Shown: positions 1 to 64,000 of the stretch, piece by piece
Layout of the letters: the number at the start of each line of letters is the position of its first letter
Numbering within the stretch: position 1 is the first letter of the stretch
DNA from: a virus
Taxonomy: Duplodnaviria > Heunggongvirae > Uroviricota > Caudoviricetes
DNA: 64,000 bases
Direction: 5' to 3' (one strand)
IMG/VR virus record: IMGVR_UViG_3300037400_002787
Location: 1 to 64,000 of that record
Position numbers and translations under genes: made by a program
The notes under the pieces: generated by a model
Seen by the model: only the letters and a program-made list of their open reading frames with translations
The model's database searches: none
Told to the model about the DNA's origin: nothing

Positions 1-120
1 TGTCAAAGCCGAACCAAAAAGAGTGATACAACGAAATAGGGTGGCATAGGCGGAAGCCTAGGCGGATAGATGATGGGGCATCGTTTTGGACGATGCCCTT
101 AATTTTTGGATTTCTCCCCC

Positions 121-150
121 TTTACATCTGACCGCAATTTATGATATAAT
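121..150 (+). promoter_or_regulatory. sigma70-type phage promoter (TTTACA-N17-TGATATAAT)
   Basis: TTTACAtctgacc at 121, extended -10 TGATATAAT at 142-150. Member of a 12-copy conserved promoter family in this window. Confidence 0.7.
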
Positions 151-176
151 ATCTCCACATCGACAAGGAGAGTAAA

Positions 177-497
177 ATGGCACAAGGTAGAAAACGGCTA
201 TGCAATCAAGACTGCAACAACTGCGATGCGATATTCAACGAGCAGTTGGCTGTGCTGCTCAATGTGCTAGCATTGAAGTTTGGGGACGAAGTGTGGCACA
301 TAACTAATCGTGTGTGTGCTAATATGACCTGCTGCCCGATATGCGGGATTGACGATTTCTGTCACGATGTCATATATGATTCTGGCGATGGGGGCATTCT
401 AGCAATCGACCGCATCAGGGAATCTGATTCGTGCGAAGTCGCAGAGATGGCGAAGGAGATTTTCAAAGAGTTCAACAAGAAAGGACAAGCAAAATGA
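177..497 (+). CDS. hypothetical Cys-rich protein (CxxC pairs, possible Zn-binding)
   Basis: ORF downstream of the promoter, SD aaggagagtaaaATG. Has CNQDCNNC and CCPICG motifs. Confidence 0.55.
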   Translation: MAQGRKRLCNQDCNNCDAIFNEQLAVLLNVLALKFGDEVWHITNRVCANMTCCPICGIDDFCHDVIYDSGDGGILAIDRIRESDSCEVAEMAKEIFKEFNKKGQAK

Positions 498-676
498 CCG
501 ATTCCACATCACAATTCTTAACTCTGAGCCCAACAACAAGCACATCGGATTCTGAAGATAAGTCACTCTATGCTCTGGCGGAAGCGAAACTCCGTGAAAA
601 AGTGCAGAATGGTGATCTTGAAGCCATTGCATTGGTACTAAAATTGCAACCAAATAAGTTAGAGGTAACTTGCTAA
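494..676 (+). CDS. hypothetical small protein
   Basis: ATGA overlap with the upstream stop. 60 aa, in operon context. Confidence 0.4.
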   Translation: MTDSTSQFLTLSPTTSTSDSEDKSLYALAEAKLREKVQNGDLEAIALVLKLQPNKLEVTC

Positions 677-696
677 GAAAATAAGGAGAAAAAACA

Positions 697-1926
697 ATGG
701 CACGGAAACTAGCAAGTGTAGTAGAGATTAGCGAAATACTCCCCATAGAGGGAGCGGACAAACTTGAACTTGCCAAGATGAAGGGCAAGGGATGGCAGGT
801 TGTTGTTCAGAAGGGGGAGTTTAATATTGGAGATTTAGCCGTATATGCGGAGATAGATAGTTTTCTCCCGTCTGATGATGACCGCTATGCATTTCTCCGC
901 GAGAGGTGTCTTCGTCGTTTCGTCTCCAAGTCTGGCAATGTCCTCCGTGAGGGCATCAAGATCAAGACCATCAAGTTGCGGGGGCAGATTTCGCAGGGGC
1001 TGCTGATGCCACTCGCCAAGTTCCCGGAGATAACATCGCGCATAATAGAAGGGAAATTCCTAACCTGCACAAAAGATGAATGGCAGAATGAGTTGGACAA
1101 AATCTGTGCGGAAAGCAACGAGCCGTTAGATGTTGTGCCATATGCAAAAGAAGACTACATAGTAGAACTCATCGGTGCGGATGTCACGAAACTCCTCAAG
1201 GTCGAACACTACGACGAGGTGAAGGAGCAGTTGCAGCCAGCGATGGGGAATCCCATCTGTGCTGATGCCCTTGGCAAGTTTCCTTCCGACTATATACCCA
1301 AGACTGACGAAGAGAGAATCCAGAACCTCGGGGACTGGTTCGAGAAGATGAAGGGGAGGGTATGGCAGGTGTCCTGCAAGCATGACGGCACTTCCTGCAC
1401 GATTGCATACTCGAAGATGATTGACGAGGGTAATCCCGAAATAGTGTGCTCTCGCAATCTTAGGCTAAAGCCCGAATCGGCGGATGGCAAGATTCCAGTA
1501 TACTGGCAGATGGCAAAGCAGTACGACATGCTCAATAAACTCAAGGGGCTTTCCGAGAGTATGGGAATAGAGTATGCTGTGCAGGGCGAGATAGTCGGAC
1601 CCGGCATCAACAAATGCAGAAATAAGGAGCAGACATACAAGTTCCTTGTGTTCCGAATCTACGACATCACAAACCAGAAGTTGGTGAATCCTACGGATAC
1701 TGTGCAGATGTGCAAGTCACTTGGTCTTGAGCATGTCCAGATTGTGAAGGACAACTTTGCTTTCTTCGACGAAATCAAGACGATGGACGAGGCATTGAAG
1801 TTCGCTGAGGGCAAGACCGCCGAGGGCAATGAGAGAGAGGGAGTAGTTTTGAAGACGATTGATACGCTTCCGTATGCAAGTTTCAAGATTGTAAGCAACA
1901 AGTACCTGATGAAGCAGGAGGACTGA
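697..1926 (+). CDS. ATP-dependent RNA ligase-like nucleotidyltransferase with N-terminal tRNA-binding (Trbp111/CsaA-like) OB domain
   Basis: N-terminus VVEISEILPIEGADKLELAKMKGKGWQVVVQKGEFNIGDLAVYAEIDSFLP matches the tRNA-binding OB-fold pattern. KxDG adenylation motif CKHDGTSCTIAY follows. SD aaggagaaaaaacaATG. Confidence 0.5.
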   Translation: MARKLASVVEISEILPIEGADKLELAKMKGKGWQVVVQKGEFNIGDLAVYAEIDSFLPSDDDRYAFLRERCLRRFVSKSGNVLREGIKIKTIKLRGQISQGLLMPLAKFPEITSRIIEGKFLTCTKDEWQNELDKICAESNEPLDVVPYAKEDYIVELIGADVTKLLKVEHYDEVKEQLQPAMGNPICADALGKFPSDYIPKTDEERIQNLGDWFEKMKGRVWQVSCKHDGTSCTIAYSKMIDEGNPEIVCSRNLRLKPESADGKIPVYWQMAKQYDMLNKLKGLSESMGIEYAVQGEIVGPGINKCRNKEQTYKFLVFRIYDITNQKLVNPTDTVQMCKSLGLEHVQIVKDNFAFFDEIKTMDEALKFAEGKTAEGNEREGVVLKTIDTLPYASFKIVSNKYLMKQED

Positions 1927-1928
1927 CC

Positions 1929-2225
1929 GTGGGGCAAATGGATTTTGGAGACGCGCTTCGCTGCCTGAAGAAGGGGCTAAAGGTTTGTCGTCAAGGGTGG
2001 CATCATGGGGACAAGTTCCTCTGGCTCAAGCCAGCGGCTACAATCAAAGCCGAGTGGTGCAAGGACGAGAAATTACGGTCCATAGCGGAAGCGAACGGAG
2101 GCGAGATAGATGGTAGACCAGTAATCTGCCTCTACCTGACCATGGATGGTCGTCCGACGATTCTCACAGGGTGGAATCCTCTACCCTGTGATATTCTTGC
2201 AGAGGACTGGATGGTTGTAGACTGA
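1929..2225 (+). CDS. DUF2829-family protein (Tad2-like, candidate anti-Thoeris/anti-signalling sponge)
   Basis: 98 aa. Has FGDALRCLKKGLKVCRQGW and a C-terminal DILAEDWMVVD, as remembered for the DUF2829 profile. Paralog of 3070-3381. Confidence 0.5.
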   Translation: MGQMDFGDALRCLKKGLKVCRQGWHHGDKFLWLKPAATIKAEWCKDEKLRSIAEANGGEIDGRPVICLYLTMDGRPTILTGWNPLPCDILAEDWMVVD

Positions 2226-2278
2226 TTTAGCCGCGACGGGTTTCAATGCCGTTGGGCGAGAACAAAAAAAGGAAAACT

Positions 2279-3052
2279 ATGAAAAGCAAAAAAACAAGCA
2301 ATGGACACCTCCTTCTCACGGAGAAGCAGACGGAGAAACTGGGAAAGATTCTGGCAAAGGCTCTTTCCAAATACGGCCTACGCCAGAAGGACTTTAAGAC
2401 CTTCGATGTCAAGCGGGGGATAGAGATTCTAGAAGAAATCGCCCGAATGCGCAAGGAACTCGAGTCCAAGCATAAAGCAGTTGCTCAGAAGTGCCGCAAG
2501 GACTTCGAGTATTGGAAGAAGTGGCATCTCAATCATGCGAAGAAGGGCAAGAAGGCATTGGGGGAGATGCTCAAGATTCTCTCCAAGTTCGACTCGTATC
2601 AGGTTCAGGGCTTGTGTGATTTCGTTAAGTCTCTCCGTCCCCGCGTGGACTACGGACATCTCTACAAAAGGATGAAAGCCGAGGGCAATGCGTCCTGGGG
2701 AAGCCCGAGCTACATCGTCACCAACGTCCTCAACGGCACAAAGCAGGAACTCGTCTCGAAAAATTCAAAGGCATACAAGGTGATGTCTGCGGCCGTCAAC
2801 AATGCGAAGAAGGCGGTTGCCGACCAAAAACCCGGCAACAGGCTTCTTGGACTGGACGGTGTGGTGAGCGTCAAGGATGGAGACCACTATATCGCATTTG
2901 TCACAGGGGGCAACAATGGTTGCAGCGATTGGGCTACATACTTCAAGAGTCTCATAACCATTGTGAACTCCGTGAAGAAGGGTTGGCTCATCGAAATTGA
3001 AAACGACTGTTGCGACGATGTACACTATGCCTTGATTGGGTTTCGGATTTAA
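2279..3052 (+). CDS. hypothetical protein, basic N-terminus (alternative start 2246)
   Basis: Long ORF between the two DUF2829 paralogs. SD aaaggaaaactATG at 2279. Confidence 0.5.
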   Translation: MKSKKTSNGHLLLTEKQTEKLGKILAKALSKYGLRQKDFKTFDVKRGIEILEEIARMRKELESKHKAVAQKCRKDFEYWKKWHLNHAKKGKKALGEMLKILSKFDSYQVQGLCDFVKSLRPRVDYGHLYKRMKAEGNASWGSPSYIVTNVLNGTKQELVSKNSKAYKVMSAAVNNAKKAVADQKPGNRLLGLDGVVSVKDGDHYIAFVTGGNNGCSDWATYFKSLITIVNSVKKGWLIEIENDCCDDVHYALIGFRI

Positions 3053-3069
3053 TAACAAAGGAGAAAATT

Positions 3070-3381
3070 ATGTTTGGTGATAAAGAAAAAGACTTCTCGG
3101 AAGCACTTAGGCTTCTTAAGGATGGCAAGCGGATTTACCGCAAGGGTTGGAATGGAAACCAGATTTCCTTCGACCCTGCAATGTACATATGGCTAGACAA
3201 GGGCTACACCCTAAAGCGAGGGGATGTAAATACCGAAAATATGGTCAAGGCATTAGGGCGCAACAATCAGATTGAAGTTAGGGCCGCCATTGTGATGAGG
3301 ACTGCAGACGGGAAACTAATTTTGAGCTGGCACCCGACAGCGGATGATGTCCTTGCCAACGACTGGATGGTTGTAGACTAA
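3070..3381 (+). CDS. DUF2829-family protein (Tad2-like), second paralog
   Basis: MFGDKEKDFSEALRLLKDGKRIYRKGWNG ... DVLANDWMVVD. Same N- and C-terminal signature as 1929-2225. SD aaaggagaaaattATG. Confidence 0.5.
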   Translation: MFGDKEKDFSEALRLLKDGKRIYRKGWNGNQISFDPAMYIWLDKGYTLKRGDVNTENMVKALGRNNQIEVRAAIVMRTADGKLILSWHPTADDVLANDWMVVD

Positions 3382-3419
3382 TTTGGTAAAACCAAAAACA
3401 AAACAAAAGGAAAAAAACA

Positions 3420-5030
3420 ATGCACACACTAATGCTCGCCGCAGCAGAAGCGGCATCTAACGGAACGGGATTCACCATTGTGGGTCTTGTTGCTCTCGGA
3501 GTGGCCACTTTGGCCGTAATTGCAGTATTCGCACTTGGATACTGTAAGGCTCCGCCGGACAAGGCATACATCATATCCGGCCTTCGCAAGAGGATTCTTA
3601 TTGGAAAGGCGGGATTCCGCATTCCGTTCTTCGAGCGGCTCGATATTGTCACCCTCGAACTCATTCAGGTTGATGTCAAGACCAAGCAGAAGGTTCCGAA
3701 CAAGGATTTCATTAACGTTAATGTTGATGCGGTCGTAAACATTAAGGTTAGCCGCGAGGAAAGCATGCTCAATCTGGCTGCCATGAACTTCCTCAATGCA
3801 TCGCCCGAATACATTAGCGAAAATGCCAAGGAAGTTCTCGAGGGCAACATGCGCGAGATTGTCGGGGAAATGACCACAAAGGAAATGGTGTTGAACCGGC
3901 AGCAGTTTGCAGAGGCCGTCAAGAAAAATGCGGCCCCCGACTTGGAGAGGATGGGTCTTGAGATTGTATCGTTCAATGTGCAGAACTTCACAGACGACGA
4001 CCATGCAATCGAGAACCTCGGTATCGACAACATCGCCACAATCAGCAAGGATGCGGCCATCGCCCGCGCAAATGCAGAGGCTCAGGTTGAAAAGGCAAGG
4101 GCCAATGCCGCAAAGGAAGCCAATGATGCAAAGGTTGCCGCCGAAACGGAGATTGCTATCCGCAACAACGAACTTGAAATCAAGAAGGCAGACCTGAAGA
4201 AGCAGGCCGACATTCAGATTGCGATTGCTGAAGCAGCAAAGGGTATTCAGGCAGAAGAGCAGAGGAAGATACTTGAAGCAACCTCTGGCGATGCAAGCAT
4301 TATATCGTTGGAGAAGCAGACAGAACTCTCGCAGAGGGAAGTGGCAATCACAGAGAAGAAGCTCGATGCGGAAATTCGCAAGAGGGCGGAAGCGGAGAAA
4401 TTCGCTGCACAGCAGGAAGCGGATGCTAAGCTCTATACTACACAGAAGCAGGCCGAGGCGGAACTTGCAGAGCGAACCCGCAAGGCGGAAGCAACACAGG
4501 TGGAAGCGGAGCGCGAGGCGGATGCTACCAAGGCGGCGGCGGATGCGGCACTCTTCCAGCAGTCAAAGGAGGCGGAAGCCAAGCAGATAGCCGCAGAGAG
4601 GGAGGCTGCTGCAATCAAGGCAATTGCCGATGCCGAGAAGGTGAAGGGTGAGAATGAGGCATTCGTCATCAAAGCCAAGGGCGATGCAGAAGCCGATGCG
4701 ATAAAAGCAAAGGCCCTTGCGGAGGCAGAAGGTCTTGAGAAGAAAGCGGATGCAATGGCGAAGTACGGCGAGGCGGCAAAGATGGACCTCCAGTTGCAGG
4801 TCGCAAAGGAGTTCGTGAAGGTGCTGCCGGCAATCGCAACGGGTGTTGCTTCGGCCTACACTAAGGTAGGCAACATCACGATGTATGGCGACCAGAGCGG
4901 AAAGATTGCATCTGGAGTCATAGACCATACAACACAATTGTTCGACGGTCTCTCAAAGTCTCTTGGATTCGATGTGAAGTCCGCAATCGGCGGAGCCTTG
5001 GCAACAAAGTTGCTTGGCGACAACAAGTAA
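3420..5030 (+). CDS. flotillin-like SPFH/band-7 domain membrane protein
   Basis: N-terminal TM helix, then an SPFH domain (RIPFFERLDIVTLELIQVDVKTKQ...). A long Ala/Glu-rich coiled-coil follows (EA-repeat flotillin region), then a C-terminal conserved tail. Confidence 0.7.
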   Translation: MHTLMLAAAEAASNGTGFTIVGLVALGVATLAVIAVFALGYCKAPPDKAYIISGLRKRILIGKAGFRIPFFERLDIVTLELIQVDVKTKQKVPNKDFINVNVDAVVNIKVSREESMLNLAAMNFLNASPEYISENAKEVLEGNMREIVGEMTTKEMVLNRQQFAEAVKKNAAPDLERMGLEIVSFNVQNFTDDDHAIENLGIDNIATISKDAAIARANAEAQVEKARANAAKEANDAKVAAETEIAIRNNELEIKKADLKKQADIQIAIAEAAKGIQAEEQRKILEATSGDASIISLEKQTELSQREVAITEKKLDAEIRKRAEAEKFAAQQEADAKLYTTQKQAEAELAERTRKAEATQVEAEREADATKAAADAALFQQSKEAEAKQIAAEREAAAIKAIADAEKVKGENEAFVIKAKGDAEADAIKAKALAEAEGLEKKADAMAKYGEAAKMDLQLQVAKEFVKVLPAIATGVASAYTKVGNITMYGDQSGKIASGVIDHTTQLFDGLSKSLGFDVKSAIGGALATKLLGDNK

Positions 5031-5042
5031 TATACCCCCGCA

Positions 5043-5090
5043 CCCTCTCTCTCGTCCAGAGTTGGCGAGGGAGAGGGGCATTTAATTTCT
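5043..5090 (+). terminator. rho-independent terminator
   Basis: Inverted repeat ccctctctctcg...cgagggagaggg, followed by a T-rich tract. Confidence 0.5.
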
Positions 5091-5100
5091 ACCCGAACAA

Positions 5101-5703
5101 ATGGCAACCATACCGGCATCGTTCTTTCAAACCGCCCATGTTCCCACGTACTGCGATTTTGCAAAGAAGGGAACGGTTGTAATATTCGACACGGAGACAA
5201 CGGGTTTCCACGATTCTGATGAGGTAGTGCAATTGGCGGTTGTTGCTGTGAAGGACGGGGAAGAGAAATTCGCTAAAGCCGTATATCTAAAGAATAGGAA
5301 TCCAATAGACGGCACGGAAGCACAGCAGGTCAATGGCATTACGGATGCGATTCTTGCAGAGAAGGGTCTGGAGCCGACTGTGGTATTAAACGATTTCCTC
5401 GCTCTCCTCAAATCAACAATAGAGGAAGAGGGTAGGGTTCTTCTAGTGGCGCATAATCTGGCTTTCGATTGGCGGATGTTGGCGAATATGCTAGAAAGAT
5501 ATGGATGCCAGAACATTCCAACGGGCGTTGTGCCTTGCTGCACTTTGGAATTCGTGAAGTCACTCTGCCTGCCAAAGACCATTCTACCGAGAAACAAACT
5601 TAGCACCTGCATAGAGGTCTTCGGACTTTCCGCACGAAATTCGCATGATGCTCTAGACGATGCAAGGGCTTGTCTTGAACTTTTTAGATTTCTAACCGCC
5701 TAA
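5101..5703 (+). CDS. DEDDh 3'-5' exonuclease (DnaQ/epsilon-like)
   Basis: Exo I VIFDTETTG, Exo II HNLAFDWRML, Exo III HDALDDARACLEL. Confidence 0.75.
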   Translation: MATIPASFFQTAHVPTYCDFAKKGTVVIFDTETTGFHDSDEVVQLAVVAVKDGEEKFAKAVYLKNRNPIDGTEAQQVNGITDAILAEKGLEPTVVLNDFLALLKSTIEEEGRVLLVAHNLAFDWRMLANMLERYGCQNIPTGVVPCCTLEFVKSLCLPKTILPRNKLSTCIEVFGLSARNSHDALDDARACLELFRFLTA

Positions 5704-5708
5704 CCCCC

Positions 5709-5738
5709 TTGCAAACTGACACCCGTTTATGATATAAT
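5709..5738 (+). promoter_or_regulatory. sigma70-type phage promoter
   Basis: ccccTTGCAAactgac, N18, TGATATAAT. Confidence 0.65.
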
Positions 5739-5798
5739 ATATTCGTCAAAAGGAGAATATCAAAGACAAAGACAACAATCCAAGAAAGAGAAGTACTT

Positions 5799-5987
5799 AT
5801 GACGAGGAATAAGATATTTTCGACAATAGCTCAGGTGTTGCTAATAGTTGTGGGGATGGTTCCAATCGCTCTATGTTTCGGTTTCCTAGCGGAAGACCCG
5901 CAGAGGTATGTGCACAACCTTTTTGTAGTTGGAATCTACGGACTTCTCTTCGGTCTTGTATCTCTTGTATTGTCCTTGGTGGATTAA
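5799..5987 (+). CDS. small membrane protein (2 TM)
   Basis: Hydrophobic 62-aa ORF downstream of the promoter. Confidence 0.45.
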   Translation: MTRNKIFSTIAQVLLIVVGMVPIALCFGFLAEDPQRYVHNLFVVGIYGLLFGLVSLVLSLVD

Positions 5988-6002
5988 AAGGTGAGCGGTA
6001 CA

Positions 6003-6527
6003 ATGGCAGACGATATGGACATAGAACTTCCTCTTGTAAAGGTAAGCAAAGAGGATGTGTATGGCGCATTGTTTGTCCATACGAACAATATGGGAGAACT
6101 ATACCACGATTCCCTAATGAAGCTCCAGACATGGATAATGACCTATGCAGAGGATGTGGTAAAGCCACTTAGGGAATCCGGTAAATTCACTGACGAATAC
6201 ATAGATTCCCTAAAGAGGAAGACTTGTGTAATATCTCCTTTGACACTTACGCTCTATCTGCACTGGCTACAGATGGAGCAGTTCTCCAAGATGCCCGACT
6301 CGCAGAAGGAGAAGATTCTGCTGGAGAAGTTGCCGGATAGGTTTAGGGCAAGATACAAAGGAAATGCAGCCTGTAGAAATGCAAGAGAGGTTTCGCCGGA
6401 CGAAGAGACAATTGGAGAAGATGGGCAGAGTGAAACGGAGGTTGTAGCCCACAAGAGGCGGATGACGTTTGTGGAGTTTCTAAAAGAGTTTGGCGAGGAA
6501 GTAAAACAAAACAAAACAAGAGGATAG
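6003..6527 (+). CDS. hypothetical protein
   Basis: ATG 6003 in-frame within ORF 5991-6527. Acidic protein. Confidence 0.5.
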   Translation: MADDMDIELPLVKVSKEDVYGALFVHTNNMGELYHDSLMKLQTWIMTYAEDVVKPLRESGKFTDEYIDSLKRKTCVISPLTLTLYLHWLQMEQFSKMPDSQKEKILLEKLPDRFRARYKGNAACRNAREVSPDEETIGEDGQSETEVVAHKRRMTFVEFLKEFGEEVKQNKTRG

Positions 6528-6533
6528 GTGAGT

Positions 6534-6839
6534 ATGGGCGAGAACGACAATGTAAATAGAAAGTTCCTTCTCAAAAACGGACGGCAGACCATCGACTACA
6601 TCGACGATGCCGGCCTACTACTTGGATTCTGCATTGGAAGGGCGGTCCAATGTCGGTACAAGGCGGGAGTTGAGTCTGACAGAACCAAGCAGGAGAAGTT
6701 GATGAAAGACTGCAACTGGTACATCGACTGCCTTGCGCGAAGGAAGAATATGGTACGGGAGGAAATCGTTGCCATAGTCAAGTCCATAGTGGGCAAGATG
6801 GAGAAGGATAGGATAGTCACGGAGGTGGCGAATGGGTAA
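6534..6839 (+). CDS. DUF3310-like phage protein
   Basis: AVQCRYKAGVESDRTKQEKLMKDCNWYIDCL resembles the A.KY..R.G.......dL.KA.WY motif of the DUF3310 phage family. Confidence 0.4.
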   Translation: MGENDNVNRKFLLKNGRQTIDYIDDAGLLLGFCIGRAVQCRYKAGVESDRTKQEKLMKDCNWYIDCLARRKNMVREEIVAIVKSIVGKMEKDRIVTEVANG

Positions 6840-7611
6840 AGAGATTGACAATTTTGGAATAGTCCGCACTGATGTACTGCAGTTTGGAGTAGAGGGCGAG
6901 TTCTATATGATACTCGTACTTCGCCGCCGTAAGGATGTTAAGGGCAAGGTCGTCGAAGGAGTGAATGAGGATAACCGTCTAATTAAGCACTTCTTTGTAT
7001 ACGACAAGGAATACTTATATCGCAAGAAGGATGCTATAATTGCCCTATGCAAGCAGAACAATGCGAGGGCATACATACTCCCGCAAAGGAGAAGCCACGA
7101 TATAATAATGTGGGCTCTCCACAACAAGACGGGTGAGGTGTTGAAGAGCGGTGCCAAGAACACACATTTCGACCATTTGATTAGGAGTTGCGTTGCGGGC
7201 ATACACGAAGTACCGCCGAATGCGAAGTGGCACAAGAGGTGGGTAATAGACATAGATAGCGATGACGATGAGACAATGTATATTGCCAGTGGATGGGGGC
7301 GAGTTGAGAGTGGCGATGGAGTAATTGAAAAACTAAGCACCTACTTGGCGGACAAGATTCGCAAAGCATTAGTCTTGGCATATAGAAATCGGAGCGAAGA
7401 AGCGAAAGAGTTTATGCCTGAAATTAGCGGCAACTACAAGGAAGAAGATATAACACTGCTTCCTACACCTCATGGGTTTCATATAGTAACACCACCTTTC
7501 AATAGAGAGGAAAAGGCTATGAAGAAATACTTTGGATTTGCGATACCCAGTAGTTGGATTAAGCCCGATACAATGGCATTGCTATATGCACCCGAAACAA
7601 TAGGAGAATAA
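6832..7611 (+). CDS. hypothetical protein
   Basis: 259-aa ORF. Start overlaps the upstream stop (ATGGGTAAAG). Confidence 0.5.
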   Translation: MGKEIDNFGIVRTDVLQFGVEGEFYMILVLRRRKDVKGKVVEGVNEDNRLIKHFFVYDKEYLYRKKDAIIALCKQNNARAYILPQRRSHDIIMWALHNKTGEVLKSGAKNTHFDHLIRSCVAGIHEVPPNAKWHKRWVIDIDSDDDETMYIASGWGRVESGDGVIEKLSTYLADKIRKALVLAYRNRSEEAKEFMPEISGNYKEEDITLLPTPHGFHIVTPPFNREEKAMKKYFGFAIPSSWIKPDTMALLYAPETIGE

Positions 7612-7615
7612 AATC

Positions 7616-8119
7616 GTGAAGAAAGCATACATCGTTACTTATATAAACGACAAGGAAGGAATCAACCGCCAATTGATGCAAGAGCAGTTGCAGACGATTG
7701 GCGCATACAAGGAACTATCCCATGCCGCACGAACGGCATCGTGGATGATTATACCAGATGACGAGGCGGCGAATGCTTCCGCGATAAAAAATAAACTGTT
7801 CTCCGCTCTTAAGCCATTTGAGGATAGCATTAGTGTTGTTCGGATTGATGCTAATGATGCAGCGGGTGTAAATTGTCTTGATACAAAAGAGTTTCTAGAG
7901 AAATGCAAAGTAGAAAGTAGCGATGAGCCACGGAACTTCGAGCGGTTTAGGACTAAACACGAAGCATTCCTGCAGTATGAACTAGAAAAGCCTAGGTGGG
8001 TCTATGAGGATGGTATAGGGGCGGCGATTTTAGTAGAGTTTGACGAATGGTGCTGGCTTCCCATAAGGAAGGACGGCATATATGACAAGCGGAAATATCA
8101 ATCGTACATATATAGTTAA
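7616..8119 (+). CDS. hypothetical protein (GTG start)
   Basis: ggagaataaaatcGTG. 167-aa ORF. Confidence 0.45.
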   Translation: MKKAYIVTYINDKEGINRQLMQEQLQTIGAYKELSHAARTASWMIIPDDEAANASAIKNKLFSALKPFEDSISVVRIDANDAAGVNCLDTKEFLEKCKVESSDEPRNFERFRTKHEAFLQYELEKPRWVYEDGIGAAILVEFDEWCWLPIRKDGIYDKRKYQSYIYS

Positions 8120-8130
8120 GGAGATAGAAA

Positions 8131-8331
8131 ATGCCACACAAAGTTGAGGGCGGATGGAAATGGGGCAACATAGAGCGGGACACCAAGGGCGAACTCGTAA
8201 AGGTTGTCTACGGCATCTGGCAGAAGAACGGAGCCAAGGGGAAGTTCGAGGACTTCTGGGAGACCGGAAAGACAACTGGCACGGCAACAAAGGATTCCGC
8301 GGCGGAACTTAAAGCATATCTAGAACAGTAA
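8131..8331 (+). CDS. hypothetical small protein
   Basis: SD aaggagatagaaaATG. Confidence 0.5.
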   Translation: MPHKVEGGWKWGNIERDTKGELVKVVYGIWQKNGAKGKFEDFWETGKTTGTATKDSAAELKAYLEQ

Positions 8332-8342
8332 GGAGAAAAATC

Positions 8343-8831
8343 ATGAAAATAGGATTCAAGAGAGTACACCCCGATGCAAAGTTGCCCACATATGCCCACG
8401 AGGGCGATGCTGGAATGGATGTCTATGCCGTTGAGGACACGACACTGTACCCCAATGCCCCCACTCTTGTCAAGACGGGACTAATAGCGGAGATTCCCAT
8501 GGGATACGAGATTCAGGTTCGTCCGAGGAGCGGTCTCGCCCTTAAGCAGGGCATCACCGTATGGAACAGCCCCGGTACTGTCGATGCTGGCTATCGCAAC
8601 GAGATTGGCATCATTCTCCTGTGGGCACCACGCCTCGCTATCTCGAACAGCATTTTGAGTTATGGGGATGTGTTCGCAGTCGATGAGGAAAAGGTTTCAG
8701 TGACAATCCACAAGGGCGACCGCATAGCGCAGTTGGTGGTTGCACCCGTGACTAAGTGTACTCCTGTAGAGGTAGCGGAAGTCGGCGATACTGACCGTGG
8801 CACAGGCGGATTTGGCAGCACGGGAGTTTGA
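8343..8831 (+). CDS. dut: dUTP diphosphatase
   Basis: dUTPase motifs RSGLALK, GTVDAGYRNEIG, GDRIAQLV, RGTGGFGSTG. Confidence 0.85.
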   Translation: MKIGFKRVHPDAKLPTYAHEGDAGMDVYAVEDTTLYPNAPTLVKTGLIAEIPMGYEIQVRPRSGLALKQGITVWNSPGTVDAGYRNEIGIILLWAPRLAISNSILSYGDVFAVDEEKVSVTIHKGDRIAQLVVAPVTKCTPVEVAEVGDTDRGTGGFGSTGV

Positions 8832-8834
8832 ACG

Positions 8835-9275
8835 ATGCCTATTTCCAAGAAATATCTCGGAAAGTATTTCATTCTTCTCGATGGCAGAGATTTCTATGGA
8901 CAATGGATAGGTTCAGAACAATCTCTTCCCGCTAAGGATAGTCATGAAGATGGTGCAGGTGTCTACTATTATGGTCCAGACGATGCAACTGCATTTGAAT
9001 CTCTGAGAGATGCTTTGGACAAAGCAATGTCCCTAATGGGAAATTATCGGATAGATATTCTAAAATGTGTTGATGAGAATCATCGTGGGAAAGTCTGTGT
9101 GCTTGTACCAAGTCTTTATTCGTTTTGGAGTCCTTGGGGCGTTGACTATGACAATATGTATGATATCGGCGAATCTAAATGGTTTGAAGAAGGATATAGA
9201 GCAGAAAAATTAACCAAGGAATGTGAATACGAACGAATGTTGTTTGCTAGAACAGCACACATCATGGATGCTTAA
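8835..9275 (+). CDS. hypothetical protein
   Basis: 146-aa ORF immediately after dut. Confidence 0.45.
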   Translation: MPISKKYLGKYFILLDGRDFYGQWIGSEQSLPAKDSHEDGAGVYYYGPDDATAFESLRDALDKAMSLMGNYRIDILKCVDENHRGKVCVLVPSLYSFWSPWGVDYDNMYDIGESKWFEEGYRAEKLTKECEYERMLFARTAHIMDA

Positions 9276-9295
9276 AAACACAAGGAGAAAGAGCG

Positions 9296-9745
9296 ATGAG
9301 CGAGACATATGACAAGATTCAGGCGGAAATCAAGACCGCTATGCGGAATGGCTTTACACTTGTCCGTGACACCCTGCGGATGGTTGTTGCCGAAATCAAG
9401 AACAAGACTGTAAATGAGGGCAAGGAGATAACCGAGGATGTGGTTGTCTCTTGCCTGAAGAAATTCGCGAAGCAGTGCGAGGATTCCATTGCATCGGCTG
9501 AGGCTGCGAATCGTAATGACCTCGTATGCAAGGCTCAGGCGGAACTGTCGGTTGTGGCAGACTTCCTACCAAAGATGTTGTCAGAGACGGAGCAGGAAGC
9601 ACTATGCAAAGACCTTGTAGAAAAGGCTATGCCTGCCTACGGCGTGGAACCAACAAAGAAAAACTTTGGGATGTTGATGAAGCATATTCCATCGAACTGT
9701 GACAAGAGATTCTGCGCAAAGATTCTTCAAGGACTATTGAAGTGA
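9296..9745 (+). CDS. GatB/YqeY-domain protein
   Basis: N-terminus MSETYDKIQAEIKTAMRNG...RMVVAEIKNK matches the YqeY pattern (Q.D.K.AMK....L..LR.L.SEIKN). Confidence 0.55.
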   Translation: MSETYDKIQAEIKTAMRNGFTLVRDTLRMVVAEIKNKTVNEGKEITEDVVVSCLKKFAKQCEDSIASAEAANRNDLVCKAQAELSVVADFLPKMLSETEQEALCKDLVEKAMPAYGVEPTKKNFGMLMKHIPSNCDKRFCAKILQGLLK

Positions 9746-9760
9746 AAAGGAGATTGACAC

Positions 9761-10366
9761 ATGGCTGACTTTCAGAACAAAAGAGATTGCGACACGCTCG
9801 TAGTCAATCTGTACGGCGGACCAGGTACGGGCAAGTCTACAGGCGCAGGCATAATAACAGGACTACTCAAGGCAAACGGAATTGACGCAGAGTATGTCTC
9901 GGAGGTTGCTAAGGACAAGGTTTGGGAGGAGAATCGAGCAGCCCTTTCCAATCAAGCATACATGTTCGGAAGCCAATACTACAGAATTTCCCGTGTGATG
10001 GGCAAGGTGGATGTCATTGTCACCGACAGTCCTTTGTTGCTTACCTTCATCTACAACCATGATGATTGTCTCGGCAATGCTTTTAATGCCGTTGCCCTCA
10101 ATGTTGCGACCTCTTACAATACATTGGAAGTGTTGCTGGAGCGGACAAAGAAATACAACCCGAACGGACGCATGCAGACAGAAGCGGAATCAGATTCGAT
10201 AACCAAGACCATCAAGGGAATACTCGATAGGTTTCGCGGCAACTACATGAAGGCGACGGGTGACATCTCTGGATATTGGGAGGTGTTCAAGGAAATCGCA
10301 AGGCGTCTGAACCGATTCGACATAATTGCGCAGACGAACGAGAAACTAAAGACGCTCTCGATGTAG
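9761..10366 (+). CDS. P-loop kinase (AAA_33/zeta-toxin-like), possible polynucleotide kinase
   Basis: Walker A GGPGTGKST, Walker B-like VIVTDSP. Sits beside the metallophosphoesterase. Confidence 0.5.
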   Translation: MADFQNKRDCDTLVVNLYGGPGTGKSTGAGIITGLLKANGIDAEYVSEVAKDKVWEENRAALSNQAYMFGSQYYRISRVMGKVDVIVTDSPLLLTFIYNHDDCLGNAFNAVALNVATSYNTLEVLLERTKKYNPNGRMQTEAESDSITKTIKGILDRFRGNYMKATGDISGYWEVFKEIARRLNRFDIIAQTNEKLKTLSM

Positions 10367-10432
10367 AGACGATTATAGAAAGTGAGCGAGAAAACCCAAT
10401 CCCTTAAGTGTAAAGGCAAGCAAAAAAAATAT

Positions 10433-11224
10433 ATGAAGATAGCCATAATATCCGACATTCACGGCAACCCGACCGCTCTACAGAAAGTCCTGAAGGACGC
10501 AGAGGAGCGCAAGTGTGAACGCATAGTCTGCCTTGGCGACATAGTTGGCTATGGCTATGACCCTAATGCATGCATTGACATAGTTAGAAATCGCAACATA
10601 GAGTGCTTCCTTGGAAACCATGACGCAGGGCTGATAGGAAAACTCTCTCTCAACTGGTTCAACGGGTTCGCTAAGAACGCGATACTGCGCCAGCGTCCGC
10701 TGGTGACGGAAGACAACAAGAAGTGGCTGGAATCGCTGCCGTATACAAAGGTCGAAGGTGCAGAAGACGAATTCGCATACGCCTTCACACATGGCGAATT
10801 GATGAATCCAGAAAACTTCGACTATATCCAAGGCTACAGCGACGCGGTGTATGAAACCCATTACATGAAGGAGAAGAAGATTGAAGTCCTGTTCATCGGG
10901 CACACGCATTGCGCTAATATCTTCTTCCTCGGCGACGACTACCGAATCAGCGAGACATTCATAGACTTGGAAGACGAAGCGGGGTACGACCTTTCGCGGT
11001 ACGAGAAATCTATCGTTAATGTCGGCAGCTGCGGATACCCACGGAATCAGCCGTACATCATCTATGGCATCTACGAAACAACCACCCACGAATTCTACCA
11101 TCGCATCATGCCTTTTGACTTTGATGACTATTTGGAAAACATGAAGAAAAAAGGTGCTGCGATCCCCTTGTGGATAGAGGACAGAATATCCGAAGCGCAT
11201 ATGCACCCTGTTATGTTCAAGTAG
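10433..11224 (+). CDS. calcineurin-like metallophosphoesterase
   Basis: Motifs DIHGN, GDIVGYG, GNHD, GHTH. Confidence 0.7.
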   Translation: MKIAIISDIHGNPTALQKVLKDAEERKCERIVCLGDIVGYGYDPNACIDIVRNRNIECFLGNHDAGLIGKLSLNWFNGFAKNAILRQRPLVTEDNKKWLESLPYTKVEGAEDEFAYAFTHGELMNPENFDYIQGYSDAVYETHYMKEKKIEVLFIGHTHCANIFFLGDDYRISETFIDLEDEAGYDLSRYEKSIVNVGSCGYPRNQPYIIYGIYETTTHEFYHRIMPFDFDDYLENMKKKGAAIPLWIEDRISEAHMHPVMFK

Positions 11225-11238
11225 TAGAGGAGGCGGTT

Positions 11239-11661
11239 ATGACGATAGGAACTGGTTACTTCTCCAAGGCGAAGTCATACGCAAAGGATGGATGGACGCT
11301 AATAAGCATAGCCCTCAAGGACGCTTGGTTCCTGCCTAGCGATTTAAAGATAACCTCACTAAAGGAACTTGCGCCAACCCCTGAAATACTCAAACTCAAG
11401 GATAATCCAGAAGAGTATGAGAAGAGGTTCCGTGCCGAGGTGTTGTCGAAGATTGACTGGTATGCATTGTACTCAAAACTCTGCATGATAGCAAGAGCGG
11501 AAAACAAGGAGAAAGTAGTGTTCCTCTGCTATGAATCTCCCGAGAAGTTCTGCCACCGGCACATAGTAGCTAAATGGATAGAGGATGGATTGGGGAAGGT
11601 GGTGTCGGAGGTATCACCAAAGCAGCAGCAAAATCAATCTCTTTTCAACTCTGATGTTTGA
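11239..11661 (+). CDS. DUF488-family protein
   Basis: GTGYFSKAK ... VVFLCYESPEKFCHRHIVAKW. DUF488 conserved C-E...CHR signature. Confidence 0.45.
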   Translation: MTIGTGYFSKAKSYAKDGWTLISIALKDAWFLPSDLKITSLKELAPTPEILKLKDNPEEYEKRFRAEVLSKIDWYALYSKLCMIARAENKEKVVFLCYESPEKFCHRHIVAKWIEDGLGKVVSEVSPKQQQNQSLFNSDV

Positions 11662-11835
11662 CCCGATTATAAAATGGAGCGGGAGCAAGCGGTCTCAGGC
11701 AGATGCAATAGTGTCTAGGATGCCAAACTGCGAACAGGGACGGCTCTTTTAGTCTACCTTAGTCTTCCACTATTTCCACATTGGCATTGTTTGAAGAAAT
11801 GCCCCCGATGTGGAGAATGAAAAGCGGAGAGACTA

Positions 11836-12276
11836 ATGGCAGATTCAAATTTCTACTCGTACCTATATTCGCAGGCCGGCACGGTTGCCTTTGACGAACT
11901 ATCAGAGGTTGTGGAATTGTCAAACCCTGAAAGTGTTCAGCGTGCATTTGAATCCTATCTTGAAGACTATTCCCCGCCATACGACATAAAAGAGGCACTT
12001 CTAGAAGAGAAATTCTATATGAGTCCGGGAGAGGGGCCGGATGGCGGCGACACATATCTACGCTATGATATGGCGATACCAGGAGTGGCCGAGCCGATAG
12101 ATGCGGAAAGCCTAAAGACCTACTTTGAGGATTTTATAGAGAAAATAGGTGGAGTGAACAACTCCGAGAGTTCTAGCAGTGTCGAGGTAGAGTTGCTTGA
12201 CAACGAACGAGGCGGAGTGGACATAGACATCTATATCGCACTAGGCGGCAAGCAAATCCGAAAACAGAAAGACTAA
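11836..12276 (+). CDS. hypothetical acidic protein
   Basis: 146-aa ORF, followed by a terminator. Confidence 0.5.
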   Translation: MADSNFYSYLYSQAGTVAFDELSEVVELSNPESVQRAFESYLEDYSPPYDIKEALLEEKFYMSPGEGPDGGDTYLRYDMAIPGVAEPIDAESLKTYFEDFIEKIGGVNNSESSSSVEVELLDNERGGVDIDIYIALGGKQIRKQKD

Positions 12277-12283
12277 ATGTAAT

Positions 12284-12316
12284 GGCGGACTCTTTCGTCC
12301 GCCGTTTTCTTTTTCC
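12284..12316 (+). terminator. rho-independent terminator
   Basis: ggcggactctttcgtccgcc hairpin plus gttttctttttcc. Confidence 0.8.
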
Positions 12317-12362
12317 GAATTGGCAAAAATTGAGGGAATTACCCTCGTTCTAGGAGGTAGTT

Positions 12363-13151
12363 ATGAAAAAGTTTGTAGTGTACATGTCGGTTCTGGTTGC
12401 AATGTCATTCATTATGTCTGGATGCAAACATATAGACGGCGAAGGAACTCCAACGGCGAAGACCACAAACACCTATGTTGTAGTTGTTGGTATGGAGAAC
12501 TCTCGGTTTGCAGGAGAGTGTCCAGGGGCGGGATATGATGCGGATAGGATGTACAAACTCCTATCGCAGTACACACCAAATGCCGTTCTTTTGAGAGATA
12601 GCAATGCTACAAAGGCTAATGTTGTAAATGCCCTTCGCAATGCAATCTCTAAGGCGGGGGACGGTCTGGTGATATTCAGTTATTCGGGACATGGAGGAAG
12701 CGAACCTTTCCCGGATACCGGCATTGAAGAGACGGATGGTCATGATGAGTTTCTCTGCCTATGGGACACCTATATGAGAGATAATGAAATATGGAATATC
12801 ATCAACAAGAGTAGCGGACGCATCTTTCTGCTGTTTGACTGTTGCCATTCGGAGACGATGATGAGAAATCCTATGTTCAAGATTGTCCCGCCTCTGTCAT
12901 TCGACCATACAATAACTGAAAATTGCAAGTTCTCTATGCTGTGCTGGTCTGGCTGTCCTGACAACACCTATTCTTATGGGGCTTCTAATGGCGGACAGTT
13001 TACGAATGCTCTTCTAAGGCATTTCAATGCGAGCAAGACCTATGAGTATCTCTGGAATGAAATCAAGAACGACAAAACCCTCCGTGCTTACGAGAATCCA
13101 CAAAGTACGGTCTTGGGAAATGGATTTGCCGCAAAGCCGATATTTAGATGA
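12363..13151 (+). CDS. caspase-like (peptidase C14/CHAT-like) lipoprotein
   Basis: Lipobox ...FIMSGC. Catalytic His in YSGHGG and Cys in LLFDCCHSE (caspase HC dyad arrangement). Confidence 0.55.
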   Translation: MKKFVVYMSVLVAMSFIMSGCKHIDGEGTPTAKTTNTYVVVVGMENSRFAGECPGAGYDADRMYKLLSQYTPNAVLLRDSNATKANVVNALRNAISKAGDGLVIFSYSGHGGSEPFPDTGIEETDGHDEFLCLWDTYMRDNEIWNIINKSSGRIFLLFDCCHSETMMRNPMFKIVPPLSFDHTITENCKFSMLCWSGCPDNTYSYGASNGGQFTNALLRHFNASKTYEYLWNEIKNDKTLRAYENPQSTVLGNGFAAKPIFR

Positions 13152-13171
13152 TATAGGGGAAGGGAAAGCCA

Positions 13172-13366
13172 ATGACTAAGCGGGGCGATATTCCGTGGGG
13201 CAAGGTTCTGGTAAGATGTAATGCCTGCGGAGAGGAATACTTTATAGGCAGGAAGGAACTAAGGAACGAGTGTGGGAAACACAACGGCTGGTTTCCGTGC
13301 AAGAAGTGCGGGTCGCATGCTACGACTTGGAATATAGATGCTGGATTAGAAAGGGATGAAAGATGA
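13172..13366 (+). CDS. small zinc-ribbon protein
   Basis: CNACGEE...CKKCGSH pairs. Confidence 0.45.
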   Translation: MTKRGDIPWGKVLVRCNACGEEYFIGRKELRNECGKHNGWFPCKKCGSHATTWNIDAGLERDER

Positions 13367-14178
13367 ATTTTTTCAAGTTCTGCGAGGATGAGGCGGTCAA
13401 GATAAAGGTTGAAGGCCTTCCGGTGCATAGGTTCTTTGCCCCGGAAGGATTCCTGCAGTGGGGTCTCGAACCAAAGCTGGGCAACTACAATGGGTATGCC
13501 CAGATTGTTGATATGCCAATAGAAGAGTTTATAGGACTTGCAGAGCCGATACCCGAAGACGACGAGAAGAGACATGCTCCTATGGAGAAGTTCAAGTCGG
13601 ATGTTGCCAATGGAGCGGTCACGAACTGGGATGTGCCGTATCTTGTGATACAGGAGAACGAGGACGGGATATGGAAGGTGGTTGGACACGACGGAAGGCA
13701 TAGGGCTATGCTTCTAGACTCATTGGGCTATAAGACGATGCCCGTCCTTCTACGGCTGCCAGATGCCGAATTGAACGAAGAACTCCTGCCCGAGATACTT
13801 TGGAGCCAGAACGACAAGGCGGTTCAAAGGGACAAGGATTTCTATGATTTCCCGATTACGGAAGACAACTTCCAAAAGCCCTATGTCAGTGTAAGCAATG
13901 GAGTCATGGTGTCAGGAGACGGAGAGAAGACCACCACAATAGCGATGGATGGCATTGACTACGGCAAGGGATGCGATGCCCCAAACCTAAAGCGGTATCT
14001 CGGTGAGGTGAAGGCAGAGGACAAGAGTTCGGAGTCGGGATTTAAGGGGATAGCCCCCGAATCCTGCACATCGGCAAAGAAGAACTTCGCCAAGAATTTC
14101 GTGGCAAATGTAGCATATCGCAAAGACAACACAATGCCTGCCAGAAACCTTAAAGAATATCTTTCCAGAAAAGGATAG
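13363..14178 (+). CDS. ParB/Srx-like nuclease-domain protein
   Basis: VVGHDGRHRAML resembles the ParB N-domain G(E/D)xRxRA box. Confidence 0.45.
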   Translation: MNFFKFCEDEAVKIKVEGLPVHRFFAPEGFLQWGLEPKLGNYNGYAQIVDMPIEEFIGLAEPIPEDDEKRHAPMEKFKSDVANGAVTNWDVPYLVIQENEDGIWKVVGHDGRHRAMLLDSLGYKTMPVLLRLPDAELNEELLPEILWSQNDKAVQRDKDFYDFPITEDNFQKPYVSVSNGVMVSGDGEKTTTIAMDGIDYGKGCDAPNLKRYLGEVKAEDKSSESGFKGIAPESCTSAKKNFAKNFVANVAYRKDNTMPARNLKEYLSRKG

Positions 14179-14229
14179 GCGCGAGTTCCCTGATTGGCAA
14201 TAATTAAGAGGATATAGATGGAGCAAGCC

Positions 14230-14510
14230 TGTCAGTGACCCAACCCTGAAGGGTTGGGCTTGCGGGTGAAAGAGACCGCGAGCCTGCGCTGACTAGGGGA
14301 CTAGAAAGGAAACGAAGAAACAGAAATGACAGTAGTAGTTCGAGAGGAATGCATAGGCACCCGTGGATGGTTGTCCAAGTCTGCGGCTCTGCGGTGTGCG
14401 GTTAAACAGCCCTGCGAGGTAGGGGCAGTGCCGCATACAAGAAACCCTCTGGAACGCCCCGATGGGCACCTAACCCGCCTTCGGGCGGTGACTTACCCCG
14501 CAAGGGGTCA
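14230..14510 (+). ncRNA. omega-RNA-like structured scaffold (orphan)
   Basis: Homologous to the 41664-41956 scaffold. Differences are largely paired substitutions in GC-rich stems. Confidence 0.55.
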
Positions 14511-14641
14511 TGCCGCGCGGGAGTGTACCCCCTCCCGCCGTGGCTCTTTTTCGGAACCGAAAACAAACAACAAAAGAGAAAGGAGGATGCGCAATTCCTC
14601 CCAACCCTAAAGGGATTGGGTTCCCTTGCGCATTTTCTATG
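14230..14641 (+). mobile_element. ORF-less IscB-type IS200/605 (HEARO/omega-RNA) element, copy A
   Basis: About 88% identical to the omega-RNA region upstream of iscB at 41664. LE hairpin cccaaccctgaagggttggg (14239-14258), RE hairpin gcgcaattcctcccaaccctaaagggattgggttcccttgcgc (14589-14631). The iscB ORF is replaced by about 80 nt. Ends in tttctATG. Confidence 0.7.
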
Positions 14642-15310
14642 GTAATGTTAAGAGAGAACCAGACAAATACCGTTAAAATCTGTGTAGATGCGTCCATAGA
14701 TGTAGCGGGCTTTTCTCTTGTGCTGGCTGCCTGTGGGGTCATTAGGACGATAGCCGACATCTCGGCGGCAACGCTAAGCGTATCCTATTCTGCGGAAGAG
14801 GTGGCGAGGATAAGCAGTTCCGTTACGTATGGGACCTTGATAGTTTATGATGCCGAGGGAGCGGAGTACATGGAGGTACTCCCACGTTTCCGAAGAACTG
14901 CGGCGGACTGCGTTGGCGAACAGACAATCTACCTGACAATAGCTAGCACGAAAGAAATAGATGGAGGATCGGGGGGTGACACCCCCTCTGGGGATTACGT
15001 TACGCCGCAGCAACTCAATCAGGCGATAAACAGAGCATCACAGGCCGCAAATAGATACACCGATGAAGCCGTTGAGGGCATAGAGACCACGATTATCCAG
15101 GAGCAGCCGGTGCATGTTGTGGATGGGGAGGGACAGCCGATAAGTATGACGGTGCAGGAAGCAGTGCAGCAGATTGTCAATAATAGCGAGGCCATTGAAG
15201 ATGCATCGGAGTCCCATCTGCATGGAAAGGTCAAGGATGAGGACGGCGACGGACAGCCGGACGACGAGACGCTCTATCTGAATTCCGGAAAAGATAGCAT
15301 AGTAATTTAA
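14639..15310 (+). CDS. hypothetical protein; start codon lies in the terminal nucleotides of element copy A
   Basis: ATG 14639 is in frame with ORF 14510-15310. The upstream part of that ORF lies in the non-coding element. Confidence 0.45.
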   Translation: MVMLRENQTNTVKICVDASIDVAGFSLVLAACGVIRTIADISAATLSVSYSAEEVARISSSVTYGTLIVYDAEGAEYMEVLPRFRRTAADCVGEQTIYLTIASTKEIDGGSGGDTPSGDYVTPQQLNQAINRASQAANRYTDEAVEGIETTIIQEQPVHVVDGEGQPISMTVQEAVQQIVNNSEAIEDASESHLHGKVKDEDGDGQPDDETLYLNSGKDSIVI

Positions 15311-15374
15311 CTACTTCAGAAAATTAGGCGGGTGCCTAAAAATTGAAGAAAAACAAGAAAAAGGAGTAATGACT

Positions 15375-16400
15375 ATGGCGAATCCCATAGATGAAACTGG
15401 AGCTAAGTATCTAAGCAAACTTAGCATGAACGGCACTGCCTACACCATTAAGGATGCGTGGGCTCGTGCAGAAATTGATGAGGTGAAGGCGGCCATCTCT
15501 GGTGGAACTCACTTCCTCGGTGTCACGACGACAACTCTGTCCGACGGCGCTACTACCAATCCGATTACCATAGGGGGTGAAAGCGTCACCGCCAAGAACG
15601 GAGACATCGCGCTCTGCTCGGTGACGGAGGGTGGGGCTTCGGTCACGGCGGAGTTCATCTTCGACGGGACGAAATGGCAGCAGTTCGGTACGCAGGGCGT
15701 GCTCAAGGCTCTTGCCTACAAGGACTCCGCGTCCGGCACAGTGGAAATCCCTCTCTCGTCGAACATCTCGGCGGCGGCGTATACTCCGCAGGTGGGCAAG
15801 GGCACTCTGTCCGTAACCACGGTTAGTGGGTCTGTTGGAGCGACAGCAACGGATGCAACCTTTGATTTCACTGCTGCAAATGCAACGCTGTCAACCACTA
15901 CGGCAACGGCTACTGTTGCAACGGAGGATGCTGCGGCTGATGTTACGACAACGGCCACTGCCGCATCGCTGACCTACACGGCTACAACTGTAACGGCTGC
16001 CGGCCCGTCGGTCTCGCTGACCTATACCACGGGTACGTTTACCGCCCTGCAGGACGTGACTTATAACGAGACGACAGCAACGCTGTCCATTAGTTCCGTC
16101 ACCTCGGATGCCTTTACAAAGGTGCCAGGAGTTGAGTCGGTTGGTAATGTCACCGTAACATACGACAAGACCTCTGCCGTTACTTACGACAAGACGACGG
16201 CGGTCACATATTCGGTGGCAACAGGTGCGTCCTATATCAAGGCAACGGGTGTGACCTATGATAAGGTCAGCGCCGTTACCTACGATAAGGCAAGCGGAAC
16301 GTTCCTTTCGCAGGCAAGTCTCGATGGCGACCTTGCGGTCACGGCGGCGGCTCCGACGCTCACCATCACGAACCCGACTGTCACGGTCACGGTTTCGTAA
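15375..16400 (+). CDS. Thr/Ala-rich repeat protein (putative structural or fibre protein)
   Basis: SD aaggagtaatgactATG. Tandem (A/S)VTYDK peptide repeats, T/A/V-rich beta-like composition. Confidence 0.55.
   Translation: MANPIDETGAKYLSKLSMNGTAYTIKDAWARAEIDEVKAAISGGTHFLGVTTTTLSDGATTNPITIGGESVTAKNGDIALCSVTEGGASVTAEFIFDGTKWQQFGTQGVLKALAYKDSASGTVEIPLSSNISAAAYTPQVGKGTLSVTTVSGSVGATATDATFDFTAANATLSTTTATATVATEDAAADVTTTATAASLTYTATTVTAAGPSVSLTYTTGTFTALQDVTYNETTATLSISSVTSDAFTKVPGVESVGNVTVTYDKTSAVTYDKTTAVTYSVATGASYIKATGVTYDKVSAVTYDKASGTFLSQASLDGDLAVTAAAPTLTITNPTVTVTVS
16148..16300 (+). repeat. imperfect 24-nt tandem repeats encoding xAVTYDKx units
   Basis: gccgttacttacgacaagac... recurs about 5 times. 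Confidence 0.5.
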
Positions 16401-16432
16401 GGCAATGGTGGCTATGGCCACGATTGGAAACA

Positions 16433-16476
16433 GGAGGGGAGGGGATTCGAACTCCCCACCCTCCTTTCCTTTTTTA
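16433..16476 (+). terminator. rho-independent terminator
   Basis: GC-rich hairpin ggaggggagggg/ctccccaccctcc followed by tttccttttttat. Confidence 0.75.
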
Positions 16477-16530
16477 TGCGGAAACAATTTTCCTTTGCAC
16501 GGTGTGGCATATAGTAAAGGGAACTAAACT

Positions 16531-16809
16531 TGTCAGCGACCCAACCCTGAAGGGTTGGGCTTGTGGGTGAAAGAGACCGCGAGCCCGCGCTGACTAGGGG
16601 ACTGAAACGAAAGGTAAAACTAAAGTGACAGTAGCAGTTACAGAGGAATGCATAGGCACCTGCGGATGTGAGTCCAAGTCCGCAGCACTGTGGTGTGCGG
16701 TTAAACAGCCCTGCGAGGCAGGGGCAGTGCCGCATGCAAGAAACCCTCTGCAACGCCCCGATGGGCACCTAACCCGCCTTCGGGCGGTGACTTACCCCGC
16801 AAGGGGTCA
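16531..16809 (+). ncRNA. omega-RNA-like structured scaffold (orphan)
   Basis: Homologous to 14230-14510 and 41664-41956. Confidence 0.55.
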
Positions 16810-16940
16810 TGCCACGCGGGAGTGTACCTCCTCCCGCCGTGGCTCTTTTACGAAACCGAGAACAAACAACAAAAGAGAAAGGAGGATGCGCAATTCCTCC
16901 CAACCCTAAAGGGATTGGGTTCCCTTGCGCATTTTCTATG
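16531..16940 (+). mobile_element. ORF-less IscB-type IS200/605 (HEARO/omega-RNA) element, copy B
   Basis: About 93% identical to copy A. Same LE/RE hairpins. Ends tttctATG at 16938-16940. Confidence 0.7.
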
Positions 16941-17156
16941 GCTATCAAGACTACTAAGCGTAAAGTGTCATCGAGGGATAATCCTAAAGTGATGAATTTT
17001 CTTAACATAAACGGAATGACGCTTTCTCTTGGCGACTTGAGGAAGTCTGATTTTTCGGCAGTAGAAGACCCGAAATGTAGTGTAAAGAGTCTTCAGACAT
17101 GGGCGATACAGTTGAATAACATACTCCGCGGTTTTTCGCAGGCGCAGGAGGATTGA
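16938..17156 (+). CDS. hypothetical protein; start codon at the terminus of element copy B
   Basis: ATG 16938 is in frame with ORF 16809-17156. Alternative start 17000. Confidence 0.4.
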   Translation: MAIKTTKRKVSSRDNPKVMNFLNINGMTLSLGDLRKSDFSAVEDPKCSVKSLQTWAIQLNNILRGFSQAQED

Positions 17157-17282
17157 GTATGTTTTCTTTTACCATCTCTTCCATTGCGCTCGTGTGTACA
17201 ACCGCGTCTTTACCGATGAGGAGATGGCACACAACTATGCGGTTGATGTGATGAGGTTCTATTCGGAGGAGGAGTAATAGCG

Positions 17283-17933
17283 ATGAAGAAGAGAACACTA
17301 CTATTTAGTCTTACCTTTGCCGCCGTAGTAGCGGCTATGACTGTCATAGGGAGACCGATATGCTCTGCCGTAGCCTCGAATGGGATAGAGTACACCGAGG
17401 AAGAGGAACTGGTCATAGTACCCGTGGAGTACATAGAGTCCACGGGGACACAGTGGATAGACTTGGGGATAGTCCTTAACACGGACATTGACTTCTACAT
17501 AGATTTTCAGGCGACAGCAAAGCAATCCTGGGGATATTATCTTTTTGGGGGACAAAAAATTAACTATCAATATTACTACGGATATAACATGTATGTAGTT
17601 CCATCAGGACCTCCAAAAGGAATGCCCTCGCCTCAATTAGGTAGAAATATATTCCAGAAGATAGGTGATGTCTTTACCTTGGCAAGCAGTACATTTACAT
17701 ACACAGGAGATTATGTAGAAGATACAGTTCCTTGCTATTTGTTCGCAAGATACGGACTGACTAAATCTTTGATGGCAAGGATATATTCCGCCCAGATAGG
17801 CGACCTCGACCTCATACCCGTCCGTTTCACAAACTCACATGGAGAGGACGAGGGAGCAATGTACGATATCGTCACTGGCAAGTTGTTCCGCAACCAAGGC
17901 TCAGGAGCCTTCCTAATCGGTCTAGACCTCTAA
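17283..17933 (+). CDS. secreted protein, paralog family type A
   Basis: Sec signal, post-signal PICSAVAS. C-terminus DLIPVRFTNSHGEDEGAMYDIVTGKLFRNQGSGAFLIGLDL is shared with 20469-21227. Confidence 0.55.
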   Translation: MKKRTLLFSLTFAAVVAAMTVIGRPICSAVASNGIEYTEEEELVIVPVEYIESTGTQWIDLGIVLNTDIDFYIDFQATAKQSWGYYLFGGQKINYQYYYGYNMYVVPSGPPKGMPSPQLGRNIFQKIGDVFTLASSTFTYTGDYVEDTVPCYLFARYGLTKSLMARIYSAQIGDLDLIPVRFTNSHGEDEGAMYDIVTGKLFRNQGSGAFLIGLDL

Positions 17934-17987
17934 CGACTAGCGACTAACTCATTTTAACCCCGTTGCAAATTAAGGGACGAACATCTT

Positions 17988-18818
17988 ATGAAAAATACGA
18001 AACTGAAGACGATGATGCTGGCGGTAGTGGCACTGTCGGCAAGCCTGTTTTTATGGGGGCAACCGATACGGTCTATTGTTTCTGCTCGTAGCACCAACAT
18101 CATAGCCGATGAGATACCCTTCGACTGTCCCTATGTGACGGATGGACTGATAGCGATATGGGATGGTTTGACGGCAGATGGGCGCATTAGGGAATGGACT
18201 GGGCATTTCTCTGACATGTCAGTGGAAGGTGAGTTGTACGAAGAAGATGGGATGTGTGTGGCGGCGGTAGATTCCGTTCTCACGGTAGACAATTCTGGGA
18301 TGCAGGGTCTGTTCGACGAAGTATTCAGGACGAAGAGCGGCGGGTATACGGTGGAGTGGACGATAGACTTCTCCAAGTACCCATATACAGAGAATACCTA
18401 CCCAGAGCCTTTCGTATTCGGGTATAGATATTTCCTTCGCGGCTATATATTTCTGCGGGGCGGTGCTCATAGGGATTACGGATGTGCTGGGATACTTGAA
18501 GTTCCACCTAATGTCCCATGGAAAGCAATTCCTCCGATAGCCTACCACTGTGTTTCATATAGCGGTGAGGACAATCTAGCCGATGTCATATGGGCAGGTG
18601 GCAACATTTCCCAAAGCAAGGAGCAAGGGGTTCAATCGGGATGGATAGACCGTCTTGCCCCAGGCAAAGACTTGCATTGGAGAATTGTCCAAAGTGCCAT
18701 TACTGTAGACCTGACTGCGGGGTGCAGGTTCGGGAGCATAAGGGTATACAACCGTCCGCTTACACGGGAAGAAATCGAGTTCAATTACCAGATAGACAAG
18801 GAGCGTTTTGGGATATGA
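17988..18818 (+). CDS. secreted LamG/concanavalin-like domain protein, type B
   Basis: Signal peptide, post-signal PIRSIVSARS. C-terminus IRVYNRPLTREEIEFNYQIDKERFG resembles the Laminin_G_3 end (vRiYNRaLs.eEi). Confidence 0.55.
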   Translation: MKNTKLKTMMLAVVALSASLFLWGQPIRSIVSARSTNIIADEIPFDCPYVTDGLIAIWDGLTADGRIREWTGHFSDMSVEGELYEEDGMCVAAVDSVLTVDNSGMQGLFDEVFRTKSGGYTVEWTIDFSKYPYTENTYPEPFVFGYRYFLRGYIFLRGGAHRDYGCAGILEVPPNVPWKAIPPIAYHCVSYSGEDNLADVIWAGGNISQSKEQGVQSGWIDRLAPGKDLHWRIVQSAITVDLTAGCRFGSIRVYNRPLTREEIEFNYQIDKERFGI

Positions 18819-19609
18819 AATCAATTATAACCCGTCGAGAAATGATAATGGGAGCGGGGGCGCTCCTTGGTAGCGGAGCGTTTGCATCGCCCGTGCGGAG
18901 CCTTGTTGGAGCGCATGGCATAGGGATGGTGGAGTCAGAGGGGTCTGTTATCCCCTCCGCCAGCAACTACATACAGGACGGTCTCGTCGCCATGTGGGAC
19001 GGGGTAGAGAATGCGGGGTTAGGGGAACATAATAGTCGGTTGAACACTTGGGTTGACCTTACTGGGAATCACGAAGTGACGACGACGGGTACACCTACAT
19101 GGACGAAGAATGCACTTAGACTCAAATCTTCAAACTATTTCTCTTTTCAGAATACCGACATAAGGAATGCGATACTGGCGCATACAATTACCGTTGAGAT
19201 GGTTTATTCGGATTTGGTTTATTCTGGATATCAACCAGCTCTTATTGGATTATATGAGCACGGTGTGATATATTTCTATTATAACCAAAATGGTTCATTT
19301 TGTCATCAGTTTAATTGGGCTGGATCTGCATTCCACAATATAAAAACTTGCACAGATACAATCGTTTATACTACATCGTCTCATTGTGGAAATTTCATAA
19401 ATGGGGAAAAGATTAGTTCATGGCAAGCACCACAAAAGAATGCTGGATCTAATACTTCTTTATGCTATATCAATAAAAGTATATTAGGTAATAGTTTCAA
19501 TAGCGGCAACCTACATTGTGTGCGAATCTACACCAGAAATCTCAGCGATTTGGAAATCGCCTACAACTACGACCTCGATGTAATGCGCTTCGGGCTCCCC
19601 AAAGCATAA
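18815..19609 (+). CDS. secreted LamG-like protein with twin-arginine signal, type B
   Basis: MKSIITRREMIMGAGALLGSGAFASP (TRRxxI/M Tat motif). C-terminus VRIYTRNLSDLEIAYNYDLDVMRFG. ATGA overlap with upstream gene. Confidence 0.55.
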   Translation: MKSIITRREMIMGAGALLGSGAFASPVRSLVGAHGIGMVESEGSVIPSASNYIQDGLVAMWDGVENAGLGEHNSRLNTWVDLTGNHEVTTTGTPTWTKNALRLKSSNYFSFQNTDIRNAILAHTITVEMVYSDLVYSGYQPALIGLYEHGVIYFYYNQNGSFCHQFNWAGSAFHNIKTCTDTIVYTTSSHCGNFINGEKISSWQAPQKNAGSNTSLCYINKSILGNSFNSGNLHCVRIYTRNLSDLEIAYNYDLDVMRFGLPKA

Positions 19610-19619
19610 GGAGAAATCT

Positions 19620-20456
19620 ATGACAACACGAAGAGAGATTATCAAGTCTGGCATCGGTCTGGCAGGCATCATTGCGGCAGGCAAAGCCCCTGCTGCCATA
19701 GTCAGGTCGCTCGTGGGTGCGGCAGGCACTAAGTATCTCGAAGACGGCAGCGGAATCCCCGAGAACCCTACTGCCGCCGACTATATTCGGGAAAACATCT
19801 TGGCGATGTGGGACGGCATTGAAAATGTTGGTTGGGGAGAACATGACAACGACTCAGCCATCTGGAAGGACTTGGCAGGCAATTATGATTTAGGACTTTA
19901 TGGCGATTGTGTTTGGTCGGAAGATAAGATAACCTTCTCTTCGTCTGTGAATTCATACTGCAAGCGGCAGGGGCAATTTAGCCCTTATTCAATAAAAACT
20001 GTCGAGGTCGTGCTGTTGCCTGTCCAACTGGCTTCTAACAATAATAGTTATATTGTCTTGGCTTATAATGGCTGGAATGGTTCTTTTGGATTGGCACGAC
20101 AAGGGGAAACTTTTATCACTGGAGCACAAACCAACTATTCGTTTTCTGCCGCAGGCTACGACCTTACAATACCGCATACCATCTCATATACGGGAGATAA
20201 CCATGGTGGAACCCGCAGTTTCTATATAGATGGATTGCCGGCACCACAAGCCTCAAGACCTAACTTTAGTATTGACTGGGAAGGAAGAAGGACAACCCCT
20301 CCCGATGGATCTGGAATCCTGTTCAATTCTAATTGGGTACATCAACAGGGGTATGACTTGTATGCCGTCAGGGTTCACTCACAAAAATTGACCGACAAGG
20401 AAATCCGCTACAACTACCTCATAGACCAGATGAGGTTTGGACTGCCCACAACTTAA
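19620..20456 (+). CDS. secreted LamG-like protein with twin-arginine signal, type B
   Basis: MTTRREIIKSGIGLAGIIAAG Tat motif. C-terminus VRVHSQKLTDKEIRYNYLIDQMRFG. Confidence 0.55.
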   Translation: MTTRREIIKSGIGLAGIIAAGKAPAAIVRSLVGAAGTKYLEDGSGIPENPTAADYIRENILAMWDGIENVGWGEHDNDSAIWKDLAGNYDLGLYGDCVWSEDKITFSSSVNSYCKRQGQFSPYSIKTVEVVLLPVQLASNNNSYIVLAYNGWNGSFGLARQGETFITGAQTNYSFSAAGYDLTIPHTISYTGDNHGGTRSFYIDGLPAPQASRPNFSIDWEGRRTTPPDGSGILFNSNWVHQQGYDLYAVRVHSQKLTDKEIRYNYLIDQMRFGLPTT

Positions 20457-20468
20457 GGAATGATACTT

Positions 20469-21227
20469 ATGAAGAAGATACTTGCCATAGTCTTCGCCCT
20501 CTGTGTCGGGATTGCATTTGCTGCTCCGATTAGGTCTATGCTTGCCTCTAGGGGCGAGGAATTTGTGGAGTCCGAGAAAGATCCGCCATATCCGCTTCCC
20601 GACGGTGTTGTTGCCGTGGAATATCTTCAAGGTGATGGAGCAAGCGGCATTCTCGTACCCTATAATATCAGAAATCAATATGGTACTATTTCTCTTGCAT
20701 ACTACAACACTGATTACACAAAATCTAGTTATGTTTTTGGACAAAGGTTGATTGGTGGAGCAAATAATTTTGCTTTTACACTGCAACATAACCGCAATCA
20801 AAATAGACTTTTTAGACAATATTCTCAATTCTTTGTGAATCCTTATAATGGTGGTAGTCAATGGTATTCCTCCTTAGAAAATGGACAGTTGACCAAACTG
20901 TTCACCTACAGCCTGGACATTAGCACGAAGACCGCTACATGGTACAACGGTTCCGAGACGGTATTGACCAGTAGCGACTTCCCTGAATCCTCAAATCTGG
21001 GAGTCTTTGGGGTGGCAAATGCTGCAGGAAACGGATTCTATTCATACGGTGTGATTAAGTTGCTGTATTTCAAGATAGAACAAGATGGAGTTATGGTTTA
21101 TGACCTAATTCCTGTCCGCTTCCTCAACGAAGACGGTATTTGGGAGGGGGCGATGTACGACCTCGTTTCCGAAGAACTTTTCCTCAACCAAGGCACGGGC
21201 TCTTTCATCATCGGACCAGACCTCTAG
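20469..21227 (+). CDS. secreted protein, paralog family type A
   Basis: Signal peptide, post-signal PIRSMLAS. C-terminus DLIPVRFLNEDGIWEGAMYDLVSEELFLNQGTGSFIIGPDL. Confidence 0.55.
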   Translation: MKKILAIVFALCVGIAFAAPIRSMLASRGEEFVESEKDPPYPLPDGVVAVEYLQGDGASGILVPYNIRNQYGTISLAYYNTDYTKSSYVFGQRLIGGANNFAFTLQHNRNQNRLFRQYSQFFVNPYNGGSQWYSSLENGQLTKLFTYSLDISTKTATWYNGSETVLTSSDFPESSNLGVFGVANAAGNGFYSYGVIKLLYFKIEQDGVMVYDLIPVRFLNEDGIWEGAMYDLVSEELFLNQGTGSFIIGPDL

Positions 21228-21233
21228 CCCCTA

Positions 21234-21665
21234 ATGCCCCGCCCCCGCTCCATCTCCCCTCTAACCCAGACGGTCAAACTGTGTTTATCCGTCCTTCTCT
21301 CCCTCTCCACTGGCTGCATGAACCTCTATACCCGCTGCCCAGGCACTAAGCCCAAAATCTCCCGCTGCTACCAGTCCACTAAAGCTATGGCTTCCATCTC
21401 CTACTCCCTCGCCTTCCCTCAAACACTCGACGGACACGACCCCTCCTTCTCACTCGATAACCTCGGCACTATACCTTTCGCTCTAATCTGCTGTCTCGAT
21501 ACCGCCTGCGAAGCCGTACTTGATACCGTTTTCCTCCCGTTCGACTATTTCGTCGCCCGCTACCGCAACAAAACCTTCGCCGCCCCCGTCCACTGCCCAC
21601 CCTATTCCCCGCTCCCCATCTCCCCAACCCCAACCTCCCAAGCAGCATCGTCATGTTTGATGTAA
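21234..21665 (+). CDS. hypothetical Pro/Ser-rich protein with atypical C-ending codon usage
   Basis: Strong third-position C periodicity (ccC cgC tcC atC ...) supports this frame as coding, despite odd composition. Confidence 0.4.
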   Translation: MPRPRSISPLTQTVKLCLSVLLSLSTGCMNLYTRCPGTKPKISRCYQSTKAMASISYSLAFPQTLDGHDPSFSLDNLGTIPFALICCLDTACEAVLDTVFLPFDYFVARYRNKTFAAPVHCPPYSPLPISPTPTSQAASSCLM

Positions 21666-21847
21666 TCAAATTTCTTCTAGGCAGAAGCACTTGCCGCAAA
21701 TGCATATATCGCAGGCTCTGGGGTCTATACTGCGGATTCCCCTGTGCAAAGGAAGCCATCTTCCCTGCTAGTGCTTGGCAAAAGTGGGGCTGCTAGCACT
21801 ACACTAAACGACCCTATGCGCCCCTAACCGACCCTAATTGTCAAAAA

Positions 21848-22330
21848 ATGTCCCCCATGCCCCGCGAAAACAAAGAGCAAACAGTTCTCCGCCTCATCGA
21901 CGAATGCCGCAGATACGACCTCCACGGTCTCGACTTCATTCTCTCCATTCCACTCAAAGACCTCGTTGCCTCCTATAACGGAATCGGCCCCGACTCCTTC
22001 CCCAAGCCCATCTGCAAAGCCCTCGACCGCCTCTCACCAGAACTCCGCTGCTGCGCCCTCATACACGATGCCCGCTTCTCCTTCGGCGACGGCTCCCTCG
22101 AATGGTTCATGATGGCAAACGACGAGTTCGAATACAACGGACTTCTCATCGCCAATACCGTCTGCCGCTGGTACAATCCCCGTCGCTACATACTTCGCCA
22201 CCGCGTCCGGGTCTATGCCGCCGCCTGCCGCATCTTCGGCTGGGATTCCTTTGTCGCCTGCTATTCAACGAAAGCTAGGTCAACAAATCCCGATTTGGCG
22301 GACTTTTGTTTTTTTCCAAAAAAAAATTAA
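21848..22330 (+). CDS. hypothetical protein with atypical C-ending codon usage; CCxxxHD motif (possible PLA2-like)
   Basis: Codon third positions strongly C. Motif CCALIHDARF. Confidence 0.45.
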   Translation: MSPMPRENKEQTVLRLIDECRRYDLHGLDFILSIPLKDLVASYNGIGPDSFPKPICKALDRLSPELRCCALIHDARFSFGDGSLEWFMMANDEFEYNGLLIANTVCRWYNPRRYILRHRVRVYAAACRIFGWDSFVACYSTKARSTNPDLADFCFFPKKN

Positions 22331-22338
22331 AAACCCCC

Positions 22339-22368
22339 TTGCAATAATCCACAATATTTTGATATAAT
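22339..22368 (+). promoter_or_regulatory. sigma70-type phage promoter
   Basis: cccccTTGCAAtaatcc, N, TGATATAAT. Confidence 0.65.
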
Positions 22369-22408
22369 ATCTTTCGTGCGGGGGCATATATAGTGTAAGA
22401 GGGAAAAT

Positions 22409-22948
22409 ATGCAGGTAAAATTAACCCGCCTAACAGACTGGCAGTTGGTTGTGGACGAGGCAAGGCGAACCGCTTGGAAGGATTCGCTTGGTAGAGAGCC
22501 GTCTCATGAGTTCAAGATGAGGGCATTGATGAGCCGCCACTCACCTATTCAGGCTCTTCTCTTTAGGATTGAATTCTCTGAACTCCCCTATTGGGTCTCC
22601 GTGCATCTCGTAAGGCATCATTCTGTAGACGGACATTGGGTGTCTTCTCAGAGGCCCGATAGGTCTCCTAGTGGTGCTAGCCGTCATTCGATTCCGCAGG
22701 ATGCTCCTGTGTTTCACGATATAATACTCAATGCACAAGAGATTCTCTACATCTCGAAAAAGCGATTGTGTATGCAGGCTTCGCCAGAAACTAGAGTGGC
22801 ATGGCAGATGGTAGTGGAAGAACTAAAGAGAATAGGAGAGACAGAACTCGCGGCATTTTGCCAGCCAGAGTGCTGGTGGTGCGGAAATGAATGTCCAGAG
22901 TCGAAGCCGTGTGGGATGTGTCCACCCAAGAAATTTCCGATACCATAA
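22409..22948 (+). CDS. ThyX-like (flavin-dependent thymidylate synthase-related) protein, divergent
   Basis: FRIEFSELPYWVSVHLVRHHSVDGHWVSSQRP resembles the ThyX block F.F.v.ap.fv.rQlvRHR...S..SQRY. N-terminus resembles a ThyX start. Shorter than canonical ThyX. Confidence 0.35.
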   Translation: MQVKLTRLTDWQLVVDEARRTAWKDSLGREPSHEFKMRALMSRHSPIQALLFRIEFSELPYWVSVHLVRHHSVDGHWVSSQRPDRSPSGASRHSIPQDAPVFHDIILNAQEILYISKKRLCMQASPETRVAWQMVVEELKRIGETELAAFCQPECWWCGNECPESKPCGMCPPKKFPIP

Positions 22949-22971
22949 AGCAAAAAAAGGAGAAACAAAAA

Positions 22972-23340
22972 ATGCAAGACAAAACCAAGAAGGTGGTGCA
23001 GAAATCTTCTCTTGCCCCAAAGACAGAGACCCACAAGTTCAAGAAGGGCTGCACCCCTTGGAACAAGGGAAAGAAAATGCCAAAGAAGGATTCGCCAAAG
23101 ACCGAGGCTAAATCCAAGAAGAAGCCTATTGACGAGAACACCGTTGAGATTAAAATCGTAAAAGAGAGCAAACCGCTTCCGTCTAAGGAATTCGAAGGGA
23201 AGTTCGAAGACATTAAGGAGCATACTGCAATAAGTTTTATTAGGGCGGTGTTGGCAAACGAGCCAGATTGCATAAACATCGACGGACGGAAGTACTATCG
23301 CAACAATATTCTGAAAAATATTTATGACGAAAGGAACTAG
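22972..23340 (+). CDS. hypothetical basic protein
   Basis: SD aaaggagaaacaaaaaATG. Lys-rich. Confidence 0.5.
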   Translation: MQDKTKKVVQKSSLAPKTETHKFKKGCTPWNKGKKMPKKDSPKTEAKSKKKPIDENTVEIKIVKESKPLPSKEFEGKFEDIKEHTAISFIRAVLANEPDCINIDGRKYYRNNILKNIYDERN

Positions 23341-23537
23341 TACAGAAAGCTCTTTAAGATAGCAGTGGACTCGCTGCTAGATGTTGTTTCCATTGGCGAT
23401 GAGATGTCCGCCGAGATAATTAGACTTAGGAAGAAACTTAGAATTAAGAGTATTATGCTCCACATAGCCTATATTGCAACGATGACATTCTGTGGAATTG
23501 CTATAGGGAAAGGCATTGCGGCCTTTGCTAGATAAAT

Positions 23538-24314
23538 ATGTCGCTTCCAAGACTTAACCCCAAACTTATGTCTGCAGCCGCAAGAGCGAATCTTGAACGG
23601 CTGCAGACGAATCTTGGATTGAGCCGCCAAGATGAAGCCGCAACATCAAGAGTTGACGGAACTTCTCGAAGGGGACACCATAAGAAGACCTTAACCCCAG
23701 ATATGGCGGACAATCTAGTAAAATCCGTTAATGTCTTTGACAATGGGAATAGAATTCAGATTCTTCTAGCAGTCAATCCGGCTCAACTCCCAACAGCCCA
23801 ACAGAAAGGGGCATTTGTCGGCAAAGACGGAAAGGTTCATTTCTTTACAAAGGGTAAGGTGGCGAAGGCCGGGAAAGCCCTTGCAAAGGCTTTAGCCCCC
23901 TATGCAAGGATGACGGAAAGTTGGGGAAAAGTTCCGATACAGTTCACATTCGACACATATTTCCAATACCCAACGGGAACTCCAAAGAAAAACCTTCATA
24001 AAATCGGTCCGCACTTAGAGAGGCCGGATGGAGACAACCTACTGAAACTTCCGGCTGACATTTTGACAGAAGTCGGTTTCTGGAAGGACGATTGTGTGAT
24101 AGACAACTATATAATTCGGAAGCGGCGAACCACCGGACCCGCCTGCATCAAGATGACGATAGAGAATCTGCAGCCTAAATTCGAGGCATTATACCGCGAA
24201 ACGGAAGAATGCAACCACCCAACCCTATTTCAAAGTCAAGAAACGTTAGCCAAGCCCGCCGAGACAAATCCCCTGTTGGATGCGCTTAACGAAAAAACAG
24301 AGCAAACCAATTAA
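23538..24314 (+). CDS. rusA: RusA-like Holliday-junction resolvase domain protein (start uncertain, possibly 23704)
   Basis: C-terminal half ERPDGDNLLKLPADILTEVGFWKDDCVIDNYIIRKRRT...PACIKMTI matches the RusA PD.DN..K...D.L....DD..I signature. Confidence 0.5.
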   Translation: MSLPRLNPKLMSAAARANLERLQTNLGLSRQDEAATSRVDGTSRRGHHKKTLTPDMADNLVKSVNVFDNGNRIQILLAVNPAQLPTAQQKGAFVGKDGKVHFFTKGKVAKAGKALAKALAPYARMTESWGKVPIQFTFDTYFQYPTGTPKKNLHKIGPHLERPDGDNLLKLPADILTEVGFWKDDCVIDNYIIRKRRTTGPACIKMTIENLQPKFEALYRETEECNHPTLFQSQETLAKPAETNPLLDALNEKTEQTN

Positions 24315-24409
24315 AGTAAAGGAACATCGAATTGGAATGTAATCGTTGCTGTCTGCAGCCCATAATACATGCCTTCACTCAGGCAAATCTAGAGAATTCG
24401 CTTGGTCGT

Positions 24410-25444
24410 ATGAAGACAAAGCAGATTATTGCGGCTGTCAATAATCTCAAGGTTGTTTTTAAGGGCATGTGCAAGAAATGTCAGTCACTGCCTTCAGAAA
24501 CTAATCACCTCATAGAAGACCTAAAAGAAGTATGGAATACCAAATTTGAGGCGATAGCCAAGTCTGTCATACAAGATTCTGAGAATATGAAGCCTCTTGT
24601 AGAAGAACTACGGCAGGCATTTCAGGTAGTATGTCTGACCTGTGCAAAAGTCTCCAACGATGACAATCCATCAAACCATGGACAGACATTTGTTTCACTA
24701 GACAGTGGGAATTGTCAAGCGGACTCTGGAAGGGCGAAGACTACCCATACAGACGACAACATAGTACAGTCACGTGCAGACTGGATAGGTCTGCACAAGT
24801 CTCCGGATGTAGACGATCATACCTTTGGGGTATCGCCTTACGATACTATGGTAATGAAGGAAGAGCCGGAACGTGGCGAGGCTTTGATGAATGAAACCGC
24901 TTCTCTGCTTCCGCCAGAAGTAGAAGATAAGCTCAGGATGGAGTTTTCTAATTTCGTAGAACTCGACATTCTAGACAAACTTCTACTATCCTGTATGATG
25001 TCTGGGATGAACATAGCGGAATTCGCAAAGATGCTATGGTTTCCTTACTCTATTGTAGACCCCAAGACTAGAACTGTCAAGGCCATAACTAAACAGGCCG
25101 CACATGCGAGATGGATAAATATATGCAAAAGATTTCCAGTCTTTATGTCTGTTGCGGTCTCTAACGTTAAAGACAACAAAAAAGCCCTAGCGAAACTCCG
25201 CGCATTCATCAACGACCCGAACGGAGACGAGCCAACGGATAAATTCCAGAACGGCAAGATGTCGGCTGTCTATGCCAAAGCCGCCAGAAAAGCCAAAGAA
25301 GAGGCGGAGCGGAAGAGAATGCTAAAGGAGAGCAGGAACGGAAAAAATCTCAAGAAGAACAATGCCGTTCCGAAGAAGGAGCCTAAACCCAAAAAGGGCA
25401 TATTCCCGACAAAAAAAGAAGAATGTCTGCCGGGACTTTTCTAG
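24410..25444 (+). CDS. hypothetical protein (start uncertain)
   Basis: Long ORF 24332-25445. First in-frame ATG at 24410. Lys-rich C-terminus. Confidence 0.45.
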   Translation: MKTKQIIAAVNNLKVVFKGMCKKCQSLPSETNHLIEDLKEVWNTKFEAIAKSVIQDSENMKPLVEELRQAFQVVCLTCAKVSNDDNPSNHGQTFVSLDSGNCQADSGRAKTTHTDDNIVQSRADWIGLHKSPDVDDHTFGVSPYDTMVMKEEPERGEALMNETASLLPPEVEDKLRMEFSNFVELDILDKLLLSCMMSGMNIAEFAKMLWFPYSIVDPKTRTVKAITKQAAHARWINICKRFPVFMSVAVSNVKDNKKALAKLRAFINDPNGDEPTDKFQNGKMSAVYAKAARKAKEEAERKRMLKESRNGKNLKKNNAVPKKEPKPKKGIFPTKKEECLPGLF

Positions 25445-25455
25445 GAGAATAGACT

Positions 25456-25617
25456 ATGCAAGACTTCATATACCGACTCTTGAATAGCAAGGCTTTCCTT
25501 TTCGGATTCGTTTTCCTTCTCTTGGTTGTATATCTTGTAATCCCGGAAATCCAAGCCGAAAGAGAAAGACAAAAAAGAAGGAGAGAACATGGAGAAAGTA
25601 GAGATAGACCTGTTTGA
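25456..25617 (+). CDS. possible small membrane protein (53 aa)
   Basis: SD ctaggagaatagactATG. Hydrophobic core FLFGFVFLLLVVYLVI. Confidence 0.35.
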   Translation: MQDFIYRLLNSKAFLFGFVFLLLVVYLVIPEIQAERERQKRRREHGESRDRPV

Positions 25618-25709
25618 CGGCGAAGAGTCCGACCTTTTCGGAGAAGAGGAAGAAGACCTCTTTCCAACCTTTAACCCACCCACCAAAAACCAAAAACAAG
25701 GAGAAATCA

Positions 25710-26180
25710 ATGAGCAGCAAGAAGAAGAGCAGCAAGAAAGATAAGGTTAAGATAGCCATTCGGTATGGAGTTGCCATACCTGAGAGAGCGCTGATGGATT
25801 TGCTTAGGCTAGATTGCGCAGGAGCATTGGTAAAGTTCAGCAAGGAATTTGCGAGGTGGAGTCCCAAGGAGATTCTTGCAAGAATGAAGGGACTTGGAGA
25901 GGTGTTTAATGTCACCTCCGCCGTGCTGGACTTGATTCAGTCTTCGTGGAAAGATGCTCTACGCGAATATGCCGAAAACACGAAACTGCCGAAGAATTTC
26001 TGTCCGGCAGGATGCAAGCCGGCAAAGACCGCAAAAGTCAAGAAAGGACTTACGGAACAGGAACAGCACAAGATTCGCGCCCTTAGGAAGCAGGGGTTGT
26101 CGATTAAGGCAATCGGCAAGGAACTCCATCGGGCGGAGAAAGTTGTGGCTGATTTCGTGAGAACCCTGCCGAAGAAGTGA
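25710..26180 (+). CDS. HTH DNA-binding protein
   Basis: SD aaggagaaatcaATG. C-terminal HTH LTEQEQHKIRALRKQGLSIKAIGKELHRAEKVVADFV. Confidence 0.55.
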   Translation: MSSKKKSSKKDKVKIAIRYGVAIPERALMDLLRLDCAGALVKFSKEFARWSPKEILARMKGLGEVFNVTSAVLDLIQSSWKDALREYAENTKLPKNFCPAGCKPAKTAKVKKGLTEQEQHKIRALRKQGLSIKAIGKELHRAEKVVADFVRTLPKK

Positions 26181-26203
26181 AAGAAGCAAAAGGCAAGCAG
26201 AGA

Positions 26204-26235
26204 GCCGCCCGAATTTGGGCGGCTTTCTTTTTTGG
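26204..26235 (+). terminator. rho-independent terminator
   Basis: gccgcccgaatttgggcggc plus tttcttttttgg. Confidence 0.8.
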
Positions 26236-26246
26236 CATAAAGTAAG

Positions 26247-26864
26247 ATGAGTTTTGCCAATCACAACATTCTAGACATAGCCTTGAGCCTTATACCGCCC
26301 ACGGTGGTTCAGATTCGCAAGAATCAAGGAACCGTGGTGAACAAGTATGGGCAGACGGAGGCTTCATATTCTGAATGGATTGATGTATATGGCATAGTCC
26401 AGCCTGGCGGAGAGCAGAACGAACATACAAACGGGGTGGATTTTTCAAAGAAACACGTCACTATCTGGCTAAGAGGAATTGCACTCGACGGTACTCATAT
26501 ACAGTGGGCACCAGACCAAATAAGATATGTGGGAGCAATATACAATGTAGTTGGTGTGAAAGATTGGTTTCCGTATGACAACTACAAGGAATGCGACTGT
26601 GTAGAGGCTATGAATTTGGCAGATAGTCAGAGGGGTGCGGCTATACAGATATCCTCCACGAAGAAGACGGGGACAAGAAGGAGACCGAGAGCAGATAAGC
26701 AGGAAAGTCCAATGCAGCAAATGCTTGTGCTGGAATCTAAAGAGATTGTGCCCACCACAACTCCCGCGCCACCCGAAAAGCCATCGATCTTCACGACAGA
26801 AACAAATACCGATGAATTAAAGAAGGAAAATTCCCTCGTCGGAAAGGCAAGGATTAAATTCTAA
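26247..26864 (+). CDS. hypothetical protein
   Basis: 205-aa ORF. Confidence 0.5.
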   Translation: MSFANHNILDIALSLIPPTVVQIRKNQGTVVNKYGQTEASYSEWIDVYGIVQPGGEQNEHTNGVDFSKKHVTIWLRGIALDGTHIQWAPDQIRYVGAIYNVVGVKDWFPYDNYKECDCVEAMNLADSQRGAAIQISSTKKTGTRRRPRADKQESPMQQMLVLESKEIVPTTTPAPPEKPSIFTTETNTDELKKENSLVGKARIKF

Positions 26865-26891
26865 AAAAAAAAGGAAGTCCGAGGGCAAAAG

Positions 26892-27050
26892 ATGTCCGCA
26901 GAGAAAATGAAATGTAGAGAGTGCGACCTATGCAGCATTGAGGACGAGACCTGCAAACTAACAGGCAGGAAGATAACCTTGGATAGCCTTAGGAACTGTA
27001 AAAAGGGCATAAAAAAAACGGTTTTAGAAAATGCCGAAAGGCACAATTGA
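26892..27050 (+). CDS. possible small zinc-ribbon protein (52 aa)
   Basis: CRECDLC...CKLTG, preceded by a purine-rich SD. Confidence 0.35.
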   Translation: MSAEKMKCRECDLCSIEDETCKLTGRKITLDSLRNCKKGIKKTVLENAERHN

Positions 27051-27065
27051 AAGGAAGCAAAGAAA

Positions 27066-27638
27066 ATGGCAGAAGAAAACATAACGCTGGCTGACTATCT
27101 GGTATCTGCGGCAACTCCTGTTCCTGCAGAAGTGGTGGCTACGGAGGTTATACCCAATGCGACCCCGGCCGAAGTTGTTCAGGAAATCATAGAGAACAAC
27201 ACACCGACCATACTGGATGAGATGATGAAAGACCTTATGGGCAAGGTCAAGAGGATTGGAATGTGCGCCAAAGACCTTCATTATCGTGCTAAGGGCAAGC
27301 CATTCTACGGGCTACATCTTCTTTCTGACCTTGTGTTTCAGGTAGAAGATGACACCGACCATATCGCAGAAATCTATTTCATGGGGGATAGAGGAATTGA
27401 ACCGCCAAGAATGGACGAGGTTTACAAGAGAGCCATAGACCAGATTGTACTCTATCCTAGAGACGACAGATACTTCATTGGTGGTCTTATGGACATATGC
27501 CGCGTCACGATGCACTTCATTGAGGAAATCAAGAAGAGCGGAGACATAAAGTCGGGAGTCGCAGCAGTCCTTGACAAGATTTCAGAGCATTGCCTACTTG
27601 CAATCGGACTCCTCGACCAGACCATAAAGGGGGCTTGA
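27066..27638 (+). CDS. Dps/ferritin-like protein
   Basis: DLHYRAKGKPFYGLHLLSDL....DHIAE...GDRGIEPP follows the Dps pattern HW.vkG..F..LH......D.iAERi..lGg.P. Confidence 0.45.
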   Translation: MAEENITLADYLVSAATPVPAEVVATEVIPNATPAEVVQEIIENNTPTILDEMMKDLMGKVKRIGMCAKDLHYRAKGKPFYGLHLLSDLVFQVEDDTDHIAEIYFMGDRGIEPPRMDEVYKRAIDQIVLYPRDDRYFIGGLMDICRVTMHFIEEIKKSGDIKSGVAAVLDKISEHCLLAIGLLDQTIKGA

Positions 27639-27639
27639 T

Positions 27640-27957
27640 ATGTTTACTACTTTTTGGACTTGGTTTATAGGACTTTTTCCAAGGGAGAAGATAGGAGTCC
27701 TTTTTCTAGTTCTCTTCAAGAGCGGAATGTCTACTGTTGCAGCCCAGATAGCTGACTTAGACCTTCAGAGGAAAGCATTGGAATATGTTAGGGAACTCGC
27801 AAAGAGAGAAGACCTCGATAACTTTCAGAAGGCTAAGGAGTTTAACAAAAAGATGGCTGAGTACGGTCTAATGTTGGGCAAGGCCCTATGTGAATCCGTA
27901 ATCAACTGTCTTAGAGAACTCGCAGTCAATGCACTAAAGGCCGAACGAGGAAGATGA
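27640..27957 (+). CDS. membrane-anchored hypothetical protein
   Basis: N-terminal TM FWTWFIGLF. ATGA overlap with the upstream gene. Confidence 0.5.
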   Translation: MFTTFWTWFIGLFPREKIGVLFLVLFKSGMSTVAAQIADLDLQRKALEYVRELAKREDLDNFQKAKEFNKKMAEYGLMLGKALCESVINCLRELAVNALKAERGR

Positions 27958-27968
27958 AGCGGCTATAT

Positions 27969-28009
27969 AGCGACAAGAGAAGCGGCATTCTGACGGATGT
28001 CGCTTTTTT
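27969..28009 (+). terminator. probable terminator
   Basis: gcgaca...tgtcgc stem followed by tttttt. Confidence 0.45.
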
Positions 28010-28021
28010 CTTTCTGCCCCC

Positions 28022-28051
28022 TTGAAATCCGCAACCTAAATATGATATAAT
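28022..28051 (+). promoter_or_regulatory. sigma70-type phage promoter driving a leaderless mRNA
   Basis: ccccTTGAAAtccgc, N, TGATATAAT ends 28051. ATG at 28058, 6 nt downstream. Confidence 0.65.
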
Positions 28052-28057
28052 TTCCAT

Positions 28058-28720
28058 ATGAGCGAAGACAATAAAGAATACTGGAAGCCGTCAGTGACGG
28101 CAGACGTCGTGGTTGTAGACATTCACCAGGCGAAGTTCCGCAAAGACGGGGCATACATCAACATACTCCTCATCAAGAGGTCTGACAGGAGCGATGCATT
28201 CCCGAACTGCTGGGCTCTCCCCGGAGGATTCCTCGACAAGGGCGAATCCATAGATCAGTGTGCCGCAAGGGAACTCAAAGAGGAAACCGGCCTTGAAGCC
28301 GAGAACCTTATGCCTGTCGGCGTCTATTCCAATCCTAGCCGAGACCCAAGGGGGCAGGTAATTTCCCATGCTTTCATGTCGGTTTTCCCCTCTACCGACG
28401 AGAACCCCCTTCCCGTCAAGGCGGGAGACGATGCCAAGGATTTCGGGCTATTCAATCTAAAGGGTAAGTTCTCCCGTGAAGATGGAACCCTCAATGTTCG
28501 GCTTCGCTGTCCCGAGAACAATAAAGTCATTGAGTTCAAGGCAACCTTCTCACAGGGAGCCCTTGGCCTCCTACAGACTAAGATAGAATACAAGAGCGAC
28601 GACAAGTTGGCATTCGACCATGCGGAAATCATCGCAAGGGCGATTCTTCGGACACCTGACCTGGTAATGCCGACCTCAACAAAGCCGATGCAATCTGAAG
28701 AGAAGTCTAAAGAGAAATAA
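28058..28720 (+). CDS. NUDIX hydrolase
   Basis: Nudix box GGFLDKGESIDQCAARELKEETGL (Gx5Ex7REUxEExGU). Confidence 0.8.
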   Translation: MSEDNKEYWKPSVTADVVVVDIHQAKFRKDGAYINILLIKRSDRSDAFPNCWALPGGFLDKGESIDQCAARELKEETGLEAENLMPVGVYSNPSRDPRGQVISHAFMSVFPSTDENPLPVKAGDDAKDFGLFNLKGKFSREDGTLNVRLRCPENNKVIEFKATFSQGALGLLQTKIEYKSDDKLAFDHAEIIARAILRTPDLVMPTSTKPMQSEEKSKEK

Positions 28721-28736
28721 ACTTCTCTATACCCCC

Positions 28737-28766
28737 TTTACAACTGACCGCAAGATATGCTATAAT
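28737..28766 (+). promoter_or_regulatory. sigma70-type phage promoter
   Basis: cccccTTTACAactgaccg, N, TGCTATAAT. Confidence 0.65.
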
Positions 28767-28798
28767 TTCTTGCGGTCACGGGAAAAAGGAGAAACAAT

Positions 28799-29038
28799 AT
28801 GGAGTTGTTAGTTATATATGTTATTGGCATTCCGATAATGTTTGCATTTCTTGCAAAGAGGCTTGGAGAAGACACCTCCGAGGAGCACGATATGTCACGA
28901 GGAAGGATTATGATGAGCCTCCTGTGGCCTCTATTCCTTCCTATAATTATTTTTATGTGGCTGCAGACCGAATCCGAGGAGAGAAAGGAAAGAGAGCGGT
29001 CGGCAGAATGGAAGCGGCGAGCGAGAGGAGAAAATTGA
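28799..29038 (+). CDS. small membrane protein
   Basis: Two TM segments. SD aaaggagaaacaatATG. Confidence 0.45.
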   Translation: MELLVIYVIGIPIMFAFLAKRLGEDTSEEHDMSRGRIMMSLLWPLFLPIIIFMWLQTESEERKERERSAEWKRRARGEN

Positions 29039-29039
29039 T

Positions 29040-29255
29040 ATGTGGCAGAAACTATTATATGGATATGCTGTTGTAGCGATAACACTATTCGTATGTATAG
29101 TATTTCAGGGGAAGATTCTCAAGAAGGACTTGGGTAATGGAGTGAAGTTGGGATTTCTCAATTCGTTCATTCTATCATTCCTCTGGCCGATTTCAGTGAC
29201 AGTGACTTTCTTGGGTGTGGGCTATGAGGTAGTTCGTACCTGGAAGCGGCTTTAA
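29040..29255 (+). CDS. small membrane protein
   Basis: Hydrophobic 71-aa ORF, ATG overlapping the upstream stop. Confidence 0.45.
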   Translation: MWQKLLYGYAVVAITLFVCIVFQGKILKKDLGNGVKLGFLNSFILSFLWPISVTVTFLGVGYEVVRTWKRL

Positions 29256-29296
29256 TTTCAATACCAAAAAAACAACAAGGAAAGAAAGAAGAAAAA

Positions 29297-30400
29297 ATGA
29301 CTAACTGTTCGGAGTATGTTTCTACAGCTCATAGCGACAAAACGGCTGATGCCATTGCATCTCACCTGCTTGATGAGTACATCAAGCATGACCCCAAGGT
29401 GAGGTTCGCACTTGAGGTTCAGTTGAAAGACCACATCTGCAACCTTGCGGGCGAGGTCACTTCAACTTGGAAGCCATCTGACGATATTATTGCCGAACTT
29501 GTAAGGGGGGCAATCCGCAAGGTGGGCTACACGGCTGAGTATGCCGCCAAGTGGCCTGAAGGTGCAACCCTTAATGCAGACAAGGTTGTTGTAAACAACT
29601 TCATAGGGCAGCAGTCTCCAGACATTGCACAGGGTGTTGATGTTGACGGATGGGGTGATCAAGGTTGCTTCGCGGGAATGGCCACAAACGAAGAGCGGTA
29701 TAATTACCTTCCTCGCGATGTTTACTTCGCCCGTGAGATTGGCAAGCGGCTTTATCGTGCGGCAAAGGCCGGAACCGCTCCCATCGGACTCGACATCAAG
29801 ACCTTGGTTTCTACTACTAATGCACTCAATGTGGAGCAGGTCATAGTAGCGGCCCCGATGTTGCCCGAGAATGAACAGGAAGCAAGGTCTTTCATTGAGA
29901 AGACCGTGAAGGAAGTCCTTGACGAACGGCATCATATCTGCGACGAAATCATCATCAACGGCACAGGGGCTTATGTAGTCCACTCTTCCGTAGGAGATGC
30001 GGGGGTGGTAGGTAGGAAGTTGGCGGTAGACTTCTACGGGCTGAATTGTCCGATAGGTGGAGGCGCAACTTTTGGCAAGGACGGCACAAAGGCAGATGTG
30101 ACATTGAACCTATATGCTAGATATCGGTCACTCAAGACCATTCTCGCTAGGGGAGGAGTGTTCGACAAGGTGTATACGAAGATTGGGTGCTGCATAGGAA
30201 AGAGCAAGTGCCTTCTGTCACAGGAAGATCAAGACCACAAGATGTTTAACCAAGAGGCTGTTGACATCAAGCCGTCAGAGACGGCAAAGTTGTTCGGTCT
30301 TGATGGAAGTGGTCGTGATGATATGTTCTTCCACCTCTGCGAGGACGGACTGTTTTCGTTTGTGGACGAACTTGCCAAGACGGAAGTGGAGAATAACTAA
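29297..30400 (+). CDS. metK: S-adenosylmethionine synthetase (methionine adenosyltransferase)
   Basis: AHSDKTADAIAS (GHPDKxCDQISD), GQQSPDIAQGVD (GKQSPDINQGVD), GWGDQG (GAGDQG), GDAGVVGRKLAVDFYG, GGGATFGKDGTKADV (GGGAFSGKDPSKVDRS). Confidence 0.8.
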   Translation: MTNCSEYVSTAHSDKTADAIASHLLDEYIKHDPKVRFALEVQLKDHICNLAGEVTSTWKPSDDIIAELVRGAIRKVGYTAEYAAKWPEGATLNADKVVVNNFIGQQSPDIAQGVDVDGWGDQGCFAGMATNEERYNYLPRDVYFAREIGKRLYRAAKAGTAPIGLDIKTLVSTTNALNVEQVIVAAPMLPENEQEARSFIEKTVKEVLDERHHICDEIIINGTGAYVVHSSVGDAGVVGRKLAVDFYGLNCPIGGGATFGKDGTKADVTLNLYARYRSLKTILARGGVFDKVYTKIGCCIGKSKCLLSQEDQDHKMFNQEAVDIKPSETAKLFGLDGSGRDDMFFHLCEDGLFSFVDELAKTEVENN

Positions 30401-30415
30401 AAGGAGCATCAAACA

Positions 30416-30709
30416 ATGGCTACAAAAACAAAAGCAACAAAAGCGGTAAAGAAGACAACTTCTACAAAGACCGTCAAAAAGCGCGAAACAACCGCAGACC
30501 TCAAGAAAAAGATTGCCGAACTCGAGAACCGATTGAACAAGACTCTGGAAGAACACGGGAATCTTCTGTCTGCTACTGCCAACATTACCCAGAAACTGGA
30601 TGTAATGCTCGGACAGATGCTCAAGGCTCTTTTCATAGTTGGAATTGGGCCTGACGAACTTATGGCTAAGTGCCAGCAGATGTTCCGAAAGAATGTGGTT
30701 GCTGACTAA
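30416..30709 (+). CDS. hypothetical protein (Lys/Thr-rich N-terminus, coiled coil)
   Basis: SD aaaaggagcatcaaacaATG. Confidence 0.5.
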   Translation: MATKTKATKAVKKTTSTKTVKKRETTADLKKKIAELENRLNKTLEEHGNLLSATANITQKLDVMLGQMLKALFIVGIGPDELMAKCQQMFRKNVVAD

Positions 30710-30725
30710 TAGGATGTAAAGTTCT

Positions 30726-30953
30726 ATGTATTTAGTGATGGCCGGCAACATAGCGGATTCTCTTGTGCGGACAATAACACAAGCACTTCCGTATGTAGAC
30801 AAGGAAGTCCTCTTGGGTTGCATTAAAGAGGTTCTTCCTGAGCGAGGAATAATAATCGAAGCCACAAAAGAGGAACTTAGCAGCAACCCTAATTTGTGCA
30901 ATATGTTCTATAGGGAAGTTGAGGTGGTTCCTAAGGAGACTTTCAATGGCTAA
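30726..30953 (+). CDS. hypothetical small protein
   Basis: 75-aa ORF. Confidence 0.4.
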   Translation: MYLVMAGNIADSLVRTITQALPYVDKEVLLGCIKEVLPERGIIIEATKEELSSNPNLCNMFYREVEVVPKETFNG

Positions 30954-31329
30954 GTTCCTCAATCTTCCGATGAAGAAGAAGTGGTATGATATGATACTCT
31001 CCGGCGAGAAGAGACAGGAGTATCGTCTTGTCAAGCCATATTGGGAAACGAGAATCAAGAACTGGATAAAGCAGAATATCCCTGACCGTGCGAGGGACAC
31101 AACGATTATCTTGTGTGGGGATAAGGAAAGAGACACAGAGAGAAGGCTGCCAATCTGCTTTGTCAATGGATATGGGAAAGATGCGCCTCGTTTCATAGGC
31201 TACTGCTACTTCGTTGAGATAAGGAGAATTGGGCTGCAAAAAAAATGGGGCGAAGGGGAATACCATGGGATTCCACACTTTGTCTTGCATCTAGGGCATA
31301 TAGAAAAGGAAATCATCAATGGAAACTAA
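30946..31329 (+). CDS. ASCH/PUA-like domain protein
   Basis: LNLPMKKKWYDMILSGEKRQEYRLVKPYW resembles an ASCH-domain N-terminus. Confidence 0.4.
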   Translation: MAKFLNLPMKKKWYDMILSGEKRQEYRLVKPYWETRIKNWIKQNIPDRARDTTIILCGDKERDTERRLPICFVNGYGKDAPRFIGYCYFVEIRRIGLQKKWGEGEYHGIPHFVLHLGHIEKEIINGN

Positions 31330-31522
31330 TGAAGAGTGTTGTGCAAAATGCATCTACTGGAAAGAGAACCAGTATCGCGGAATGGCATCATTGAGCGAAG
31401 AACTGATAATGGGGAAGTGCCATAGGAATCCGCCCTCTACTGACGGGCATCTTTCATTCTTCCCCGAAACCAAGTCTTCTGAATGGTGTGGGGAGTGCAA
31501 GCTGTCAAAGAAAGGAAAGTAA
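31319..31522 (+). CDS. small Cys-rich protein
   Basis: CCAKC...CGEC. Confidence 0.45.
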   Translation: METNEECCAKCIYWKENQYRGMASLSEELIMGKCHRNPPSTDGHLSFFPETKSSEWCGECKLSKKGK

Positions 31523-31799
31523 TTATGGTAGCGAAAAAAAGGGTGAATACGATAAAGAAGGTGTTAGAAAAGATGCGCCAGACTGGTTCAAAAGGCTAGT
31601 TAACGAATATAGAGAACTAGTCGAAAAAAGAACCAAATTAGGGAAGTTTCTCCTAACAAAGCCTTTCCCGAAAGAGGTGAGTGATATACAAAGAACCCGC
31701 AAGATAGATGCCGAATCTTCAGTTCGGCATGTGAATTGCGGAGCGATATACAGAAAGAGCGGCAAAGGCACAATCAAGTATACAAGGCTTGAACAATAG
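31488..31799 (+). CDS. hypothetical protein (GTG start, overlaps upstream gene; start uncertain)
   Basis: 104-codon ORF with no in-frame ATG near the 5' end. Confidence 0.3.
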   Translation: MGSASCQRKESNYGSEKKGEYDKEGVRKDAPDWFKRLVNEYRELVEKRTKLGKFLLTKPFPKEVSDIQRTRKIDAESSVRHVNCGAIYRKSGKGTIKYTRLEQ

Positions 31800-33280
31800 G
31801 CAATAAGTAGATGAAGTCAGACGAGACCAGGAAGTGCGGATGTTCCGCAGAGAGGCGGCAGAAGGTAAAGGAAAGCCGCAAAGCCACCGCCATCAGGAGG
31901 CGGGGGCAGATGGGTTTCGTCTACGAGTGCAAGATAGTGGAGAGTCGGCTCAACAAGAGGCAGATGGAGGAACTTGAGCGGCTTTTCGTGGAGGGGAAGT
32001 GGTTCTACAACCATGTCTTGTCGCTCCATAGGGAAGGTGTGGGGTTGGGGGAGATTAATGCCACTGCCGTCAAGGAGGTGGGAAGGTTTGACAGGAACCA
32101 CGAGAAGAAGACAGAAAAACTTCAAGTGCTGACCGCTCAGGAGCGGCAGGGGATAATCGCCAGAATGGCCGCCAACGAGAAGACGATATCTGCCCTGGCG
32201 AAGAAGGGGTTGCAGGGAGGCGGGGAGTTGCATTTCCTGTCGGAGATGACGTGCATACCGCTGAAGCAGTACGGTGTGACATACAAGTTCAAGACGCCGA
32301 ACAAGGTGCGGATAGGGGGAATTAGCGGGAGTGTGCTGGTGCGGACTGGCGGACAGTTGGAAGGGGTGGACGAACTGGCGAATGCCAACCTCGTGCATAG
32401 GGCGGACGGCTACTTCCTCAAGGTCACGGGCTTCACAAACATAGAGAATCTAAAACAAACGGAAACGAACGGAAAGGAGATAGGGCTTGATTTTGGAATC
32501 AAGACCAGTGTGACGACATCGGAAGGCGAGAAGATTGACGTGCTAGTTGGAGAAAGCGAACGGCTCAAGCGGCTGCAGAAGGAACTATTCCGCAGGGCAA
32601 AGGGTTCGAACAACAGGTACAGGACAATCAAGAGGATTCGCCGCGAATACCAGAGACTGACGAACAGAAAAACCGACATGGCCAACAAAATTGTCTCGAA
32701 ACTGAAGAAATACAACACGATAGTGATGCAGGACGAGATGATTGTCGGGTGGCACAGGGGACTCTTCGGGAAGCAAGTCCAGCACAGTTGTCTAGGAATC
32801 CTGAAAGAAAAACTCATAAGGCTTCCGCAGACGATAGTGCTCGCCCGTGGAATCCCCACGACCAAGATGTGCCCCGTGTGCAAGACCGTGAACAGGTACG
32901 TCACCCTTGCGGACAGGACGTACAGGTGCGGTTGCGGCTACACCCAAGACCGCGACCTCCATGCCGCAAGGAACATGCTCGTCGTCAAGAATATGGTCTT
33001 TGGAAACAATTTGGAAAAACTACCGCTGGGACGGCGGAAAGTCACGCTCACAGAGTTCCGCACCTCTATCGGAGATGTAACAGTCTCCGACAAGCCGGAA
33101 CGCAGAAGTGGGAAGATGCCATGTCTTTAGCATGGCATAGAGTTCACAGCGGATTCTTCTAGAGAAGCAACTTATTGCAATGGATAAATATGCAACTATT
33201 CTTTTCGCTCGCATAAACCTTGCGGTTGGCGAATATTCTAAAAATAGAGACAAGAATCCATTAATGAGGAGTTCACTATG
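31800..33280 (+). mobile_element. IS200/605-family TnpB-only element 1 (boundaries approximate)
   Basis: Contains the tnpB gene. The 3' flank 33131-33277 is non-coding and would carry the omega/reRNA and RE. Confidence 0.5.
31910..33130 (+). CDS. tnpB: TnpB (OMEGA RNA-guided RuvC-like nuclease)
   Basis: RuvC-I IGLDFGIKT, RuvC-II region VMQDEMIV. C-terminal Zn finger plus RuvC-III CPVCKTVNRY...CGCGYTQDRDLHAARNM. Confidence 0.8.
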   Translation: MGFVYECKIVESRLNKRQMEELERLFVEGKWFYNHVLSLHREGVGLGEINATAVKEVGRFDRNHEKKTEKLQVLTAQERQGIIARMAANEKTISALAKKGLQGGGELHFLSEMTCIPLKQYGVTYKFKTPNKVRIGGISGSVLVRTGGQLEGVDELANANLVHRADGYFLKVTGFTNIENLKQTETNGKEIGLDFGIKTSVTTSEGEKIDVLVGESERLKRLQKELFRRAKGSNNRYRTIKRIRREYQRLTNRKTDMANKIVSKLKKYNTIVMQDEMIVGWHRGLFGKQVQHSCLGILKEKLIRLPQTIVLARGIPTTKMCPVCKTVNRYVTLADRTYRCGCGYTQDRDLHAARNMLVVKNMVFGNNLEKLPLGRRKVTLTEFRTSIGDVTVSDKPERRSGKMPCL

Positions 33281-33784
33281 ACAACATCAGAACTTATCAA
33301 ACGTGTAGAGCAAAGACTTAACAAGACGGGCAACCCTTCGCTCCCGCCAGAAGAAACTCTAAGGGCTATACTTGAACTCGGCAAAGAGCGAGATGCTGCC
33401 CTCAACGAGAAGCTCTCTATTCAGGACGAGATAGCCCAGCAGACCACAAAGATAGATGCTCTTGTCTCGCAGAAGGAGGAAGCGGAATTCCAGGCTAGAC
33501 AGGCTAAGGATGAAGCCAAGGAGCAGATGTGGATAGCCCACGAACTCGGCAACTTCATAAGGGATGTAGCCAATAGCATCTATGTTGGAAAAGAGGTTTC
33601 GGCAGCCAATAGGGTTTATGACCTCAACAAGGGGTCGCTTAGGAAGAAGCGGCTCAATGCCTACAACTTCAATTCTCTTCAGGAGGCGAAAGATGCCTTT
33701 GCGGAGTATTGTAGAGAAACGGGTGTCCCCATCAACGAGATAAATATGCTTTCGTGGCTATTCAGCTATGCCACAAGGCCGTAG
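33278..33784 (+). CDS. hypothetical coiled-coil protein
   Basis: SD aatgaggagttcactATG. Confidence 0.5.
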   Translation: MTTSELIKRVEQRLNKTGNPSLPPEETLRAILELGKERDAALNEKLSIQDEIAQQTTKIDALVSQKEEAEFQARQAKDEAKEQMWIAHELGNFIRDVANSIYVGKEVSAANRVYDLNKGSLRKKRLNAYNFNSLQEAKDAFAEYCRETGVPINEINMLSWLFSYATRP

Positions 33785-33887
33785 GTAGTGGTTAAAGGGT
33801 AGAGAAAGACCGCCGATTATATGCTAAGGCACATGTAAGGAGACGATACTGTGCTTCCAAAGGAAGAGACCATCATATTGGGCGGCA

Positions 33888-34463
33888 ATGCCAAAAAGCA
33901 GGCATAAAATAATAAGTAGAGCGGTAGCGGAAGCTGCCGCAAAGAAGAGGGCGGATGTAGTTGTTACACCGTCCTCTCCTACTCCATACATACCAAAACC
34001 GAAGACAAGAGTAGATGAGATTTACGACCTTATAGAGGAAGCAAGCAATCTGTGGTTTACGGACAAGGACGGAAGACCTTGGATTAACAGAGAGGATATA
34101 GAGGACAAAGGCGGAGGAATTTATGTAGTAAGGTTTAGATGTCCATTGGCTGTCCTTTACACTAGGGTGTCTCTAAATAGAGTTGTAGACAAGGTGTGTG
34201 AAACTCTAAAATCTGAAAAGCGGTATTTCTGCAAAGAAAGCGAGGTTGTCTATTTCAACTCAATCCATCAAAGGTTCTATGAGTGTGTATGGGTGATATG
34301 CGAAGGAGAAGTATCAGAAAAAGATGAAGAAGTAGACTGGGAGGACAATAACTGTGAGTCCTGCATAGACACTCAGGAGGAGATAGATGGCGAACTCACG
34401 GACGAGTCAACAGCCGAAGAGGTCGACTGCCGAATAGATGAAAGTTTGGAAAATTTCGTCTAG
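33888..34463 (+). CDS. hypothetical protein with acidic C-terminus
   Basis: 191-aa ORF. Confidence 0.5.
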   Translation: MPKSRHKIISRAVAEAAAKKRADVVVTPSSPTPYIPKPKTRVDEIYDLIEEASNLWFTDKDGRPWINREDIEDKGGGIYVVRFRCPLAVLYTRVSLNRVVDKVCETLKSEKRYFCKESEVVYFNSIHQRFYECVWVICEGEVSEKDEEVDWEDNNCESCIDTQEEIDGELTDESTAEEVDCRIDESLENFV

Positions 34464-34468
34464 CCCCC

Positions 34469-34498
34469 TTTACAACTGACCATAAGAAATGATATAAT
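34469..34498 (+). promoter_or_regulatory. sigma70-type phage promoter
   Basis: cccccTTTACAactgacca, N, TGATATAAT. Confidence 0.7.
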
Positions 34499-34535
34499 AT
34501 CAACAACTTCAAAGAACAAAAAGGACAAGACGAAA

Positions 34536-35771
34536 ATGAAACTCAATCCGATAATCAATAGCCTACTTGAAACCGACCAGTACAAGTTTTCGATGGGGCA
34601 GACTATCTACCACCAGTTCAACAAGGATGTGACTACCTGGGCTTTCAAGTGTCGTAACAAGAATGTTGTATTCACACCCGAGATGGTGCAGGAGATTCGG
34701 GAGCAGATTGCTCATTTCTGCACCCTTAGGTTCAAGGAGGAAGAACTGGAATGGATGAAGAATACAATTCCTTGGCTTAGCGGTGACTACATTTCGCATC
34801 TCCGTAGGTGGTATCCTAGGCGGGAGCAGATTTTTGTAGACGATGGAGAGATTACACGGAATTGTGAGCCGTGCGGTATGAGAATTACCGCTACAGGAGA
34901 ATGGCTCGACACTTCCATGTACGAGATACCTATTCTCGCTATTGTAAATGAGGTGTATTTCGCTTTCAAGTATGGTGCAGGAGCCCTAAATCGTGCTGCA
35001 CAGGATAGGTTTGAGAAGAAACTGTCCATGATGAAGAATGGATACTATGCCATTGGATGCTTCTCGGAGTTTGGTATGAGGAGAAGGTATTCCGCCCAGA
35101 TGCAGGATTGGATTGTGGGTAGCCTAGCACACTTCGGTACATCTTTCAACACCTTTGTCGGTACTTCCAATGTCTACCTTGCGAAAAAGCACGGAGTCAA
35201 GCCTGTGGGGACGATGGCACATGAGTTTATCCAAGTTGTGGGACAGGCTCACCACGAGCACAATCCCGCCTACTCCAATCACTATATGATGAAGGCTTGG
35301 GTCAAGGAATACGAGACTGATAATGGCATTGCACTCACGGACACCATTACGACAGACTGCTTCCTTCGGGACTTCAACAAGACCTATGCCACACTTTTTA
35401 GCGGTGTGAGGCACGATTCCAACGACCCGTTTGTGTGGGGCGAGAAAATGATTGCTCACTACAAGAAACTTGGCATCGACCCAATGACCAAGACACTCTT
35501 GTTCTCGGATAGCCTTGACTTTAACAAGGCAACACAGATTCGTAATTATTTTAGCGGCAAGGCAAGAGTTGCATTCGGCATCGGGACATACATTGCGAAC
35601 GACACAGGCAAGGAGCCGCTTAATATAGTGATGAAGGTGATAGAAGCGAATGGCTCACCGGTTGCAAAACTTTCCGATATTGATGGCAAGGGTATGTGCC
35701 GTGATATTGCTTATGTAGACTACCTCCGCCGCACAATCGACTGGCGTCTCGCACACGAGAAGGAGGTGTAA
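34536..35771 (+). CDS. pncB: nicotinate phosphoribosyltransferase
   Basis: LLETDQYKFSMGQ (LLDTDAYKLHMQQ), VGTMAHEFIQ, GIALTDTITTDCFLRDF, GVRHDSNDPFVWGEKMIAHYKKLGIDP, NIVMKVIEANGSPVAKLSD. Near colinear with E. coli PncB. Confidence 0.9.
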   Translation: MKLNPIINSLLETDQYKFSMGQTIYHQFNKDVTTWAFKCRNKNVVFTPEMVQEIREQIAHFCTLRFKEEELEWMKNTIPWLSGDYISHLRRWYPRREQIFVDDGEITRNCEPCGMRITATGEWLDTSMYEIPILAIVNEVYFAFKYGAGALNRAAQDRFEKKLSMMKNGYYAIGCFSEFGMRRRYSAQMQDWIVGSLAHFGTSFNTFVGTSNVYLAKKHGVKPVGTMAHEFIQVVGQAHHEHNPAYSNHYMMKAWVKEYETDNGIALTDTITTDCFLRDFNKTYATLFSGVRHDSNDPFVWGEKMIAHYKKLGIDPMTKTLLFSDSLDFNKATQIRNYFSGKARVAFGIGTYIANDTGKEPLNIVMKVIEANGSPVAKLSDIDGKGMCRDIAYVDYLRRTIDWRLAHEKEV

Positions 35772-35825
35772 TAATCTGTTACATAAGTCATAGTCATGGA
35801 TAGTAAATAATCCACAAATTGCCTA

Positions 35826-35853
35826 TTGCATCTTCCACAAAGATATGATACAA
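35826..35853 (+). promoter_or_regulatory. possible promoter for tnpB-2
   Basis: TTGCAT, N16, TGATACAAT. ATG 8 nt downstream. Confidence 0.35.
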
Positions 35854-35861
35854 TACAACCA

Positions 35862-37115
35862 ATGTTGAGAGGAATCCCGATACGTGTGTACCCGAACGAT
35901 GAGCAGAGAGCCTACATAAGTAGGCTCTTGGGCTGTTGTCGTTATGTGTACAACCATCTGCTTGCATTCCAGGAGAAGTTGTTCCTTGAAGAGAAGAGGG
36001 GTGCGAAGCAGTCGGAGATTACAGAATTCTACAATGAAGAGAAAACTCAGAACCAGTTTCTTCGCGAAGTCCACAGCAAAGTGCTTCAACAGTCCCGAAT
36101 AGACTTGCAGACGGCATGGGGAAACTACTTCAAGAGCCTAAAGAAGTCTAGCGGCAAGAAAGCGAACAAACCGATCTACCATAAGAAGGGCATCAAGGAA
36201 TCTTGTAGATTTCCCGTAGATGCTTTCATCGGCATCAGGGGCAACCGAATATCCATCATCAAGCCGTTGCGGGACATGCATTTCAAGTGCAGCAGACGGG
36301 ACGAGCGGTACTTGAACAAACACCAAGACGAAGTGAAGAGCATAACCCTGCGGAAGACGGGCGGTGGTAGGTATTACTGCTCCGTGCTAATAGATGACCG
36401 CCGCATACGGCCGTTGCCAAAGGAAGAGAAAGATGTAGGCATAGACCTAGGTGTGAAGGATTCTGCAATAACATCAGATGGGGACAAGTTCGAGAATCCC
36501 AAGGCATTGGCAAAGGTGGAGAAGCAGATAAAGAGGTGGGAGAGAATCAAGTCCCGTCGAGAGAGGGGAAGCAATAGGCGGAGAATGGCGGTAGCGAGAG
36601 TGTCCCGTCTGCACGAAAGGGCTTCCAACATACGAAAGGATTTCCAGCACAAGGCGACGACCCGAATAGTCCGCGAAAACCAAGCGGTCTATGTCGAAGA
36701 CCTCAATGTGGCTGGTATGATGAAGAACCACAAACTGGCAAAGGCGGTGGCAGATTCCTCTATGAGTGGATTAGTCCGAATGCTGGAGTACAAGTGCAAG
36801 TGGTACGGACGGGAACTGGTGAAGGTTGACAGATGGTATGCCAGCAGCCAGACCTGTTCGTGCTGCGGGTACAAGAACTCCGAGGTGAAGAACCTCAAAG
36901 TCAGGGAGTGGGTATGTCCCAAGTGCGGTAAGCATCACGACCGCGATGTGAATGCGGCTGTGAATGTGCTACATGAGGGGCGGAGAATCAGAGAGAATAA
37001 GGTAGGGCTGAGTTCGCCCGAACCTAACGCTCGTGGACAGGGCAACGGGGGAGTTTCCATGCCGCAAGGTGCGGAGACAGCCGTTCTGGACGAAGCGAGA
37101 AAGGAATGTGCCTAA
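35862..37115 (+). CDS. tnpB: TnpB (OMEGA RNA-guided RuvC-like nuclease)
   Basis: N-terminus [15 protein letters not shown], Ruv[12 protein letters not shown], Ruv[17 protein letters not shown]. Zn finger CSCCGY...CPKCG, Ruv[15 protein letters not shown]. Confidence 0.85.
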
Positions 37116-37289
37116 TGTCTATCAATGACTATAGAACACGGAACTATCAGTTTCTACTGCAAGAAGACAAAGATGGAAAAGTACGAAGATGTGGAACTGA
37201 GGATACTTGGCAAAGGCGAGAAGGACGGACAACCCTTCTACTTCGAAACGGCGCAGACCAGCCTCTGAACCACAAGAAGGAGGTCTAAC

Positions 37290-37844
37290 ATGGGAGAGTG
37301 TACTGATTTCTTTGCACAGAAGAGAAGCCTTCTTGCGAAGCCTGGTGAGGAAGGACAACATGCTTTTTGGGAACATGATATTGGGTTCCTTAATAAGGCA
37401 TTCTGGTTTGATAGATTAATGTGGGATATGCCATCTTCATTGGAAGCCTCTGGAAAGGATAGAAAACTTATCAGGAGCGGCTTACATTCTGATTGTGAAT
37501 CACCACTGACAGTAGATTTCTTGAAGTATGTTATCACGAAACTCCAAGAGATGGACAAGAAGGTTCTCGGGATGCCCTGCGACCCGAAGACCGACCATGC
37601 AAGTTATGAGTTTAATCATAATTGCGATATGGTTTTCAACGGAACTACGAATGGAATAGCCATGATGTCCGCAGTGGCAGAGGTGCTTGGTACCCGATGC
37701 GACATAGATTTCACATACCCTTGGGAAGAAAATCAAGATGAAATAGGGTCGGTTGGAATTCAGCGTATGTTGCAGAGCGTTATTGATAGATACAATGAAT
37801 TGAACAAGGATGGGGATTGGATTTTGTATAAGACTACTGGTTGA
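37290..37844 (+). CDS. hypothetical protein
   Basis: SD aagaaggaggtctaacATG. AT-richer codon usage than neighbours. Confidence 0.5.
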   Translation: MGECTDFFAQKRSLLAKPGEEGQHAFWEHDIGFLNKAFWFDRLMWDMPSSLEASGKDRKLIRSGLHSDCESPLTVDFLKYVITKLQEMDKKVLGMPCDPKTDHASYEFNHNCDMVFNGTTNGIAMMSAVAEVLGTRCDIDFTYPWEENQDEIGSVGIQRMLQSVIDRYNELNKDGDWILYKTTG

Positions 37845-37877
37845 TTGTAAAAATGAGAAAACCGAAGGAAGTCTGAG

Positions 37878-38033
37878 ATGTTAGTGTCAGAACTAATTAG
37901 AAAGTTGGTGAACATTAATCGCCCCGATTCAGAAGTCATTATCGACTCTCGTTCTTGCGGCTATGATTTCGACGAAGTAACGGATGTCAAATCTATGGAT
38001 GTTGTGACCATTTATGGGGAGAAGGAGAATTGA
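37878..38033 (+). CDS. possible small protein (51 aa)
   Basis: SD gaaggaagtctgagATG. Stop couples to the next start (TGATATG). Confidence 0.3.
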   Translation: MLVSELIRKLVNINRPDSEVIIDSRSCGYDFDEVTDVKSMDVVTIYGEKEN

Positions 38034-38034
38034 T

Positions 38035-38571
38035 ATGTTTGTTGGGGGAATTACCAGAGAGTCTCTTGCAAAAGAGGCAAGACGGAAAAAAATGCTAGAG
38101 GAAATAGCACCGGCAAAAGACACACGCCCTTCTTGGAATACCTATTTTCTAAAGCTCGCAAAGGATGTCTCCGAGCGTAGCAACTGCTGCCGCCGCAAGG
38201 TTGGAGCGGTTATCGTCAAGGACAACCACATCATTGCTACGGGTTACAATGGTACACCCGCAGGAACCACCAACTGTTTCGACGGCGGCTGTCCTAGGTG
38301 CAACCACACCCACACAACAGGAGAGAAACTTGATGAGTGTCTTTGTGTTCATGCCGAGCAGAATGCGATATGCCAGGCGGCAAAGCACGGCAATGCCGTT
38401 GACGGAGGGCATATCTACATAACCTGCTCTCCTTGTCTTACCTGCTTGAAGTTGATAATCAATGCTGGCATCAAGAGAGTTGTTTTCAGCGAGTGGTACA
38501 AGCCTTTTAATGAGCAGGAACTAAACCTCATACAAGAAGCGAAACTTGAATATATGGAGTGCGTGAGATGA
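38035..38571 (+). CDS. dCMP deaminase (CDA-fold zinc deaminase)
   Basis: CVHAEQNAI (HAE) and PCLTCLKLIINAGIKRV (PCxxC) zinc-binding motifs. Confidence 0.8.
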   Translation: MFVGGITRESLAKEARRKKMLEEIAPAKDTRPSWNTYFLKLAKDVSERSNCCRRKVGAVIVKDNHIIATGYNGTPAGTTNCFDGGCPRCNHTHTTGEKLDECLCVHAEQNAICQAAKHGNAVDGGHIYITCSPCLTCLKLIINAGIKRVVFSEWYKPFNEQELNLIQEAKLEYMECVR

Positions 38572-39263
38572 CCAATAGACCTGGAATTATGGGGAGTATA
38601 ACTCCCCGCATGGGGATATTCGGAGGAACTTTTTCTCCTTTCACTGTTGCCCATAGAGCGATTGTCAAAGCATTTATAGGCACCTATCGTCTGGATGAAC
38701 TATATATAATTCCTACAATTGTTAATTATCATCGTGAGGGAAAAAACGACTTGCTTCTAGAAACGGACAAGGTGGAAATCATAGAGAGGATGTTAGACAC
38801 ACTCTCGCCGTTCTATCAGAGACGCATTTTTATAGACAAGAGCGAGTTTGCCTATAGAGACCTGTGCCTTGGTATGTCAGACGAGGCTTGGACCACACTT
38901 GTGGACGGACGAAGGTTTATTCATACTCTTCTAGACTTCAATGTGAGACATGGGATAGATAAAGATGTTTCCCGTCCTTATGTCTGTATTGGGACGGACT
39001 CCTTTGAGCATCTTGACCAATGGTATATGAACACGGAGATTGTGAAAATATGCAATCTTGTTGTTGTTCAGGGAAGGAACGATGTGTTTGTTTCCAGACC
39101 CAAAATCCCGCATACCGAATTTAGAATAGCCTATGACTACGAGAAGGTGTCGGCAAGCAAGATACGGGATAAGATGCGATGCCGCAACTGGAGTCACTAC
39201 ATAGCGGATGTCAAGAGACTAGACGAGGGGAAGACAACCCTTGCGGAATTAGGATGGATTTAA
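38568..39263 (+). CDS. nadD: nicotinate/nicotinamide mononucleotide adenylyltransferase (NadD/NMNAT family)
   Basis: GIFGGTFSPFTVAH (FGGTFDPVHYGH), CIGTDSFEHLDQW (IIGqDSL..F..W), VSASKIRDKM (ISAT.IRe.l). ATGA overlap with the upstream gene. Confidence 0.7.
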   Translation: MTNRPGIMGSITPRMGIFGGTFSPFTVAHRAIVKAFIGTYRLDELYIIPTIVNYHREGKNDLLLETDKVEIIERMLDTLSPFYQRRIFIDKSEFAYRDLCLGMSDEAWTTLVDGRRFIHTLLDFNVRHGIDKDVSRPYVCIGTDSFEHLDQWYMNTEIVKICNLVVVQGRNDVFVSRPKIPHTEFRIAYDYEKVSASKIRDKMRCRNWSHYIADVKRLDEGKTTLAELGWI

Positions 39264-39283
39264 CTCACCAAAAAAAACACAAT

Positions 39284-39751
39284 ATGAAATACATAAACCT
39301 CCGAATCAGCCCCAACAACAATAATGTTGAAGTTACCCGCGCCTGTTCGCACGGCGACTGCGACCAGATATTGAAGGGCGACGAGAACTACTGCCCGAAG
39401 TGCGGAAGCCCGTTGAAGAAACTCCCAGACCATCTCGACAAGGAGGCGATTATCGCCCTCGTCAACGAGAACATCGACAAACTGCCGAAGCCGCCAACGG
39501 CGGAATCTAAGGCAAACCTCGACGACCATTGTTCAACCACGGGCGGTATAGACGGACACGATGGGTGGACTGTGACCAACAAAGGAAAAGAGACTACGGA
39601 ATGTCCCTACGGCAAGGGTACTCCCGAAATATGCGGGTTCTGCACAAGCAAAGGCGCTTGCACCATAGGGGTTCTAACCTCGATGCCCCCGCAGTACGAT
39701 ATGTGTCCGTTTCGCGGGTCGGGATTCATTCGCTGCTCGGAAGCCGATTGA
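39284..39751 (+). CDS. Cys-rich zinc-ribbon protein
   Basis: Multiple CxxC pairs (CPKCG, CGFC). Confidence 0.45.
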   Translation: MKYINLRISPNNNNVEVTRACSHGDCDQILKGDENYCPKCGSPLKKLPDHLDKEAIIALVNENIDKLPKPPTAESKANLDDHCSTTGGIDGHDGWTVTNKGKETTECPYGKGTPEICGFCTSKGACTIGVLTSMPPQYDMCPFRGSGFIRCSEAD

Positions 39752-39777
39752 CAAAAACTCCAAAAAGGAACTTAGAA

Positions 39778-41016
39778 ATGGAATCCTACAAATTTAACCC
39801 TGAGCAAGCATTCAACACAATCTCCGACCACTGGAAGAAGTGGGCTACGGCACACGGCATGGAGCAGTGGGTGGTCGGCATCTCCGGCGGAGTTGACAGT
39901 TCCGTGACGGCAGCTCTCGCCGCCAAGATATTTGGCTACGACAATGTACTCGGAGTCCTTATGCCGAATGGAGAGCAGAAAGACATTGAGGACGCCAAGG
40001 ACATTTGCCGACACCTCAAAATAGAGTGGTGTACCGTCAACATCGGGAGGACTTATGAGGAACTTCTTGATGAGGTTGTGTTTGGTGCATTGAGGGCATA
40101 TGGCATCGAGAGGGCTTCTACCGACACCATCACGAATATGCCGGCGAGGTTGAGGATGACTGCCCTGTATGCTATCGCACAATCCACTGCCAGGATGGTT
40201 CTCAACACCTGCAACCTATCTGAGTCCACGGTGGGCTACGATACGCTTTGGGGCGACGATGCCGGTTCCTATGCCCCTATTCAGGGTCTTACAAAGACCG
40301 AGGTGATTGCCCTCGGCGACTGGCTCGGTCTCCCGCACAACTTCACCCACAAGACTCCGATAGATGGCTTGCAGCCCAAGACAGATGAGGAGAAACTCGG
40401 CTTCACCTATGCCGACCTCGACCGCTATATCCGAGAGGACATCGGCACTCCAGAACTCAAGGCGAAGGTCGATGACCTCTATCGCCGCAACAAGTTCAAG
40501 ACCGATATGATTCATATCGACGGACCGAACTTCTATGCACTCGCCAACTTCGTCCGATACAACAACCTGCCCGATGCAGAGAAAACAGTCAAGCAAGCAT
40601 TTGCGGATAATCTCGACATTGTAAGGCTTGAGCCAGAACCACGATACCCGGAGGATGCATGGATCAACGGGGAGAGAGACGACAACGACAATCCGAAGAT
40701 GCCGTTCATGGTTGCCGATGAAAAGGCACAGAACGGCTGGGTGTGGAAACTAGATGTCAACATCAAGACGGGCGAAGTCATCGGATGGCCGAAGGATGTC
40801 AAGGCAGAGGTTCATTACAAGGTTTGCGACTGCTGCCGCATCAAGTATAATGGAGAAGAATACTACGAATATGTACCCGACTTTCTTGAAATAGATGACG
40901 AGGGATATGGAGACTACATTATACTAACAATTGATGATGGCAAAATAGTCAACTGGAGCGAGTCCGACTGCCGTAAGTTCATCAATGATGTTCTCTTCAA
41001 AGACGAGGGAAAGTAA
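39778..41016 (+). CDS. nadE: NH3-dependent NAD+ synthetase with about 140-aa C-terminal extension
   Basis: PP-loop VVGISGGVDSS. GNxxARLRM-like block (PARLRMTALY), ESTVGYDTLWGDDAGSYAPI ([26 protein letters not shown]). Confidence 0.85.
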   Translation: MESYKFNPEQAFNTISDHWKKWATAHGMEQWVVGISGGVDSSVTAALAAKIFGYDNVLGVLMPNGEQKDIEDAKDICRHLKIEWCTVNIGRTYEELLDEVVFGALRAYGIERASTDTITNMPARLRMTALYAIAQSTARMVLNTCNLSESTVGYDTLWGDDAGSYAPIQGLTKTEVIALGDWLGLPHNFTHKTPIDGLQPKTDEEKLGFTYADLDRYIREDIGTPELKAKVDDLYRRNKFKTDMIHIDGPNFYALANFVRYNNLPDAEKTVKQAFADNLDIVRLEPEPRYPEDAWINGERDDNDNPKMPFMVADEKAQNGWVWKLDVNIKTGEVIGWPKDVKAEVHYKVCDCCRIKYNGEEYYEYVPDFLEIDDEGYGDYIILTIDDGKIVNWSESDCRKFINDVLFKDEGK

Positions 41017-41019
41017 GAT

Positions 41020-41388
41020 ATGAGCAATATGCTAGAACAGGTAAAAAGTAGGATAGCAGAGCATCGTTTGGCGGCTGACGACCTAAAGAAGATGTCATTG
41101 CAAAGTGACACTGCTAAAATGTTTAGGGATGCTTTTGTTGAAGAAGAGATGGCAATGGCAGATAAGTTGCAGTCTAAGTTGGAAAAGATTGAGGAAAGTG
41201 AAAGTCCGCAGGGGGTAATCTCTGGCGATAGGAACTGCGATAGATTCAATAGTGGGGATTTGAAAGCTGATTTCAATGCGGCGATTAAGTTTTATATGGA
41301 AGAGACAGGGAAGGTTGTGTACAATGCTTCACCCGGATATAATTCGTCTGGGGATTTCATAATTTGGCTTCTGTCTAGGCAACGTTAG
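41020..41388 (+). CDS. hypothetical protein
   Basis: 122-aa ORF. Confidence 0.5.
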   Translation: MSNMLEQVKSRIAEHRLAADDLKKMSLQSDTAKMFRDAFVEEEMAMADKLQSKLEKIEESESPQGVISGDRNCDRFNSGDLKADFNAAIKFYMEETGKVVYNASPGYNSSGDFIIWLLSRQR

Positions 41389-41392
41389 TAAA

Positions 41393-41683
41393 ATGAGATT
41401 AACAGAACTTACCCCCATATTCGTAGACCAAATCCCCGAAGAACTCGAGGATGGGAAAATATATGTCTGCCGTAAATACAAGACGGCAACACATCTCTGC
41501 GCCTGTGGATGTGGTAAAAAAGTTGTCACACCTTTCAAGGAAGGTTTTTGGACATTGACTACTAATGACATAGATAGCAAGGTGACGATGAGACCGTCTA
41601 TCGGGAACTTTGATATTCCGTGCAAGTCGCACTATTTCCTCACAGACAACAAGGTGGAATGGGTGTCAGTGGTCCGACCCTGA
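41393..41683 (+). CDS. hypothetical zinc-ribbon protein; 3' end and stop lie inside the IscB element left end
   Basis: CACGCGKK motif. Stop codon TGA falls within the LE hairpin ccgaccctgaagggttggg. Confidence 0.45.
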   Translation: MRLTELTPIFVDQIPEELEDGKIYVCRKYKTATHLCACGCGKKVVTPFKEGFWTLTTNDIDSKVTMRPSIGNFDIPCKSHYFLTDNKVEWVSVVRP

Positions 41684-41956
41684 AGGGTTGGGCTTGTAAG
41701 GGGAACCGAACAAGCCTGCGCTGACTAGGGGACTAGAAAGGAAACAGAGAAACAGAAATGATAGTAGCAGTTCAAGAGGAATGCATAGGCACCCGTGGAT
41801 GTTTGTCCAAGTCTGCGGCACTGCGGTGTGTGGTTAAACAAGCCTGCGAGGTAGGGCTAGTGCCACACACGATAAACCCTCTTGAACGCCCCGATGGGCA
41901 CCTAACCTCCCCGCAAGGGGAGTGACTTACCCTGAACAAGGGTCAAACCAAAAGCG
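41664..41956 (+). ncRNA. omega-RNA (HEARO-type) scaffold of IscB
   Basis: Non-coding GC-rich paired region directly upstream of iscB. Conserved in two orphan copies. Confidence 0.6.
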
Positions 41957-43222
41957 ATGACATACATAATAGACAGAGACGGGAAGCCATTGATGCCGAC
42001 GAAGCGCGGCAATATGGTTCGTCATCTGCTGAAGAGCGGTGTCGCCAAGGTGGTTCGTTACGAGCCATTCACGGTGATGATACTGCGCGATGTAGGTCAT
42101 TGCGTCCAAGCGGTGACGCTTGGTGTTGATGTGGGGAGCAGGCACATCGGGCTTTCCGCAACGACTGAAAAGAAGGAACTGTATTCCGCACAGGTGGAAC
42201 TAAGGGACGATGTGTCTAAACTTCTGACGGCTCGCAGGGAGTTTAGGAGGGCAAGGCGAGGACGCAAGCACAACTGGTATCGTCCAGCAAAATGGTCTAA
42301 CAGGGCGAATGAGGAGGGCAATGCCGCTCTTCCGCCGAGCATCAAGCACAAGGCTGAATCGCACATTCGGGCGATACGATTTATATGCAGGATGCTACCT
42401 ATTGGCAAGATAGTGGTGGAGATAGGGAAGTTTGATGTACAGAAATTGAAGAACCCCGAAATCCACAACGAGCAGTACCAACAGGGAACATTGGCAGGCT
42501 GGGAGAACCTGAAAGCCTACGCGAAGTATCGTGATGGCTACAAGTGTCGCGCATGTGGGAAGAGCAAACACAAGGATGGCGCGAGGCTTGAAGTCCACCA
42601 CATCATTCGCAAGGCAGATGGCGGTACGGATGTGCCAGAGAATGTAGTAACCTTGTGCGAGGATTGCCATGCGGCTCACCACAAGGGCGAAAGGAAGTTG
42701 AAGTTCCGCCAAGCGCCACAGCACAAGGCGGAAGCCCACATGAATGCGATGCGGAAGTATCTGATAGATGCTCTTTTCTGGTCTGGCAGGAGAATAGATG
42801 TGACCTACGGCTACAAGACGGCAATGGCACGGAGTGAGCATGGCATAGCGAAGTCTCATGCATCTGATGCATACTGCATAGCAGGGAACTTCAGTGCGGA
42901 GCGGAATGACTATAATATGTATCTTCACAAGTTCGTTCGCCGCCATAACCGTTGTCTACATAAGTTCACTATCTTAAAAGGTGGAATCCGCAAGGCGAAC
43001 CAAGCCCCAAAGTATGTGTTCGGTTTTCGGTTATTTGATTGCGCCCGATACAACGGGCAGGATTGCTTTGTGTTCGGGCGTCGGTCGAGCGGTTCTTTCG
43101 ACATACGGACGCTGGGGGGCAAGAAGATTTCGGCTGGGGTCTCGTACAAGAAGCTCAAGCCACTAACTAAGTCAACAACAATTCTAACAGAAAGGGGGAT
43201 GCGCGATTCCTCCCAACCCTGA
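41957..43222 (+). CDS. iscB: IscB (OMEGA RNA-guided HNH/RuvC nuclease)
   Basis: PLMP domain DGKPLMPT, RuvC-I LGVDVGSRHIGLS, Arg-rich bridge helix RREFRRARRGRKHNWYRPAKW. RuvC-II EIGKFD, HNH CRACGKS...HHIIRKADGGTDVPENVVTLCEDCHAAHH, RuvC-III SHASDAYCIAG. Confidence 0.85.
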   Translation: MTYIIDRDGKPLMPTKRGNMVRHLLKSGVAKVVRYEPFTVMILRDVGHCVQAVTLGVDVGSRHIGLSATTEKKELYSAQVELRDDVSKLLTARREFRRARRGRKHNWYRPAKWSNRANEEGNAALPPSIKHKAESHIRAIRFICRMLPIGKIVVEIGKFDVQKLKNPEIHNEQYQQGTLAGWENLKAYAKYRDGYKCRACGKSKHKDGARLEVHHIIRKADGGTDVPENVVTLCEDCHAAHHKGERKLKFRQAPQHKAEAHMNAMRKYLIDALFWSGRRIDVTYGYKTAMARSEHGIAKSHASDAYCIAGNFSAERNDYNMYLHKFVRRHNRCLHKFTILKGGIRKANQAPKYVFGFRLFDCARYNGQDCFVFGRRSSGSFDIRTLGGKKISAGVSYKKLKPLTKSTTILTERGMRDSSQP

Positions 43223-43250
43223 AGGGATTGGGTTTCCTCGCGCAGTTTCT

Positions 43251-43559
43251 ATGAAGGCGAAGAATCACAAGTCAGCATCTAAGGTCATAGCGGAACTTTG
43301 CGGCGACCCTTCGATAGAGAAGGAAGTCAAGTCAAGACTAAGGGCAAAGAGAAGTAAGCCTAAGAAAACCCGCATCATCATAGAACACGGCGACGAGCGG
43401 TACGAAGTAAAGTTCAACCGTGACTGTATGCGGACATGTTCTTTTGTTAAGCACACGCCATATGGTCCGTGCGAAAACTGTTGTTCTCTGCCAAGATGGT
43501 TTGAGAAAATCGTCCAGAAGTTTCCTGAATCACATCTGAAAAGGATAGACAAGGAATAA
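43251..43559 (+). CDS. hypothetical protein; start codon at the terminus of the IscB element
   Basis: ATG 43251 lies within the terminal tttctATG shared by all three elements. Confidence 0.45.
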   Translation: MKAKNHKSASKVIAELCGDPSIEKEVKSRLRAKRSKPKKTRIIIEHGDERYEVKFNRDCMRTCSFVKHTPYGPCENCCSLPRWFEKIVQKFPESHLKRIDKE

Positions 43560-43563
43560 AGAT

Positions 43564-44310
43564 ATGAGAAAACTACAGACATTCGACTTTGCCACTGTGG
43601 TATGTGACGGGTGTGCTTGTCGCCTAGACAGCAACTTCGATGGAGAATGGCTATATGACTATGCCGAACTTGTCGAAGATAAACTCGAAGATATGGACTG
43701 GCAGAAGGTTGACGAGAAGGACGACGATAGGTGGTTGTGTCCTAATTGTGCCAAGGACGAATCGCACCGCAAGCGCCCAGGCGAAGGGCGAATTATTATA
43801 GACAAGACCCCTATGTTTAGTTTGGCTTGTGATTTGTGCGGAAAGACCTTTGAGGATAGCGAGGGGTATTCCTTCTGGCAAGATGAGAGTTATATGCATG
43901 ACAATGCGGGTAATAATGAATGGATGGAAATCGGTGGGAAGTGGTACTGCCCGGATTGCTATTGTACCTGCCCTGCTATGCAGGACGAGGATGAGGTTAA
44001 CTGGAAAGAGAAGTATTGCAAGAAGTGTCCCTATGAGAAGGACTGTGGTGAAGTAGTGCCATTAGATAAACCAAACCCATCGTCCGAATGCAAGTATGCC
44101 TTTAGGGGCGAGGATGGGAACTGGAAGAGGTGTCCGCACTATAAGACATGCGACGGTAAGACATACCACCCAGATGAGTGTTGCCTTATCGCCAACGGCG
44201 GTGATGAGTGCCCTCGTGTAGCCTATTGGCGAGACAAGGGGATAGCAGAGCAGAAGGCAAAGAATGCCAAAGTGAGGGAAGAGTGCCACCTTGACCCAGA
44301 GGAGGATTGA
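43564..44310 (+). CDS. Cys-rich hypothetical protein (multiple zinc-ribbon-like CxxC pairs)
   Basis: 248-aa ORF with at least 10 CxxC/CPxC motifs. Confidence 0.5.
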   Translation: MRKLQTFDFATVVCDGCACRLDSNFDGEWLYDYAELVEDKLEDMDWQKVDEKDDDRWLCPNCAKDESHRKRPGEGRIIIDKTPMFSLACDLCGKTFEDSEGYSFWQDESYMHDNAGNNEWMEIGGKWYCPDCYCTCPAMQDEDEVNWKEKYCKKCPYEKDCGEVVPLDKPNPSSECKYAFRGEDGNWKRCPHYKTCDGKTYHPDECCLIANGGDECPRVAYWRDKGIAEQKAKNAKVREECHLDPEED

Positions 44311-44313
44311 GGA

Positions 44314-44565
44314 ATGTCTAATCCGTTTAAGATTCTACATGAAAGACACCCACGCATCTGGTGCGTCACCATTTTCGTGCCGATGGTCGTGATTACCATC
44401 GTCGCAGTGCCTATGGTATTCCTGTTTGAGATTATCGTGGACATACCAAGGATATTGAGCAATTTCTGGAGCGACATTCAAGGATTGTGGTATCGCCCAA
44501 TGAGATACTGCAAGGATGTAGTCGGTGGTGCTTGGAAGGTTTGGATGGAAGGATGGAAGAGATAG
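44314..44565 (+). CDS. small membrane protein
   Basis: TM VTIFVPMVVITIVAVPMVFLF. Confidence 0.45.
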   Translation: MSNPFKILHERHPRIWCVTIFVPMVVITIVAVPMVFLFEIIVDIPRILSNFWSDIQGLWYRPMRYCKDVVGGAWKVWMEGWKR

Positions 44566-44572
44566 AGCCGAT

Positions 44573-44602
44573 TTGACAACTGCAAGCCATAAATGCTATA
44601 AT
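44573..44602 (+). promoter_or_regulatory. sigma70-type phage promoter
   Basis: TTGACAactgcaagcc, N, TGCTATAAT. Confidence 0.65.
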
Positions 44603-44636
44603 ACGCATTGAAAAAACCTAAACAGGAGAAACAAAA

Positions 44637-45137
44637 ATGAAAAAGAAGGTCACACGGGAAGAGGTTCTTTCCTCAATCATCAAACTCATCAACGAGCATC
44701 GTGAAGATGTCGTGGAGGAAGATGCATCGCTTGGGCGTTTGCACATTGGTGTCCAGACGCTGATGTGGATGTATGACTGGCTCTGTGAAGAGTATTCCAA
44801 GGTCAATATGGAGCGACCTCTCGAGGAAGAACTGAGGACTCTTGTGCAGGGAGACACGCTTGGAAAACTGGCTGACATTGCCATGGCGCATATCAAGGGC
44901 GATGGTGAATACGAGGTGGAGGAGAAGTCCGATTCGCCCGATGAAAAAGTTTGGAGTGTCTGGATTCAGAAAATAGAAAAGGCAAATTCCTCGGAAGGCG
45001 TGAATGCATTGCGGGGACCAGAGGAGATGACAAAGGCAGAGTTCATGAAACAGTGCGAGGAGTTTTGGGATAACAGGGGGTCGCACTGTGATGACTTTGA
45101 GATTATGTCTATTAGGCTGACTGAGGTGACGGCATGA
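44637..45137 (+). CDS. hypothetical acidic protein
   Basis: SD aacaggagaaacaaaaATG. Confidence 0.5.
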   Translation: MKKKVTREEVLSSIIKLINEHREDVVEEDASLGRLHIGVQTLMWMYDWLCEEYSKVNMERPLEEELRTLVQGDTLGKLADIAMAHIKGDGEYEVEEKSDSPDEKVWSVWIQKIEKANSSEGVNALRGPEEMTKAEFMKQCEEFWDNRGSHCDDFEIMSIRLTEVTA

Positions 45138-45763
45138 GACGAATCTTCATTATCCGCAAAGACCTGCACCTCTCCCCCGGCAAACTCGCCGCTCAAGTGG
45201 GGCATGCGGCTGAACTCTACTGGATCAACATTCTCAAAAATGGCGGCTCTTACACCAACTATAGCAGAGACAATAATCCGACGGCCCAGTCTTTCGAGTT
45301 CTTTGTACCGTATGAAGTCTGGACAGACTACATTAACGGCATATTCACGAAGACCATCTGCGAGTCCCGCAACCTCAACCACCTTCTGAAAGCAAAGGCG
45401 ATAGCCGACGAGTTGGGGTTGAAAGAGAACGAGGACTACGGCTTCATAAACGACAAGTGCCTCACAGAGTTGAAGCCAGAGAACGAGGATGGCACGACTA
45501 CGGTAGGAATGTGGTTTGCACCTCTTGCGGACGAAATCGCCCATAAGATTAGCAAGAAGTTCCCGTTGTTGAAAGACCATGCCGATTTCAGAATCCCTCT
45601 CCGCGACCGAGAATGGACTATCAACTGGCACAAGTGCGGGGATGGGAAGGAATACACTTTTAAGACTCGCTGCCCCACAGAGATTGATGCGTTCAATGCT
45701 TTGCTCCAATCGGAGCCAGGAATGTGTGCTGGAGACATAATAGTTAACAGTCTCTATTCTTAA
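45134..45763 (+). CDS. PTH2-like peptidyl-tRNA hydrolase domain protein
   Basis: RRIFIIRKDLHLSPGKLAAQVGHAA resembles the PTH2 core V.VVR.DL.M..GKiAAQ..HA. Confidence 0.5.
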   Translation: MRRIFIIRKDLHLSPGKLAAQVGHAAELYWINILKNGGSYTNYSRDNNPTAQSFEFFVPYEVWTDYINGIFTKTICESRNLNHLLKAKAIADELGLKENEDYGFINDKCLTELKPENEDGTTTVGMWFAPLADEIAHKISKKFPLLKDHADFRIPLRDREWTINWHKCGDGKEYTFKTRCPTEIDAFNALLQSEPGMCAGDIIVNSLYS

Positions 45764-46200
45764 TGGAAAAAGCGAGAAAGGAAATGAACATGAAAAAAGC
45801 GAAAAAAGGAAAAGCGAAGCCAGATTCTACTAACAATCTTGGAAAGGTGGCTTTCGGGATGATGTCTTGCGCTGCTTCGGCGGCACTGGAAGACATTGAA
45901 GCGGGAGAGGGCAAAATGAAGAACACGCTCGCCAATCATTTCACGCGAGATTTCTTCTGCTCAGAGAAATATCACCGTGCTTGGTTGAAAGCCCTTCGCA
46001 AGGCAGTCAAGGAGTTTGCCAAAAACGACAAATCCGAAGGTGGGTCGCGAACGCGAAACCAGTTAAATGCAATTTACGATAGACGCGAGAAAGAGTTAAT
46101 CAACTTGAGTTGTAAAGACATCATGCGATTCGGGACGGTCAGGCGGTGGCTAAAAGAATTGCGCGACCTCTTCAGGGAACTCAATATTGAATTGACATGA
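45763..46200 (+). CDS. hypothetical protein
   Basis: TAATG overlap with the upstream gene. Confidence 0.45.
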   Translation: MEKARKEMNMKKAKKGKAKPDSTNNLGKVAFGMMSCAASAALEDIEAGEGKMKNTLANHFTRDFFCSEKYHRAWLKALRKAVKEFAKNDKSEGGSRTRNQLNAIYDRREKELINLSCKDIMRFGTVRRWLKELRDLFRELNIELT

Positions 46201-46856
46201 AGAAAATCCCCACCCTCTTTAAGCGTGTCTTCACTGAAGACCACCAGAAGACTATCACCCGCGAAGTCACGCCCGGATGCGAGTGTGTTCTTCGTGGTGA
46301 GTGTACTGCAACGGTAAAGTGGGATGGTGCCTGCTGTGCTATAATCAACGGAGAGATATGGAAGCGGTACGATGCCAAGCATGGTAAGAAGCCCCCCGAG
46401 GGTGCGATACCATGTCAGCCTGAGCCAGACCCTATTACGACACATTGGCCGCATTGGGTGAAGTGCGACCCCGCCAACCCCGCAGACAAATACTTCTTGG
46501 AGGCATATCGCCACTTCCAGCAGTTCCCATTGTTGTCGATTAATAATGCCCAGCCATATAATCTTGGGGCTTTTGACGGCACCTACGAGGCCGTAGGACC
46601 TGCATGGCAATCTAACCCATACGGACTTGCTCGGAATACCCTACATCGCCACGGCGATGACTTCATAGGCGACCTCTGGCTCCGTGATGACGGGAAGCCA
46701 GACACCTTCGCCTACAACAAGATTCGCGGATATTTGGAGACCCACGAAATCGAGGGGATAGTGTTTTGGCTCGACGGACAGCCCCTCTGCAAAATCAAGC
46801 GCAGCGACTTCGGGTTTGAGTGGCCTGTTAAATCAAATAAATCAAAGGAGGCTTAA
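46197..46856 (+). CDS. small nucleotidyltransferase-like protein with KxDG motif (putative RNA ligase family)
   Basis: TATVKWDGACCAI (motif I KxDG). About 220 aa, consistent with the minimal RNA_ligase (DRB0094-like) family. Confidence 0.4.
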   Translation: MKKIPTLFKRVFTEDHQKTITREVTPGCECVLRGECTATVKWDGACCAIINGEIWKRYDAKHGKKPPEGAIPCQPEPDPITTHWPHWVKCDPANPADKYFLEAYRHFQQFPLLSINNAQPYNLGAFDGTYEAVGPAWQSNPYGLARNTLHRHGDDFIGDLWLRDDGKPDTFAYNKIRGYLETHEIEGIVFWLDGQPLCKIKRSDFGFEWPVKSNKSKEA

Positions 46857-46859
46857 AAT

Positions 46860-47216
46860 ATGGACAATGAAATAACCATCAATGGCGTCACCTATGTGAG
46901 GAAGGACACCATAGCCAAGGACACGGTGAAATATGAGTTCAAGAAGGGATGTGAATACTTCACATTCGCTTCAGGTAATCCAGACGCAAAAATGAACGAA
47001 CTGCAGAAAAATTTTCCAGAAAAGAATGTCTTTTTTGTTGGAAAGGCGGGCTATTGTGGAAAGGTGTGCCTTGAAGTTGACATCGAGGACATAACCGTAG
47101 ACTTCCTCAAGAAACTTCTGTATGTGAGTAGGGACTTTTTCGAAATCATAGACAATGAAATTGCTTTCGCAGCTATGGTTACAGTGGAAATGTGTAAACC
47201 AACTCTACACAGATAA
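46860..47216 (+). CDS. hypothetical protein
   Basis: 118-aa ORF. Confidence 0.45.
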   Translation: MDNEITINGVTYVRKDTIAKDTVKYEFKKGCEYFTFASGNPDAKMNELQKNFPEKNVFFVGKAGYCGKVCLEVDIEDITVDFLKKLLYVSRDFFEIIDNEIAFAAMVTVEMCKPTLHR

Positions 47217-47232
47217 CGAAAGGAGAAGTCTA

Positions 47233-47646
47233 ATGGATAGATGGGTATATTGCGATGTCCCAAGAGAGGTACAAGGCGATGCGGATGCTTTAGTCTGTGT
47301 AGTTGATAGGTCTGCATATTTTATAAGAGATGCGATTAGTTGTAGTCAAATTAAGCATTTGAAAGAAGTGTTCGAATATGCAAAACAAAGAGAAGATGCA
47401 TTTTCTCGCGGAGATAAGCCGCCGACAAGTCCTTGTTCGGTAGATGATGAAAATTTTATAGGCATAATAGCGTCCCTTCGACCACAAATGTGGGAGAAGA
47501 TTGGAAAAGGAAATAACGACTACCAATGTACACTAAAGGAAGGTATTACAAAGGAGAACTTTGCCGAGTGTTGTAAGGCATACAATAGGAGCAAAGGATT
47601 ACATTGTGAGTTTGACGGTGAAAAGCCAAATGCCAAAGGAGAATAG
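47233..47646 (+). CDS. hypothetical protein
   Basis: SD aaaggagaagtctaATG. Confidence 0.45.
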   Translation: MDRWVYCDVPREVQGDADALVCVVDRSAYFIRDAISCSQIKHLKEVFEYAKQREDAFSRGDKPPTSPCSVDDENFIGIIASLRPQMWEKIGKGNNDYQCTLKEGITKENFAECCKAYNRSKGLHCEFDGEKPNAKGE

Positions 47647-47651
47647 AAAAA

Positions 47652-47942
47652 ATGCAATCACCAGGAGAAAAACCTTTTAGCATGGAAGAATCTCTACAAG
47701 AAATTGAGAGACAAGTTGAGATAGCAATTACCTCTGTCAAAAAGATGGAAAAGTATGATGGAATCTGGCACCCTAATGCAAAAAAAGGTGTTAGCCTTCC
47801 GTTTACTGATGCTGTCGTTATTGCTCTGCATGCAATTCTTGGTACTGCAAGGCAGATTCGTAGCAACATTGAAGAAACTCGAAAGGAGAAGGATGCTGAA
47901 TGCCGCGCTCTACGGCATCTAACGAAAGGAGATGACAAGTGA
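47652..47942 (+). CDS. hypothetical protein
   Basis: 96-aa ORF. Confidence 0.45.
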   Translation: MQSPGEKPFSMEESLQEIERQVEIAITSVKKMEKYDGIWHPNAKKGVSLPFTDAVVIALHAILGTARQIRSNIEETRKEKDAECRALRHLTKGDDK

Positions 47943-48169
47943 CCTACGAATACCTACTCCCCAAAGACAAACTCCGCAAGGTCATCGACGACAACGAGAT
48001 GCAACAGCCCGACCTCGGTTCATGTGAAGCCGGGTTCCCGTCCCTGCGGCAATACTGGGAACTTCTCTCCCCTGAAGACCAGAAACTCGATGTCGATTCC
48101 CTCGTATACCATTTCGACGAAGACCTAAAGCACCTCGGAGCAGAGATTTTTGGAACACCAAAGGATTAA
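47939..48169 (+). CDS. hypothetical protein (GTG start overlapping upstream stop)
   Basis: 76-aa ORF. Confidence 0.4.
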   Translation: MTYEYLLPKDKLRKVIDDNEMQQPDLGSCEAGFPSLRQYWELLSPEDQKLDVDSLVYHFDEDLKHLGAEIFGTPKD

Positions 48170-48183
48170 AAAACGGAGACCTA

Positions 48184-48993
48184 ATGGCTAATCAACAAGA
48201 AAAGATAACCGCCAAGGACATTCTGTCTCTCCTTCGCCAGAAGTACCTCGACTCCCGCGAGTGGGTAGTTGCCTCGGAAGTCCAGCGCACGACAGGGTGG
48301 AGCGACCGCCGATACGACTTTGTGGCGATGAACTGCTGGAACTCAAACTTCTACAAGATAGAGGTTGTTGAAATCAAGGTCAGCAAGTCCGACCTTCGCC
48401 ACGAACTAGAGGAAGCGGAGAAACACACTGTCATCTTCGACGAGATAGACTACTATTCCCTTGCCGCTCCCGCCGAGATAATCGACATGCGGATTATCCC
48501 GCCCAAGTGGGGAGTGTATGCTTATACGGATGGCAAACTGGTTACTAAACGGAAGCCCCTGCATCTCCACGATGAATTCAAGTCCACTGTGAGTCGCACC
48601 TTTGCGGCATCGTTTATGAGGGCGGCAATCGCCCAGAATATGGAGAAGACGCTTTTGTACGACGAAAAGCAGAAGGCGTTCGAGAAAGGGTTTAAGGAGG
48701 GCAGGGAGTCCTGCGGATTCGCCGCCAACGAGCGAGAAGAGTTTGAGCGGCTAAGGGACGAGAATCGTAGAGTTCAAGAAATTCTCTATTCTTTAGGTTT
48801 GTATTCAATTCTTGGGAAAAGCGAAGCAGCGAAGAGCAAGGTTGAATGGCTAAAGAAAGCGAAGAACATAGTGGAAACACTAGATGTCGGAAATCTTAAC
48901 TATTCTCTTAACAATATGAAGAGGGCTTTGGGGGAAATGGAGAACACGATGCAGGAGTTTAAGAAACTTCAGGATTCCGCTTCGGCCCCTTGA
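48184..48993 (+). CDS. MmcB-like PD-(D/E)XK nuclease-fold protein
   Basis: RRYDFVAMNCWNSNFYKIEVVEIKVSKSDL fits D...E.K with a flanking MmcB-like pattern. Confidence 0.4.
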   Translation: MANQQEKITAKDILSLLRQKYLDSREWVVASEVQRTTGWSDRRYDFVAMNCWNSNFYKIEVVEIKVSKSDLRHELEEAEKHTVIFDEIDYYSLAAPAEIIDMRIIPPKWGVYAYTDGKLVTKRKPLHLHDEFKSTVSRTFAASFMRAAIAQNMEKTLLYDEKQKAFEKGFKEGRESCGFAANEREEFERLRDENRRVQEILYSLGLYSILGKSEAAKSKVEWLKKAKNIVETLDVGNLNYSLNNMKRALGEMENTMQEFKKLQDSASAP

Positions 48994-49019
48994 AAACCGA
49001 AAGCTGAAAATGATATAAT
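48990..49019 (+). promoter_or_regulatory. sigma70-type phage promoter
   Basis: ccccTTGAAAaccgaaag, N, TGATATAAT. Confidence 0.65.
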
Positions 49020-49054
49020 ATAGGCAAACCTAAAACAAACATAGGAGATAAATA

Positions 49055-49600
49055 ATGAGCAAGAAGGTAATAGTTGTAGTTGATGTACAGAATGATTTTG
49101 TGAAGGGTGGAGTGCTCCCTTACGGCTACCCACAGAAGGATATTGTTGGGGATGTCTGCGATTATGTCCGTAAGGCAAGCTCTGAGGGGCATCGCATTAT
49201 TGCCACACGTGATACTCATCACGACAACTATTTAGAGACATTGGAGGGCAAGAACCTTCCGGTCAAGCACTGCATTCACGATACTCACGGATGGTCACTT
49301 GTTCCCGACCTTAACGAAATGTATGCGGCGGGGAAGTTGACCGTGTTCGATAAGCCAACCTTTGGCACTCCTCTGGTTGGGGAGTATGTCCGTGGCATTA
49401 TAGAGAGTGAGACGATAGATGAGATTGAACTCATTGGATTCGACCTCTCTATCTGTGTGCTTGCAAATGCCGTGCTTCTTCGTTCAAGATTCCCAAATAT
49501 GCCCATCACCGTTCGTATGGACCTCTGTGGAGATGTTGACAAGAAGAGTTTCAAGGCAGCCTGCGAGGTGCTCCATAACCAGCAGATTCGGGTCTGCTAA
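49055..49600 (+). CDS. pncA: nicotinamidase (isochorismatase-family cysteine hydrolase)
   Basis: VVVDVQNDF (VDLQNDF), THHDNY (WHPANH metal site), VKHCIHDTHG (WPDHCVQ), FDK (catalytic Lys), IGFDLSICV (MGLATDYCV, catalytic Cys). Confidence 0.7.
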   Translation: MSKKVIVVVDVQNDFVKGGVLPYGYPQKDIVGDVCDYVRKASSEGHRIIATRDTHHDNYLETLEGKNLPVKHCIHDTHGWSLVPDLNEMYAAGKLTVFDKPTFGTPLVGEYVRGIIESETIDEIELIGFDLSICVLANAVLLRSRFPNMPITVRMDLCGDVDKKSFKAACEVLHNQQIRVC

Positions 49601-49911
49601 TGGGATTTGCATTCCATAGGAAAAGAAAAAAGACTGGTGCCGATGTGATCAACCACTTCAATCTTCGGTGCATGGAAAGAATTGGAATGGTTCTTTCTCA
49701 GGACGAATTGAAGCATAGAATGTTGAGTCACAGGTTGAGGTCTTTGGGTAGAGAAAGCAATGCGAGGACACACTTTCTTGTTCCAAATGATATGCTTCCG
49801 TTCTGGCATAAAGAGGAGATGGTGGCGGTGTACGACAAGAAGCGCCACAACTTCGTCACCGTACTTTTCAATAATGGAGGAGAGTTCTTTGAGACATCTA
49901 GTTTTGATTAG
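49600..49911 (+). CDS. hypothetical protein
   Basis: TAATG overlap with pncA. Confidence 0.45.
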   Translation: MGFAFHRKRKKTGADVINHFNLRCMERIGMVLSQDELKHRMLSHRLRSLGRESNARTHFLVPNDMLPFWHKEEMVAVYDKKRHNFVTVLFNNGGEFFETSSFD

Positions 49912-50077
49912 TATCATCTCGCTTCTAATGGCGGGAGGATGTATCACCAAGAGCGGAGACAATGGCAATAGACCCATCGTATCTCCGACAAACATTTCTA
50001 CCGAAGTCCACTCCGACTCGGACAAGGTTCTGCCGCAGTATGTGCCTTGGTGGGTCAGGGGGGAGGATAGTCTATGA
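49874..50077 (+). CDS. small lipoprotein (lipobox LMAGGC)
   Basis: MEESSLRHLVLISIISLLMAGGC. Stop overlaps the start of the protease gene (ATGA). Confidence 0.4.
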   Translation: MEESSLRHLVLISIISLLMAGGCITKSGDNGNRPIVSPTNISTEVHSDSDKVLPQYVPWWVRGEDSL

Positions 50078-51084
50078 CGATACAGGAAGCGAAGCACATT
50101 AACCGAATCGACTATGTTTCGGGTTTCTTCATTTCCCTTCGGCAGGCGTATGCGGCTATGCGCGAAACCCTTGGTGAACAGGAAGCAAGAAAAGAATACG
50201 ACAGATGCATATTCCGTCTAATAGATGATTATATTTCCGCCGCAGTCGAGGGGTACATATCTAATACGGACTTCATTTCGCTGATGAATGCGGTCAATGA
50301 CTGGAAAGTGGCTAACGACCGATATTTTGCAAGGAAGGAAGTTCCTAATGCACTAGAGGAGAAGTTGGTCAACCGTGATGTGGGGATGGTCGGCCGGGAA
50401 GCCAAGGTGTATCAGGACGAGTATCGGCTAGGATGCATACTGACCCCCGACAATCTAGACGAACTCCCGCTCCTCGCGCCTAGGCGAGACTTTGTGGCTC
50501 CGGTAACGGTGCCGCTTATGGACTACTGCCTTCCGACCAAAGACCAGGGCAGACTCCCTTGGTGTGCCGCTTTCTCCGCAGTAGATTTCGCATCGAATAT
50601 CCTATGGAGGAAGAACGACTACCCTACGGAATTCTCCCCCGAGCCTATCTATCGTAAGGCCAAGGAGATAGATGGAATGCCGAATGCTGACGGCACTTCT
50701 CTTGTTGCCGTTCTTCAAAGTCTTCTAGATTCGCGCATATTCGACCCCACAAAGAGCGAGGTAAAGGTACTGCGAACCGTCGATCAGGTCAAGTATGCCG
50801 TCCACAAGTTCGGGTGCTGCCTTGCTGGGCTAAACATATCGAAAGAATGGTACGATTGCAACAAGCATAAGAACACGATAAGCGGTACGGGCAATCCCAA
50901 ATTGATAGGCGGACATGCAGTGCTGGTTTGTGGCTACCTTGATAAGTATGTGGTTATACACAACTCGTGGGGAGTAGACTGGGGTTCGTATGGTTTCGCA
51001 TACATCACGTGGCAGGAATTCGAGCGAGAGTTCATATATGGGGCCGTGCTTGACAACTGTCTCTATGAAATGCGAATGAACTAA
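50074..51084 (+). CDS. papain-like cysteine peptidase (C1 family)
   Basis: QGRLPWCAAFSAV (Q...C-W oxyanion/catalytic Cys), GGHAVLVCGY (catalytic His), NSWGVDWG (Asn-Ser-Trp). Confidence 0.65.
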   Translation: MTIQEAKHINRIDYVSGFFISLRQAYAAMRETLGEQEARKEYDRCIFRLIDDYISAAVEGYISNTDFISLMNAVNDWKVANDRYFARKEVPNALEEKLVNRDVGMVGREAKVYQDEYRLGCILTPDNLDELPLLAPRRDFVAPVTVPLMDYCLPTKDQGRLPWCAAFSAVDFASNILWRKNDYPTEFSPEPIYRKAKEIDGMPNADGTSLVAVLQSLLDSRIFDPTKSEVKVLRTVDQVKYAVHKFGCCLAGLNISKEWYDCNKHKNTISGTGNPKLIGGHAVLVCGYLDKYVVIHNSWGVDWGSYGFAYITWQEFEREFIYGAVLDNCLYEMRMN

Positions 51085-51094
51085 ATCACCCCCC

Positions 51095-51124
51095 TTTACA
51101 TCTGACCGCTATTTGTGATATAAT
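51095..51124 (+). promoter_or_regulatory. sigma70-type phage promoter
   Basis: cccccTTTACAtctgaccgc, N, TGATATAAT. Nearly identical to the promoter at 121. Confidence 0.7.
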
Positions 51125-51262
51125 ATACATCACGGCTTTAAGAAGGGATTTTACAATGCAATATACAATCGGGTATAAGAATAATAAAATAGAGATATGG
51201 TTAAGACAGGTGACACAAGATTGTAGTTGTGTACACTAACATACTTTGCGAGAAGCTAGAAA

Positions 51263-52216
51263 ATGTGCGGAGTAGCAAAGCCAGACCGTTCCGTAACCCT
51301 CTATGAGGGGCATATACGATGCATTATGGAACTAGACACACCTAGTGAGAAGTTAGCCGCCCTAGAGACAGTGTTTGCCATTGCATTTCCACCCGATGAA
51401 GATAGGGCATATGTTCCGCCGGAACTACCATCGGACGGAAGCAAATTGTCAAAGGAAGACAAAGCAAGGCGACTGGCTTACAATATTTTCAATGGGCTCA
51501 TAAGGTATCAAGGCAAGAAGGGAGATATACGGACTAAAGACAAGAGGAAGGTAGAAGCGGGACGACTTGGTGCTTATACGAGATGGGGGGATTCTAGTGC
51601 TTCAACGGTGGATGATTTTTCAAGGGAGAGGTTTCAGCAGACGAGAGATGATGCCGAGGTTTCCAATGAGGCCGAGATAGAGAAAAAGGAGATAATCAAG
51701 TTTGCTAAAGATTCTCCGCCCCAGGCTATAGCGGGAGATGACTTCAGCAGCGTATATGAGGCTGGAGCATATAAGTACAAGAAAGAACTTACCAAAGCAG
51801 AAGAGGAAGCCATAGCGGAATGGGATAGGAAGATTCCGAATGCACAGGCATTACATGGATTTATAGAGAAGAATTTTCTTTATGCAACAAGACCCACGGC
51901 TATCAAGCCTGATTTCTGCGAGTTTGCCTATAATAAACTTGCAAAGATTGACAGATGGATAAGTTCAAGAAGCAATAGACCTTTCAAGGACATAAGGGCG
52001 GCAATACACTATATAGCCCTAGATTACAAGAAGCAGTTGGGAGAAGCGGAAAGAGCCGAAAAGGAAGAGCGGCGAAAGAACATGGAAGCAGAGTTTCAGA
52101 TGAAGAACTCCGAACTCTCCCAGATGTCGGCAACCGACTTGGCAGACTTGGAACGCCGTAGAAGGAGACAGGCAGAGAAAGAGGCGGCGGCAAAGATAAT
52201 GAAGGGAGAATTGTAA
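51263..52216 (+). CDS. hypothetical protein upstream of helicase (possible replication initiation or helicase-loading factor; start uncertain)
   Basis: 317-aa ORF. Long AT-rich leader between promoter and gene. Confidence 0.45.
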   Translation: MCGVAKPDRSVTLYEGHIRCIMELDTPSEKLAALETVFAIAFPPDEDRAYVPPELPSDGSKLSKEDKARRLAYNIFNGLIRYQGKKGDIRTKDKRKVEAGRLGAYTRWGDSSASTVDDFSRERFQQTRDDAEVSNEAEIEKKEIIKFAKDSPPQAIAGDDFSSVYEAGAYKYKKELTKAEEEAIAEWDRKIPNAQALHGFIEKNFLYATRPTAIKPDFCEFAYNKLAKIDRWISSRSNRPFKDIRAAIHYIALDYKKQLGEAERAEKEERRKNMEAEFQMKNSELSQMSATDLADLERRRRRQAEKEAAAKIMKGEL

Positions 52217-52218
52217 CA

Positions 52219-54126
52219 GTGCGTCAGCCGAAGGAGATAGAGTTTGCATTTCTCGGTTGCATCTTCGATAATCCCCCTACGCGGATTCCAGATGCCCTCA
52301 AGGTCAAGGCAAACGTGGACTGGTTTTCCGACCAGTCGTGTAGACTTGTCTGGGCAGCCATAGACTCCGTTCGTCGCAAGACGGCCATAGAAAAGATTCG
52401 ACCTCTCGTGATAATCGACGAGGCAATACGGCTGTCCAACCGAAAAAAGTCGCCGTTCTACGGTTTCAAGATTTCAACGGATTTCATAGATGAGGCAAAG
52501 AAGTTCCGCGATGCCGCTGAAGACGACGAGACAACTACCATAGCGGCATATGCTCCGATTCTGCAGGAGGCGGCAATTGGCCGAAAGCTCAACGAGGCGA
52601 TGGAGTCCGCCAGTGTTGAGGGGAAGTATAGTTCCAACTCCGTGAGGATGATGGAACTAGCCAAGCAGATTCAGCAGATACAGAAGGACGAAAGCCCCGA
52701 GTCCGGTATAGATGTAGGCACCCTGCTTGACAATATGCAGGAATCCTATGACAAGGGATACGAGGAATATGCCGTCAACCACAACTATAGTTATGTTCCC
52801 GGCATTCCGTTTCCCTGGGATTGTATGTCCCATCTTACGGAGGGGCTCAATCCCGGTCTACATATTATAGCGGCAAGACCGTCCGTAGGCAAGACATCTT
52901 TTATCCTTCAATGCATGAACTACTGGTGTGAACTCGGTTACAAGGTGGCTTTTGATTGCCTTGACATGTCCGTGACCGAGATGATAAAGCGCCCAGTATC
53001 CAATCTGTCTTGGGTGTCTCCTAGAAGAATGAAGTTCGGATGGGCAACTCCTGACGAGCAGTTTAGGGTTAGAGAGGTTAGTAAGCAGGTAAGGGCATGG
53101 GGAGACAATGGATTGCTTACAGTGACCCTAGAGCCCGATGTAGATAAACTAAAGGCATGGGCAGAAATCCGTCATAGGGCGGGTAAACTCGATATTCTTG
53201 TCATAGACTTTGCACAGAGATTTCGTCTCAAGGGTACTTCTTCCGAGTATGAGATTGTGACTTATGCATCGGGGGTTTTGAAACAGTTGGCTAACGAATG
53301 CCTTATGCCGATTGTCTTGCTTTCGCAATTGTCAAGAGACAATGTAAAAGACCCCAACGGCAAGAGACCGCCGGAACTATCCGATTTGAGAGGTTCTGGA
53401 GCTTTGGAGCAAGATGCAACGTCGGTAGTGCTGCTTCACAAGGAAGCGGAAATAATAACACAGTGGCGTACAGACCCTCCTCTTTACTATGTAGAACAAT
53501 CTAACGACCCTAGGCTCAATAGCGAGAGAAGCGGCAGCATAGCGGCGGTGACTTGGAATCTTGCGAAGAACCAGAACGGAGCAACAGGGCAGTTGCCTTT
53601 CGTCGTGTTCCAGAACTGCTTTAGATGGTATGTCGGTGACGAGGACGGCGAGAAAGCGGCCAAGTTCCAGAAGATACAGGCAGATTGGAGATTCCTAGAG
53701 CAACCTTTCATTACTGCAGAACAAAACGGTGCGGTAGTCTATCCCGACTTCTGGACGAAGAAGTGTGCGGAGTTCTGCGGCAAACTCGGCTTGGAGATTC
53801 CATCTCACATAAGAGACCAGTTGGAAAAGTGGGATGTGGAGCGGTATAACAAGCTTTTAGCAGAGCACAATGCGAGAGTAAAACAGGCGAAGGAGGCAGT
53901 GGTGTCGCCAATGCAGGCAGAGGAAGCCCCTCCATCTATAGTCAAGATGACGGCAGAAGCCGTAGTCAAGGATGAAAGCAACAATGATGCCTCTGTTGGC
54001 ATTGCAATTCCCACCTCACAGGAGATTGATAAGCATTTCGACAATCATATTCCAAGCAACACAGAGTCGGATGCGGGAGTCGAACCAATGTCCGATGATA
54101 ATTTTTTCCCAGATGAGAAAATTTAA
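52219..54126 (+). CDS. dnaB: DnaB-like replicative DNA helicase
   Basis: Walker A IIAARPSVGKTSF, Walker B ILVIDFAQ, LLSQLSRD, SDLRGSGALEQDA. Confidence 0.75.
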   Translation: MRQPKEIEFAFLGCIFDNPPTRIPDALKVKANVDWFSDQSCRLVWAAIDSVRRKTAIEKIRPLVIIDEAIRLSNRKKSPFYGFKISTDFIDEAKKFRDAAEDDETTTIAAYAPILQEAAIGRKLNEAMESASVEGKYSSNSVRMMELAKQIQQIQKDESPESGIDVGTLLDNMQESYDKGYEEYAVNHNYSYVPGIPFPWDCMSHLTEGLNPGLHIIAARPSVGKTSFILQCMNYWCELGYKVAFDCLDMSVTEMIKRPVSNLSWVSPRRMKFGWATPDEQFRVREVSKQVRAWGDNGLLTVTLEPDVDKLKAWAEIRHRAGKLDILVIDFAQRFRLKGTSSEYEIVTYASGVLKQLANECLMPIVLLSQLSRDNVKDPNGKRPPELSDLRGSGALEQDATSVVLLHKEAEIITQWRTDPPLYYVEQSNDPRLNSERSGSIAAVTWNLAKNQNGATGQLPFVVFQNCFRWYVGDEDGEKAAKFQKIQADWRFLEQPFITAEQNGAVVYPDFWTKKCAEFCGKLGLEIPSHIRDQLEKWDVERYNKLLAEHNARVKQAKEAVVSPMQAEEAPPSIVKMTAEAVVKDESNNDASVGIAIPTSQEIDKHFDNHIPSNTESDAGVEPMSDDNFFPDEKI

Positions 54127-54149
54127 CACATAAAGGAGACACAAAAAAA

Positions 54150-54533
54150 ATGAGTCAGAAATACGAGATGGAAGGTACTGTGACGGAGGTTTTCCCTACA
54201 CAGACCATAGGAAGCAAGGGATTCCAGAAGCGGGAATTCCGTATTAAGGAGAAGTCTGATAGCCAGTGGCCAAACTTTGTTCCTTTTTATTTGACTAAGG
54301 ACAAGTGTTCGCTTGCCGACTCCTTGACAGAGGGGGCGGAGGTGAAAGTTCACTTCAATCTTTCCGGGAGAATCTGGGACAAGGGTGATGGAAGTCCTAC
54401 TAGGTGCTTCTGCGAGAACCAGGCTTGGAAGATAGACATCTTGAAGAAGGGGAAGCCCAATGTCCCAGCCCCGGCAGAGCCGGAAGACGACCTTGAAGTG
54501 GCCGATGTAGGCGATGAAGATATTCCATTTTAA
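54150..54533 (+). CDS. ssb: single-stranded DNA-binding protein-like OB-fold protein with acidic DIPF tail
   Basis: C-terminal DDLEVADVGDEDIPF mirrors the SSB tail DDDIPF. N-terminal OB-like region. Confidence 0.55.
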   Translation: MSQKYEMEGTVTEVFPTQTIGSKGFQKREFRIKEKSDSQWPNFVPFYLTKDKCSLADSLTEGAEVKVHFNLSGRIWDKGDGSPTRCFCENQAWKIDILKKGKPNVPAPAEPEDDLEVADVGDEDIPF

Positions 54534-54568
54534 ATTAACCCACAAAAAAAACAGACAAGGAGAAGGAA

Positions 54569-54871
54569 ATGGCAACGACAAAGAAGCCAGTCCAGAAGAA
54601 AGCGGCAGTCAAGGCGGCGAAGAAGACCGTCAAGGCTGTCAAGAAGCCAGTAACGAAGACGAAGACCGTCAAGCCGACGGCGAAGAAGGCGGCAGCCCCC
54701 GCAAAGAAGACTGCCTCAAAGAAGCCGACGAAGACCAAGGCCACCCCGATGACCAAGGTCGTGGTTGACCGTATGCCTCTTCCGAAGGGCGGAAAGGTGT
54801 TTGTCAAGGCGGTCAAGCGCCCAGCCGCAAAGAAGGCGGCGAAGAAAGCCGTAGCACAGAAGCGCAAGTAA
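54569..54871 (+). CDS. histone H1-like Lys/Ala-rich DNA-binding protein
   Basis: AKKxxK repeats throughout. SD aaggagaaggaaATG. Confidence 0.5.
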   Translation: MATTKKPVQKKAAVKAAKKTVKAVKKPVTKTKTVKPTAKKAAAPAKKTASKKPTKTKATPMTKVVVDRMPLPKGGKVFVKAVKRPAAKKAAKKAVAQKRK

Positions 54872-54892
54872 GCATTCTTGCAGTTTTCCTAA

Positions 54893-54934
54893 AAAGACCG
54901 ATTTCCATTTGTGGAATTCGGTCTTTTCTTTTTC
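54893..54934 (+). terminator. rho-independent terminator
   Basis: aaagaccgatttcc / ggaattcggtcttt stem plus tctttttcc. Confidence 0.8.
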
Positions 54935-54963
54935 CACCTTGGCATTTTGCAGGAGAAAGGTTT

Positions 54964-55707
54964 ATGATTGCTATCTATCGAGGAGAAGACACCGACTTTG
55001 CGGGACAGGAGCCAATACAGGTCAAGATAAACACACCTTATGACCTCACAGGCTACACTGCGGATATTCTATTCGGAAGCGTGGTAAAACACTTTGAGGC
55101 GGATGAAGTAGGAACAAAGACACTTGGACTATCTTTTACAGCAGCAGAGACTTCCGGGTTCTTCCCTGGCAGAGGCTATGCTTCAATCAAGGTCTATGAC
55201 ACAGAAGGTAGGGTCGCTATACTTAAAAGGTTTGTTATAGATGTGAGGTTTAGGGACTATGAGAAATCGCCGCTGAACATAGTCGATGTTGCCGAAGTTG
55301 TCCAGTCCTATGAGAATGTCAAAGAGGTGGTGTCCAAGATGGACAAACTAACTATCAACGACGACGTTGGCACCATTAAAGAAGTCATAAACGAGATACT
55401 TGGAGCGGCAAAGAAACGGACGGAGTTCACTCCGCTAACACAGAAGGACTTGGCAAAGGTGCCGGCATCGACAGTTGTTGCTTTCACCGAGTGCATGCGG
55501 AAACTGGAGAGCCTTGCAAAGGATGCCGCCTGGCTTGACCTCGACTCCGACATAGAGGATGTCAAAAACCTTCTCAATGACATTCTTGGGGCATTTGGAG
55601 GAGCTAGAACCGCCAAAATAAACATTGAAGACCCGATGGCCAGCGTCAACAGTCTTCTGGAATGGGCCAAAGAGGTGAGCCGTATTCTAAGAACCCAGAA
55701 GGTTTAA
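54964..55707 (+). CDS. hypothetical protein (possibly virion-associated)
   Basis: 247-aa ORF upstream of the Hep_Hag repeat protein. Confidence 0.5.
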   Translation: MIAIYRGEDTDFAGQEPIQVKINTPYDLTGYTADILFGSVVKHFEADEVGTKTLGLSFTAAETSGFFPGRGYASIKVYDTEGRVAILKRFVIDVRFRDYEKSPLNIVDVAEVVQSYENVKEVVSKMDKLTINDDVGTIKEVINEILGAAKKRTEFTPLTQKDLAKVPASTVVAFTECMRKLESLAKDAAWLDLDSDIEDVKNLLNDILGAFGGARTAKINIEDPMASVNSLLEWAKEVSRILRTQKV

Positions 55708-55723
55708 TTTCTAAGGAGGTTGC

Positions 55724-57130
55724 ATGAAGACCAGCATATTCTTTGTAGTCCTATTCTGTACTATCTGTAGTTGGGCGGAAGTCTCTCCGCAGTATCAACT
55801 TCACGACAAGATAAAGGGCTCTGCCCAGATACTAGTCAACACGGAAGAGTATGTAGAGGGGCGCATCTCCGAAGAAAGGGCAGAAATAGAAGAGACTATT
55901 GGGGGGATTGTAACCAACATTACATTCAATGTAGACGAGAAGATTCAGACGGTAGCCGAATGTGCAACAAACCACACCGAAGAAGCTGTGGGAGTCTTGA
56001 AAGAGGCACTAGAAGTAGATGTAGCCAATGTAGCACTATGTGCCACGAACTACACGGACAAAGCATCGAAAGAGTTAGGAGAGAAAGTCGCAAGTCTCAA
56101 TCTAGGCACGGAGGAAGTCGAACTACCACAGACCGCTGCGGACAGGGGAGTGACATTCATCGACATCTATGGGGAGAAGGCCAATGCCGGCATAGAAGTT
56201 GGGGAGAATGCCAAAGCTAGAGTTACGGCAGGAGCTCTTGAAAATGCCCCGAGCAACACGGTTGTAAGGTCAGTGTCTATTGCAATAGGAGCAGAAGCAG
56301 ATGCCACGACAGACGAGGATTCCATCAAGAATCAGGCAATAGCCATAGGGTGGCATGCACAGGCGAAAGGAAGCAATGCTATAGCAATAGGAGGAGGGGC
56401 ACAGCACCCCGACGAAACGATTGAAACTGGAAATGCCACTGTTGCTAAGGGAAACACCGCAATTGCTTTTGGATACGATGCCAAGGCAATGTCGACTTCC
56501 TCTATTTCTATAGGGCGCTCTGCAAAGACATTTGAAGAAGGAGCGGTCCAGATTGGCTCCGGCATCAACACAAACAAGAATTCGTTGCAGTTCATGGACT
56601 ACACCGTTGTGGACTCCACCGGGCAGATACCAACGAATATACTGACAAAGGCAGCGGATGCCTTTGTTGGTAAGGTTATGGAGACAGCCGAGAGACTATA
56701 CAAGAATGGGAATATGACCATTCATGGAAATGGCTCGGATGAACAGGAAATAGAGCCGATGGTCAATGGGCTTTCAGAGGCTGTATTCGAATATCCCGAG
56801 GATGGGATATGGAAGGCAGGAGGAGAATGTGGGGTTATACCTCCTATGGACTCTCGTAACTACAACGTCTTGATAACTGAGATTCCTAAGGCACAGGGTA
56901 TGACAAACGGAGTGCCGTATTCGCTACCTCCTTCGGAGAATTTTCTCATAACCTTCGGAGAGAATCTGCACAACAAGAAACTAATGCTAGATGTCAGCCC
57001 GTCCATAGGTTTCAAGACAGGAGAGTATATGGCGGCTCTTACCAATGCTCCCTGTATCATCAAGGTAAGAGAACCTTCAACCAACAGGGTGATTATGGTG
57101 GTGCGACCGTTCAACATTGAAGACCTCTAA
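55724..57130 (+). CDS. secreted protein with YadA-like head (Hep_Hag) repeats, putative fibre/adhesin
   Basis: Signal peptide. Repeats SIAIGAEA, AIAIGWHAQAKGSNAIAIGGGAQ, TAIAFGYDAKA, SISIGRSAKT. Confidence 0.55.
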   Translation: MKTSIFFVVLFCTICSWAEVSPQYQLHDKIKGSAQILVNTEEYVEGRISEERAEIEETIGGIVTNITFNVDEKIQTVAECATNHTEEAVGVLKEALEVDVANVALCATNYTDKASKELGEKVASLNLGTEEVELPQTAADRGVTFIDIYGEKANAGIEVGENAKARVTAGALENAPSNTVVRSVSIAIGAEADATTDEDSIKNQAIAIGWHAQAKGSNAIAIGGGAQHPDETIETGNATVAKGNTAIAFGYDAKAMSTSSISIGRSAKTFEEGAVQIGSGINTNKNSLQFMDYTVVDSTGQIPTNILTKAADAFVGKVMETAERLYKNGNMTIHGNGSDEQEIEPMVNGLSEAVFEYPEDGIWKAGGECGVIPPMDSRNYNVLITEIPKAQGMTNGVPYSLPPSENFLITFGENLHNKKLMLDVSPSIGFKTGEYMAALTNAPCIIKVREPSTNRVIMVVRPFNIEDL

Positions 57131-57149
57131 CGACAAGGAAAACACGGAA

Positions 57150-57320
57150 ATGGGAAAAAGAAAAAGAGAGACAATAGAGGACATTGCCGCCGAACTTCGG
57201 TTGGGATTCGCTAGAGGAAATGTAGCATTGTACTTTATGGAGTTGGCCAATCGCATAGAAGCAGCCCATAATGAAGGTGTACTCGAAGCCATCGAAGACC
57301 TAATGGGCAGAAAAGACTAG
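57150..57320 (+). CDS. hypothetical small protein
   Basis: SD aaggaaaacacggaaATG. Confidence 0.4.
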   Translation: MGKRKRETIEDIAAELRLGFARGNVALYFMELANRIEAAHNEGVLEAIEDLMGRKD

Positions 57321-57397
57321 ACTAGGATTAACGCATAGGCAATATGCAGGGAGTGAAGAAAATGGGGAAACCAATGTTCCAGACGGAAACAAAAGGA

Positions 57398-57440
57398 GAG
57401 AAGCCTGAGATTTTGGGCTTCTGCCAGACAGGTTTTTCCG
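57398..57440 (+). terminator. possible terminator/regulatory hairpin
   Basis: agaagcctgagattttgggcttct hairpin, then gccagacaggttttt. Confidence 0.35.
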
Positions 57441-57509
57441 TAGACCTTCAATATAGGCCGTGTAGGGCGGAATTTTCCGTCTTGTAATTCAAAAGAAAGA
57501 GCCGCTATC

Positions 57510-57914
57510 ATGACTGAGGAAAGAAGACTAGAGCTAGAGGAAAAACTGAATATGGCGGAGGCCAGCGGCGATGCGGCGGCCATTGCTGCGGTCAAGAAGA
57601 CGATGGAGCACGAGTACAGGGAGTGCACCTCGCATACGGCAGATCGGCTAAAGAGAGTTGAGAAGACTGTCAATGAAATCAAGGACGGCCTCATTCCGGC
57701 GGAACTGTTTGGAGAACTTAAAGAGGGACTAAAGACGCTTGCGGACACAGTTCACGGCATGAAGTCAGATATAGAGGCCTGGAAGAACAAGGCAAAGGGG
57801 ATGAAGTTGCTCTGGCACATACTGGCGATAGCTACGGCGGCAGGGGGCGGCGGAATTCTAATGAAACTTCTAACGGCATCTGCAAAAGCAACCTCCACTG
57901 GAGTGACACCGTAA
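57510..57914 (+). CDS. C-terminally membrane-anchored coiled-coil protein (possible lysis/membrane protein)
   Basis: TM LLWHILAIATAAGGGGILMKLL near the C-terminus. Confidence 0.45.
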   Translation: MTEERRLELEEKLNMAEASGDAAAIAAVKKTMEHEYRECTSHTADRLKRVEKTVNEIKDGLIPAELFGELKEGLKTLADTVHGMKSDIEAWKNKAKGMKLLWHILAIATAAGGGGILMKLLTASAKATSTGVTP

Positions 57915-57935
57915 AAATCGTCAAGGAGAAGAAAA

Positions 57936-58289
57936 ATGAAAATAAGTAAACTAAAAAGCATATTCGTCCTACTGACAGGAGGACTGACCGGCCTAATCAA
58001 GTATGTTCTCGACCTGTTCAATACTCAGATTCTAGCAAGAATCCCGGACAAAGAGACAGGCTTAAAGTACATCAAGGATGTTCAGGCTTTTTCGGTATTC
58101 CTTAGGACAGTAGTTGAGATTCATTCGGACGACCTCTCCGATAGCCGCAAAGCCGCTCTCAATAGCATACTTGCCGCAGTTGATGAACTCGCAAAGGCAC
58201 TCGAGGACTTTGAGATAAATCAGGATGAACTTGATGCTATCATAGAGAAGGTGAAGGATGCTATCGACGCCTGGAAAAAGGCAGAGTAA
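57936..58289 (+). CDS. N-terminally membrane-anchored protein (possible holin/spanin-like)
   Basis: TM IFVLLTGGLTGLIKYVL. SD aaggagaagaaaaATG. Confidence 0.45.
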   Translation: MKISKLKSIFVLLTGGLTGLIKYVLDLFNTQILARIPDKETGLKYIKDVQAFSVFLRTVVEIHSDDLSDSRKAALNSILAAVDELAKALEDFEINQDELDAIIEKVKDAIDAWKKAE

Positions 58290-58315
58290 GAAACCAAGAA
58301 CTAATATGTAGGAGA

Positions 58316-58344
58316 AGCCCCCTTCCGTAAGGAGGGGGGTTTTG
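58316..58344 (+). terminator. probable terminator
   Basis: cccccttcc / ggaggggggg hairpin, then tttt. Confidence 0.45.
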
Positions 58345-58356
58345 CATTATACCCCC

Positions 58357-58386
58357 TTTACAACTAACGGCAATATATGATATACT
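58357..58386 (+). promoter_or_regulatory. sigma70-type phage promoter driving a leaderless mRNA
   Basis: cccccTTTACAactaacgg, N, TGATATACT ends 58386. In-frame ATG at 58394. Confidence 0.6.
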
Positions 58387-58393
58387 ATGGTTG

Positions 58394-59593
58394 ATGAAAA
58401 ACAACACCAAGAAATTCCGTATTTCAGTATATACTATAGCCAAGAACGAAGAGAAGGTTGCCGAAAGATGGTTCAACTGCTTCAAGGAAGCCGATGAAGT
58501 ATGTGTTCTTGTAAACAACTCCACGGACAAGACTGCGGAAATACTTAGGTCGCTTGGGGCTAAGGTAGTAGAGAAGAACTACGAGCATTTTAGATTCGAC
58601 ATAGCAAGAAACGATGCTATGAAGATATGTTCTCCTAAATCTACTTTGCTTTTCTGCTGTGATATGGATGACACCGTGGAGTCTGGGTGGCGGGAAAAGG
58701 TTGAACGAGCTTGGGAGTTGGGTGTCCAGACGGGAAGAAACCCAAATTCGATTATCTTCACCTACTCCGTAGAGTACAACACTTTCAACAAGGTGGCGAA
58801 CCATAGCCGCAAGCAGAAACAAAGTTTCGCCCGCCATAGCATACACACTCCTAATGGATGGTACTGGAAAAGTAGAATTCACGAATATCTAGAACACAGA
58901 GAGCGGAAGGTCTTTGTCTATTACCCGAAGTTTGAAGTGGTGAGTAGACCGACAAAATGTGAGCATGGCTCGTATCTTCCACTTCTTATAGAGGAGTGCC
59001 AAGACCCTAACTGCGAGGCGAGAAACATACATCTTCTTGGTAGAGAGTATATGCTTAACGGCAAGTACGACGAGGCGGTTGACTGGTTTAACAAGTATCT
59101 TTCGCACGTTGGGGCTACATGGGATTCCGAACGGGCAGCAAGTATGAAATTCCTCTCTGACTGCTATAGGGTTCTTGGATTCCCAAATGCACAGGAACTT
59201 TGGCTTTGGAAAGCAATGTCAGAGAACCCGAGAGATAGGGATGCACCATTTGCCCTTGGACAGTTGCTGATGAACAAGAAGGAGTACAAGACGGCAATTC
59301 GAGTTCTAGAGAAATGTCTCTCAATAGAGAAGCCAGAGTTCGACTATCCCTTCTTCTCTCTTTCCGCATGGACGGAGATGCCAATAGTATGTCTTGGCGA
59401 GTCCAGATACTATGTAGGCGACTGGGATGGAGCCATACGAGAACTTGACAAAGCCCTGTCTATGAACCCCAAAAACGAAACGGCAAGGAAGATGCGGGAC
59501 GAGATAGCCTCTATAATTGCGAAGGGAGGGAGACCCAATCTTCCGCCGCCTGAGATACCTAGAGAGAGGATAGAGATTCCAGAACTAATGTAG
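58394..59593 (+). CDS. family 2 glycosyltransferase with C-terminal TPR repeats
   Basis: ISVYTIAKNEEKVAERWFNCFKEADEVCVLVNNSTDKTAEIL (GT-A fold N-terminus), DxD-like CDMDD. TPR-like C-terminal half. Confidence 0.65.
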   Translation: MKNNTKKFRISVYTIAKNEEKVAERWFNCFKEADEVCVLVNNSTDKTAEILRSLGAKVVEKNYEHFRFDIARNDAMKICSPKSTLLFCCDMDDTVESGWREKVERAWELGVQTGRNPNSIIFTYSVEYNTFNKVANHSRKQKQSFARHSIHTPNGWYWKSRIHEYLEHRERKVFVYYPKFEVVSRPTKCEHGSYLPLLIEECQDPNCEARNIHLLGREYMLNGKYDEAVDWFNKYLSHVGATWDSERAASMKFLSDCYRVLGFPNAQELWLWKAMSENPRDRDAPFALGQLLMNKKEYKTAIRVLEKCLSIEKPEFDYPFFSLSAWTEMPIVCLGESRYYVGDWDGAIRELDKALSMNPKNETARKMRDEIASIIAKGGRPNLPPPEIPRERIEIPELM

Positions 59594-59609
59594 ACAAGTC
59601 TGCACCTGC

Positions 59610-59639
59610 TTGACAGTTATAACCGAATTGTGCTATAAT
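59610..59639 (+). promoter_or_regulatory. sigma70-type phage promoter driving a leaderless mRNA
   Basis: TTGACA, N18, TGCTATAAT ends 59639. ATG at 59646. Confidence 0.6.
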
Positions 59640-59645
59640 ATCTCT

Positions 59646-60194
59646 ATGCTTTACACAATAAAAGATGTCAAAGACCGTATCGACGAACTAGACTCCGAAG
59701 AATATGTTTCGGTTTCCATCGACGGGATACCAAGGGGTATTGCGATAGTTTCCGATTTGAAGGAGCAGCTTTATGGATATGGCGACCGTGCAAACAAGCG
59801 ACGGATAAAGCAGATGTTTCTTTCTGGCGTAACCTTCGATGTAAAGAGGGGAATTAACCTATACCCCGTTCCAAAAGAGGATTTCTGGCGAGAATTAGGT
59901 GGTGAGAACCTAGGGGAATTGAAAAACACTCCTATTATAGACATTGCGGATAAGCGGCCGTGCGACATATTCGGCAGGTCGCACGATGGTATGGTGTGTA
60001 TAGATTCCAATAACCAAGAATCCGAGGCCGAGACGGAGCCATTAGTCAAATGGGATGCAGACAAGGAAGTAATCCATTTTAGAGATGATGGAGATGTGGC
60101 CAAGAATAAATCACCGAACAAGAAGCCTCTCAAACAGGGTTTATTCGAAAAATTCAAGGGGTGGCTCAAGGGAGACAAGGGGTACAAGAGATAA
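59646..60194 (+). CDS. hypothetical protein
   Basis: In-frame ATG 6 nt after the -10 element. Confidence 0.45.
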   Translation: MLYTIKDVKDRIDELDSEEYVSVSIDGIPRGIAIVSDLKEQLYGYGDRANKRRIKQMFLSGVTFDVKRGINLYPVPKEDFWRELGGENLGELKNTPIIDIADKRPCDIFGRSHDGMVCIDSNNQESEAETEPLVKWDADKEVIHFRDDGDVAKNKSPNKKPLKQGLFEKFKGWLKGDKGYKR

Positions 60195-60213
60195 AGATTT
60201 TTGAAATTCCACC

Positions 60214-60243
60214 TTGAAATCGACGGCACGAATATGATATAAT
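60214..60243 (+). promoter_or_regulatory. sigma70-type phage promoter
   Basis: TTGAAAtcgacggc, N, TGATATAAT. Confidence 0.65.
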
Positions 60244-60306
60244 ATACAACCGAAGATTGAAGAGGTGTCCGAAGTTTTGGTTAACCAAAAAAAAGAAAGA
60301 ACAAAA

Positions 60307-61407
60307 ATGCACATAAAAATAAACAAGTCCGCTCTTGCGGAGGCACTGAACAACGTGGCATCGGTGGTGGCGTCCAAGACTTCGCTTCCGGTACTGCAGA
60401 ATGTCAAAATCACGGCACGGGACGGCAAGGCTCTTTTTGTCTGTTCCGATTTGGACACTACGCTCATAGCAAATGCTGAGTGCGAAGTGCTTGAGGACGG
60501 CGAGACAACCATTCCAGCCAAGATGGTTTCGACTGCCGTAAGCAAGGTCGTGGATGGAGTAATCGACCTTGATGTAGATGAGAGAGATAGGGCAAGGCTC
60601 ACGGCAGGCACTTCCAAGTTTAGTTTCAACGGTATTTCCGCCAAGGAGTTTCCTGTGCTAAAGGAAGAGGGCGGCGATCCCGTAACGCTCAAGACGGATG
60701 CCATTCGCGAACTTCTCCGAAAGACCTCTTTTGCAATGTGCATGGACGACACGAGGAAAGTTCTCAATTCTGTGCTTCTCGACTTCTCTCAGGGCGGAGG
60801 AAAGACTATAGCGGTTGCAACGGATGGACGTAGGCTCTCGATGCTCAACTGCACAGTAGAGGCTCCCGCAACCTTCAACAGCACGTTTGTCCTGCCACGG
60901 AAAGCGGTGGATGTCCTTTCCAAGAAACTCCCCAAGGATGGCGATTGCAAGATTATATCCACGGGCAGTCAATTGAGGTTTGTCACCCAGAAGTTCGAAC
61001 TCTACACCAAACTGTTCGACGATGCATTCCCCAACTACATGCAGGTTGTCCCGAAGACCAGTAACGAGATAGTTGTGGTGGATAGGGTTGAACTCATTGG
61101 AGCTCTGGACCGAGTTTCTGTTTTCACCAATTCGGATGCGCCCACTGTCCAGTTGACTTTCGACAACGGCCGCATGATTCTCACTTCCGACACGGAGTCG
61201 GGTTCTTCTAGGGACGAGGTTGCAATCAAGTACGAAGGCGATAAGATTGAGATGAAGTTCAATCCACAGTACATTCGCGATGCACTCAATGTCATCGACG
61301 AAGACGAGGTGGAAATCCGTCTTATAAATGAGACCTCGCCGGCCGTGATTCGCAAGTCGGGTTCTGACGACTACACCTATGTAGTTATGCCGCTGAGAAT
61401 CAACTAA
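60307..61407 (+). CDS. dnaN: DNA polymerase III beta subunit (sliding clamp)
   Basis: MHIKINKSALAEALNNVASVVASKTSLPVLQNVKITA is a classic DnaN N-terminus. About 366 aa, three-domain length. C-terminus VVMPLRIN. Confidence 0.85.
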   Translation: MHIKINKSALAEALNNVASVVASKTSLPVLQNVKITARDGKALFVCSDLDTTLIANAECEVLEDGETTIPAKMVSTAVSKVVDGVIDLDVDERDRARLTAGTSKFSFNGISAKEFPVLKEEGGDPVTLKTDAIRELLRKTSFAMCMDDTRKVLNSVLLDFSQGGGKTIAVATDGRRLSMLNCTVEAPATFNSTFVLPRKAVDVLSKKLPKDGDCKIISTGSQLRFVTQKFELYTKLFDDAFPNYMQVVPKTSNEIVVVDRVELIGALDRVSVFTNSDAPTVQLTFDNGRMILTSDTESGSSRDEVAIKYEGDKIEMKFNPQYIRDALNVIDEDEVEIRLINETSPAVIRKSGSDDYTYVVMPLRIN

Positions 61408-61433
61408 AGCTATAGCAGCACCAAACCATTCTT

Positions 61434-61470
61434 GCCCGTCTCCAACCCCCGCGAGACGGGCTTTTTTTTG
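61434..61470 (+). terminator. rho-independent terminator
   Basis: gcccgtctc...gagacgggc plus tttttttt. Confidence 0.85.
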
Positions 61471-61541
61471 TCTTTTTAAGGTTCCTGTTTTTACCGGTTC
61501 GGCAAACAGTAGGGAGATTGTAGTCTCTCCTGAAAGGAAAA

Positions 61542-63509
61542 ATGCCGATGATAGACCCGAATAAAGTTACCGAAGCCGTGATGGAGTTTATGAAGAACCC
61601 ATCTTGGAAGGAGATATTCACCAATGCTCCGGGCGGTGCGATGGAGAGGCTTGCGATTTCCTTCTACTTCTCAAAGTTTCACGACCAGTTCCAGCCAGAA
61701 GACTTTCAGGAGTATAGAGACCTGCGGGATGAATATGAGAAGTCCCTCACGGAAGAGGACTTGAACTATCTCATAGAGAACAGCGACAAGGAAAATGCCA
61801 AGAAGCATTATCAGGAACTACTTGCAAAACTCCAGCAGAGTGGGGGACAGCCGCAGGGTCAGATGAGGTTTGAAAAAGATGCACAGGGTGAGGAGTCTGG
61901 GCAGAAGACTACGGAAGAGACCACGGAGAAGGTAGAGGAGACCGTCCAGCAGGGCGAGGATGGTCAGGAGAAGTTTGAGGAGAAGTCAGCCGAGACCGTA
62001 GAAGAAAAGTCCGCCGATGGCAATCAATCACCAGCACAGGGCGATGAGGAAGCCGAGAAAGAGTCTCCCAAAGGGGATGGCGGGGATGGCGATTCTGATT
62101 CCGACGAGAATCAGGAGCAGGACGAGAAGTTGAACACCGCATTGTCGGTAGCCTTGAACTATCTGCAGAATGAAGAAAAGCAGATGGGGAATGCCGAAGA
62201 CAACAACGGAAAAAAAAAAGTAGTCGCTGAGAAGAGCGTAGGGGACGAACTAGTGTGTGCCTTGATAGGCAAGGCATATGCTAAGGATACTCTCTGTTCT
62301 GATAACACAGTACAGGACGAGTTGGTGGAAGCGTTGGTGATGGATGCGGACACCCTCAAAGACCAGACTCTTCAGGAACACGATAGGATTCACCACAAGG
62401 ATGGTTATCACGAAGGGGACACTTGCAAGTTTAGGGACAAGATTAAGGAGGAGACCCCCGAAGACAAGGCGGATGAATTGTATGTTGAAGGGAAGGGTGG
62501 CCCTGACGAAGGAACGAAAGAAGAGTACAATTCCGAACTAACTCCAGAAGACAAAGAGTTTAATAGGCTTGTAGCAGAGCGTGAAGCCCTAGTAAGGCGC
62601 AACAACGAAATTCCAGAAGAGAACAAGAAGGACTCTGAGAGGGCAATGAACAAAGAGATTACATGGGATGATTTTTTTGCCCTGCGAAAGGAAAGAGCAT
62701 CAGAAGCCGAGCAGAATCAGAAGAAGTTCAACAAACTCGACAAAAGCATAGAGAAGATGTTCCGTCAGGCGGCGGGAAAGGCGATGCCAAATACCAAGGT
62801 AGTTGGCAAGGACGGGCTTCCTATGATAGTGTATCACGGAACTGTTCGACCACGAAAGGATGGCTTCACGGAGTTTGCGGATCGTCCCATATTCTCTTTC
62901 AAGCAAGAAGGACTTGCATCTCAATATACTCATTCTCGGCGCGACATGTGGGTTAGCCCCGACAGGACGGGTTATGTTATTCCAATGGTGATGAACCTAG
63001 AGAACCCATATGTTGTAGATGCAGGAAAACGGCTTTGGTCAAACATAGCCGTTGACTGGAGCAACGAGCCGGTAGACACGGATGCCATATGCAAGTATGC
63101 AAAAGAGCATGGCCATGATGGCGTCATCATTCGTCAAGTAAGAGACAATATGTTCGACAACGAGCGCTCGGCGGGCGATGAGTACATAGCTTTCTCCTCG
63201 AATCAGGTAAAGGACTGCGGCGGCATATATGAAACCGAGGAAGGGAAGGGGTTGTCCCACGACTACGAGGTGTTGGTTTCAGATGTCGGGAACACAAAGG
63301 ACGACAATGGCAAAGTTATTCCTCTTTCTCGCCGTTTCGATGATGGGGCCGACATTCGAGGGGATGTGTCTGGGAAGACTGAATATATTGAGAAGATGAA
63401 GTCACTTCACCCAGATATCAACTCTGATGAACTAATAGATAGGCTTAAGAACTTGGGGAGCCGAGAGGAGATGGAGGCGGAGATAGCGAAGATTCTAGGC
63501 AAAAAGTAG
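61542..63509 (+). CDS. large acidic hypothetical protein with conserved C-terminal domain
   Basis: 655-aa ORF. Glu/Asp/Lys-rich middle. C-terminal globular region (IVYHGT...FSSNQ). Contains an A10 run at 62210-62219. Confidence 0.5.
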   Translation: MPMIDPNKVTEAVMEFMKNPSWKEIFTNAPGGAMERLAISFYFSKFHDQFQPEDFQEYRDLRDEYEKSLTEEDLNYLIENSDKENAKKHYQELLAKLQQSGGQPQGQMRFEKDAQGEESGQKTTEETTEKVEETVQQGEDGQEKFEEKSAETVEEKSADGNQSPAQGDEEAEKESPKGDGGDGDSDSDENQEQDEKLNTALSVALNYLQNEEKQMGNAEDNNGKKKVVAEKSVGDELVCALIGKAYAKDTLCSDNTVQDELVEALVMDADTLKDQTLQEHDRIHHKDGYHEGDTCKFRDKIKEETPEDKADELYVEGKGGPDEGTKEEYNSELTPEDKEFNRLVAEREALVRRNNEIPEENKKDSERAMNKEITWDDFFALRKERASEAEQNQKKFNKLDKSIEKMFRQAAGKAMPNTKVVGKDGLPMIVYHGTVRPRKDGFTEFADRPIFSFKQEGLASQYTHSRRDMWVSPDRTGYVIPMVMNLENPYVVDAGKRLWSNIAVDWSNEPVDTDAICKYAKEHGHDGVIIRQVRDNMFDNERSAGDEYIAFSSNQVKDCGGIYETEEGKGLSHDYEVLVSDVGNTKDDNGKVIPLSRRFDDGADIRGDVSGKTEYIEKMKSLHPDINSDELIDRLKNLGSREEMEAEIAKILGKK

Positions 63510-63542
63510 TTTGTTTTTTTGGCATTTGTAGAGGAAATTGAT

Positions 63543-64000
63543 ATGACAGCACAGGATGCATTTGCTATAGCTTTCGACGACGAGGCATGGGCGATGGATG
63601 CCATGCCCGGGAATGATATGCCAAGGAACAATCTTCCAAGCAAGCCGTCAGCACCAAGCGGGCTAAAGAAGAATGCTGCTGCTGCTCCGGGTGCTACGAC
63701 CTCTATGGGCGTTGGCGGACAGGATGATATGTCCATTTCGGAGCATATGATGAGGTATCACCCGGACGGATTCGATCCCTCCAAGAACAAGTGTAAACTG
63801 TTTGATTCCATGGTTTCTTCTCTGACGGCACAGGGGATGTCCAAGGAGGATGCCTGGAAGCGGGCAACCCAGATACACAACGGAACAGATTCTGGCAGTA
63901 TGCCTCAGCAGCCTCAGCAACCACAGCCGCCAGACCCTGCAATGCAGGAGCAGCAGGTTCAGCAGTTGGCACAGAATCCGCAGGCAATAGAATCCGCCCC
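63543..64000 (+). CDS. hypothetical protein (3' partial, runs off window)
   Basis: ATG 63543 after SD gaggaaattgatATG. Open to the end of the window. Gln/Pro-rich. Confidence 0.4.
   Translation, partial: MTAQDAFAIAFDDEAWAMDAMPGNDMPRNNLPSKPSAPSGLKKNAAAAPGATTSMGVGGQDDMSISEHMMRYHPDGFDPSKNKCKLFDSMVSSLTAQGMSKEDAWKRATQIHNGTDSGSMPQQPQQPQPPDPAMQEQQVQQLAQNPQAIESA

Follow-up and report, generated by a model that had tools for sequence, protein, structure and literature searches.

The early promoters of bacteriophage T4, with their 'uber' combination of UP element, -35, TGn and -10, are the precedent for an extended-consensus early promoter in a phage, and T4 couples them with an injected ADP-ribosyltransferase, Alt (Hinton 2010, PMC2988021). 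The family described here comes from an uncultured, large phage of the ruminant gut, of which a 64-kb stretch of DNA ('the window') was analysed. Like the T4 early promoters, it would consist of a single, very strong promoter of host type that recurs many times across the prereplicative part of a large lytic phage's genome, with a near-consensus -35, TGn and -10 together (T4 prefers GTTTAC; in 5 of the 12 window copies, the -35 hexamer is TTTACA) and with further conserved positions outside the canonical elements. The parallel extends to Alt, given that the window encodes an ADP-ribosyltransferase domain within a polyvalent protein (61542–63509). The differences lie in the upstream element, which is an A/T-rich UP element in T4 but a C5 tract (positions -41 to -37) in the window, and in the window spacer, which is fixed at 18 bp and, in one sub-class, almost fully specified; moreover, the window, whose promoters are predicted ones, shows no sequence relationship to T4. 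The T4 middle promoters, which depend on sigma appropriation, join a -10 to a MotA box that is centred at -30 and replaces the -35 (PMC2988021). They share with the window family a phage-specific box in the -35 region followed by a host-type -10, often TGn-extended, but the window copies retain a good -35 hexamer, flanked by extra bases, and no homologue of MotA or AsiA was detected in the window.

Voskuil and Chambliss are said to have described, in 1998, the '-16 region' (TRTG) extended -10 promoters of Gram-positive bacteria. The window copies fit this class in having TRTG directly upstream of the TATAAT (8 of 12) or at least TGn (12 of 12) and in that many genes carry a strong AAGGAG Shine-Dalgarno (SD) sequence, whereas the C5 tract and the spacer block are foreign to it. 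Two further comparisons concern the arrangement of the copies. The promoter-early stem-loop (PeSL) cassettes of T4-like phages (PMC2839356, PMC4122927) are likewise short conserved terminator/promoter composites that recur in plastic regions, between small genes, and the window motif coincides with some of the points at which homology between related genomes breaks off; however, a stem-loop adjoins only 3 of the 12 window copies, and the window consensus is shared by distant genomes rather than confined to a single one. Leaderless middle and late transcripts are known in the Thermus phage phiYS40 (review PMC3594737), and '-10 adjacent to ORF' genes in Deinococcus-Thermus (PMC12340547). There, as in part of the window family, an (extended) -10 lies a few nucleotides upstream of an ATG that lacks an SD sequence, so that the mRNA would start from AUG, and the Thermus phages also mix leadered and leaderless units in one genome. 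Unlike these systems, the window phage, which is not a thermophile phage, keeps the full -35 in its leaderless promoters, which form one family with the leadered promoters and account for only 3 of the 12 copies, and orthologous genes alternate between the two states among its relatives.

Twelve copies of one element

The element CCCCC-TTKMMA-(18 bp)-TGnTATAAT-AT occurs at exactly 12 sites in the window, all on the + strand, and the 12 end coordinates given in the preliminary description, which had counted at least 12, are all borne out. The copies and the features next to them are as follows, with distances counted from the -10 to the ATG.

75–99, + strand: intrinsic-terminator-like hairpin with T-run, directly upstream of copy 1
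116–150, + strand: copy 1, class I; CCCCC TTTACA TCTGACCGCAATTTATGA TATAAT; 26 nt to ATG 177; SD AAGGAG
5704–5738, + strand: copy 2; CCCCC TTGCAA ACTGACACCC...; 60 nt to ATG 5799; begins right after the TAA stop of an RNase_T-like ORF (5101–5703)
22334–22368, + strand: copy 3, class II; CCCCC TTGCAA; 40 nt to ATG 22409
27981–28004, + strand: terminator-like hairpin with T6, upstream of copy 4
28017–28051, + strand: copy 4, class II; CCCCC TTGAAA; 6 nt (ttccat) to ATG 28058
28058–28720, + strand: NUDIX gene, predicted leaderless
28732–28766, + strand: copy 5, class I; CCCCC TTTACA ACTGACCGCAAGATATGC TATAAT; 32 nt to ATG 28799; SD AAGGAG
34464–34498, + strand: copy 6, class I; 37 nt to ATG 34536 (NAPRTase); begins right after the TAG stop of ORF 33888–34463
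44568–44602, + strand: copy 7; CCGAT TTGACA, a perfect -35 with the weakest C-run; 34 nt to ATG 44637
48985–49019, + strand: copy 8, class II; GCCCC TTGAAA; 35 nt to ATG 49055 (isochorismatase/nicotinamidase-like); overlaps the final codons of ORF 48184–48993
51090–51124, + strand: copy 9, class I; 31 nt to ATG 51156 of a 27-codon ORF, followed by ORF 51263–52216 and DnaB (52219–54126)
58318–58338, + strand: terminator-like hairpin CCCCCTTCC...GGAGGGGG with T-run, upstream of copy 10
58352–58386, + strand: copy 10, class I; -10 TATACT; 7 nt to ATG 58394
58394–59593, + strand: glycosyltransferase(-TPR) gene, predicted leaderless
59605–59639, + strand: copy 11; CCTGC TTGACA; 6 nt to ATG 59646
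59646–60194, + strand: 182-aa gene, predicted leaderless
60209–60243, + strand: copy 12, class II; CCACC TTGAAA; 63-nt A-rich leader without SD to ATG 60307 of the DNA polymerase III beta clamp, a start set by orthology with L160

The TATAAT hexamer terminates at the end coordinate in 11 of the 12 copies, copy 10 having TATACT at this place, and the TTKMMA hexamer lies exactly 18 bp upstream of the -10 in all of them. The C-run is a perfect C5 in eight copies, and CCCCCTTKMMA is found eight times in the window, compared with 0.39 expected; for TGNTATAAT, the corresponding numbers are 14 and 1.6. The initial wording of the motif has to be corrected in its ACTGACC part, which is literally present in only 2 of the 12 copies; with 7 occurrences compared with 5.8 expected, the window shows no enrichment of it. 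CTGACC is present in five copies, and a real sub-class, that with TTTACA (class I), can be written as CCCCCTTTACA(A/T)CTGAC(C/G)GC(A/T)A. Pairwise identity among the copies is 0.78–0.94 in the core and 0.45 in the spacer and drops to the random level (0.28–0.29) in the flanks, with sharp limits at -42 and approximately -4.

The window was scanned with a weight matrix for which 27 sites of related phages, and no window site, had been used. The 12 copies were the top 12 hits (20.6–44.7 bits); the next best sites scored 8.5 on the + strand and 7.7 on the - strand, and the best of 100 shuffles 19.4, so that exactly 12 copies, all on the + strand, are recovered and nothing else. All of them are intergenic, located between + strand ORFs and pointing toward the next gene at a distance of 6–63 nt; the downstream genes include those for NUDIX, NAPRTase, nicotinamidase-like, DnaB, beta clamp and glycosyltransferase proteins. 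Leaders of 25–45 nt with a strong SD, previously assigned to all nine copies outside the leaderless group, hold for seven, and fail for copy 2 (60 nt) and copy 12 (63 nt, no SD); at copy 9, the leader has 31 nt and the first ORF only 27 codons.

Conservation in related phages

Contigs of related ruminant-gut phages (130–275 kb), with adjacent proteins 63–95% identical, keep the same motif, including the C-run and the spacer block, ahead of orthologous genes, with randomised flanks. In a set of 33 sites, drawn from the window and from six related loci and picked solely by the -35 and the extended -10, without the C-run as a criterion, C was found at each of the positions -41 to -37 in 26–30 of the 33; other conserved positions are C at -29 (29/33), T at -17 (26/33) and A at -6 (27/33). 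Further motif-bearing sites are present in three additional loci (L159, L160 and L161), and the spacer ACTGACCGCAAGATA is identical at two non-orthologous sites, 28766 in the window and 9968 in L019. Because the C-run, which was not selected for, and the spacer block are kept while the flanks are randomised, sequence comparison shows that purifying selection acts on the C5 tract and the class I spacer block throughout the phage clade. A search of 185,579 bacterial genomes (596 Gb) with the full pattern yielded 42 matches, at most two per genome, compared with approximately 35 expected by chance, whereas the 64-kb window contains eight exact matches; the motif is thus specific to this phage clade rather than a general feature of host promoters. 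Both results strengthen the original proposal that conservation beyond the -35 hexamer indicates more than ordinary sigma-70 recognition.

Predicted leaderless genes

The measured distances at ATGs 28058, 58394 and 59646 are 6, 7 and 6 nt, in agreement with the 6–8 nt first reported. The A of each ATG is the 7th or 8th nucleotide past the -10, the usual position of transcription start, so that the mRNA would begin with AUG and would be translated without an SD sequence; none was found ahead of the three ATGs, the -10 taking up that space. The sequences show both this geometry and that the three start codons are authentic. The N-terminus of the NUDIX protein (MSEDNKEYWKPSVT) aligns with those of its orthologues in L019 (MSETKDYWKPSVT) and L021 (MGKTEYWKPSVT), which likewise start 6–7 nt past their own -10. 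The orthologues of the glycosyltransferase open with MFISVY; the corresponding window residues, KFRISVY, include no Met, which leaves ATG 58394 as the only canonical start. A public gene call (P0121, 399 aa) begins at the same ATG, and the L159 orthologue also starts 7 nt past a TGGTACAAT -10. For the 182-aa gene, M1 is aligned to M1 of the L160 orthologue (MLYTIKDV / MIYTVGDL; BLASTP E 2e-24), and the gene call in the public locus L162 has the same start.

That these genes are not leaderless after all, owing to read-through, transcription start upstream of the ATG or a different translation start, seems decidedly unlikely to us. An upstream terminator is present at just two of the three copies (28051 and 58386), such that read-through transcripts with these ORFs in internal positions probably exist too, and orthologues in other phages have leadered, SD-bearing or promoter-less contexts (L016, L017 and L160; in the first two, the NUDIX gene follows leaders of about 30 nt with an SD-like sequence). 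Against this stand the conserved N-termini with no alternative canonical start, the lack of an SD sequence and the recurrence of an ATG at the 7th or 8th nucleotide past the -10 in four other phages (L019, L021, L159 and L009/L010), in orthologous and non-orthologous genes alike, which is far above the ~5% expected for these positions. Sequence anatomy and the comparison with relatives thus give good support to all three original leaderless calls, and the transcripts of the three units would have their 5' ends at the AUG.

Candidate readers of the promoters

Promoter identity is well supported, and we consider it probable, if far from certain, that the 12 copies represent one promoter type, read by RNA polymerase with a primary sigma factor and carrying extra determinants, with three leaderless units. 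Each copy combines TTKMMA, the fixed 18-bp spacer, a TRTG/TGn extended -10, TATAAT and a start of the discriminator in A/T, the set that a sigma-70-family holoenzyme would read; promoters that match all sigma-70 elements are the strong ones in known systems. The 12 promoters would divide a stretch of co-directional genes for metabolism, replication and counter-defence into separate transcription units. By analogy with T4, T5 and SPO1, they may serve prereplicative (early or delayed-early) genes, and they would be promoters of the early or middle type. The kind of promoter is already known; it is the extra conserved bases that set the family apart, namely the C5 tract that directly adjoins the -35 (positions -41 to -37) and, in the TTTACA sub-class, the spacer block (A/T)CTGAC(C/G)GC(A/T)A. 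As flanks, they could make contact with the alpha C-terminal domain or with sigma region 4; alternatively, a regulator that the phage encodes or injects could read them and so adjust the strength or timing of these promoters. Several points sit less well with this reading: a C-rich tract in place of an A/T-rich UP element is not known to enhance sigma-70 promoters, the usual spacer optimum is 17 bp, compared with 18 bp in all copies, the gene pool hints at a Bacteroidota host (see below), and a search of the window for a candidate regulator gave none.

The preliminary description had suggested a phage factor. In its strong form, whereby a phage-supplied sigma-like protein, or an appropriator or activator with the C5-TTKMMA box and the spacer block as its binding sites, is indispensable in a Bacteroidota host, e.g. 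Prevotella, we regard this as unlikely; if true, the family would be a phage-specific promoter class, middle-type or orthogonal. The primary sigma of Bacteroidota recognizes TTTG/TAnnTTTG and cannot use TTGACA/TATAAT promoters, so that such a host, if real, would require a phage-supplied specificity factor; the TTTG/TAnnTTTG consensus is absent here, and the window shows no enrichment of its -7 box. The gene pool does hint at Bacteroidota: an ORF with a DUF3127 single-strand-binding-like domain matches, among cultured phages, only those of Bacteroidota (all 62 matches with a named host genus, out of 63), the window encodes a crAss001_48-like domain, and a 274-kb relative is deposited within a Prevotella sp. 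MAG, to which it may truly belong. In addition, Bacteroidota hosts are predicted from CRISPR spacers for animal-gut NAD-jumbo phages with a pncB-nadD-nadE cluster, putative clade mates of the window phage (PMC11662467). The conservation of the C-run and spacer block beyond the sigma-70 contacts, their asymmetry, as in an activator or sigma box, and the chance-level frequency of the pattern in bacterial genomes also fit a dedicated factor. However, the -35, which is kept rather than replaced, the TGn and the -10 form a near-perfect primary-sigma consensus, and no sigma, anti-sigma, AsiA/MotA-like or other transcription regulator family was found among the ~90 ORFs of the window, which is part of the genome. 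SD sequences precede 58% of the window starts, compared with background in two cultured Bacteroidota phages, which argues for an SD-using, sigma-70-type host, and this is what the expression signals look like. As a whole, the earlier interpretation is supported in part.

Copying could also account for much of the conservation if the copies were a mobile or recombining promoter(-terminator) cassette, similar to PeSL, acting as a crossover point for gene shuffling. Three copies form composites with terminator hairpins, in L019 a terminator hairpin overlaps the promoter, with the C-run as its 5' arm, and nucleotide homology between the window and L009 breaks off at 5703, precisely at the beginning of copy 2, and returns at 34534, just downstream of copy 6, with ~29 kb in the window and ~6 kb in L009 between these breakpoints. 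Copying without selection, however, would let the consensus of each genome drift, whereas the same consensus, spacer included, is found across genomes with adjacent proteins ~65–80% identical; the abrupt change to random flanks beyond -42 and about -4 and the lack of a stem-loop at 9 of the 12 copies also speak against a cassette, which we consider very unlikely as the main cause and which would add to the promoter function rather than replace it. The strict, strand-specific repetition of a 35-nt element might even suggest a protein-binding or structural site for partition, packaging or replication instead of a promoter, but this is hardly conceivable with all positions that define primary-sigma recognition at or near consensus and every copy in an intergenic position at leader distance from the gene it faces, as is the case for orthologous genes in the relatives.

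At copy 5, an 11-bp inverted repeat (28745–28755 / 28768–28778) flanks the -10 on both sides.

The extended promoter motif in the window and its relatives

The 12 promoter copies of the window end at positions 150, 5738, 22368, 28051, 28766, 34498, 44602, 49019, 51124, 58386, 59639 and 60243. The -10 hexamer is TATAAT in 11 of them and TATACT in the one ending at 58386, and all 12 carry TGn directly 5' of it; TGNTATAAT occurs 14 times in the window, compared with 1.6 expected. The -35 hexamer fits TTKMMA in every copy, with 4-6 of the 6 positions matching TTGACA, the spacer is exactly 18 bp throughout, and a C-run lies directly 5' of TTKMMA. The combination CCCCCTTKMMA is found 8 times in the window (0.39 expected), whereas CCCCC alone shows no general enrichment on the strand (33 versus 28 expected). 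A generic promoter scan returns the 12 sites as the sole plus-strand matches with at least 10 of 12 hexamer matches plus TG. All copies are on the plus strand, in gaps between plus-strand ORFs, and are aimed at the next gene, 6-63 nt from its start; two begin 1 base after the stop codon of the upstream gene and one overlaps its final codons. By their -10, TGn, -35 with its spacing, and intergenic orientation, the sites would be classed as extended -10 promoters of the primary sigma (sigma-70/sigma-A). No second promoter class was found by eye in the remaining intergenic gaps of the window.

Because circularity had to be avoided, a weight matrix was trained exclusively on 27 sites from related phages, with no window site included, and the window was then scanned. 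The top 12 hits are the 12 reported sites (20.6-44.7 bits); the runner-up on the plus strand reaches 8.5 bits and the strongest minus-strand site 7.7, and among 100 shuffles the maximum is 19.4. The extended family, put at 12 copies or more in the preliminary description, accordingly numbers exactly 12 in the window, all on the plus strand. Agreement among copies is uneven along the motif, with pairwise identity of 0.78 in the C-run plus -35, 0.94 in the extended -10 and 0.45 in the spacer, and drops to the random level (0.28-0.29) in the 58-nt flanks on each side. With a conserved core between random flanks, the repeat is therefore a motif of ~40 nt with sharp limits and does not stem from duplication of a longer segment.

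Relatives of the window come from metagenomes. No DNA-level relative was found in INPHARED (megablast with 25 kb of the window), exact look-up of the window nicotinate phosphoribosyltransferase (NAPRTase) yielded no record, and tblastn with DnaB, the beta clamp, the collar-like protein and a 370-aa ORF gave distant or no matches and no host signal. The NAPRTase, at 63-95% identity, and the glycosyltransferase have homologues on 130-275 kb metagenome contigs that, judging by the sample names, come from ruminant gut studies; these contigs are syntenic with the window, with ~65-80% nucleotide identity within genes. A short contig, L162, matches the window at 100% identity across 11.9 kb. The window copies were combined with plus-strand sites of the relatives that were picked solely by a -35-like hexamer and an extended -10. 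In this set of 33 sites, C is present at each of the positions -41 to -37 in 26-30 sites, C at -29 in 29, T at -17 in 26 and A at -6 in 27, with no information upstream of -42 or downstream of -4. The same motif recurs at further sites in the related contigs L159 and L160 and in the 274-kb phage L161. At orthologous sites (before the gene that follows NUDIX and before NAPRTase), the -41 to -7 block is conserved between flanks that cannot be aligned. Non-orthologous sites of different phages share the spacer ACTGACCGCAAGATA without any change. Given that the same consensus persists across diverged genomes, beyond a single one, the extra bases are held by functional selection and not by recent copying. 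Conservation past the canonical hexamers, noted previously from the window itself, thus extends to diverged relatives, for the C-run as well as for the spacer block of one sub-class (class I, below).

Outside this clade, the full pattern (C5, TTKMMA, N16, TGNTATAAT) occurs at the level of chance. In GTDB, 185,579 bacterial and archaeal species represented by one genome apiece contained 42 matches against ~35 expected by our own estimate (596 Gb read on two strands, with 16 positions fixed and 3 two-fold), with no more than 2 per genome and none in loci related to the phage; the scan indicated no host. IMG/VR contributed 5 single matches and the JGI metagenomes 94, none in loci related to the window save for a weak one-gene similarity in one of them (L115). 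With 8 exact matches in the 64-kb window, the extended motif thus serves to mark this phage clade. An identical 18-mer in three further records (L001-L003) was set aside as evidence, being one site in one unrelated phage.

Sub-classes, leaders and predicted leaderless genes

The family splits into two sub-classes. Class I, CCCCC-TTTACA-(A/T)CTGAC(C/G)GC(A/T)A, comprises the copies ending at 150, 28766, 34498, 51124 and 58386; class II is CCCCC-TTG(A/C)AA, usually followed by nCC. The literal ACTGACC, originally described as an element of the whole family, does not survive as such: just 2 copies contain it, and the window shows no enrichment of it. TRTG precedes the -10 in 8 of the 12 copies, and A and then T follow it in most. 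A class I copy with its spacer block reads as follows.

28732..28766, plus strand: class I promoter, spacer block CTGACCGC

CTGACC was considered as a second -35 and rejected because it lies only 11 bp from the -10. The C-run is neither the tail of an upstream terminator nor part of the upstream gene: it comes after the stop codons, and its use as a hairpin arm is confined to one relative, L019. In that contig, at about 3027-3062, a terminator and a promoter overlap in the hairpin GCCCCCTT-gaaaccct-AAGGGGGC followed by TTTT, the 5' arm being made up of the C-run and the first bases of the -35, and the T-run running into TGATATAAT. A perfect 11-bp inverted repeat, TGACCGCAAGA / TCTTGCGGTCA (28745-28755 and 28768-28778), surrounds the -10 of the copy ending at 28766; it was ruled out as a general operator, since neither the remaining copies nor the orthologous promoters in L019 and its fellow contig L021 have it.

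Leaders of 25-45 nt with a strong Shine-Dalgarno sequence (SD), as proposed for all the leadered copies, were recovered in 7 of the 9 (26-40 nt, AGGAG-type SD) and not in those ending at 5738 and 60243. The former is separated by 60 nt from ATG 5799; the latter lies 63 nt from the beta clamp start at 60307, which is supported by orthology, and has an A-rich leader without SD. At 5750-5756, 12 nt past the -10 of the copy ending at 5738, there is a strong SD-like AAAGGAG with no canonical start suitably spaced, the first ATG being 5799. The first ORF downstream of the copy ending at 51124 has 27 codons (51156-51239) and is ahead of ORF 51263. In L160, a 20-codon ORF (in the segment 9927-10000) upstream of the glycosyltransferase gene starts 7 nt after a family -10, i.e. 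in leaderless geometry.

For three copies the start codon follows the -10 directly.

28058, plus strand: ATG of the NUDIX gene, 6 nt from the -10 of the copy ending at 28051
58394, plus strand: ATG of the glycosyltransferase gene, 7 nt from the -10 of the copy ending at 58386
59646, plus strand: ATG of a further gene, 6 nt from the -10 of the copy ending at 59639

The A of these start codons is the 7th or 8th base after the -10, and primary-sigma holoenzymes usually start transcription ~7 nt downstream of the -10. There is no SD before any of the three ATGs and no room for one, so that each has an ATG 5-9 nt after the -10 without SD, the arrangement of leaderless genes with the -10 adjacent to the ORF. 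They resemble in this respect genes of phage phiYS40 (PMC3594737) and the '-10 adjacent to ORF' genes of Deinococcus-Thermus (PMC12340547).

The start codons themselves are authentic: the N-termini of orthologues align at or downstream of the ATG, no other start is available, and public gene calls agree. The NUDIX N-termini are MSEDNKEYWKPSVT in the window, MSETKDYWKPSVT in L019 and MGKTEYWKPSVT in L021, and in the latter two the ATG is located 6 and 7 nt, respectively, after TGnTATAAT, compared with a ~30-nt leader with an SD-like sequence in the related contigs L016 and L017. In the glycosyltransferase, the orthologue N-termini read MFISVY and the window protein reads KFRISVY, which places the window start upstream, where ATG 58394 is the sole canonical option and is also the start in the public gene call. 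The L159 orthologue has its ATG 7 nt after TGGTACAAT, in a promoter without the C-run, and the one in L160 is 73 nt downstream of a class I promoter. M1 of gene 59646 is aligned to M1 of its L160 orthologue, and a 74-aa gene in the related contigs L009 and L010 likewise starts 7 nt after the -10. The recurrence and evolutionary lability of the geometry favour real leaderless expression. By distance, lack of an SD and start codons fixed by orthologues, the three leaderless configurations of the preliminary description hold as predictions, and the 5' end of the mRNA would be at or near the AUG in each; read-through transcripts from upstream units probably exist too. The switching between SD-led and leaderless starts in orthologous genes is a natural experiment on the origin of leaderless genes.

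Recognition of the promoters and the host

It is well known that large phages have repeated strong promoters in their early regions. The present family is real and well defined, extends across the clade, and has an extra determinant still to be explained, namely two conserved elements without a known reader: the C5 tract, at the usual place of an UP element, and the specified spacer. For uncultured 130-275 kb ruminant-gut phages, this clade-wide signature can be used to annotate transcription units.

In function, the early promoters of T4 come closest to the family. Like the T4 'uber' early promoter as defined in PMC2988021, the family combines near-consensus -35, TGn and -10 elements with extra conserved positions. 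The T4 early promoters have an A/T-rich UP element upstream of the -35 (PMC2988021), whereas here C5 lies just upstream of the -35, the opposite composition, and an A/T-rich UP element is absent; the fixed 18-bp spacer and the sub-class with a specified spacer are further differences. In MotA-box middle promoters, an activator box centred at -30 replaces the -35, unlike the window copies, all of which have a TTGACA-like hexamer. PeSL cassettes (PMC4122927) are a partial analogue: a stem-loop terminator adjoins the promoter at 3 of the 12 copies (75-99, 27981-28004 and 58318-58338) and is absent at the other 9. Homology between the window and L009 stops at 5703 and resumes at 34534, adjoining the copies that end at 5738 and 34498; the other breakpoints, in these incomplete genomes, are not at motifs.

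The 12 sites would be read by a primary-sigma holoenzyme, with something contacting the C5 tract and the spacer of class I. In the particular host this could be sigma region 4 or the alpha C-terminal domain, through a flank contact; a phage regulator is the other candidate. The class I spacer block is asymmetric, unlike a dimeric operator. Judging from the downstream genes and from T4 (PMC2988021), the copies would be prereplicative promoters. The phage factor suggested in the preliminary description agrees with the conserved extra bases and with the chance-level occurrence of the pattern in bacteria; the factor itself is postulated, and Pfam and PHROGs searches of the ~90 window ORFs, from a genome of at least 96.6 kb, detected no sigma, anti-sigma or regulator family, MotA/AsiA-like ones included, and one weak HTH_38 match.

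The nature of the reader depends on the host, for which the signals conflict. An SD is present at 45 of 78 window starts (36 of them strong), against backgrounds of 22% and 8.5%, and TGnTATAAT occurs 13 times on the plus strand (1.1 expected). The Bacteroidota -7 box TAnnTTTG (TANNTTTG) is found 28 times in the window versus 33 expected and at none of the 12 sites, which thus lack the TAnnTTTG plus -33 TTTG of a Bacteroidota primary-sigma promoter; on the plus strand TANNTTTG occurs 10 times versus 12.4 expected, compared with 42 versus 19.6, an enrichment, in Bacteroides phage B40-8. Two cultured Bacteroidota phages (reference loci L163 and L164) display the reverse pattern by the same SD and promoter measures. 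These expression signals argue for a host with SD use and a sigma-70-type consensus. The gene pool, in contrast, hints at Bacteroidota: among cultured phages, the DUF3127 single-strand-binding-like ORF (54150-54533) matches only Bacteroidota phages, a crAss001_48-like domain is encoded in the window, and the 274-kb relative was found within an NCBI 'Prevotella sp.' MAG. For a published set of NAD-jumbo phages of the animal gut with a pncB-nadD-nadE cluster, perhaps of the same clade as the window, CRISPR spacers predict Bacteroidota hosts (PMC11662467).

If the host belonged to the Bacteroidota, its primary sigma could not read the promoters and a phage factor would be required, a combination that we regard as unlikely. 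The primary sigma of these bacteria does not use TTGACA/TATAAT, and their ribosomes ignore SDs. The fuller version, in which the host is, e.g. a rumen Prevotella, a phage factor reads the C-run and spacer block, and the SD and leaderless starts form a host-orthogonal expression code, appears quite improbable. Only if the Bacteroidota host were borne out would the family constitute a new category; the phage would then have brought a promoter and translation-initiation code foreign to its host.

Gene content and mobile elements

The window reads phage-like, with almost all genes on the plus strand, and has no tRNAs. Among the encoded functions are RNA ligase, SPFH/flotillin, NAPRTase, NAD synthase, DnaB, an ADP-ribosyltransferase (polyvalent protein), NUDIX, an isochorismatase-like protein, the DNA polymerase III beta clamp, dUTPase, RusA, a Tad2-like domain, dCMP deaminase, SAM synthetase, a collar/head-completion-like protein and PTH2. 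The ADP-ribosyltransferase domain (ART-PolyVal) is part of a 655-aa protein (61542-63509, plus strand) with larger polyvalent relatives, the one in L161 having 972 aa. The protein may be injected as an effector, and action on RNA polymerase in the manner of T4 Alt is speculation.

Features of the NAD+ set and of mobile elements in the window
1929-2225, 28058-28720, 34536-35771, 39529-41016 and 49055-49600, plus a CTP_transf_like ORF: NAD+/NUDIX/Tad2-like set
14231-14474, plus strand: HEARO (IscB omega-RNA)
16532-16773, plus strand: HEARO
41665-41906, plus strand: HEARO
31811-33130, plus strand: TnpB-like ORF (OrfB_IS605 plus Cas12f-like TNB domain)
35826-37115, plus strand: TnpB-like ORF (same domains)

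The Preiss-Handler NAD+ route seems complete (NAPRTase, nucleotidyltransferase-like, NAD synthase and nicotinamidase-like proteins) and, with NUDIX and the Tad2-like (anti-Thoeris) domain, looks like a set for counter-defence and NAD reconstitution; promoter copies immediately precede several of the genes.

The three HEARO elements are full-length Rfam matches (113-118 bits). The third is just upstream of an RRXRR+HNH IscB ORF (41957-43222), and the first two precede shorter ORFs (14510-15310 and 16809-17156), perhaps decayed cargo or cargo of a different kind. Contigs of 100-276 kb from the same clade carry many IscB homologues with 65-87% identity, two of them on one contig; the homologue search with IscB, aimed at a named bacterial copy, found nothing but unnamed metagenome proteins of this phage clade. 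The two TnpB-like ORFs flank the NAPRTase gene; the beginning of the second is overlapped by TGATACAAT, a weak promoter-like site with its end at 35854. In L021, the SAM synthetase gene (3310-5505) contains an intein (Pfam Intein_splicing plus LAGLIDADG), and the window copy (29297-30400) is intact. The GC skew is uniformly positive along the window except for 20001-22000, the sole negative segment (-0.18), where the ORFs are C/P-rich.

Follow-up and report, generated by a model that had tools for sequence, protein, structure and literature searches.

Two divergent Tad2-family genes and a candidate new module in a variable islet of a very large uncultured phage

Introduction

Few tools serve the discovery of bacterial immune signalling molecules as well as Tad2 sponges do; His-ADPR, for instance, was discovered with the Tad2 sponge ModTad2. 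The 64,000-nucleotide stretch analysed here (the window), which derives from a very large uncultured phage, raises the question of why one phage should carry two genes of this family, on either side of a third gene of no recognisable kind. The initial annotation, made from the sequence alone, described the two as DUF2829 (Tad2-like) paralogs whose divergence suggested specialisation for different signals, and the gene between them as a possible co-functioning partner. We refer to the three genes as Tad2a, X and Tad2b, and ask whether the Tad2 proteins are family members in fact, whether they differ where ligands bind, and whether X belongs with them.

Results

Two Tad2-family genes flank gene X

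All three ORFs are present in the window on the + strand (Table 1), co-oriented and separated by 53 nt (Tad2a–X) and 17 nt (X–Tad2b). Tad2a starts at a GTG 7 nt downstream of AGGAGG, the ATG at 1938 being the alternative chosen by JGI, while AAGGAG lies upstream of the Tad2b start. Against PF11195 (Tad2-like; cut-off 25 bits), Tad2a scores 62.2 bits (E = 6.7e-17, profile positions 1–73 of 73) and Tad2b 70.5 bits (E = 1.7e-19, positions 2–73 of 73). Both also match the solved Tad2 proteins 8SME, 8V3E, 9EIB, 8KBI and 8WJD with E values of 2e-10 to 2.5e-7, those of Tad2a being about 1e-10 and those of Tad2b, aligned end to end, 2e-9 to 2.5e-7. The N- and C-terminal motifs on which the initial annotation had relied are present, the sole deviation being R for K at one N-terminal position of Tad2b.

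The AF2 model of Tad2a (pLDDT 92.3) has the N-terminal helix, antiparallel sheet, insertion after β2 and short helix before the last strand that characterise the Tad2 fold. A Foldseek search of the PDB with this model returned 24 chains at E < 1e-3, all of them Tad2 (TM 0.56–0.84), and no non-Tad2 fold below E = 0.3. The two tests by which the initial annotation could have been refuted, a PF11195 search and, for Tad2a, structure prediction, thus place these ORFs in the Tad2 family, and their membership is confirmed. No third copy was found by HMM scan of the 64 kb window in six frames.

Table 1 Coordinates of the islet, its neighbours and the NAD-related genes within the window
Feature	Position	Strand	Description
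Promoter-like site	121..150	+	TTTACA-18-TATAAT (11 of 12); consensus scan only
RNA ligase	697..1926	+	PHA02142 OB domain + RNA_ligase; Pfam, PHROG, TIGR02306; left anchor
Tad2a	1929..2225	+	a-type Tad2-family predicted sponge, 98 aa (95 aa from ATG 1938)
Tad2a codons W24–K29	1998..2015	+	β1–β2 lid loop, canonical pocket; GWHHGDK for GWNGKGM
Tad2a codons W82–I89	2172..2195	+	Loop and helix start at canonical pocket; WNPLPCDI for WLASQ[ST]DM
X	2279..3052	+	257-aa basic protein; ATG 2246 alternative start
X-domain (about residues 158–252)	2750..3034	+	Helix-strand-strand-helix-strand-strand; motifs HY.A...GGNNG, W..Y, NDCCDDVHY
Tad2b	3070..3381	+	b-type Tad2-family predicted sponge, 103 aa; GWNG kept, WHPTADD
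Tad2b codons N30–P36 (NQISFDP)	3157..3177	+	Six-residue insertion Q31–P36, β1–β2 lid loop
SPFH/flotillin-like protein	3420..5030	+	PF01145, PF15975; usual right anchor
Terminator-like hairpin	5043..5077	+	14 pairs, just past SPFH gene; consensus scan only
NAPRTase (PncB)	34536..35771		467 bits, cut-off 379
NadD-like adenylyltransferase	38559..39263
NadE	39529..41016		166 bits, cut-off 64
Isochorismatase/PncA-like gene	49055..49600

The pair combines two separate subfamilies

Tad2a and Tad2b are homologous (33% identity, E = 3e-16), and to that extent the term paralogs stands. They are not, however, recent duplicates. The closest relatives of Tad2a form a large canonical gut-phage clade of more than 100 members, which bear GWNGK and WLASQ[ST]D and are 52–60% identical to it; recent tandem duplication is rejected, since Tad2a is so much closer to this outside clade than to its neighbour. 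The b-type is a separate clade, found only in this jumbo-phage lineage in a search limited to word-sharing relatives, and although the a- and b-types come out as sisters in a neighbour-joining tree with 18 experimentally tested proteins, the branches that lead to them are long.

The two types occur together in three phage lineages, represented by the window and by the related loci L002 and L017. Both are under purifying selection (dN/dS 0.04–0.2 overall): Tad2a gives 0.04–0.16 against its orthologs, and the Tad2b orthologs (L002, L004, L005, L015, L016 and L017) give 0.07–0.21 among one another, their pairings with the window copy being synonymously saturated, with values of 0.09–0.12 or not calculable. 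Among 50,697 deposited phage records, tblastn with Tad2a matched 127, each at one place and below 36% identity, so that no phage with two copies was detected at this sensitivity; nor did a search of the literature turn up a phage that carries two Tad2 genes.

Pocket loops differ between the two types

Pocket residues were assigned according to the published structures of SPO1 Tad2 and HgmTad2. The canonical gcADPR pocket has six (SPO1 W25, N26, W73, S76, T78 and D79; HgmTad2 W21, N22, W87, S90, T92 and D93). Tad2a keeps three, W24, W82 and D88, and has H25, L85 and C87 in place of SPO1 N26, S76 and T78. Tad2b keeps four, W27, N28, W87 and D93, with T90 for S76 and, at the site of the adenine-contacting Thr (T78), D92. 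Tad2a thus has both stacking Trp residues and the Asp, and its loop changes are H for N, H for G, L for S and C for S/T.

These changes fall in two loops. The Tad2a lid loop, which maps onto SPO1 W25/N26 and HgmTad2 W21/N22/G23, differs from the canonical sequence at positions 25, 26 and 29 in a way specific to the clade; the second loop, mapped onto SPO1 W73/S76/T78/D79 and HgmTad2 W87/L88/S90/T92/D93, has its replacements at 83–87 and 89. Within residues 24–29 and 83–89, 9 of the 11 positions conserved in the canonical gut-phage clade are replaced in the Tad2a clade, compared with 5 of 44 elsewhere. The enrichment has a Fisher p of 1.4e-5 for these segments, defined post hoc, and of 0.023 for structural elements named in the literature; when the test is restricted to 13 strictly defined contact residues, significance is lost (p = 0.09). 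Residues 63–68, near the second pocket, are also changed in the Tad2a clade, so that more than one site has been remodelled.

The H...P.PCD signature is retained in the a-type protein of L002, although its identity to Tad2a is no more than 55%. The LTGWNPLPCD codons of Tad2a coincide exactly with a 12-pair inverted repeat at 2164–2191; an origin of the new loop by template switching was considered and rejected, because L002 and L019 have the P.PCD signature but lack the repeat. In alignments with tested and solved Tad2 proteins, the lid insertion of the Q31–P36 type, present in all b-type orthologs, marks the b-type subfamily. A motif search of Table S1/S2 of Hadary et al. found no occurrence of GWHHG, PLPCD or GWNGNIVSF.

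The islet varies between its anchor genes

The RNA ligase gene stands at the left of the islet in every related locus that reaches upstream of it, and the SPFH gene holds the right-anchor place in L001–L005 and L017. Between them the content shifts. L002 repeats the a-X-b order of the window and L017 has both Tad2 genes with no X between them; as regards Tad2 content, L004 and L005 have the b-type only, and L009 and L021 the a-type only. The relatives' combinations comprise a and b without X, X with b, X with a, a with X', and X alone. The a-type gene is mobile, both from phage to phage and from one islet slot to the other. On the strength of consensus scans, the promoter-like site and terminator-like hairpin may mark the start and end of a transcription unit that contains the islet. 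Megablast of 600–6600 against the 50,697 deposited records gave no match, and PADLOC reported nothing relevant.

X carries a domain that is found fused to Tad2

X is basic (pI 9.7) and, as first described, has no recognisable domain: it belongs to no family in Pfam, PHROG, PADLOC or NCBIfam. It matches none of Tad1, Tad2, Acb2, Acb4, Sequestin, Lockin or Acb1/Apyc1-type enzymes in sequence or fold; a fold search with its AF2 model (pLDDT 74) gave no informative match, and tblastn against the 50,697 phage records had no match at all. The N-terminal half is helical and variable, and the C-terminal domain is conserved. We found 37 full-length homologs, all without Pfam matches, on contigs of up to 285 kb; in L007 a stop codon splits the gene.

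With a profile of the C-terminal X-domain we retrieved 257 representatives (E < 1e-3), of which none is in Pfam and most are proteins of 80–140 aa that consist of the domain by itself; the X of this window has an added 150-residue basic helical region beside the domain. One distant stand-alone protein, P0176, occurs only on 2-kb contigs, where the context is uninformative. Five of the islet architectures place X next to a Tad2 gene, and a 176-kb phage (L025) encodes a 319-aa protein that unites an X-domain with a Tad2 domain, recovered in three sequence versions (JGI/Logan/ENA, ENA and NCBI). In 24 of 27 IMG/VR loci, on the other hand, there is no Tad2 within 4 kb of the X-domain gene. The proposal that X is a co-functioning partner is therefore supported only in part, by the fusion in another phage; because X and Tad2 each occur alone, X is not an obligate partner.

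NAD-related genes elsewhere in the window

The NAD genes to which the initial annotation had linked the islet are real, with NAPRTase and NadE above their cut-offs and, in addition, a NadD-like and a PncA-like gene (Table 1). They form a Preiss–Handler-type set and not a described NARP pathway. A PF21825 (Sequestin-family) ORF is also present in the window, and together with the NAD salvage genes it is consistent with a counter-defence picture.

Discussion

A proposed variable counter-defence islet

We propose, with a probability of about 0.7, that the interval between the RNA ligase and SPFH genes is a variable counter-defence islet, belonging to a lineage of 100–290 kb phages, in which two non-redundant Tad2 sponges for differing signals are accompanied by the module X. 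By homology, each Tad2 would form a homotetramer built from two V-shaped dimers, and nucleotide-derived immune signals would bind in pockets between the protomers; the signal would be sequestered and not cleaved, and the host effector would stay off. Tad2a would have come from the canonical gut-phage subfamily, its clade having rebuilt both loops of the canonical cADPR pocket, and Tad2b from a subfamily that retained GWNG and lengthened the lid loop by six residues. Given these pocket differences, the two would be expected to cover different signal sets, which would account for the phage carrying both. The specialisation suggested by the initial annotation is thus plausible, and has sequence support in that the pocket loops differ distinctly and both types recur under purifying selection; different ligand spectra are likely on the same grounds. 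X would be an independently shuffled module whose C-terminal domain is probably also involved in counter-defence and possibly binds nucleotides.

One competing account is dosage: sponges act stoichiometrically, so two genes would give more capacity against the same signal (e.g. 3'cADPR), the sequence differences being neutral drift. Both proteins do keep the stacking Trp pair and the pocket Asp, and type I Thoeris is inhibited even by some of the assayed homologs whose motifs are atypical. A single copy, moreover, suffices in many relatives. Nevertheless, we regard redundancy as unlikely, given two proteins of different subfamilies at 33% identity, changes that cluster in pocket loops and are conserved within clades at low dN/dS, and an a-and-b pair that recurs in three lineages otherwise 50–60% diverged. 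Another account is a single functional unit, in which X is an obligate scaffold, regulator or ligand-processing enzyme, or in which the Tad2 proteins form hetero-oligomers. The tight co-oriented spacing, the promoter-like and terminator-like signals that the genes may share, the repeated a-X-b order of L002 and the natural fusion speak for such a unit; yet all pairwise combinations and lone genes are found among relatives, Tad2 is absent from the surroundings of most other X-domain loci, and the known Acb4–Tad2 and Sequestin–Tad2 fusions are additive and not interdependent, which makes obligate interdependence distinctly improbable.

It is also conceivable that Tad2a lacks canonical sponge function, either using the second pocket only or having another role, such as an AcrIIA7-type anti-CRISPR. 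Three canonical contacts (N26, S76 and T78 in SPO1 numbering) are all replaced in it, about a quarter of the sponge homologs assayed had no effect on any of seven systems, and AcrIIA7, a DUF2829 protein, was once reported to have anti-CRISPR activity. Against this, Li et al. could not reproduce Cas9 inhibition by AcrIIA7/HgmTad2, and purifying selection has conserved the new residues even between a-type proteins that share no more than 55% identity, as would be expected of a functional site; we consider loss of function highly improbable.

Beyond the islet of two sponges and a module, a bolder reading can be put forward tentatively, though we would not expect it to hold in full: that the His/Cys-pocket Tad2 clade (GWH..D ... 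P.PCD) has been retuned to a signal outside the known Tad2 set, and that the X-domain (GG.NG ... W..Y ... NDC.DD), widespread in very large phages, is a new sponge or signal-inactivating family. If so, the His/Cys-pocket clade could serve as bait for its immune signal, as ModTad2 did for His-ADPR. The islet may in any case be viewed as a small anti-immunity toolbox from which new sponge specificities might be traced. The recurrent presence of two adjacent Tad2 types in one lineage offers a natural experiment in sponge specificity, and the canonical sister clade and the His/Cys clade form a matched pair for the determinants of ligand choice. Taken with the NAD salvage genes and the Sequestin-like ORF, the islet would point to heavy phage investment against TIR/NADase immunity.

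Comparison with known sponges

The 18 tested Tad2 proteins vary in which of Thoeris I/II/IV, CBASS and Pycsar they inhibit. Activity is not predictable from motif divergence: type I Thoeris is inhibited by Tad2_72 and Tad2_79, neither of which has GWNG/SQTD, and some canonical-looking homologs inhibited nothing. A quarter of the sponge homologs assayed to date are without a known target.

The founding anti-Thoeris sponge, SPO1 Tad2 (gp34.65; PDB 8SME/8SMF/8SMG), binds 1''-3' gcADPR and resembles the window proteins in Pfam family, fold and standing as a phage accessory gene, at 89 aa against 98 and 103. It differs in being only about 31–36% identical to them, in the pocket residues described above and in the shorter lid loop relative to Tad2b; the β2–β5 insertion is longer in both window proteins (about 28–30 aa against 24), with extra strands.

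The best structural matches of the Tad2a model (TM 0.69–0.84) are ModTad2/MoTad2 (PDB 9EIB, 8V3E), which bind His-ADPR and cUMP, and HgmTad2/AcrIIA7 and SptTad2 (8KBI–8KBM, 8WJD), which bind gcADPR and, in a second pocket, cGG/cGAMP. The model has the strand-helix-strand insertion that builds the second pocket in this group. ModTad2, HgmTad2 and SptTad2, however, all keep GWNGKG and W-x-(P/A)-S-x-(S/T)-D, and Tad2a has neither; the HgmTad2 dinucleotide contacts R31, F70 and N85 correspond to K34, I66 and T80, S47 not being reliably placeable in the gapped insertion. With insertions of ~30 aa (Tad2a) and ~28 aa (Tad2b), neither protein falls in the long-insertion dinucleotide-binding subclass (HgmTad2/SptTad2/SaTad2; 35–41 residues). 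The sister group of Tad2a, the canonical gut-phage subfamily (P0045, P0057, P0125), is annotated 'DUF2829 domain-containing protein' in Bacteroidales MAGs, and its insertion region is near-identical to that of Tad2a (FLWLKPA.(T/S)IKAEWCKD...NGGEI).

As regards X, Acb4–Tad2 and Sequestin (PF21825)–Tad2 fusions are known, and the Sequestin sponge was itself found through its fusion to Tad2 (Sorek and Kranzusch labs, PMC12265669). In L025, the 319-aa protein likewise joins Tad2 and a small phage domain in one polypeptide. It differs in that the X-domain has a mixed α/β fold (AF2), as opposed to the helical Sequestin, and is absent from Pfam, so that Pfam-based fusion screens would miss a family common in very large phages; in the window, X is a separate gene and not fused. 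The guilt-by-fusion logic behind the Sequestin discovery applies likewise to the X-domain, which its fusion to Tad2 flags as a candidate new module. Set against these known systems, the islet comprises a known family in new variants, plus this one candidate.

Two Tad2 subfamilies in one islet

The window looks like a portion of a very large uncultured phage. Nearly all genes lie on the plus strand, GC content is ~48%, and the gene content covers replication, nucleotide metabolism and structural functions, with two TnpB genes and one IscB-like gene scattered along it. No near match was found among deposited phages; identical proteins occur on a 96.6-kb JGI contig and relatives on contigs of 100–292 kb. 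In almost all relatives an RNA ligase gene and an SPFH gene bracket the interval termed here the islet, which in the window holds Tad2a, the middle gene X and Tad2b. The promoter-like site and terminator-like hairpin could bound a single transcription unit, and a possible role of the ligase is to repair RNA cut by anticodon nucleases. In a related phage (L005), a TnpB insertion directly follows the islet SPFH gene. The window also encodes a caspase-like protein with a lipoprotein-type signal sequence.

Features of the islet and of other genes discussed
Feature	Position	Remarks
Promoter-like site	121-150	Consensus match only
RNA ligase	697-1926	DRB0094/PHA02142 type; left of Tad2a
Tad2a	1929-2225	GTG start 7 nt past AGGAGG; alternative ATG 1938 is the JGI-called start
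Inverted repeat	2164-2191	12 pairs, in Tad2a
X	2279-3052	Alternative ATG 2246
Tad2b	3070-3381	Preceded by AAGGAG
SPFH/flotillin-like	3420-5030	536 aa; right of Tad2b; DEDDh exonuclease next
Terminator-like hairpin, strong	5043-5077	Consensus match only
Caspase-like	12363-13151	Peptidase_C14
Nudix protein	28058-28720	
PF21825-matching ORF	31488-31799	103 aa
TnpB	31811-33130	OrfB_IS605 + Cas12f-like TNB
PncB/NAPRTase	34536-35771	NAD salvage
TnpB	35826-37115	OrfB_IS605 + Cas12f-like TNB
NadD-like adenylyltransferase	38559-39263	NAD salvage
NadE	39529-41016	NAD salvage
IscB-like	41957-43222	RRXRR + HNH
PncA-like isochorismatase	49055-49600	NAD salvage
ART-PolyVal protein	61542-63509	655 aa

The initial annotation had read the outer islet ORFs as DUF2829 (Tad2-like) paralogs, and all three ORFs are present. 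Tad2a and Tad2b match PF11195 over the full profile (62.2 and 70.5 bits; cut-off 25 bits), PHROGs 872 and 1048, and the solved Tad2s SPO1 8SME, ModTad2 8V3E/9EIB, HgmTad2/AcrIIA7 8KBI and SptTad2 8WJD (E = 2e-10 to 2.5e-7). A Tad2a structure model built on a 33-sequence alignment reached pLDDT 92.3; its PDB matches at E < 1e-3 are solely 24 Tad2 chains (TM 0.56–0.84), the following match being at E = 0.35, and it shows an extra strand-helix-strand, as in ModTad2, HgmTad2 and SptTad2. Family membership is confirmed for Tad2a by profile and predicted fold, and for Tad2b by profile. The two are homologous (33% identity, E = 3e-16) but belong to two subfamilies, a-type and b-type, rather than being recent duplicates. 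No third copy turned up in a six-frame HMM scan of the window.

A database search with Tad2a returned 290 proteins. About seven clusters, 77–94% identical to it, share its peculiarities, and more than 100 proteins at 52–60% identity carry the canonical GWNGK and WLASQ[ST]D motifs. These canonical sister proteins have an insertion region near-identical to that of Tad2a, FLWLKPA.(T/S)IKAEWCKD...NGGEI; several relatives at 52–60%, from MAGs of Bacteroidales or Muribaculum, are annotated as DUF2829 proteins. The b-type signature, GWNGN..SF.P..[YF]IWL, was found only in the window's phage lineage, in a search of word-sharing relatives. Tad2b in its window form has just two close database relatives, both retaining WHPTADD.

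The Tad2 family is already known, and its members are ordinary in phages; what is new is two subfamilies maintained side by side. We found no report of such a phage in the literature, and none of the deposited phage records matching Tad2a holds a second match (127 of 127 have one).

A rebuilt canonical pocket

Structure papers list the canonical contacts as W25, N26, I63, T65, D67, H71, W73, S76, T78 and D79 in the cADPR pocket of SPO1 Tad2, and as W21, N22, G23, M76, A78, T82, V84, W87, L88, S90, T92 and D93 in HgmTad2; the β1-β2 loop closes the pocket, and its lining comes from the loop and helix that precede the last strand. Transferred through HMMER alignments, the equivalents are W24, H25, H26, W82, N83, L85, C87 and D88 in Tad2a, and W27, N28, G29, W87, H88, T90, D92 and D93 in Tad2b.

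In the canonical sister clade of the a-type, 55 positions are at least 90% conserved; at 14 of these the a-type clade has a different, fixed residue. Within loops 24–29 and 83–89, nine are replaced and only two unchanged, against 5 of 44 elsewhere (Fisher p = 1.4e-5, with segments chosen after seeing the data). Enrichment gave p = 0.023 over broader literature-named structural elements and p = 0.09 over a strict list of 13 contact residues. A further cluster of changes, at residues 63–68, coincides in position with F70/T71 of the HgmTad2 dinucleotide pocket. Since an a-type protein only 55% identical overall (L002) keeps the His...P.PCD signature, the alignments argue for a site that is maintained and altered, not decaying. 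This conserved His/Cys replacement in the canonical pocket is also new.

The b-type lid loop carries a six-residue insertion seen in none of 18 tested and none of five solved Tad2s, and its position matching the adenine-contacting Thr varies (S, T, A or Y; D in the window). The β2-β5 insertions of Tad2a and Tad2b, ~28–30 residues, are longer than that of SPO1 Tad2 (24) and shorter than those of the dinucleotide-binding class (35–41).

The inverted repeat in Tad2a, TCACAGGGTGGA-ATCC-TCTACCCTGTGA, sits exactly on the codons for LTGWNPLPCD, in the rebuilt pocket loop. The closest orthologs (L009, L021) retain it, L017 has a weaker form, and L002 and L019 lack it. It may reflect RNA structure, or it may arise simply because Thr-Gly and Pro-Cys codons are complementary to each other.

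Two putative sponges: specificity or dosage

Among 18 diverse tested Tad2s, type I, II and IV Thoeris, CBASS and Pycsar were covered in differing combinations; the family has pockets of two kinds, and motifs in the sequence are poor predictors of activity. Similarity does not allow a ligand to be assigned to Tad2a or Tad2b, whose closest tested relatives share only ~36% identity with them. A simple dosage effect is possible, as sponges act stoichiometrically and many relatives have one copy. Sponges are also highly specific, the pair of a-type and b-type recurs in three lineages, and the conserved pocket-loop changes are distinct. The best reading of these sequences is therefore that Tad2a and Tad2b would be two sponges with different ligand spectra.

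Islet turnover and selection

Related loci, collected via X and via Tad2 proteins and then HMM-scanned, differ in what lies between the RNA ligase, which is conserved, and the right-hand boundary, usually the SPFH gene. The window's order of a-type, X and b-type recurs in L002/L003. Elsewhere, b-type comes directly after a 155-aa a-type that has an N-terminal extension, without X (L017/L018); X precedes b-type (L004, L005/6/10/14, L015, L016) or an a-type in the downstream slot (L009/12/13); a-type is followed by a 191-aa X variant, without b-type or SPFH (L021, 24 contigs); or X stands alone (L011, and L007/L008, where a stop codon splits it). The a-type gene is swapped without regard to the genes around it: the window copy is 97% identical to that of L021, with quite different X genes, and 87% identical to that of L009, with X at only 50%. 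A related form (GWNHKD...WSPIPCD) neighbours the terminase in L019, an unrelated phage of 120 kb. Ratios of dN/dS, 0.04–0.16 for unsaturated a-type pairs and 0.08–0.21 for b-type pairs, indicate purifying selection on both alike.

Some a-type Tad2s (153–155 aa in total; L017 5001-5468, P0039, P0042, P0043) carry a ~55-residue N-terminal extension, which has no Pfam match and resembles that of long AcrIIA7/HgmTad2 forms.

A conserved domain fused to Tad2

X has 37 full-length homologs, all ~250 aa and none with a Pfam match. Its N-terminal half, helical and basic (pI ~10), varies between homologs; strong conservation marks the C-terminal half (WGSPSYIV.NVLNGTKQELVS, GVVSV.DGDHYIAF..GGNNG, NDCCDDVHYALIGF). 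Fold searches returned nothing beyond generic alpha/beta matches. Searched with a profile of this C-terminal X-domain, a set of 1.8 billion representatives gave 257 proteins with E < 1e-3, none belonging to a Pfam family and most of 80–140 aa, comprising just the last ~100 residues of X; an 879-aa protein has the X-domain after an InPase domain. GG.NG, W..Y and the D...D of NDC.DD are invariant. A nucleotide could plausibly be bound where the Gly-rich loop runs into a helix next to an acidic hairpin turn, though we only infer this.

Of 27 X-domain loci in IMG/VR, 23 lie on phage contigs of 117–416 kb and four on contigs of 21–93 kb. The initial annotation had proposed X as a possible co-functioning partner; an obligate partnership is contradicted by the 24 loci without Tad2 within 4 kb, while a natural fusion supports a link to Tad2. 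Two of the other three loci belong to the window's lineage, and the remaining one, L025 (IMGVR_UViG_3300028048_000051, 3413-4372; 175.8-kb contig), encodes in one 319-aa ORF an N-terminal extension, a canonical Tad2 (PF11195, 76.5 bits) and an X-domain (E = 1e-28). The fusion is real, not an assembly artefact, because three different 319-aa versions are on record (P0324 in JGI, Logan and ENA; P0326 in ENA; P0335 in NCBI) and close relatives encode the halves apart, at different loci. Sequestin sponges (PF21825) were found via fusion to Tad2 or Acb4, in a screen restricted to Pfam families (PMC12265669); the X-domain is therefore a reasonable candidate for a further counter-defence module, and the fusion, a new one, points to an undescribed domain.

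NAD salvage and further sponge candidates

The ORF matching PF21825 (crAss001_48, the Sequestin anti-Thoeris sponge family) scores 30.6 bits over profile positions 1–39 of 61 (cut-off 24.8 bits) and is possibly a further sponge. The Nudix protein resembles ADPR-related Nudix domains (NadM-Nudix, NtrR ADPR-binding); it and the protein with an ART-PolyVal ADP-ribosyltransferase domain may be part of one NAD/ADPR-centred conflict. The NAD genes noted initially are indeed there, as a four-step Preiss-Handler-type set of PncB, NadE, a NadD-like enzyme and a weaker PncA-like isochorismatase, the last two assignments scoring below curated cut-offs. One of the TnpB genes is placed among them. Thus the phage seems to act against TIR/NADase immunity on two levels, that of signals, through as many as three or four putative sponges, and that of metabolites, where its NAD set is unlike the phage pathways NARP1 (Adps+Namat), NARP2 (Nampt+Nmnat) and the recently described NARP3 (PnuC+NadR).

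Follow-up and report, generated by a model that had tools for sequence, protein, structure and literature searches.

The open reading frame at positions 3,420–5,030 of the DNA analysed here, a 64,000-nucleotide window comprising positions 1 to 64,000 of the virus record IMGVR_UViG_3300037400_002787 (Caudoviricetes), encodes a genuine flotillin, which resembles other flotillins more than it does stomatin, prohibitin, HflK/C or erlin. Purifying selection constrains the gene as strongly as it does the cellular copies, and sequence comparisons indicate that large gut phages have captured flotillin repeatedly. The account we favour, with moderate confidence, is that the ancestor of a jumbo-phage clade captured the gene from a bacterial host lineage and that the clade has kept it since as an auxiliary gene, whose most likely role would be to supplement or replace the host membrane cage during a long infection. 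New here are the closest cellular homologues, the combination of near-saturated synonymous sites with strong constraint, and recurrence over at least 25 clades.

The phage protein is a flotillin

The earlier note on this DNA had read the product as a full-length flotillin with a transmembrane anchor, an SPFH domain, an Ala/Glu coiled coil of about 250 aa and a conserved C-terminal tail. All four parts are present according to Pfam, hydropathy, composition and AlphaFold2 (Table 1), the coiled coil measuring ~230–250 aa depending on the boundary chosen. Attachment to the membrane at the N terminus is predicted from a single hydrophobic helix at residues ~18–39 (Kyte–Doolittle 2.7 over 19 aa). 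Residues 222–450 consist of 27% Ala, 16% Glu and 13% Lys, with A, E, K and Q together making up 62%. The AlphaFold2 model (mean pLDDT 68.8, with low confidence in the C-terminal part) places a helix at residues 20–39, an alpha/beta domain at 41–192, very long helices at 196–286 and 294–445, and further helices at the C terminus.

Pfam, NCBIfam, PDB and Foldseek searches all give flotillins, which disposes of the concern, raised in the same note, that homology might place the protein with non-SPFH proteins. The Pfam Band_7 model (PF01145) scores 85.3 bits over residues 47–221 (cut-off 23.6). The Flot model (PF15975) passes marginally, with 28.6 bits against a cut-off of 27 over residues 422–489, and the flotillin-specific C terminus is independently backed by an alignment of residues 402–514 to the C terminus of flotillin-1 (i-Evalue 1.2e-7). 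A phmmer search of PDB sequences returned flotillins alone, with flotillin-1/2 at E about 1e-42 and about 26% identity; the stretches aligned to the human proteins are 45–350 and 402–514, and the coiled-coil region of flotillin-1 aligns with the Ala/Glu/Lys-rich region of the phage protein. The best four Foldseek matches are flotillin-complex chains (9L3G and 9BQ2 at the top; E 1e-19 to 3e-16), with stomatin, HflK/C and prohibitin far behind at about 1e-11 (2.5e-11 or weaker). Human flotillin-1/2, as represented by 9BQ2 and 9L3G, are the best PDB match in both sequence and fold over the SPFH domain, coiled coil and C terminus. The NCBIfam FloT model NF058507 matches residues 53–392 at 224.3 bits; as this is below the equivalog cut-off of 700, the protein is a flotillin but, by the NCBI rule, not a FloT orthologue. 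It also weakly matches phrog_200, annotated 'lipoprotein', at 24 bits.

Table 1. Features of the flotillin gene and its immediate neighbours (window coordinates)
Feature	Position	Strand	Basis
Phage RNA ligase anchoring the syntenic block upstream	697..1926	+	phrog_968, E 3.6e-79
Second Tad2-like gene	1929..2225	+	Pfam PF11195, 62.2 bits
Tad2-like (Thoeris anti-defence 2-like) gene directly upstream of flotillin	3070..3381	+	Pfam PF11195, 70.5 bits
AAGGA, Shine-Dalgarno-like	3407..3411	+	8 nt upstream of ATG; read from sequence
Flotillin gene (536 aa + stop)	3420..5030	+	ORF; Pfam, NCBIfam, PDB and Foldseek matches
Predicted N-terminal membrane anchor, residues ~18–39	3471..3536	+	Sole segment with Kyte–Doolittle >1.6
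SPFH / Band 7 domain, residues 47–221	3558..4082	+	Pfam PF01145
Ala/Glu/Lys-rich coiled-coil hairpin, residues 222–450	4083..4769	+	Composition and two modelled long helices
C-terminal (Flot) region, residues 451–536	4770..5027	+	Pfam PF15975 match at 422–489
GC-rich hairpin, terminator-like	5043..5077	+	14-bp stem, 13 nt past the flotillin stop codon
RNase_T-type 3'-5' exonuclease directly downstream of flotillin	5101..5703	+	Pfam PF00929, 76 bits; phrog_192

Genomic setting and synteny in related phages

The window is a one-strand array that includes genes for an RNA ligase, a dUTPase, a DnaB-like helicase, a sliding clamp, HNH endonucleases and TnpB-like ORFs; NAMPT-like and NAD-synthetase-like genes are also present. 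Flotillin lies in a neighbourhood of nucleotide-metabolism, RNA-repair and replication genes, with the dUTPase downstream of it, past the RNase_T exonuclease. Scanning 30 window ORFs with PHROG returned no capsid, tail or terminase gene, and no structural gene was recognised in the 64 kb, so the structural module should lie outside the window. A megablast search of positions 1–25,000 against 50,697 phage records gave no match, and the phage appears to have no cultured relative, because a protein search with the DnaB-like helicase gave only matches at 29% identity or less.

Seven relatives of the window (L001–L003, L174–L176 and L178) share with it, in whole or in part, the gene order NrdD .. 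RNA ligase, Tad2-like gene, flotillin, exonuclease .. dUTPase. For two of the seven, the IMG/VR contigs measure 224 and 252 kb, and the contigs recorded for relatives P0021 and P0023 reach 276 and 270 kb at the most. The RNA ligase occupies the equivalent position in six of them (L001–L003, L175, L176 and L178). A Tad2-like gene precedes flotillin directly in L175 and L176 (by Pfam) and in L001–L003 (by tblastn with the Tad2-like ORFs of the window), and this adjacency is missing in L174 and L178. On the other side, an RNase_T-type gene follows flotillin directly in L174 and L178 (Pfam), and homologues of the exonuclease lie downstream in L001 and L002 (tblastn). Close relatives without flotillin were sought through the RNA ligase, with a single sequence and with an alignment, but nothing came back except the same three IMG/VR contigs and unrelated phages at 42% identity. 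That the flotillin is phage-borne, as the earlier note had it, agrees with the phage genes on both sides throughout the 64 kb, on one strand, and with the same gene order in related viral contigs. Its caveat that the region might prove to be host DNA at a prophage border does not hold for a gene that lies deep inside phage DNA and is syntenic in seven related contigs.

Cellular homologues, selection and composition

The nearest cellular homologues are 82–89% identical in amino-acid sequence in full-length pairwise comparisons, and up to 91% identical on well-aligned columns. They occur in gut metagenome-assembled genomes (MAGs) named Verrucomicrobia UBA3761, Kiritimatiellae and Lentisphaerae (for example, loci DFGB01000067.1, JAFUDL010000285.1 and CAMKJU010000050.1; proteins P0022, P0026 and P0033). 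Because these closest homologues are chromosomal genes of Kiritimatiellae, Lentisphaerae and Verrucomicrobia, we infer that the phage gene is host-derived. The MAG flotillins and the phage copy have the same domain order, the same extra ~30 coiled-coil residues and equal per-domain constraint; they differ in the sequence of the N-terminal anchor and in their surroundings, which are phage genes in the window and, in the bacteria, housekeeping genes such as MgsA and HolA, prephenate dehydrogenase, MutS and RsmA, or ClpB and QueF.

The host is probably an uncultured PVC-group gut bacterium of the Kiritimatiellae or Lentisphaerae type, as judged solely from the similarity of the flotillin gene itself. 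Counting against this assignment, the difference in GC content between the bacterial loci (58–67%, GC3 0.77–0.93) and the phage (48%, flotillin GC3 0.61) is large for a phage–host pair. Independent evidence on the host was sought among close homologues of the TnpB-like ORF at 35,826–37,115, and none was obtained. At least one close homologue of this ORF lies on a 276-kb contig, which equals in length the longest contig with a flotillin of the phage clade.

Compared with the flotillins of L001–L003 and L174–L176, the window protein is 0.87–0.91 identical, with pS of 0.62–0.74; against L001–L003 in particular, pN is 0.06–0.07, pS 0.62–0.65 and dN/dS about 0.05. The most distant relative, L178, has an identity of 0.84 and a pS of 0.81. 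Most flanking genes are only 0.33–0.81 identical to their counterparts in the relatives, the exceptions at 0.90–0.92 being a 66-aa ORF at 8,131–8,331 and Tad2a in comparison with L003. Recent transfer, which would explain a gene of 90% identity beside neighbours of ~60%, was rejected because synonymous sites are near saturation. The nucleotide identity to bacterial copies is likewise only 74–76%, with synonymous sites saturated.

Per-domain identity is similar for phage–phage, bacterium–bacterium and phage–bacterium pairs. The SPFH domain is about 90% identical within and between the phage and bacterial groups, and the C-terminal region is 95% identical among phage copies. The anchor is poorly conserved in sequence (40–52% identity) but retains its hydrophobic character in phage and bacterial homologues. 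No residue in the flotillin alignment is fixed in the phages yet absent from the bacteria. Near-saturated synonymous sites, a dN/dS of about 0.05 and the lack of any phage-specific residue together imply an old and functional gene, as constrained as its cellular counterpart. At 0.606, the GC3 of the flotillin gene exceeds the mean of the window by only about 0.8 sd; as it is not an outlier, we rejected the idea of a compositional island.

Recurrence among phages and earlier records

The earlier note had called flotillin unusual phage cargo and proposed searching phage databases for homologues. The description suits deposited phage records, in which 8 of 50,697 have a match to the window flotillin, but it does not suit IMG/VR, where at least 107 contigs, mostly over 100 kb, carry a flotillin, and phage csAssE-Sib (OR575929.1) already has an annotated 'flotillin family protein', although this is only 24% identical to the window flotillin, over residues 16–201. 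Fifty of the 80 flotillins kept from IMG/VR are on contigs of 100 kb or more, and the IMG/VR flotillins form at least 25 clades at 75% identity. Under conservative labels, parsimony requires at least about 8 switches between phage and bacterium (7–10 across bootstraps), on a neighbour-joining tree in which the context labels of most loci come from a gene-density heuristic. In nine other flotillin-carrying phage clades, the recurrent neighbours are phosphoesterase, kinase and PhoH/PIN genes.

SPFH-domain ORFs have been described in the T4-like phages 44RR, Aeh1 and RB43 (PMC1524935), in Crassvirales (bioRxiv 10.64898/2026.08.21.746148) and in phage GIB1 (PMC13239085), and SPFH-domain proteins of RaK2-like jumbo phages were found in virions by mass spectrometry (PMC7760394); in each case, the function was stated as unknown. 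These ORFs were reported merely as SPFH/Band 7-domain matches, one of them as an SPFH-like lipoprotein, and for none was near-identity to a host flotillin demonstrated; what they share with the window protein is being an SPFH protein of a large lytic phage. On the function of phage flotillins, our literature searches turned up only genome notes that call it unclear.

Comparison with known systems

FloT (YuaG) of Bacillus subtilis, like the window protein, has an anchor, an SPFH domain, an EA-rich coiled coil and a C-terminal region, and its gene is paired with the NfeD gene yuaF. With Pfam, no NfeD domain was found among the window neighbours scanned (1,929–3,381 upstream and 5,101–8,119 downstream), and no NfeD, PspA or FtsH-type domain among these neighbours and the 10 flotillin-flanking genes of other phage clades, so neither set shows an SPFH–NfeD pair of the YuaF–FloT or QmcA–YbbJ type. 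The bacterial homologues of the window flotillin, flanked by the housekeeping genes named above, also contrast with such a pair. In one other flotillin contig, L128, a 182-aa ORF with a transmembrane segment and a coiled coil follows flotillin and looks PspA-like by eye; Pfam gave no match for it.

The HflK/HflC–FtsH complex of Escherichia coli (7WI3, 9CZ2), a classic link to phage biology, shares the SPFH cage architecture and the N-terminal transmembrane helix. It differs in its weaker Foldseek match (E about 1e-8 to 1e-11, 15–18% identity over about 290 columns), its shorter coiled coil and its lack of a Flot domain. Flotillin-1 and flotillin-2 form a 44-subunit barrel of 22 heterodimers joined by coiled coils and C termini (PMC11260169). 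Eukaryotic flotillins are heteromeric and attach to the membrane by lipidation and by a hydrophobic surface of SPFH1, whereas the phage protein has a predicted transmembrane helix and is encoded by a single gene.

Proposed role and competing explanations

If flotillin does supplement or replace the host membrane cage, its N-terminal helix would anchor it in the cytoplasmic membrane, as in solved flotillins and HflK/C, and its coiled coil and C terminus would assemble it into a large cage that fences off a patch of membrane, on the model of 9BQ2 and 9L3G. Given its 82–89% full-length identity to the cellular version, it would probably co-assemble with host flotillin or replace it. Expression from the non-structural part of the genome could keep up or raise flotillin dosage as host expression declines, and this may keep the membrane ordered, and its proteins or proteases in homeostasis, through a long infection cycle. 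It would follow the logic of other genes that phages have taken from hosts and use to sustain a host function. Cyanophage psbA, for example, is a near-copy of a host gene, is under strong purifying selection, has been acquired repeatedly and is thought to maintain a host function during infection; unlike the phage flotillin, it has a defined metabolic role and measured expression. The idea that the flotillin sustains a host function is argued from constraint and does not single out one flotillin function as the one that counts for the phage.

A specific version of this host-function explanation, and no true alternative to it, is that the phage cage captures or stabilises FtsH or another membrane protease and alters the turnover of phage or host membrane proteins, which we consider possible though unlikely. 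HflK/C–FtsH cages (7WI3, 9CZ2) are among the Foldseek matches, lambda CII is controlled by HflK/C and FtsH, and FtsH is inhibited by lambda CIII. In B. subtilis, overproduced flotillin makes FtsH more stable and more active and changes cell division (PMC3892786). However, flotillin has been linked to FtsH in Firmicutes alone, the host presumed here being a PVC bacterium, and no FtsH-related gene or partner adjoins flotillin in the window or in other phage clades. We are more doubtful of a counter-defence function, in which flotillin would protect the membrane against depolarising or perforating abortive-infection effectors or serve as a decoy to some host system that works with flotillin or detects it. 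In the window, as in five of its seven relatives, flotillin comes directly after one or two Tad2-like anti-Thoeris genes, a Tad2-like domain is found two genes upstream in the unrelated flotillin contig L168 (by eye, unscored), and the window holds NAMPT-like, NAD-synthetase-like and RNA ligase genes, whose functions are used elsewhere against NAD-depleting and tRNA-cutting defences. In Bacillus, the SPFH protein YdjI was purified together with PspA and a CBASS cyclase (bioRxiv 10.1101/2023.09.29.560134). Against these points, none of the 5,027 models of PADLOC-DB v2 matched the window flotillin at E of 0.01 or better, our literature search found no paper tying SPFH proteins to antiphage systems, the Tad2 adjacency is missing in L174 and L178, and the nine other phage clades have different recurrent neighbours. 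A decoy or inhibitor would moreover be expected to diverge from the working protein, whereas the alignment contains no phage-specific substitution. The suggestion in the earlier note of a decoy for SPFH-based abortive infection thus finds no footing in the PADLOC scan, the literature or the alignment.

Quite improbable, in our view, is that flotillin patches gather phage membrane machinery as a platform for replication or assembly, in line with the microdomains proposed in the earlier note, or that the protein is packaged. Such a role would echo the SPFH-domain proteins found by mass spectrometry in RaK2-like virions (PMC7760394), but the flotillin gene sits among nucleotide-metabolism, RNA-repair and replication genes in a window with no recognised structural gene, and, with no phage-specific residues, a new partner specific to the phage is less to be expected. 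Prophage-border host DNA, a chimeric assembly and a decaying passenger gene were tested and rejected, and a non-phage or non-functional gene now seems highly improbable. Its similarity to bacterial chromosomal genes would favour such an origin; the phage genes on both flanks across the whole one-strand array, the identical position in seven independent assemblies, the 74–76% nucleotide identity to bacterial copies at saturated synonymous sites, the unremarkable GC3 and the low dN/dS all speak against it.

Implications

Capture from a host and retention for a host function, the reading we prefer, would add a membrane-scaffold gene to the host functions carried by big phages. A bolder and rather unlikely extension is that large gut phages have convergently acquired flotillin, again and again, as a module for membrane control, whose extra cages would keep the host inner membrane sealed and energised, or lock away FtsH or pore-forming suicide effectors, through the long latent period. 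If so, flotillin would count as a new kind of factor for counter-defence or lysis timing, and bacterial flotillins would gain a selectable phenotype in phage infection. These proteins are widespread, and their essential role is still debated, with membrane fluidity, scaffolding and protease control all proposed. Many captures from hosts in different phyla, along with the tight, cell-like constraint here, would imply that flotillin dosage matters for phage yield. The pattern, known here from comparative genomics alone, offers a route to a flotillin phenotype, and near-host identity of the gene may be a useful marker for predicting the hosts of uncultured jumbo phages.

Signals flanking the gene

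The AAGGA motif upstream of flotillin is a plausible ribosome-binding site. For the hairpin beyond the stop codon, a slightly longer fold, from stop+10 to stop+50, has a dG of -30.6 kcal/mol. A hairpin of -23 to -31 kcal/mol begins 3–11 nt past the flotillin stop in all eight phage sequences (the window and its seven relatives), with stem sequences that are unrelated.

A complete flotillin in a phage neighbourhood

The protein belongs to the flotillin family, and its gene is a complete flotillin, carried by a phage, conserved and host-like. The transmembrane anchor, SPFH domain, Ala/Glu coiled coil and C-tail that the earlier note read from the sequence were all recovered where it had placed them, through ORF calling, Pfam, composition (residues 222-450 are 27% Ala, 16% Glu and 13% Lys) and an AlphaFold2 model from 25 homologues (mean pLDDT 68.8, with low confidence in the C-terminal helices). 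AAGGA lies 8 nt ahead of the ATG. When all PDB sequences were searched with phmmer, flotillin-1 and flotillin-2 were the sole matches (E ~1e-42), the two aligned stretches spanning the SPFH/coiled-coil part and the C terminus; Foldseek placed flotillin-complex chains first (9L3G and 9BQ2, E 1e-19 to 3e-16), followed by stomatin, HflK/C and prohibitin (E ~1e-11). The testable defining features of the family are all present save two, NfeD pairing and the NCBIfam FloT equivalog score: the protein reaches 224 bits, well under the 700-bit cut-off.

Features of the window (nucleotide positions, or flotillin residues where marked)
Feature	Position	Strand	Basis
RNA ligase	697-1926	+	PHROG/Pfam
Tad2-like gene (Thoeris anti-defence 2-like)	1929-2225	+	PF11195, 62 bits
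268-aa ORF between the Tad2-like genes	2246-3052	+	
Tad2-like gene	3070-3381	+	PF11195, 70 bits
Flotillin, 536 aa	3420..5030	+	ORF call
Sole strong hydrophobic segment	residues ~18-39		
Helix	residues 20-39		AlphaFold2
Alpha/beta domain	residues 41-192		AlphaFold2
Band_7/SPFH	residues 47-221		Pfam, 85.3 bits (cut-off 23.6)
Pair of very long helices	residues 196-286 and 294-445		AlphaFold2
Flot (flotillin-specific domain)	residues 422-489		Pfam, 28.6 bits (cut-off 27)
Strong GC-rich hairpin	5043-5077	+	
RNase_T exonuclease	5101-5703	+	PHROG/Pfam
66-aa ORF	8131-8331	+	
P-loop kinase	9761-10366	+	
Calcineurin-like phosphoesterase	10382-11224	+	
Two ORFs with signal-like starts	19620-21227	+	
Negative GC skew (-0.18)	20001-22000		
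TnpB / OrfB_IS605-like ORF	31811-33130	+	phrog_506
NAMPT-like gene	34536-35771	+	phrog_448
TnpB / OrfB_IS605-like ORF	35826-37115	+	phrog_506
NAD-synthetase-like gene	39529-41016	+	phrog_11189

Nearly all long ORFs in the window lie on the + strand, and PHROG/Pfam also recognised a dUTPase, kinase, metallophosphatase, HNH endonucleases, DnaB-like helicase and sliding clamp; among the ORFs scanned, none was recognised as structural. At the DNA level, positions 1-25000 of the window match none of 50,697 deposited phage records. The window's local gene order (NrdD .. RNA ligase, Tad2-like, flotillin, exonuclease .. dUTPase) is shared, wholly or partly, by seven related contigs (L001-L003, L174-L176 and L178), three from IMG/VR (including one of 224 kb and one of 252 kb) and four from ENA/Logan. 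For relatives P0021 and P0023, the longest contigs on record measure 276 and 270 kb. Flotillin is constant across the seven while single neighbours are gained or lost. Given this shared order and the phage genes around it, host DNA at a prophage border, an alternative raised in the earlier note, is therefore ruled out. The Tad2-like pair, or a single copy, is present again in relatives. NrdD is split by homing-endonuclease-type domains (Hom_end_hint, GIY-YIG) in L174 (464-2155) and L175 (718-2904), which suggests inteins or introns.

In the window and all seven relatives (8/8), a hairpin begins 3-11 nt past the flotillin stop codon, with dG of -23 to -31 kcal/mol and stems unrelated in sequence; it is kept by position and strength, not by sequence. 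Flotillin probably ends a transcription unit.

Upstream of flotillin, the window's clade carries Tad2-like sponges and an RNA ligase, and in nine other phage clades a calcineurin-like phosphoesterase, AAA_33 kinase and PhoH/PIN protein recur beside it. Flotillin therefore sits in the non-structural part of these genomes, together with genes of nucleotide metabolism, RNA repair and anti-defence, and no partner is constant. A neighbour scan of the window and other phage clades detected no NfeD, PspA or protease partner, and at the loci examined no NfeD gene adjoins the bacterial homologues either. RNA-repair-type genes (RNA ligase, P-loop kinase, calcineurin-like phosphoesterase) lie near flotillin in the window and in nine other clades, adjoining it in contigs L102, L103, L163 and L166, and may represent a deeper shared module. 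In the largest flotillin-carrying clade, a 182-aa ORF follows flotillin (7467-8015, + strand, in contig L128); its N terminus holds a transmembrane segment, and it also has a long helical region rich in charged residues; a Pfam search gave no match, and the ORF occupies the same position in ~27 human-gut viral contigs of ~160 kb.

Spread, age and bacterial origin

SPFH ORFs in phages have been on record since 2006, their function always given as unknown (PMC1524935, PMC7760394, PMC13239085, bioRxiv 10.64898/2026.08.21.746148); in our literature search, no paper dealt with phage flotillins of full length, with how closely they resemble host sequences or with their repeated capture. The database search proposed in the earlier note returned flotillin homologues in 8 of 50,697 deposited phage records, one of which (csAssE-Sib) is already annotated 'flotillin family protein', and in at least 107 IMG/VR contigs, surveyed by two exact heptapeptide patterns alone. 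Of 80 IMG/VR flotillins kept, 50 are on contigs of at least 100 kb, and nearly all of the 80 have phage-like gene density. The 96 phage-like loci form 25 flotillin clades at 75% identity. Parsimony gave 13 phage/bacterium switches on context-labelled trees (11-16 across bootstraps) and 8 with conservative labels (7-10), against ~28 expected from shuffled labels; these counts depend on labels drawn mostly from a gene-density heuristic, on a tree that is not maximum likelihood and on IMG/VR records that may hold errors.

Among one genome per GTDB species, all matches above 60% identity fall in PVC-group MAGs (named Verrucomicrobia UBA3761, Kiritimatiellae or Kiritimatiellia, and Lentisphaerae), whose record titles name ruminant and horse gut; Ruminococcus, Acetatifactor and other Firmicutes follow at 48-56%. 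Other phage clades carry flotillins that share 70-81% identity with those of Lachnospiraceae, Acetatifactor or Verrucomicrobia. The top bacterial matches are truly chromosomal, with flotillin lying between MgsA and DNA polymerase III delta (L013), beside prephenate dehydrogenase (L015), near MutS, RsmA and thiamine genes (P0033), or near an MFS transporter, QueF and ClpB (P0022). Over its full length P0022 shares 89% identity with the window flotillin (90% over well-aligned columns). In a neighbour-joining tree, it is sister to the main phage clade, which has 29 tips, and the phage sequence P0031 branches just outside both; phage and host copies are therefore interleaved.

By Nei-Gojobori comparison with the window flotillin, copies in L001-L003 and L174-L176 have amino-acid identity of 0.87-0.91 and pS of 0.62-0.74, with pN of 0.06-0.07 and dN/dS of ~0.05 for L001-L003; L178 is most distant (identity 0.84, pS 0.81). 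Flanking genes mostly show 0.33-0.81 identity, those matching flotillin being the 66-aa ORF and, against L003, Tad2a. This small ORF has 0.91-0.92 identity to L001 and L002 and dN/dS of 0.02-0.04, its neighbours being far more divergent. Against bacterial copies, the window flotillin has pS of 0.70-0.76. Flotillin GC3 is 0.77-0.93 in bacteria and 0.44-0.76 in phages; the window value, 0.606, is no outlier in its own genome. With synonymous sites near saturation, the phage gene is old, not recently captured.

Across eight phage and five bacterial flotillins, regional identity is about equal in phage-phage, bacterium-bacterium and phage-bacterium pairs (0.91, 0.92 and 0.88 for the SPFH domain; 0.87, 0.88 and 0.85 for the coiled coil), and no position is fixed in the phage proteins yet absent from the bacterial ones. 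The phage gene thus appears to encode a working flotillin, constrained as the cellular one is.

Possible functions

Judging from solved structures (PMC11260169, HflK/C entries), the phage flotillin would anchor in the inner membrane and assemble into a large cage fencing off a membrane patch. Because it is 82-89% identical to the cellular protein over its full length, it would very likely co-assemble with or replace it. We lean slightly towards a host-like flotillin acting as a maintenance or dosage gene, through which the host scaffold would be kept up or raised during a long jumbo-phage infection; its identity as a flotillin is close to certain, and the maintenance or dosage role itself is tentative. 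In a narrower form of this reading, FtsH or some other membrane protease would be modulated; this is plausible, at a low probability, and FtsH is stabilised when flotillin is overproduced in Bacillus (PMC3892786).

The decoy role suggested in the earlier note, or counter-defence more broadly, would fit the variable adjacency to Tad2-like genes, its sole support, but flotillin has no PADLOC match, we found no literature link and the phage proteins carry no phage-specific changes; we consider such a role improbable, and the decoy idea was not borne out. Least probable of all is an assembly platform or virion role, for which the 64-kb window offers no support.

Other genes in the window

The NAMPT-like and NAD-synthetase-like genes could form a phage NAD-salvage pathway of a kind reported from gut jumbo phages (PMC11662467). 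The TnpB-like ORFs have at least one close homologue on a 276-kb contig, whose length equals that of the longest contig bearing a phage-clade flotillin, and such ORFs adjoin or sit near flotillin in L174 and L175. Within the window, GC skew turns negative at 20001-22000 and nowhere else. Of the two ORFs at 19620-21227, one starts with a TAT-like signal (RREIIKSGIGLAGIIAAG) and the other with a signal-peptide-like sequence, so both may be secreted phage proteins.
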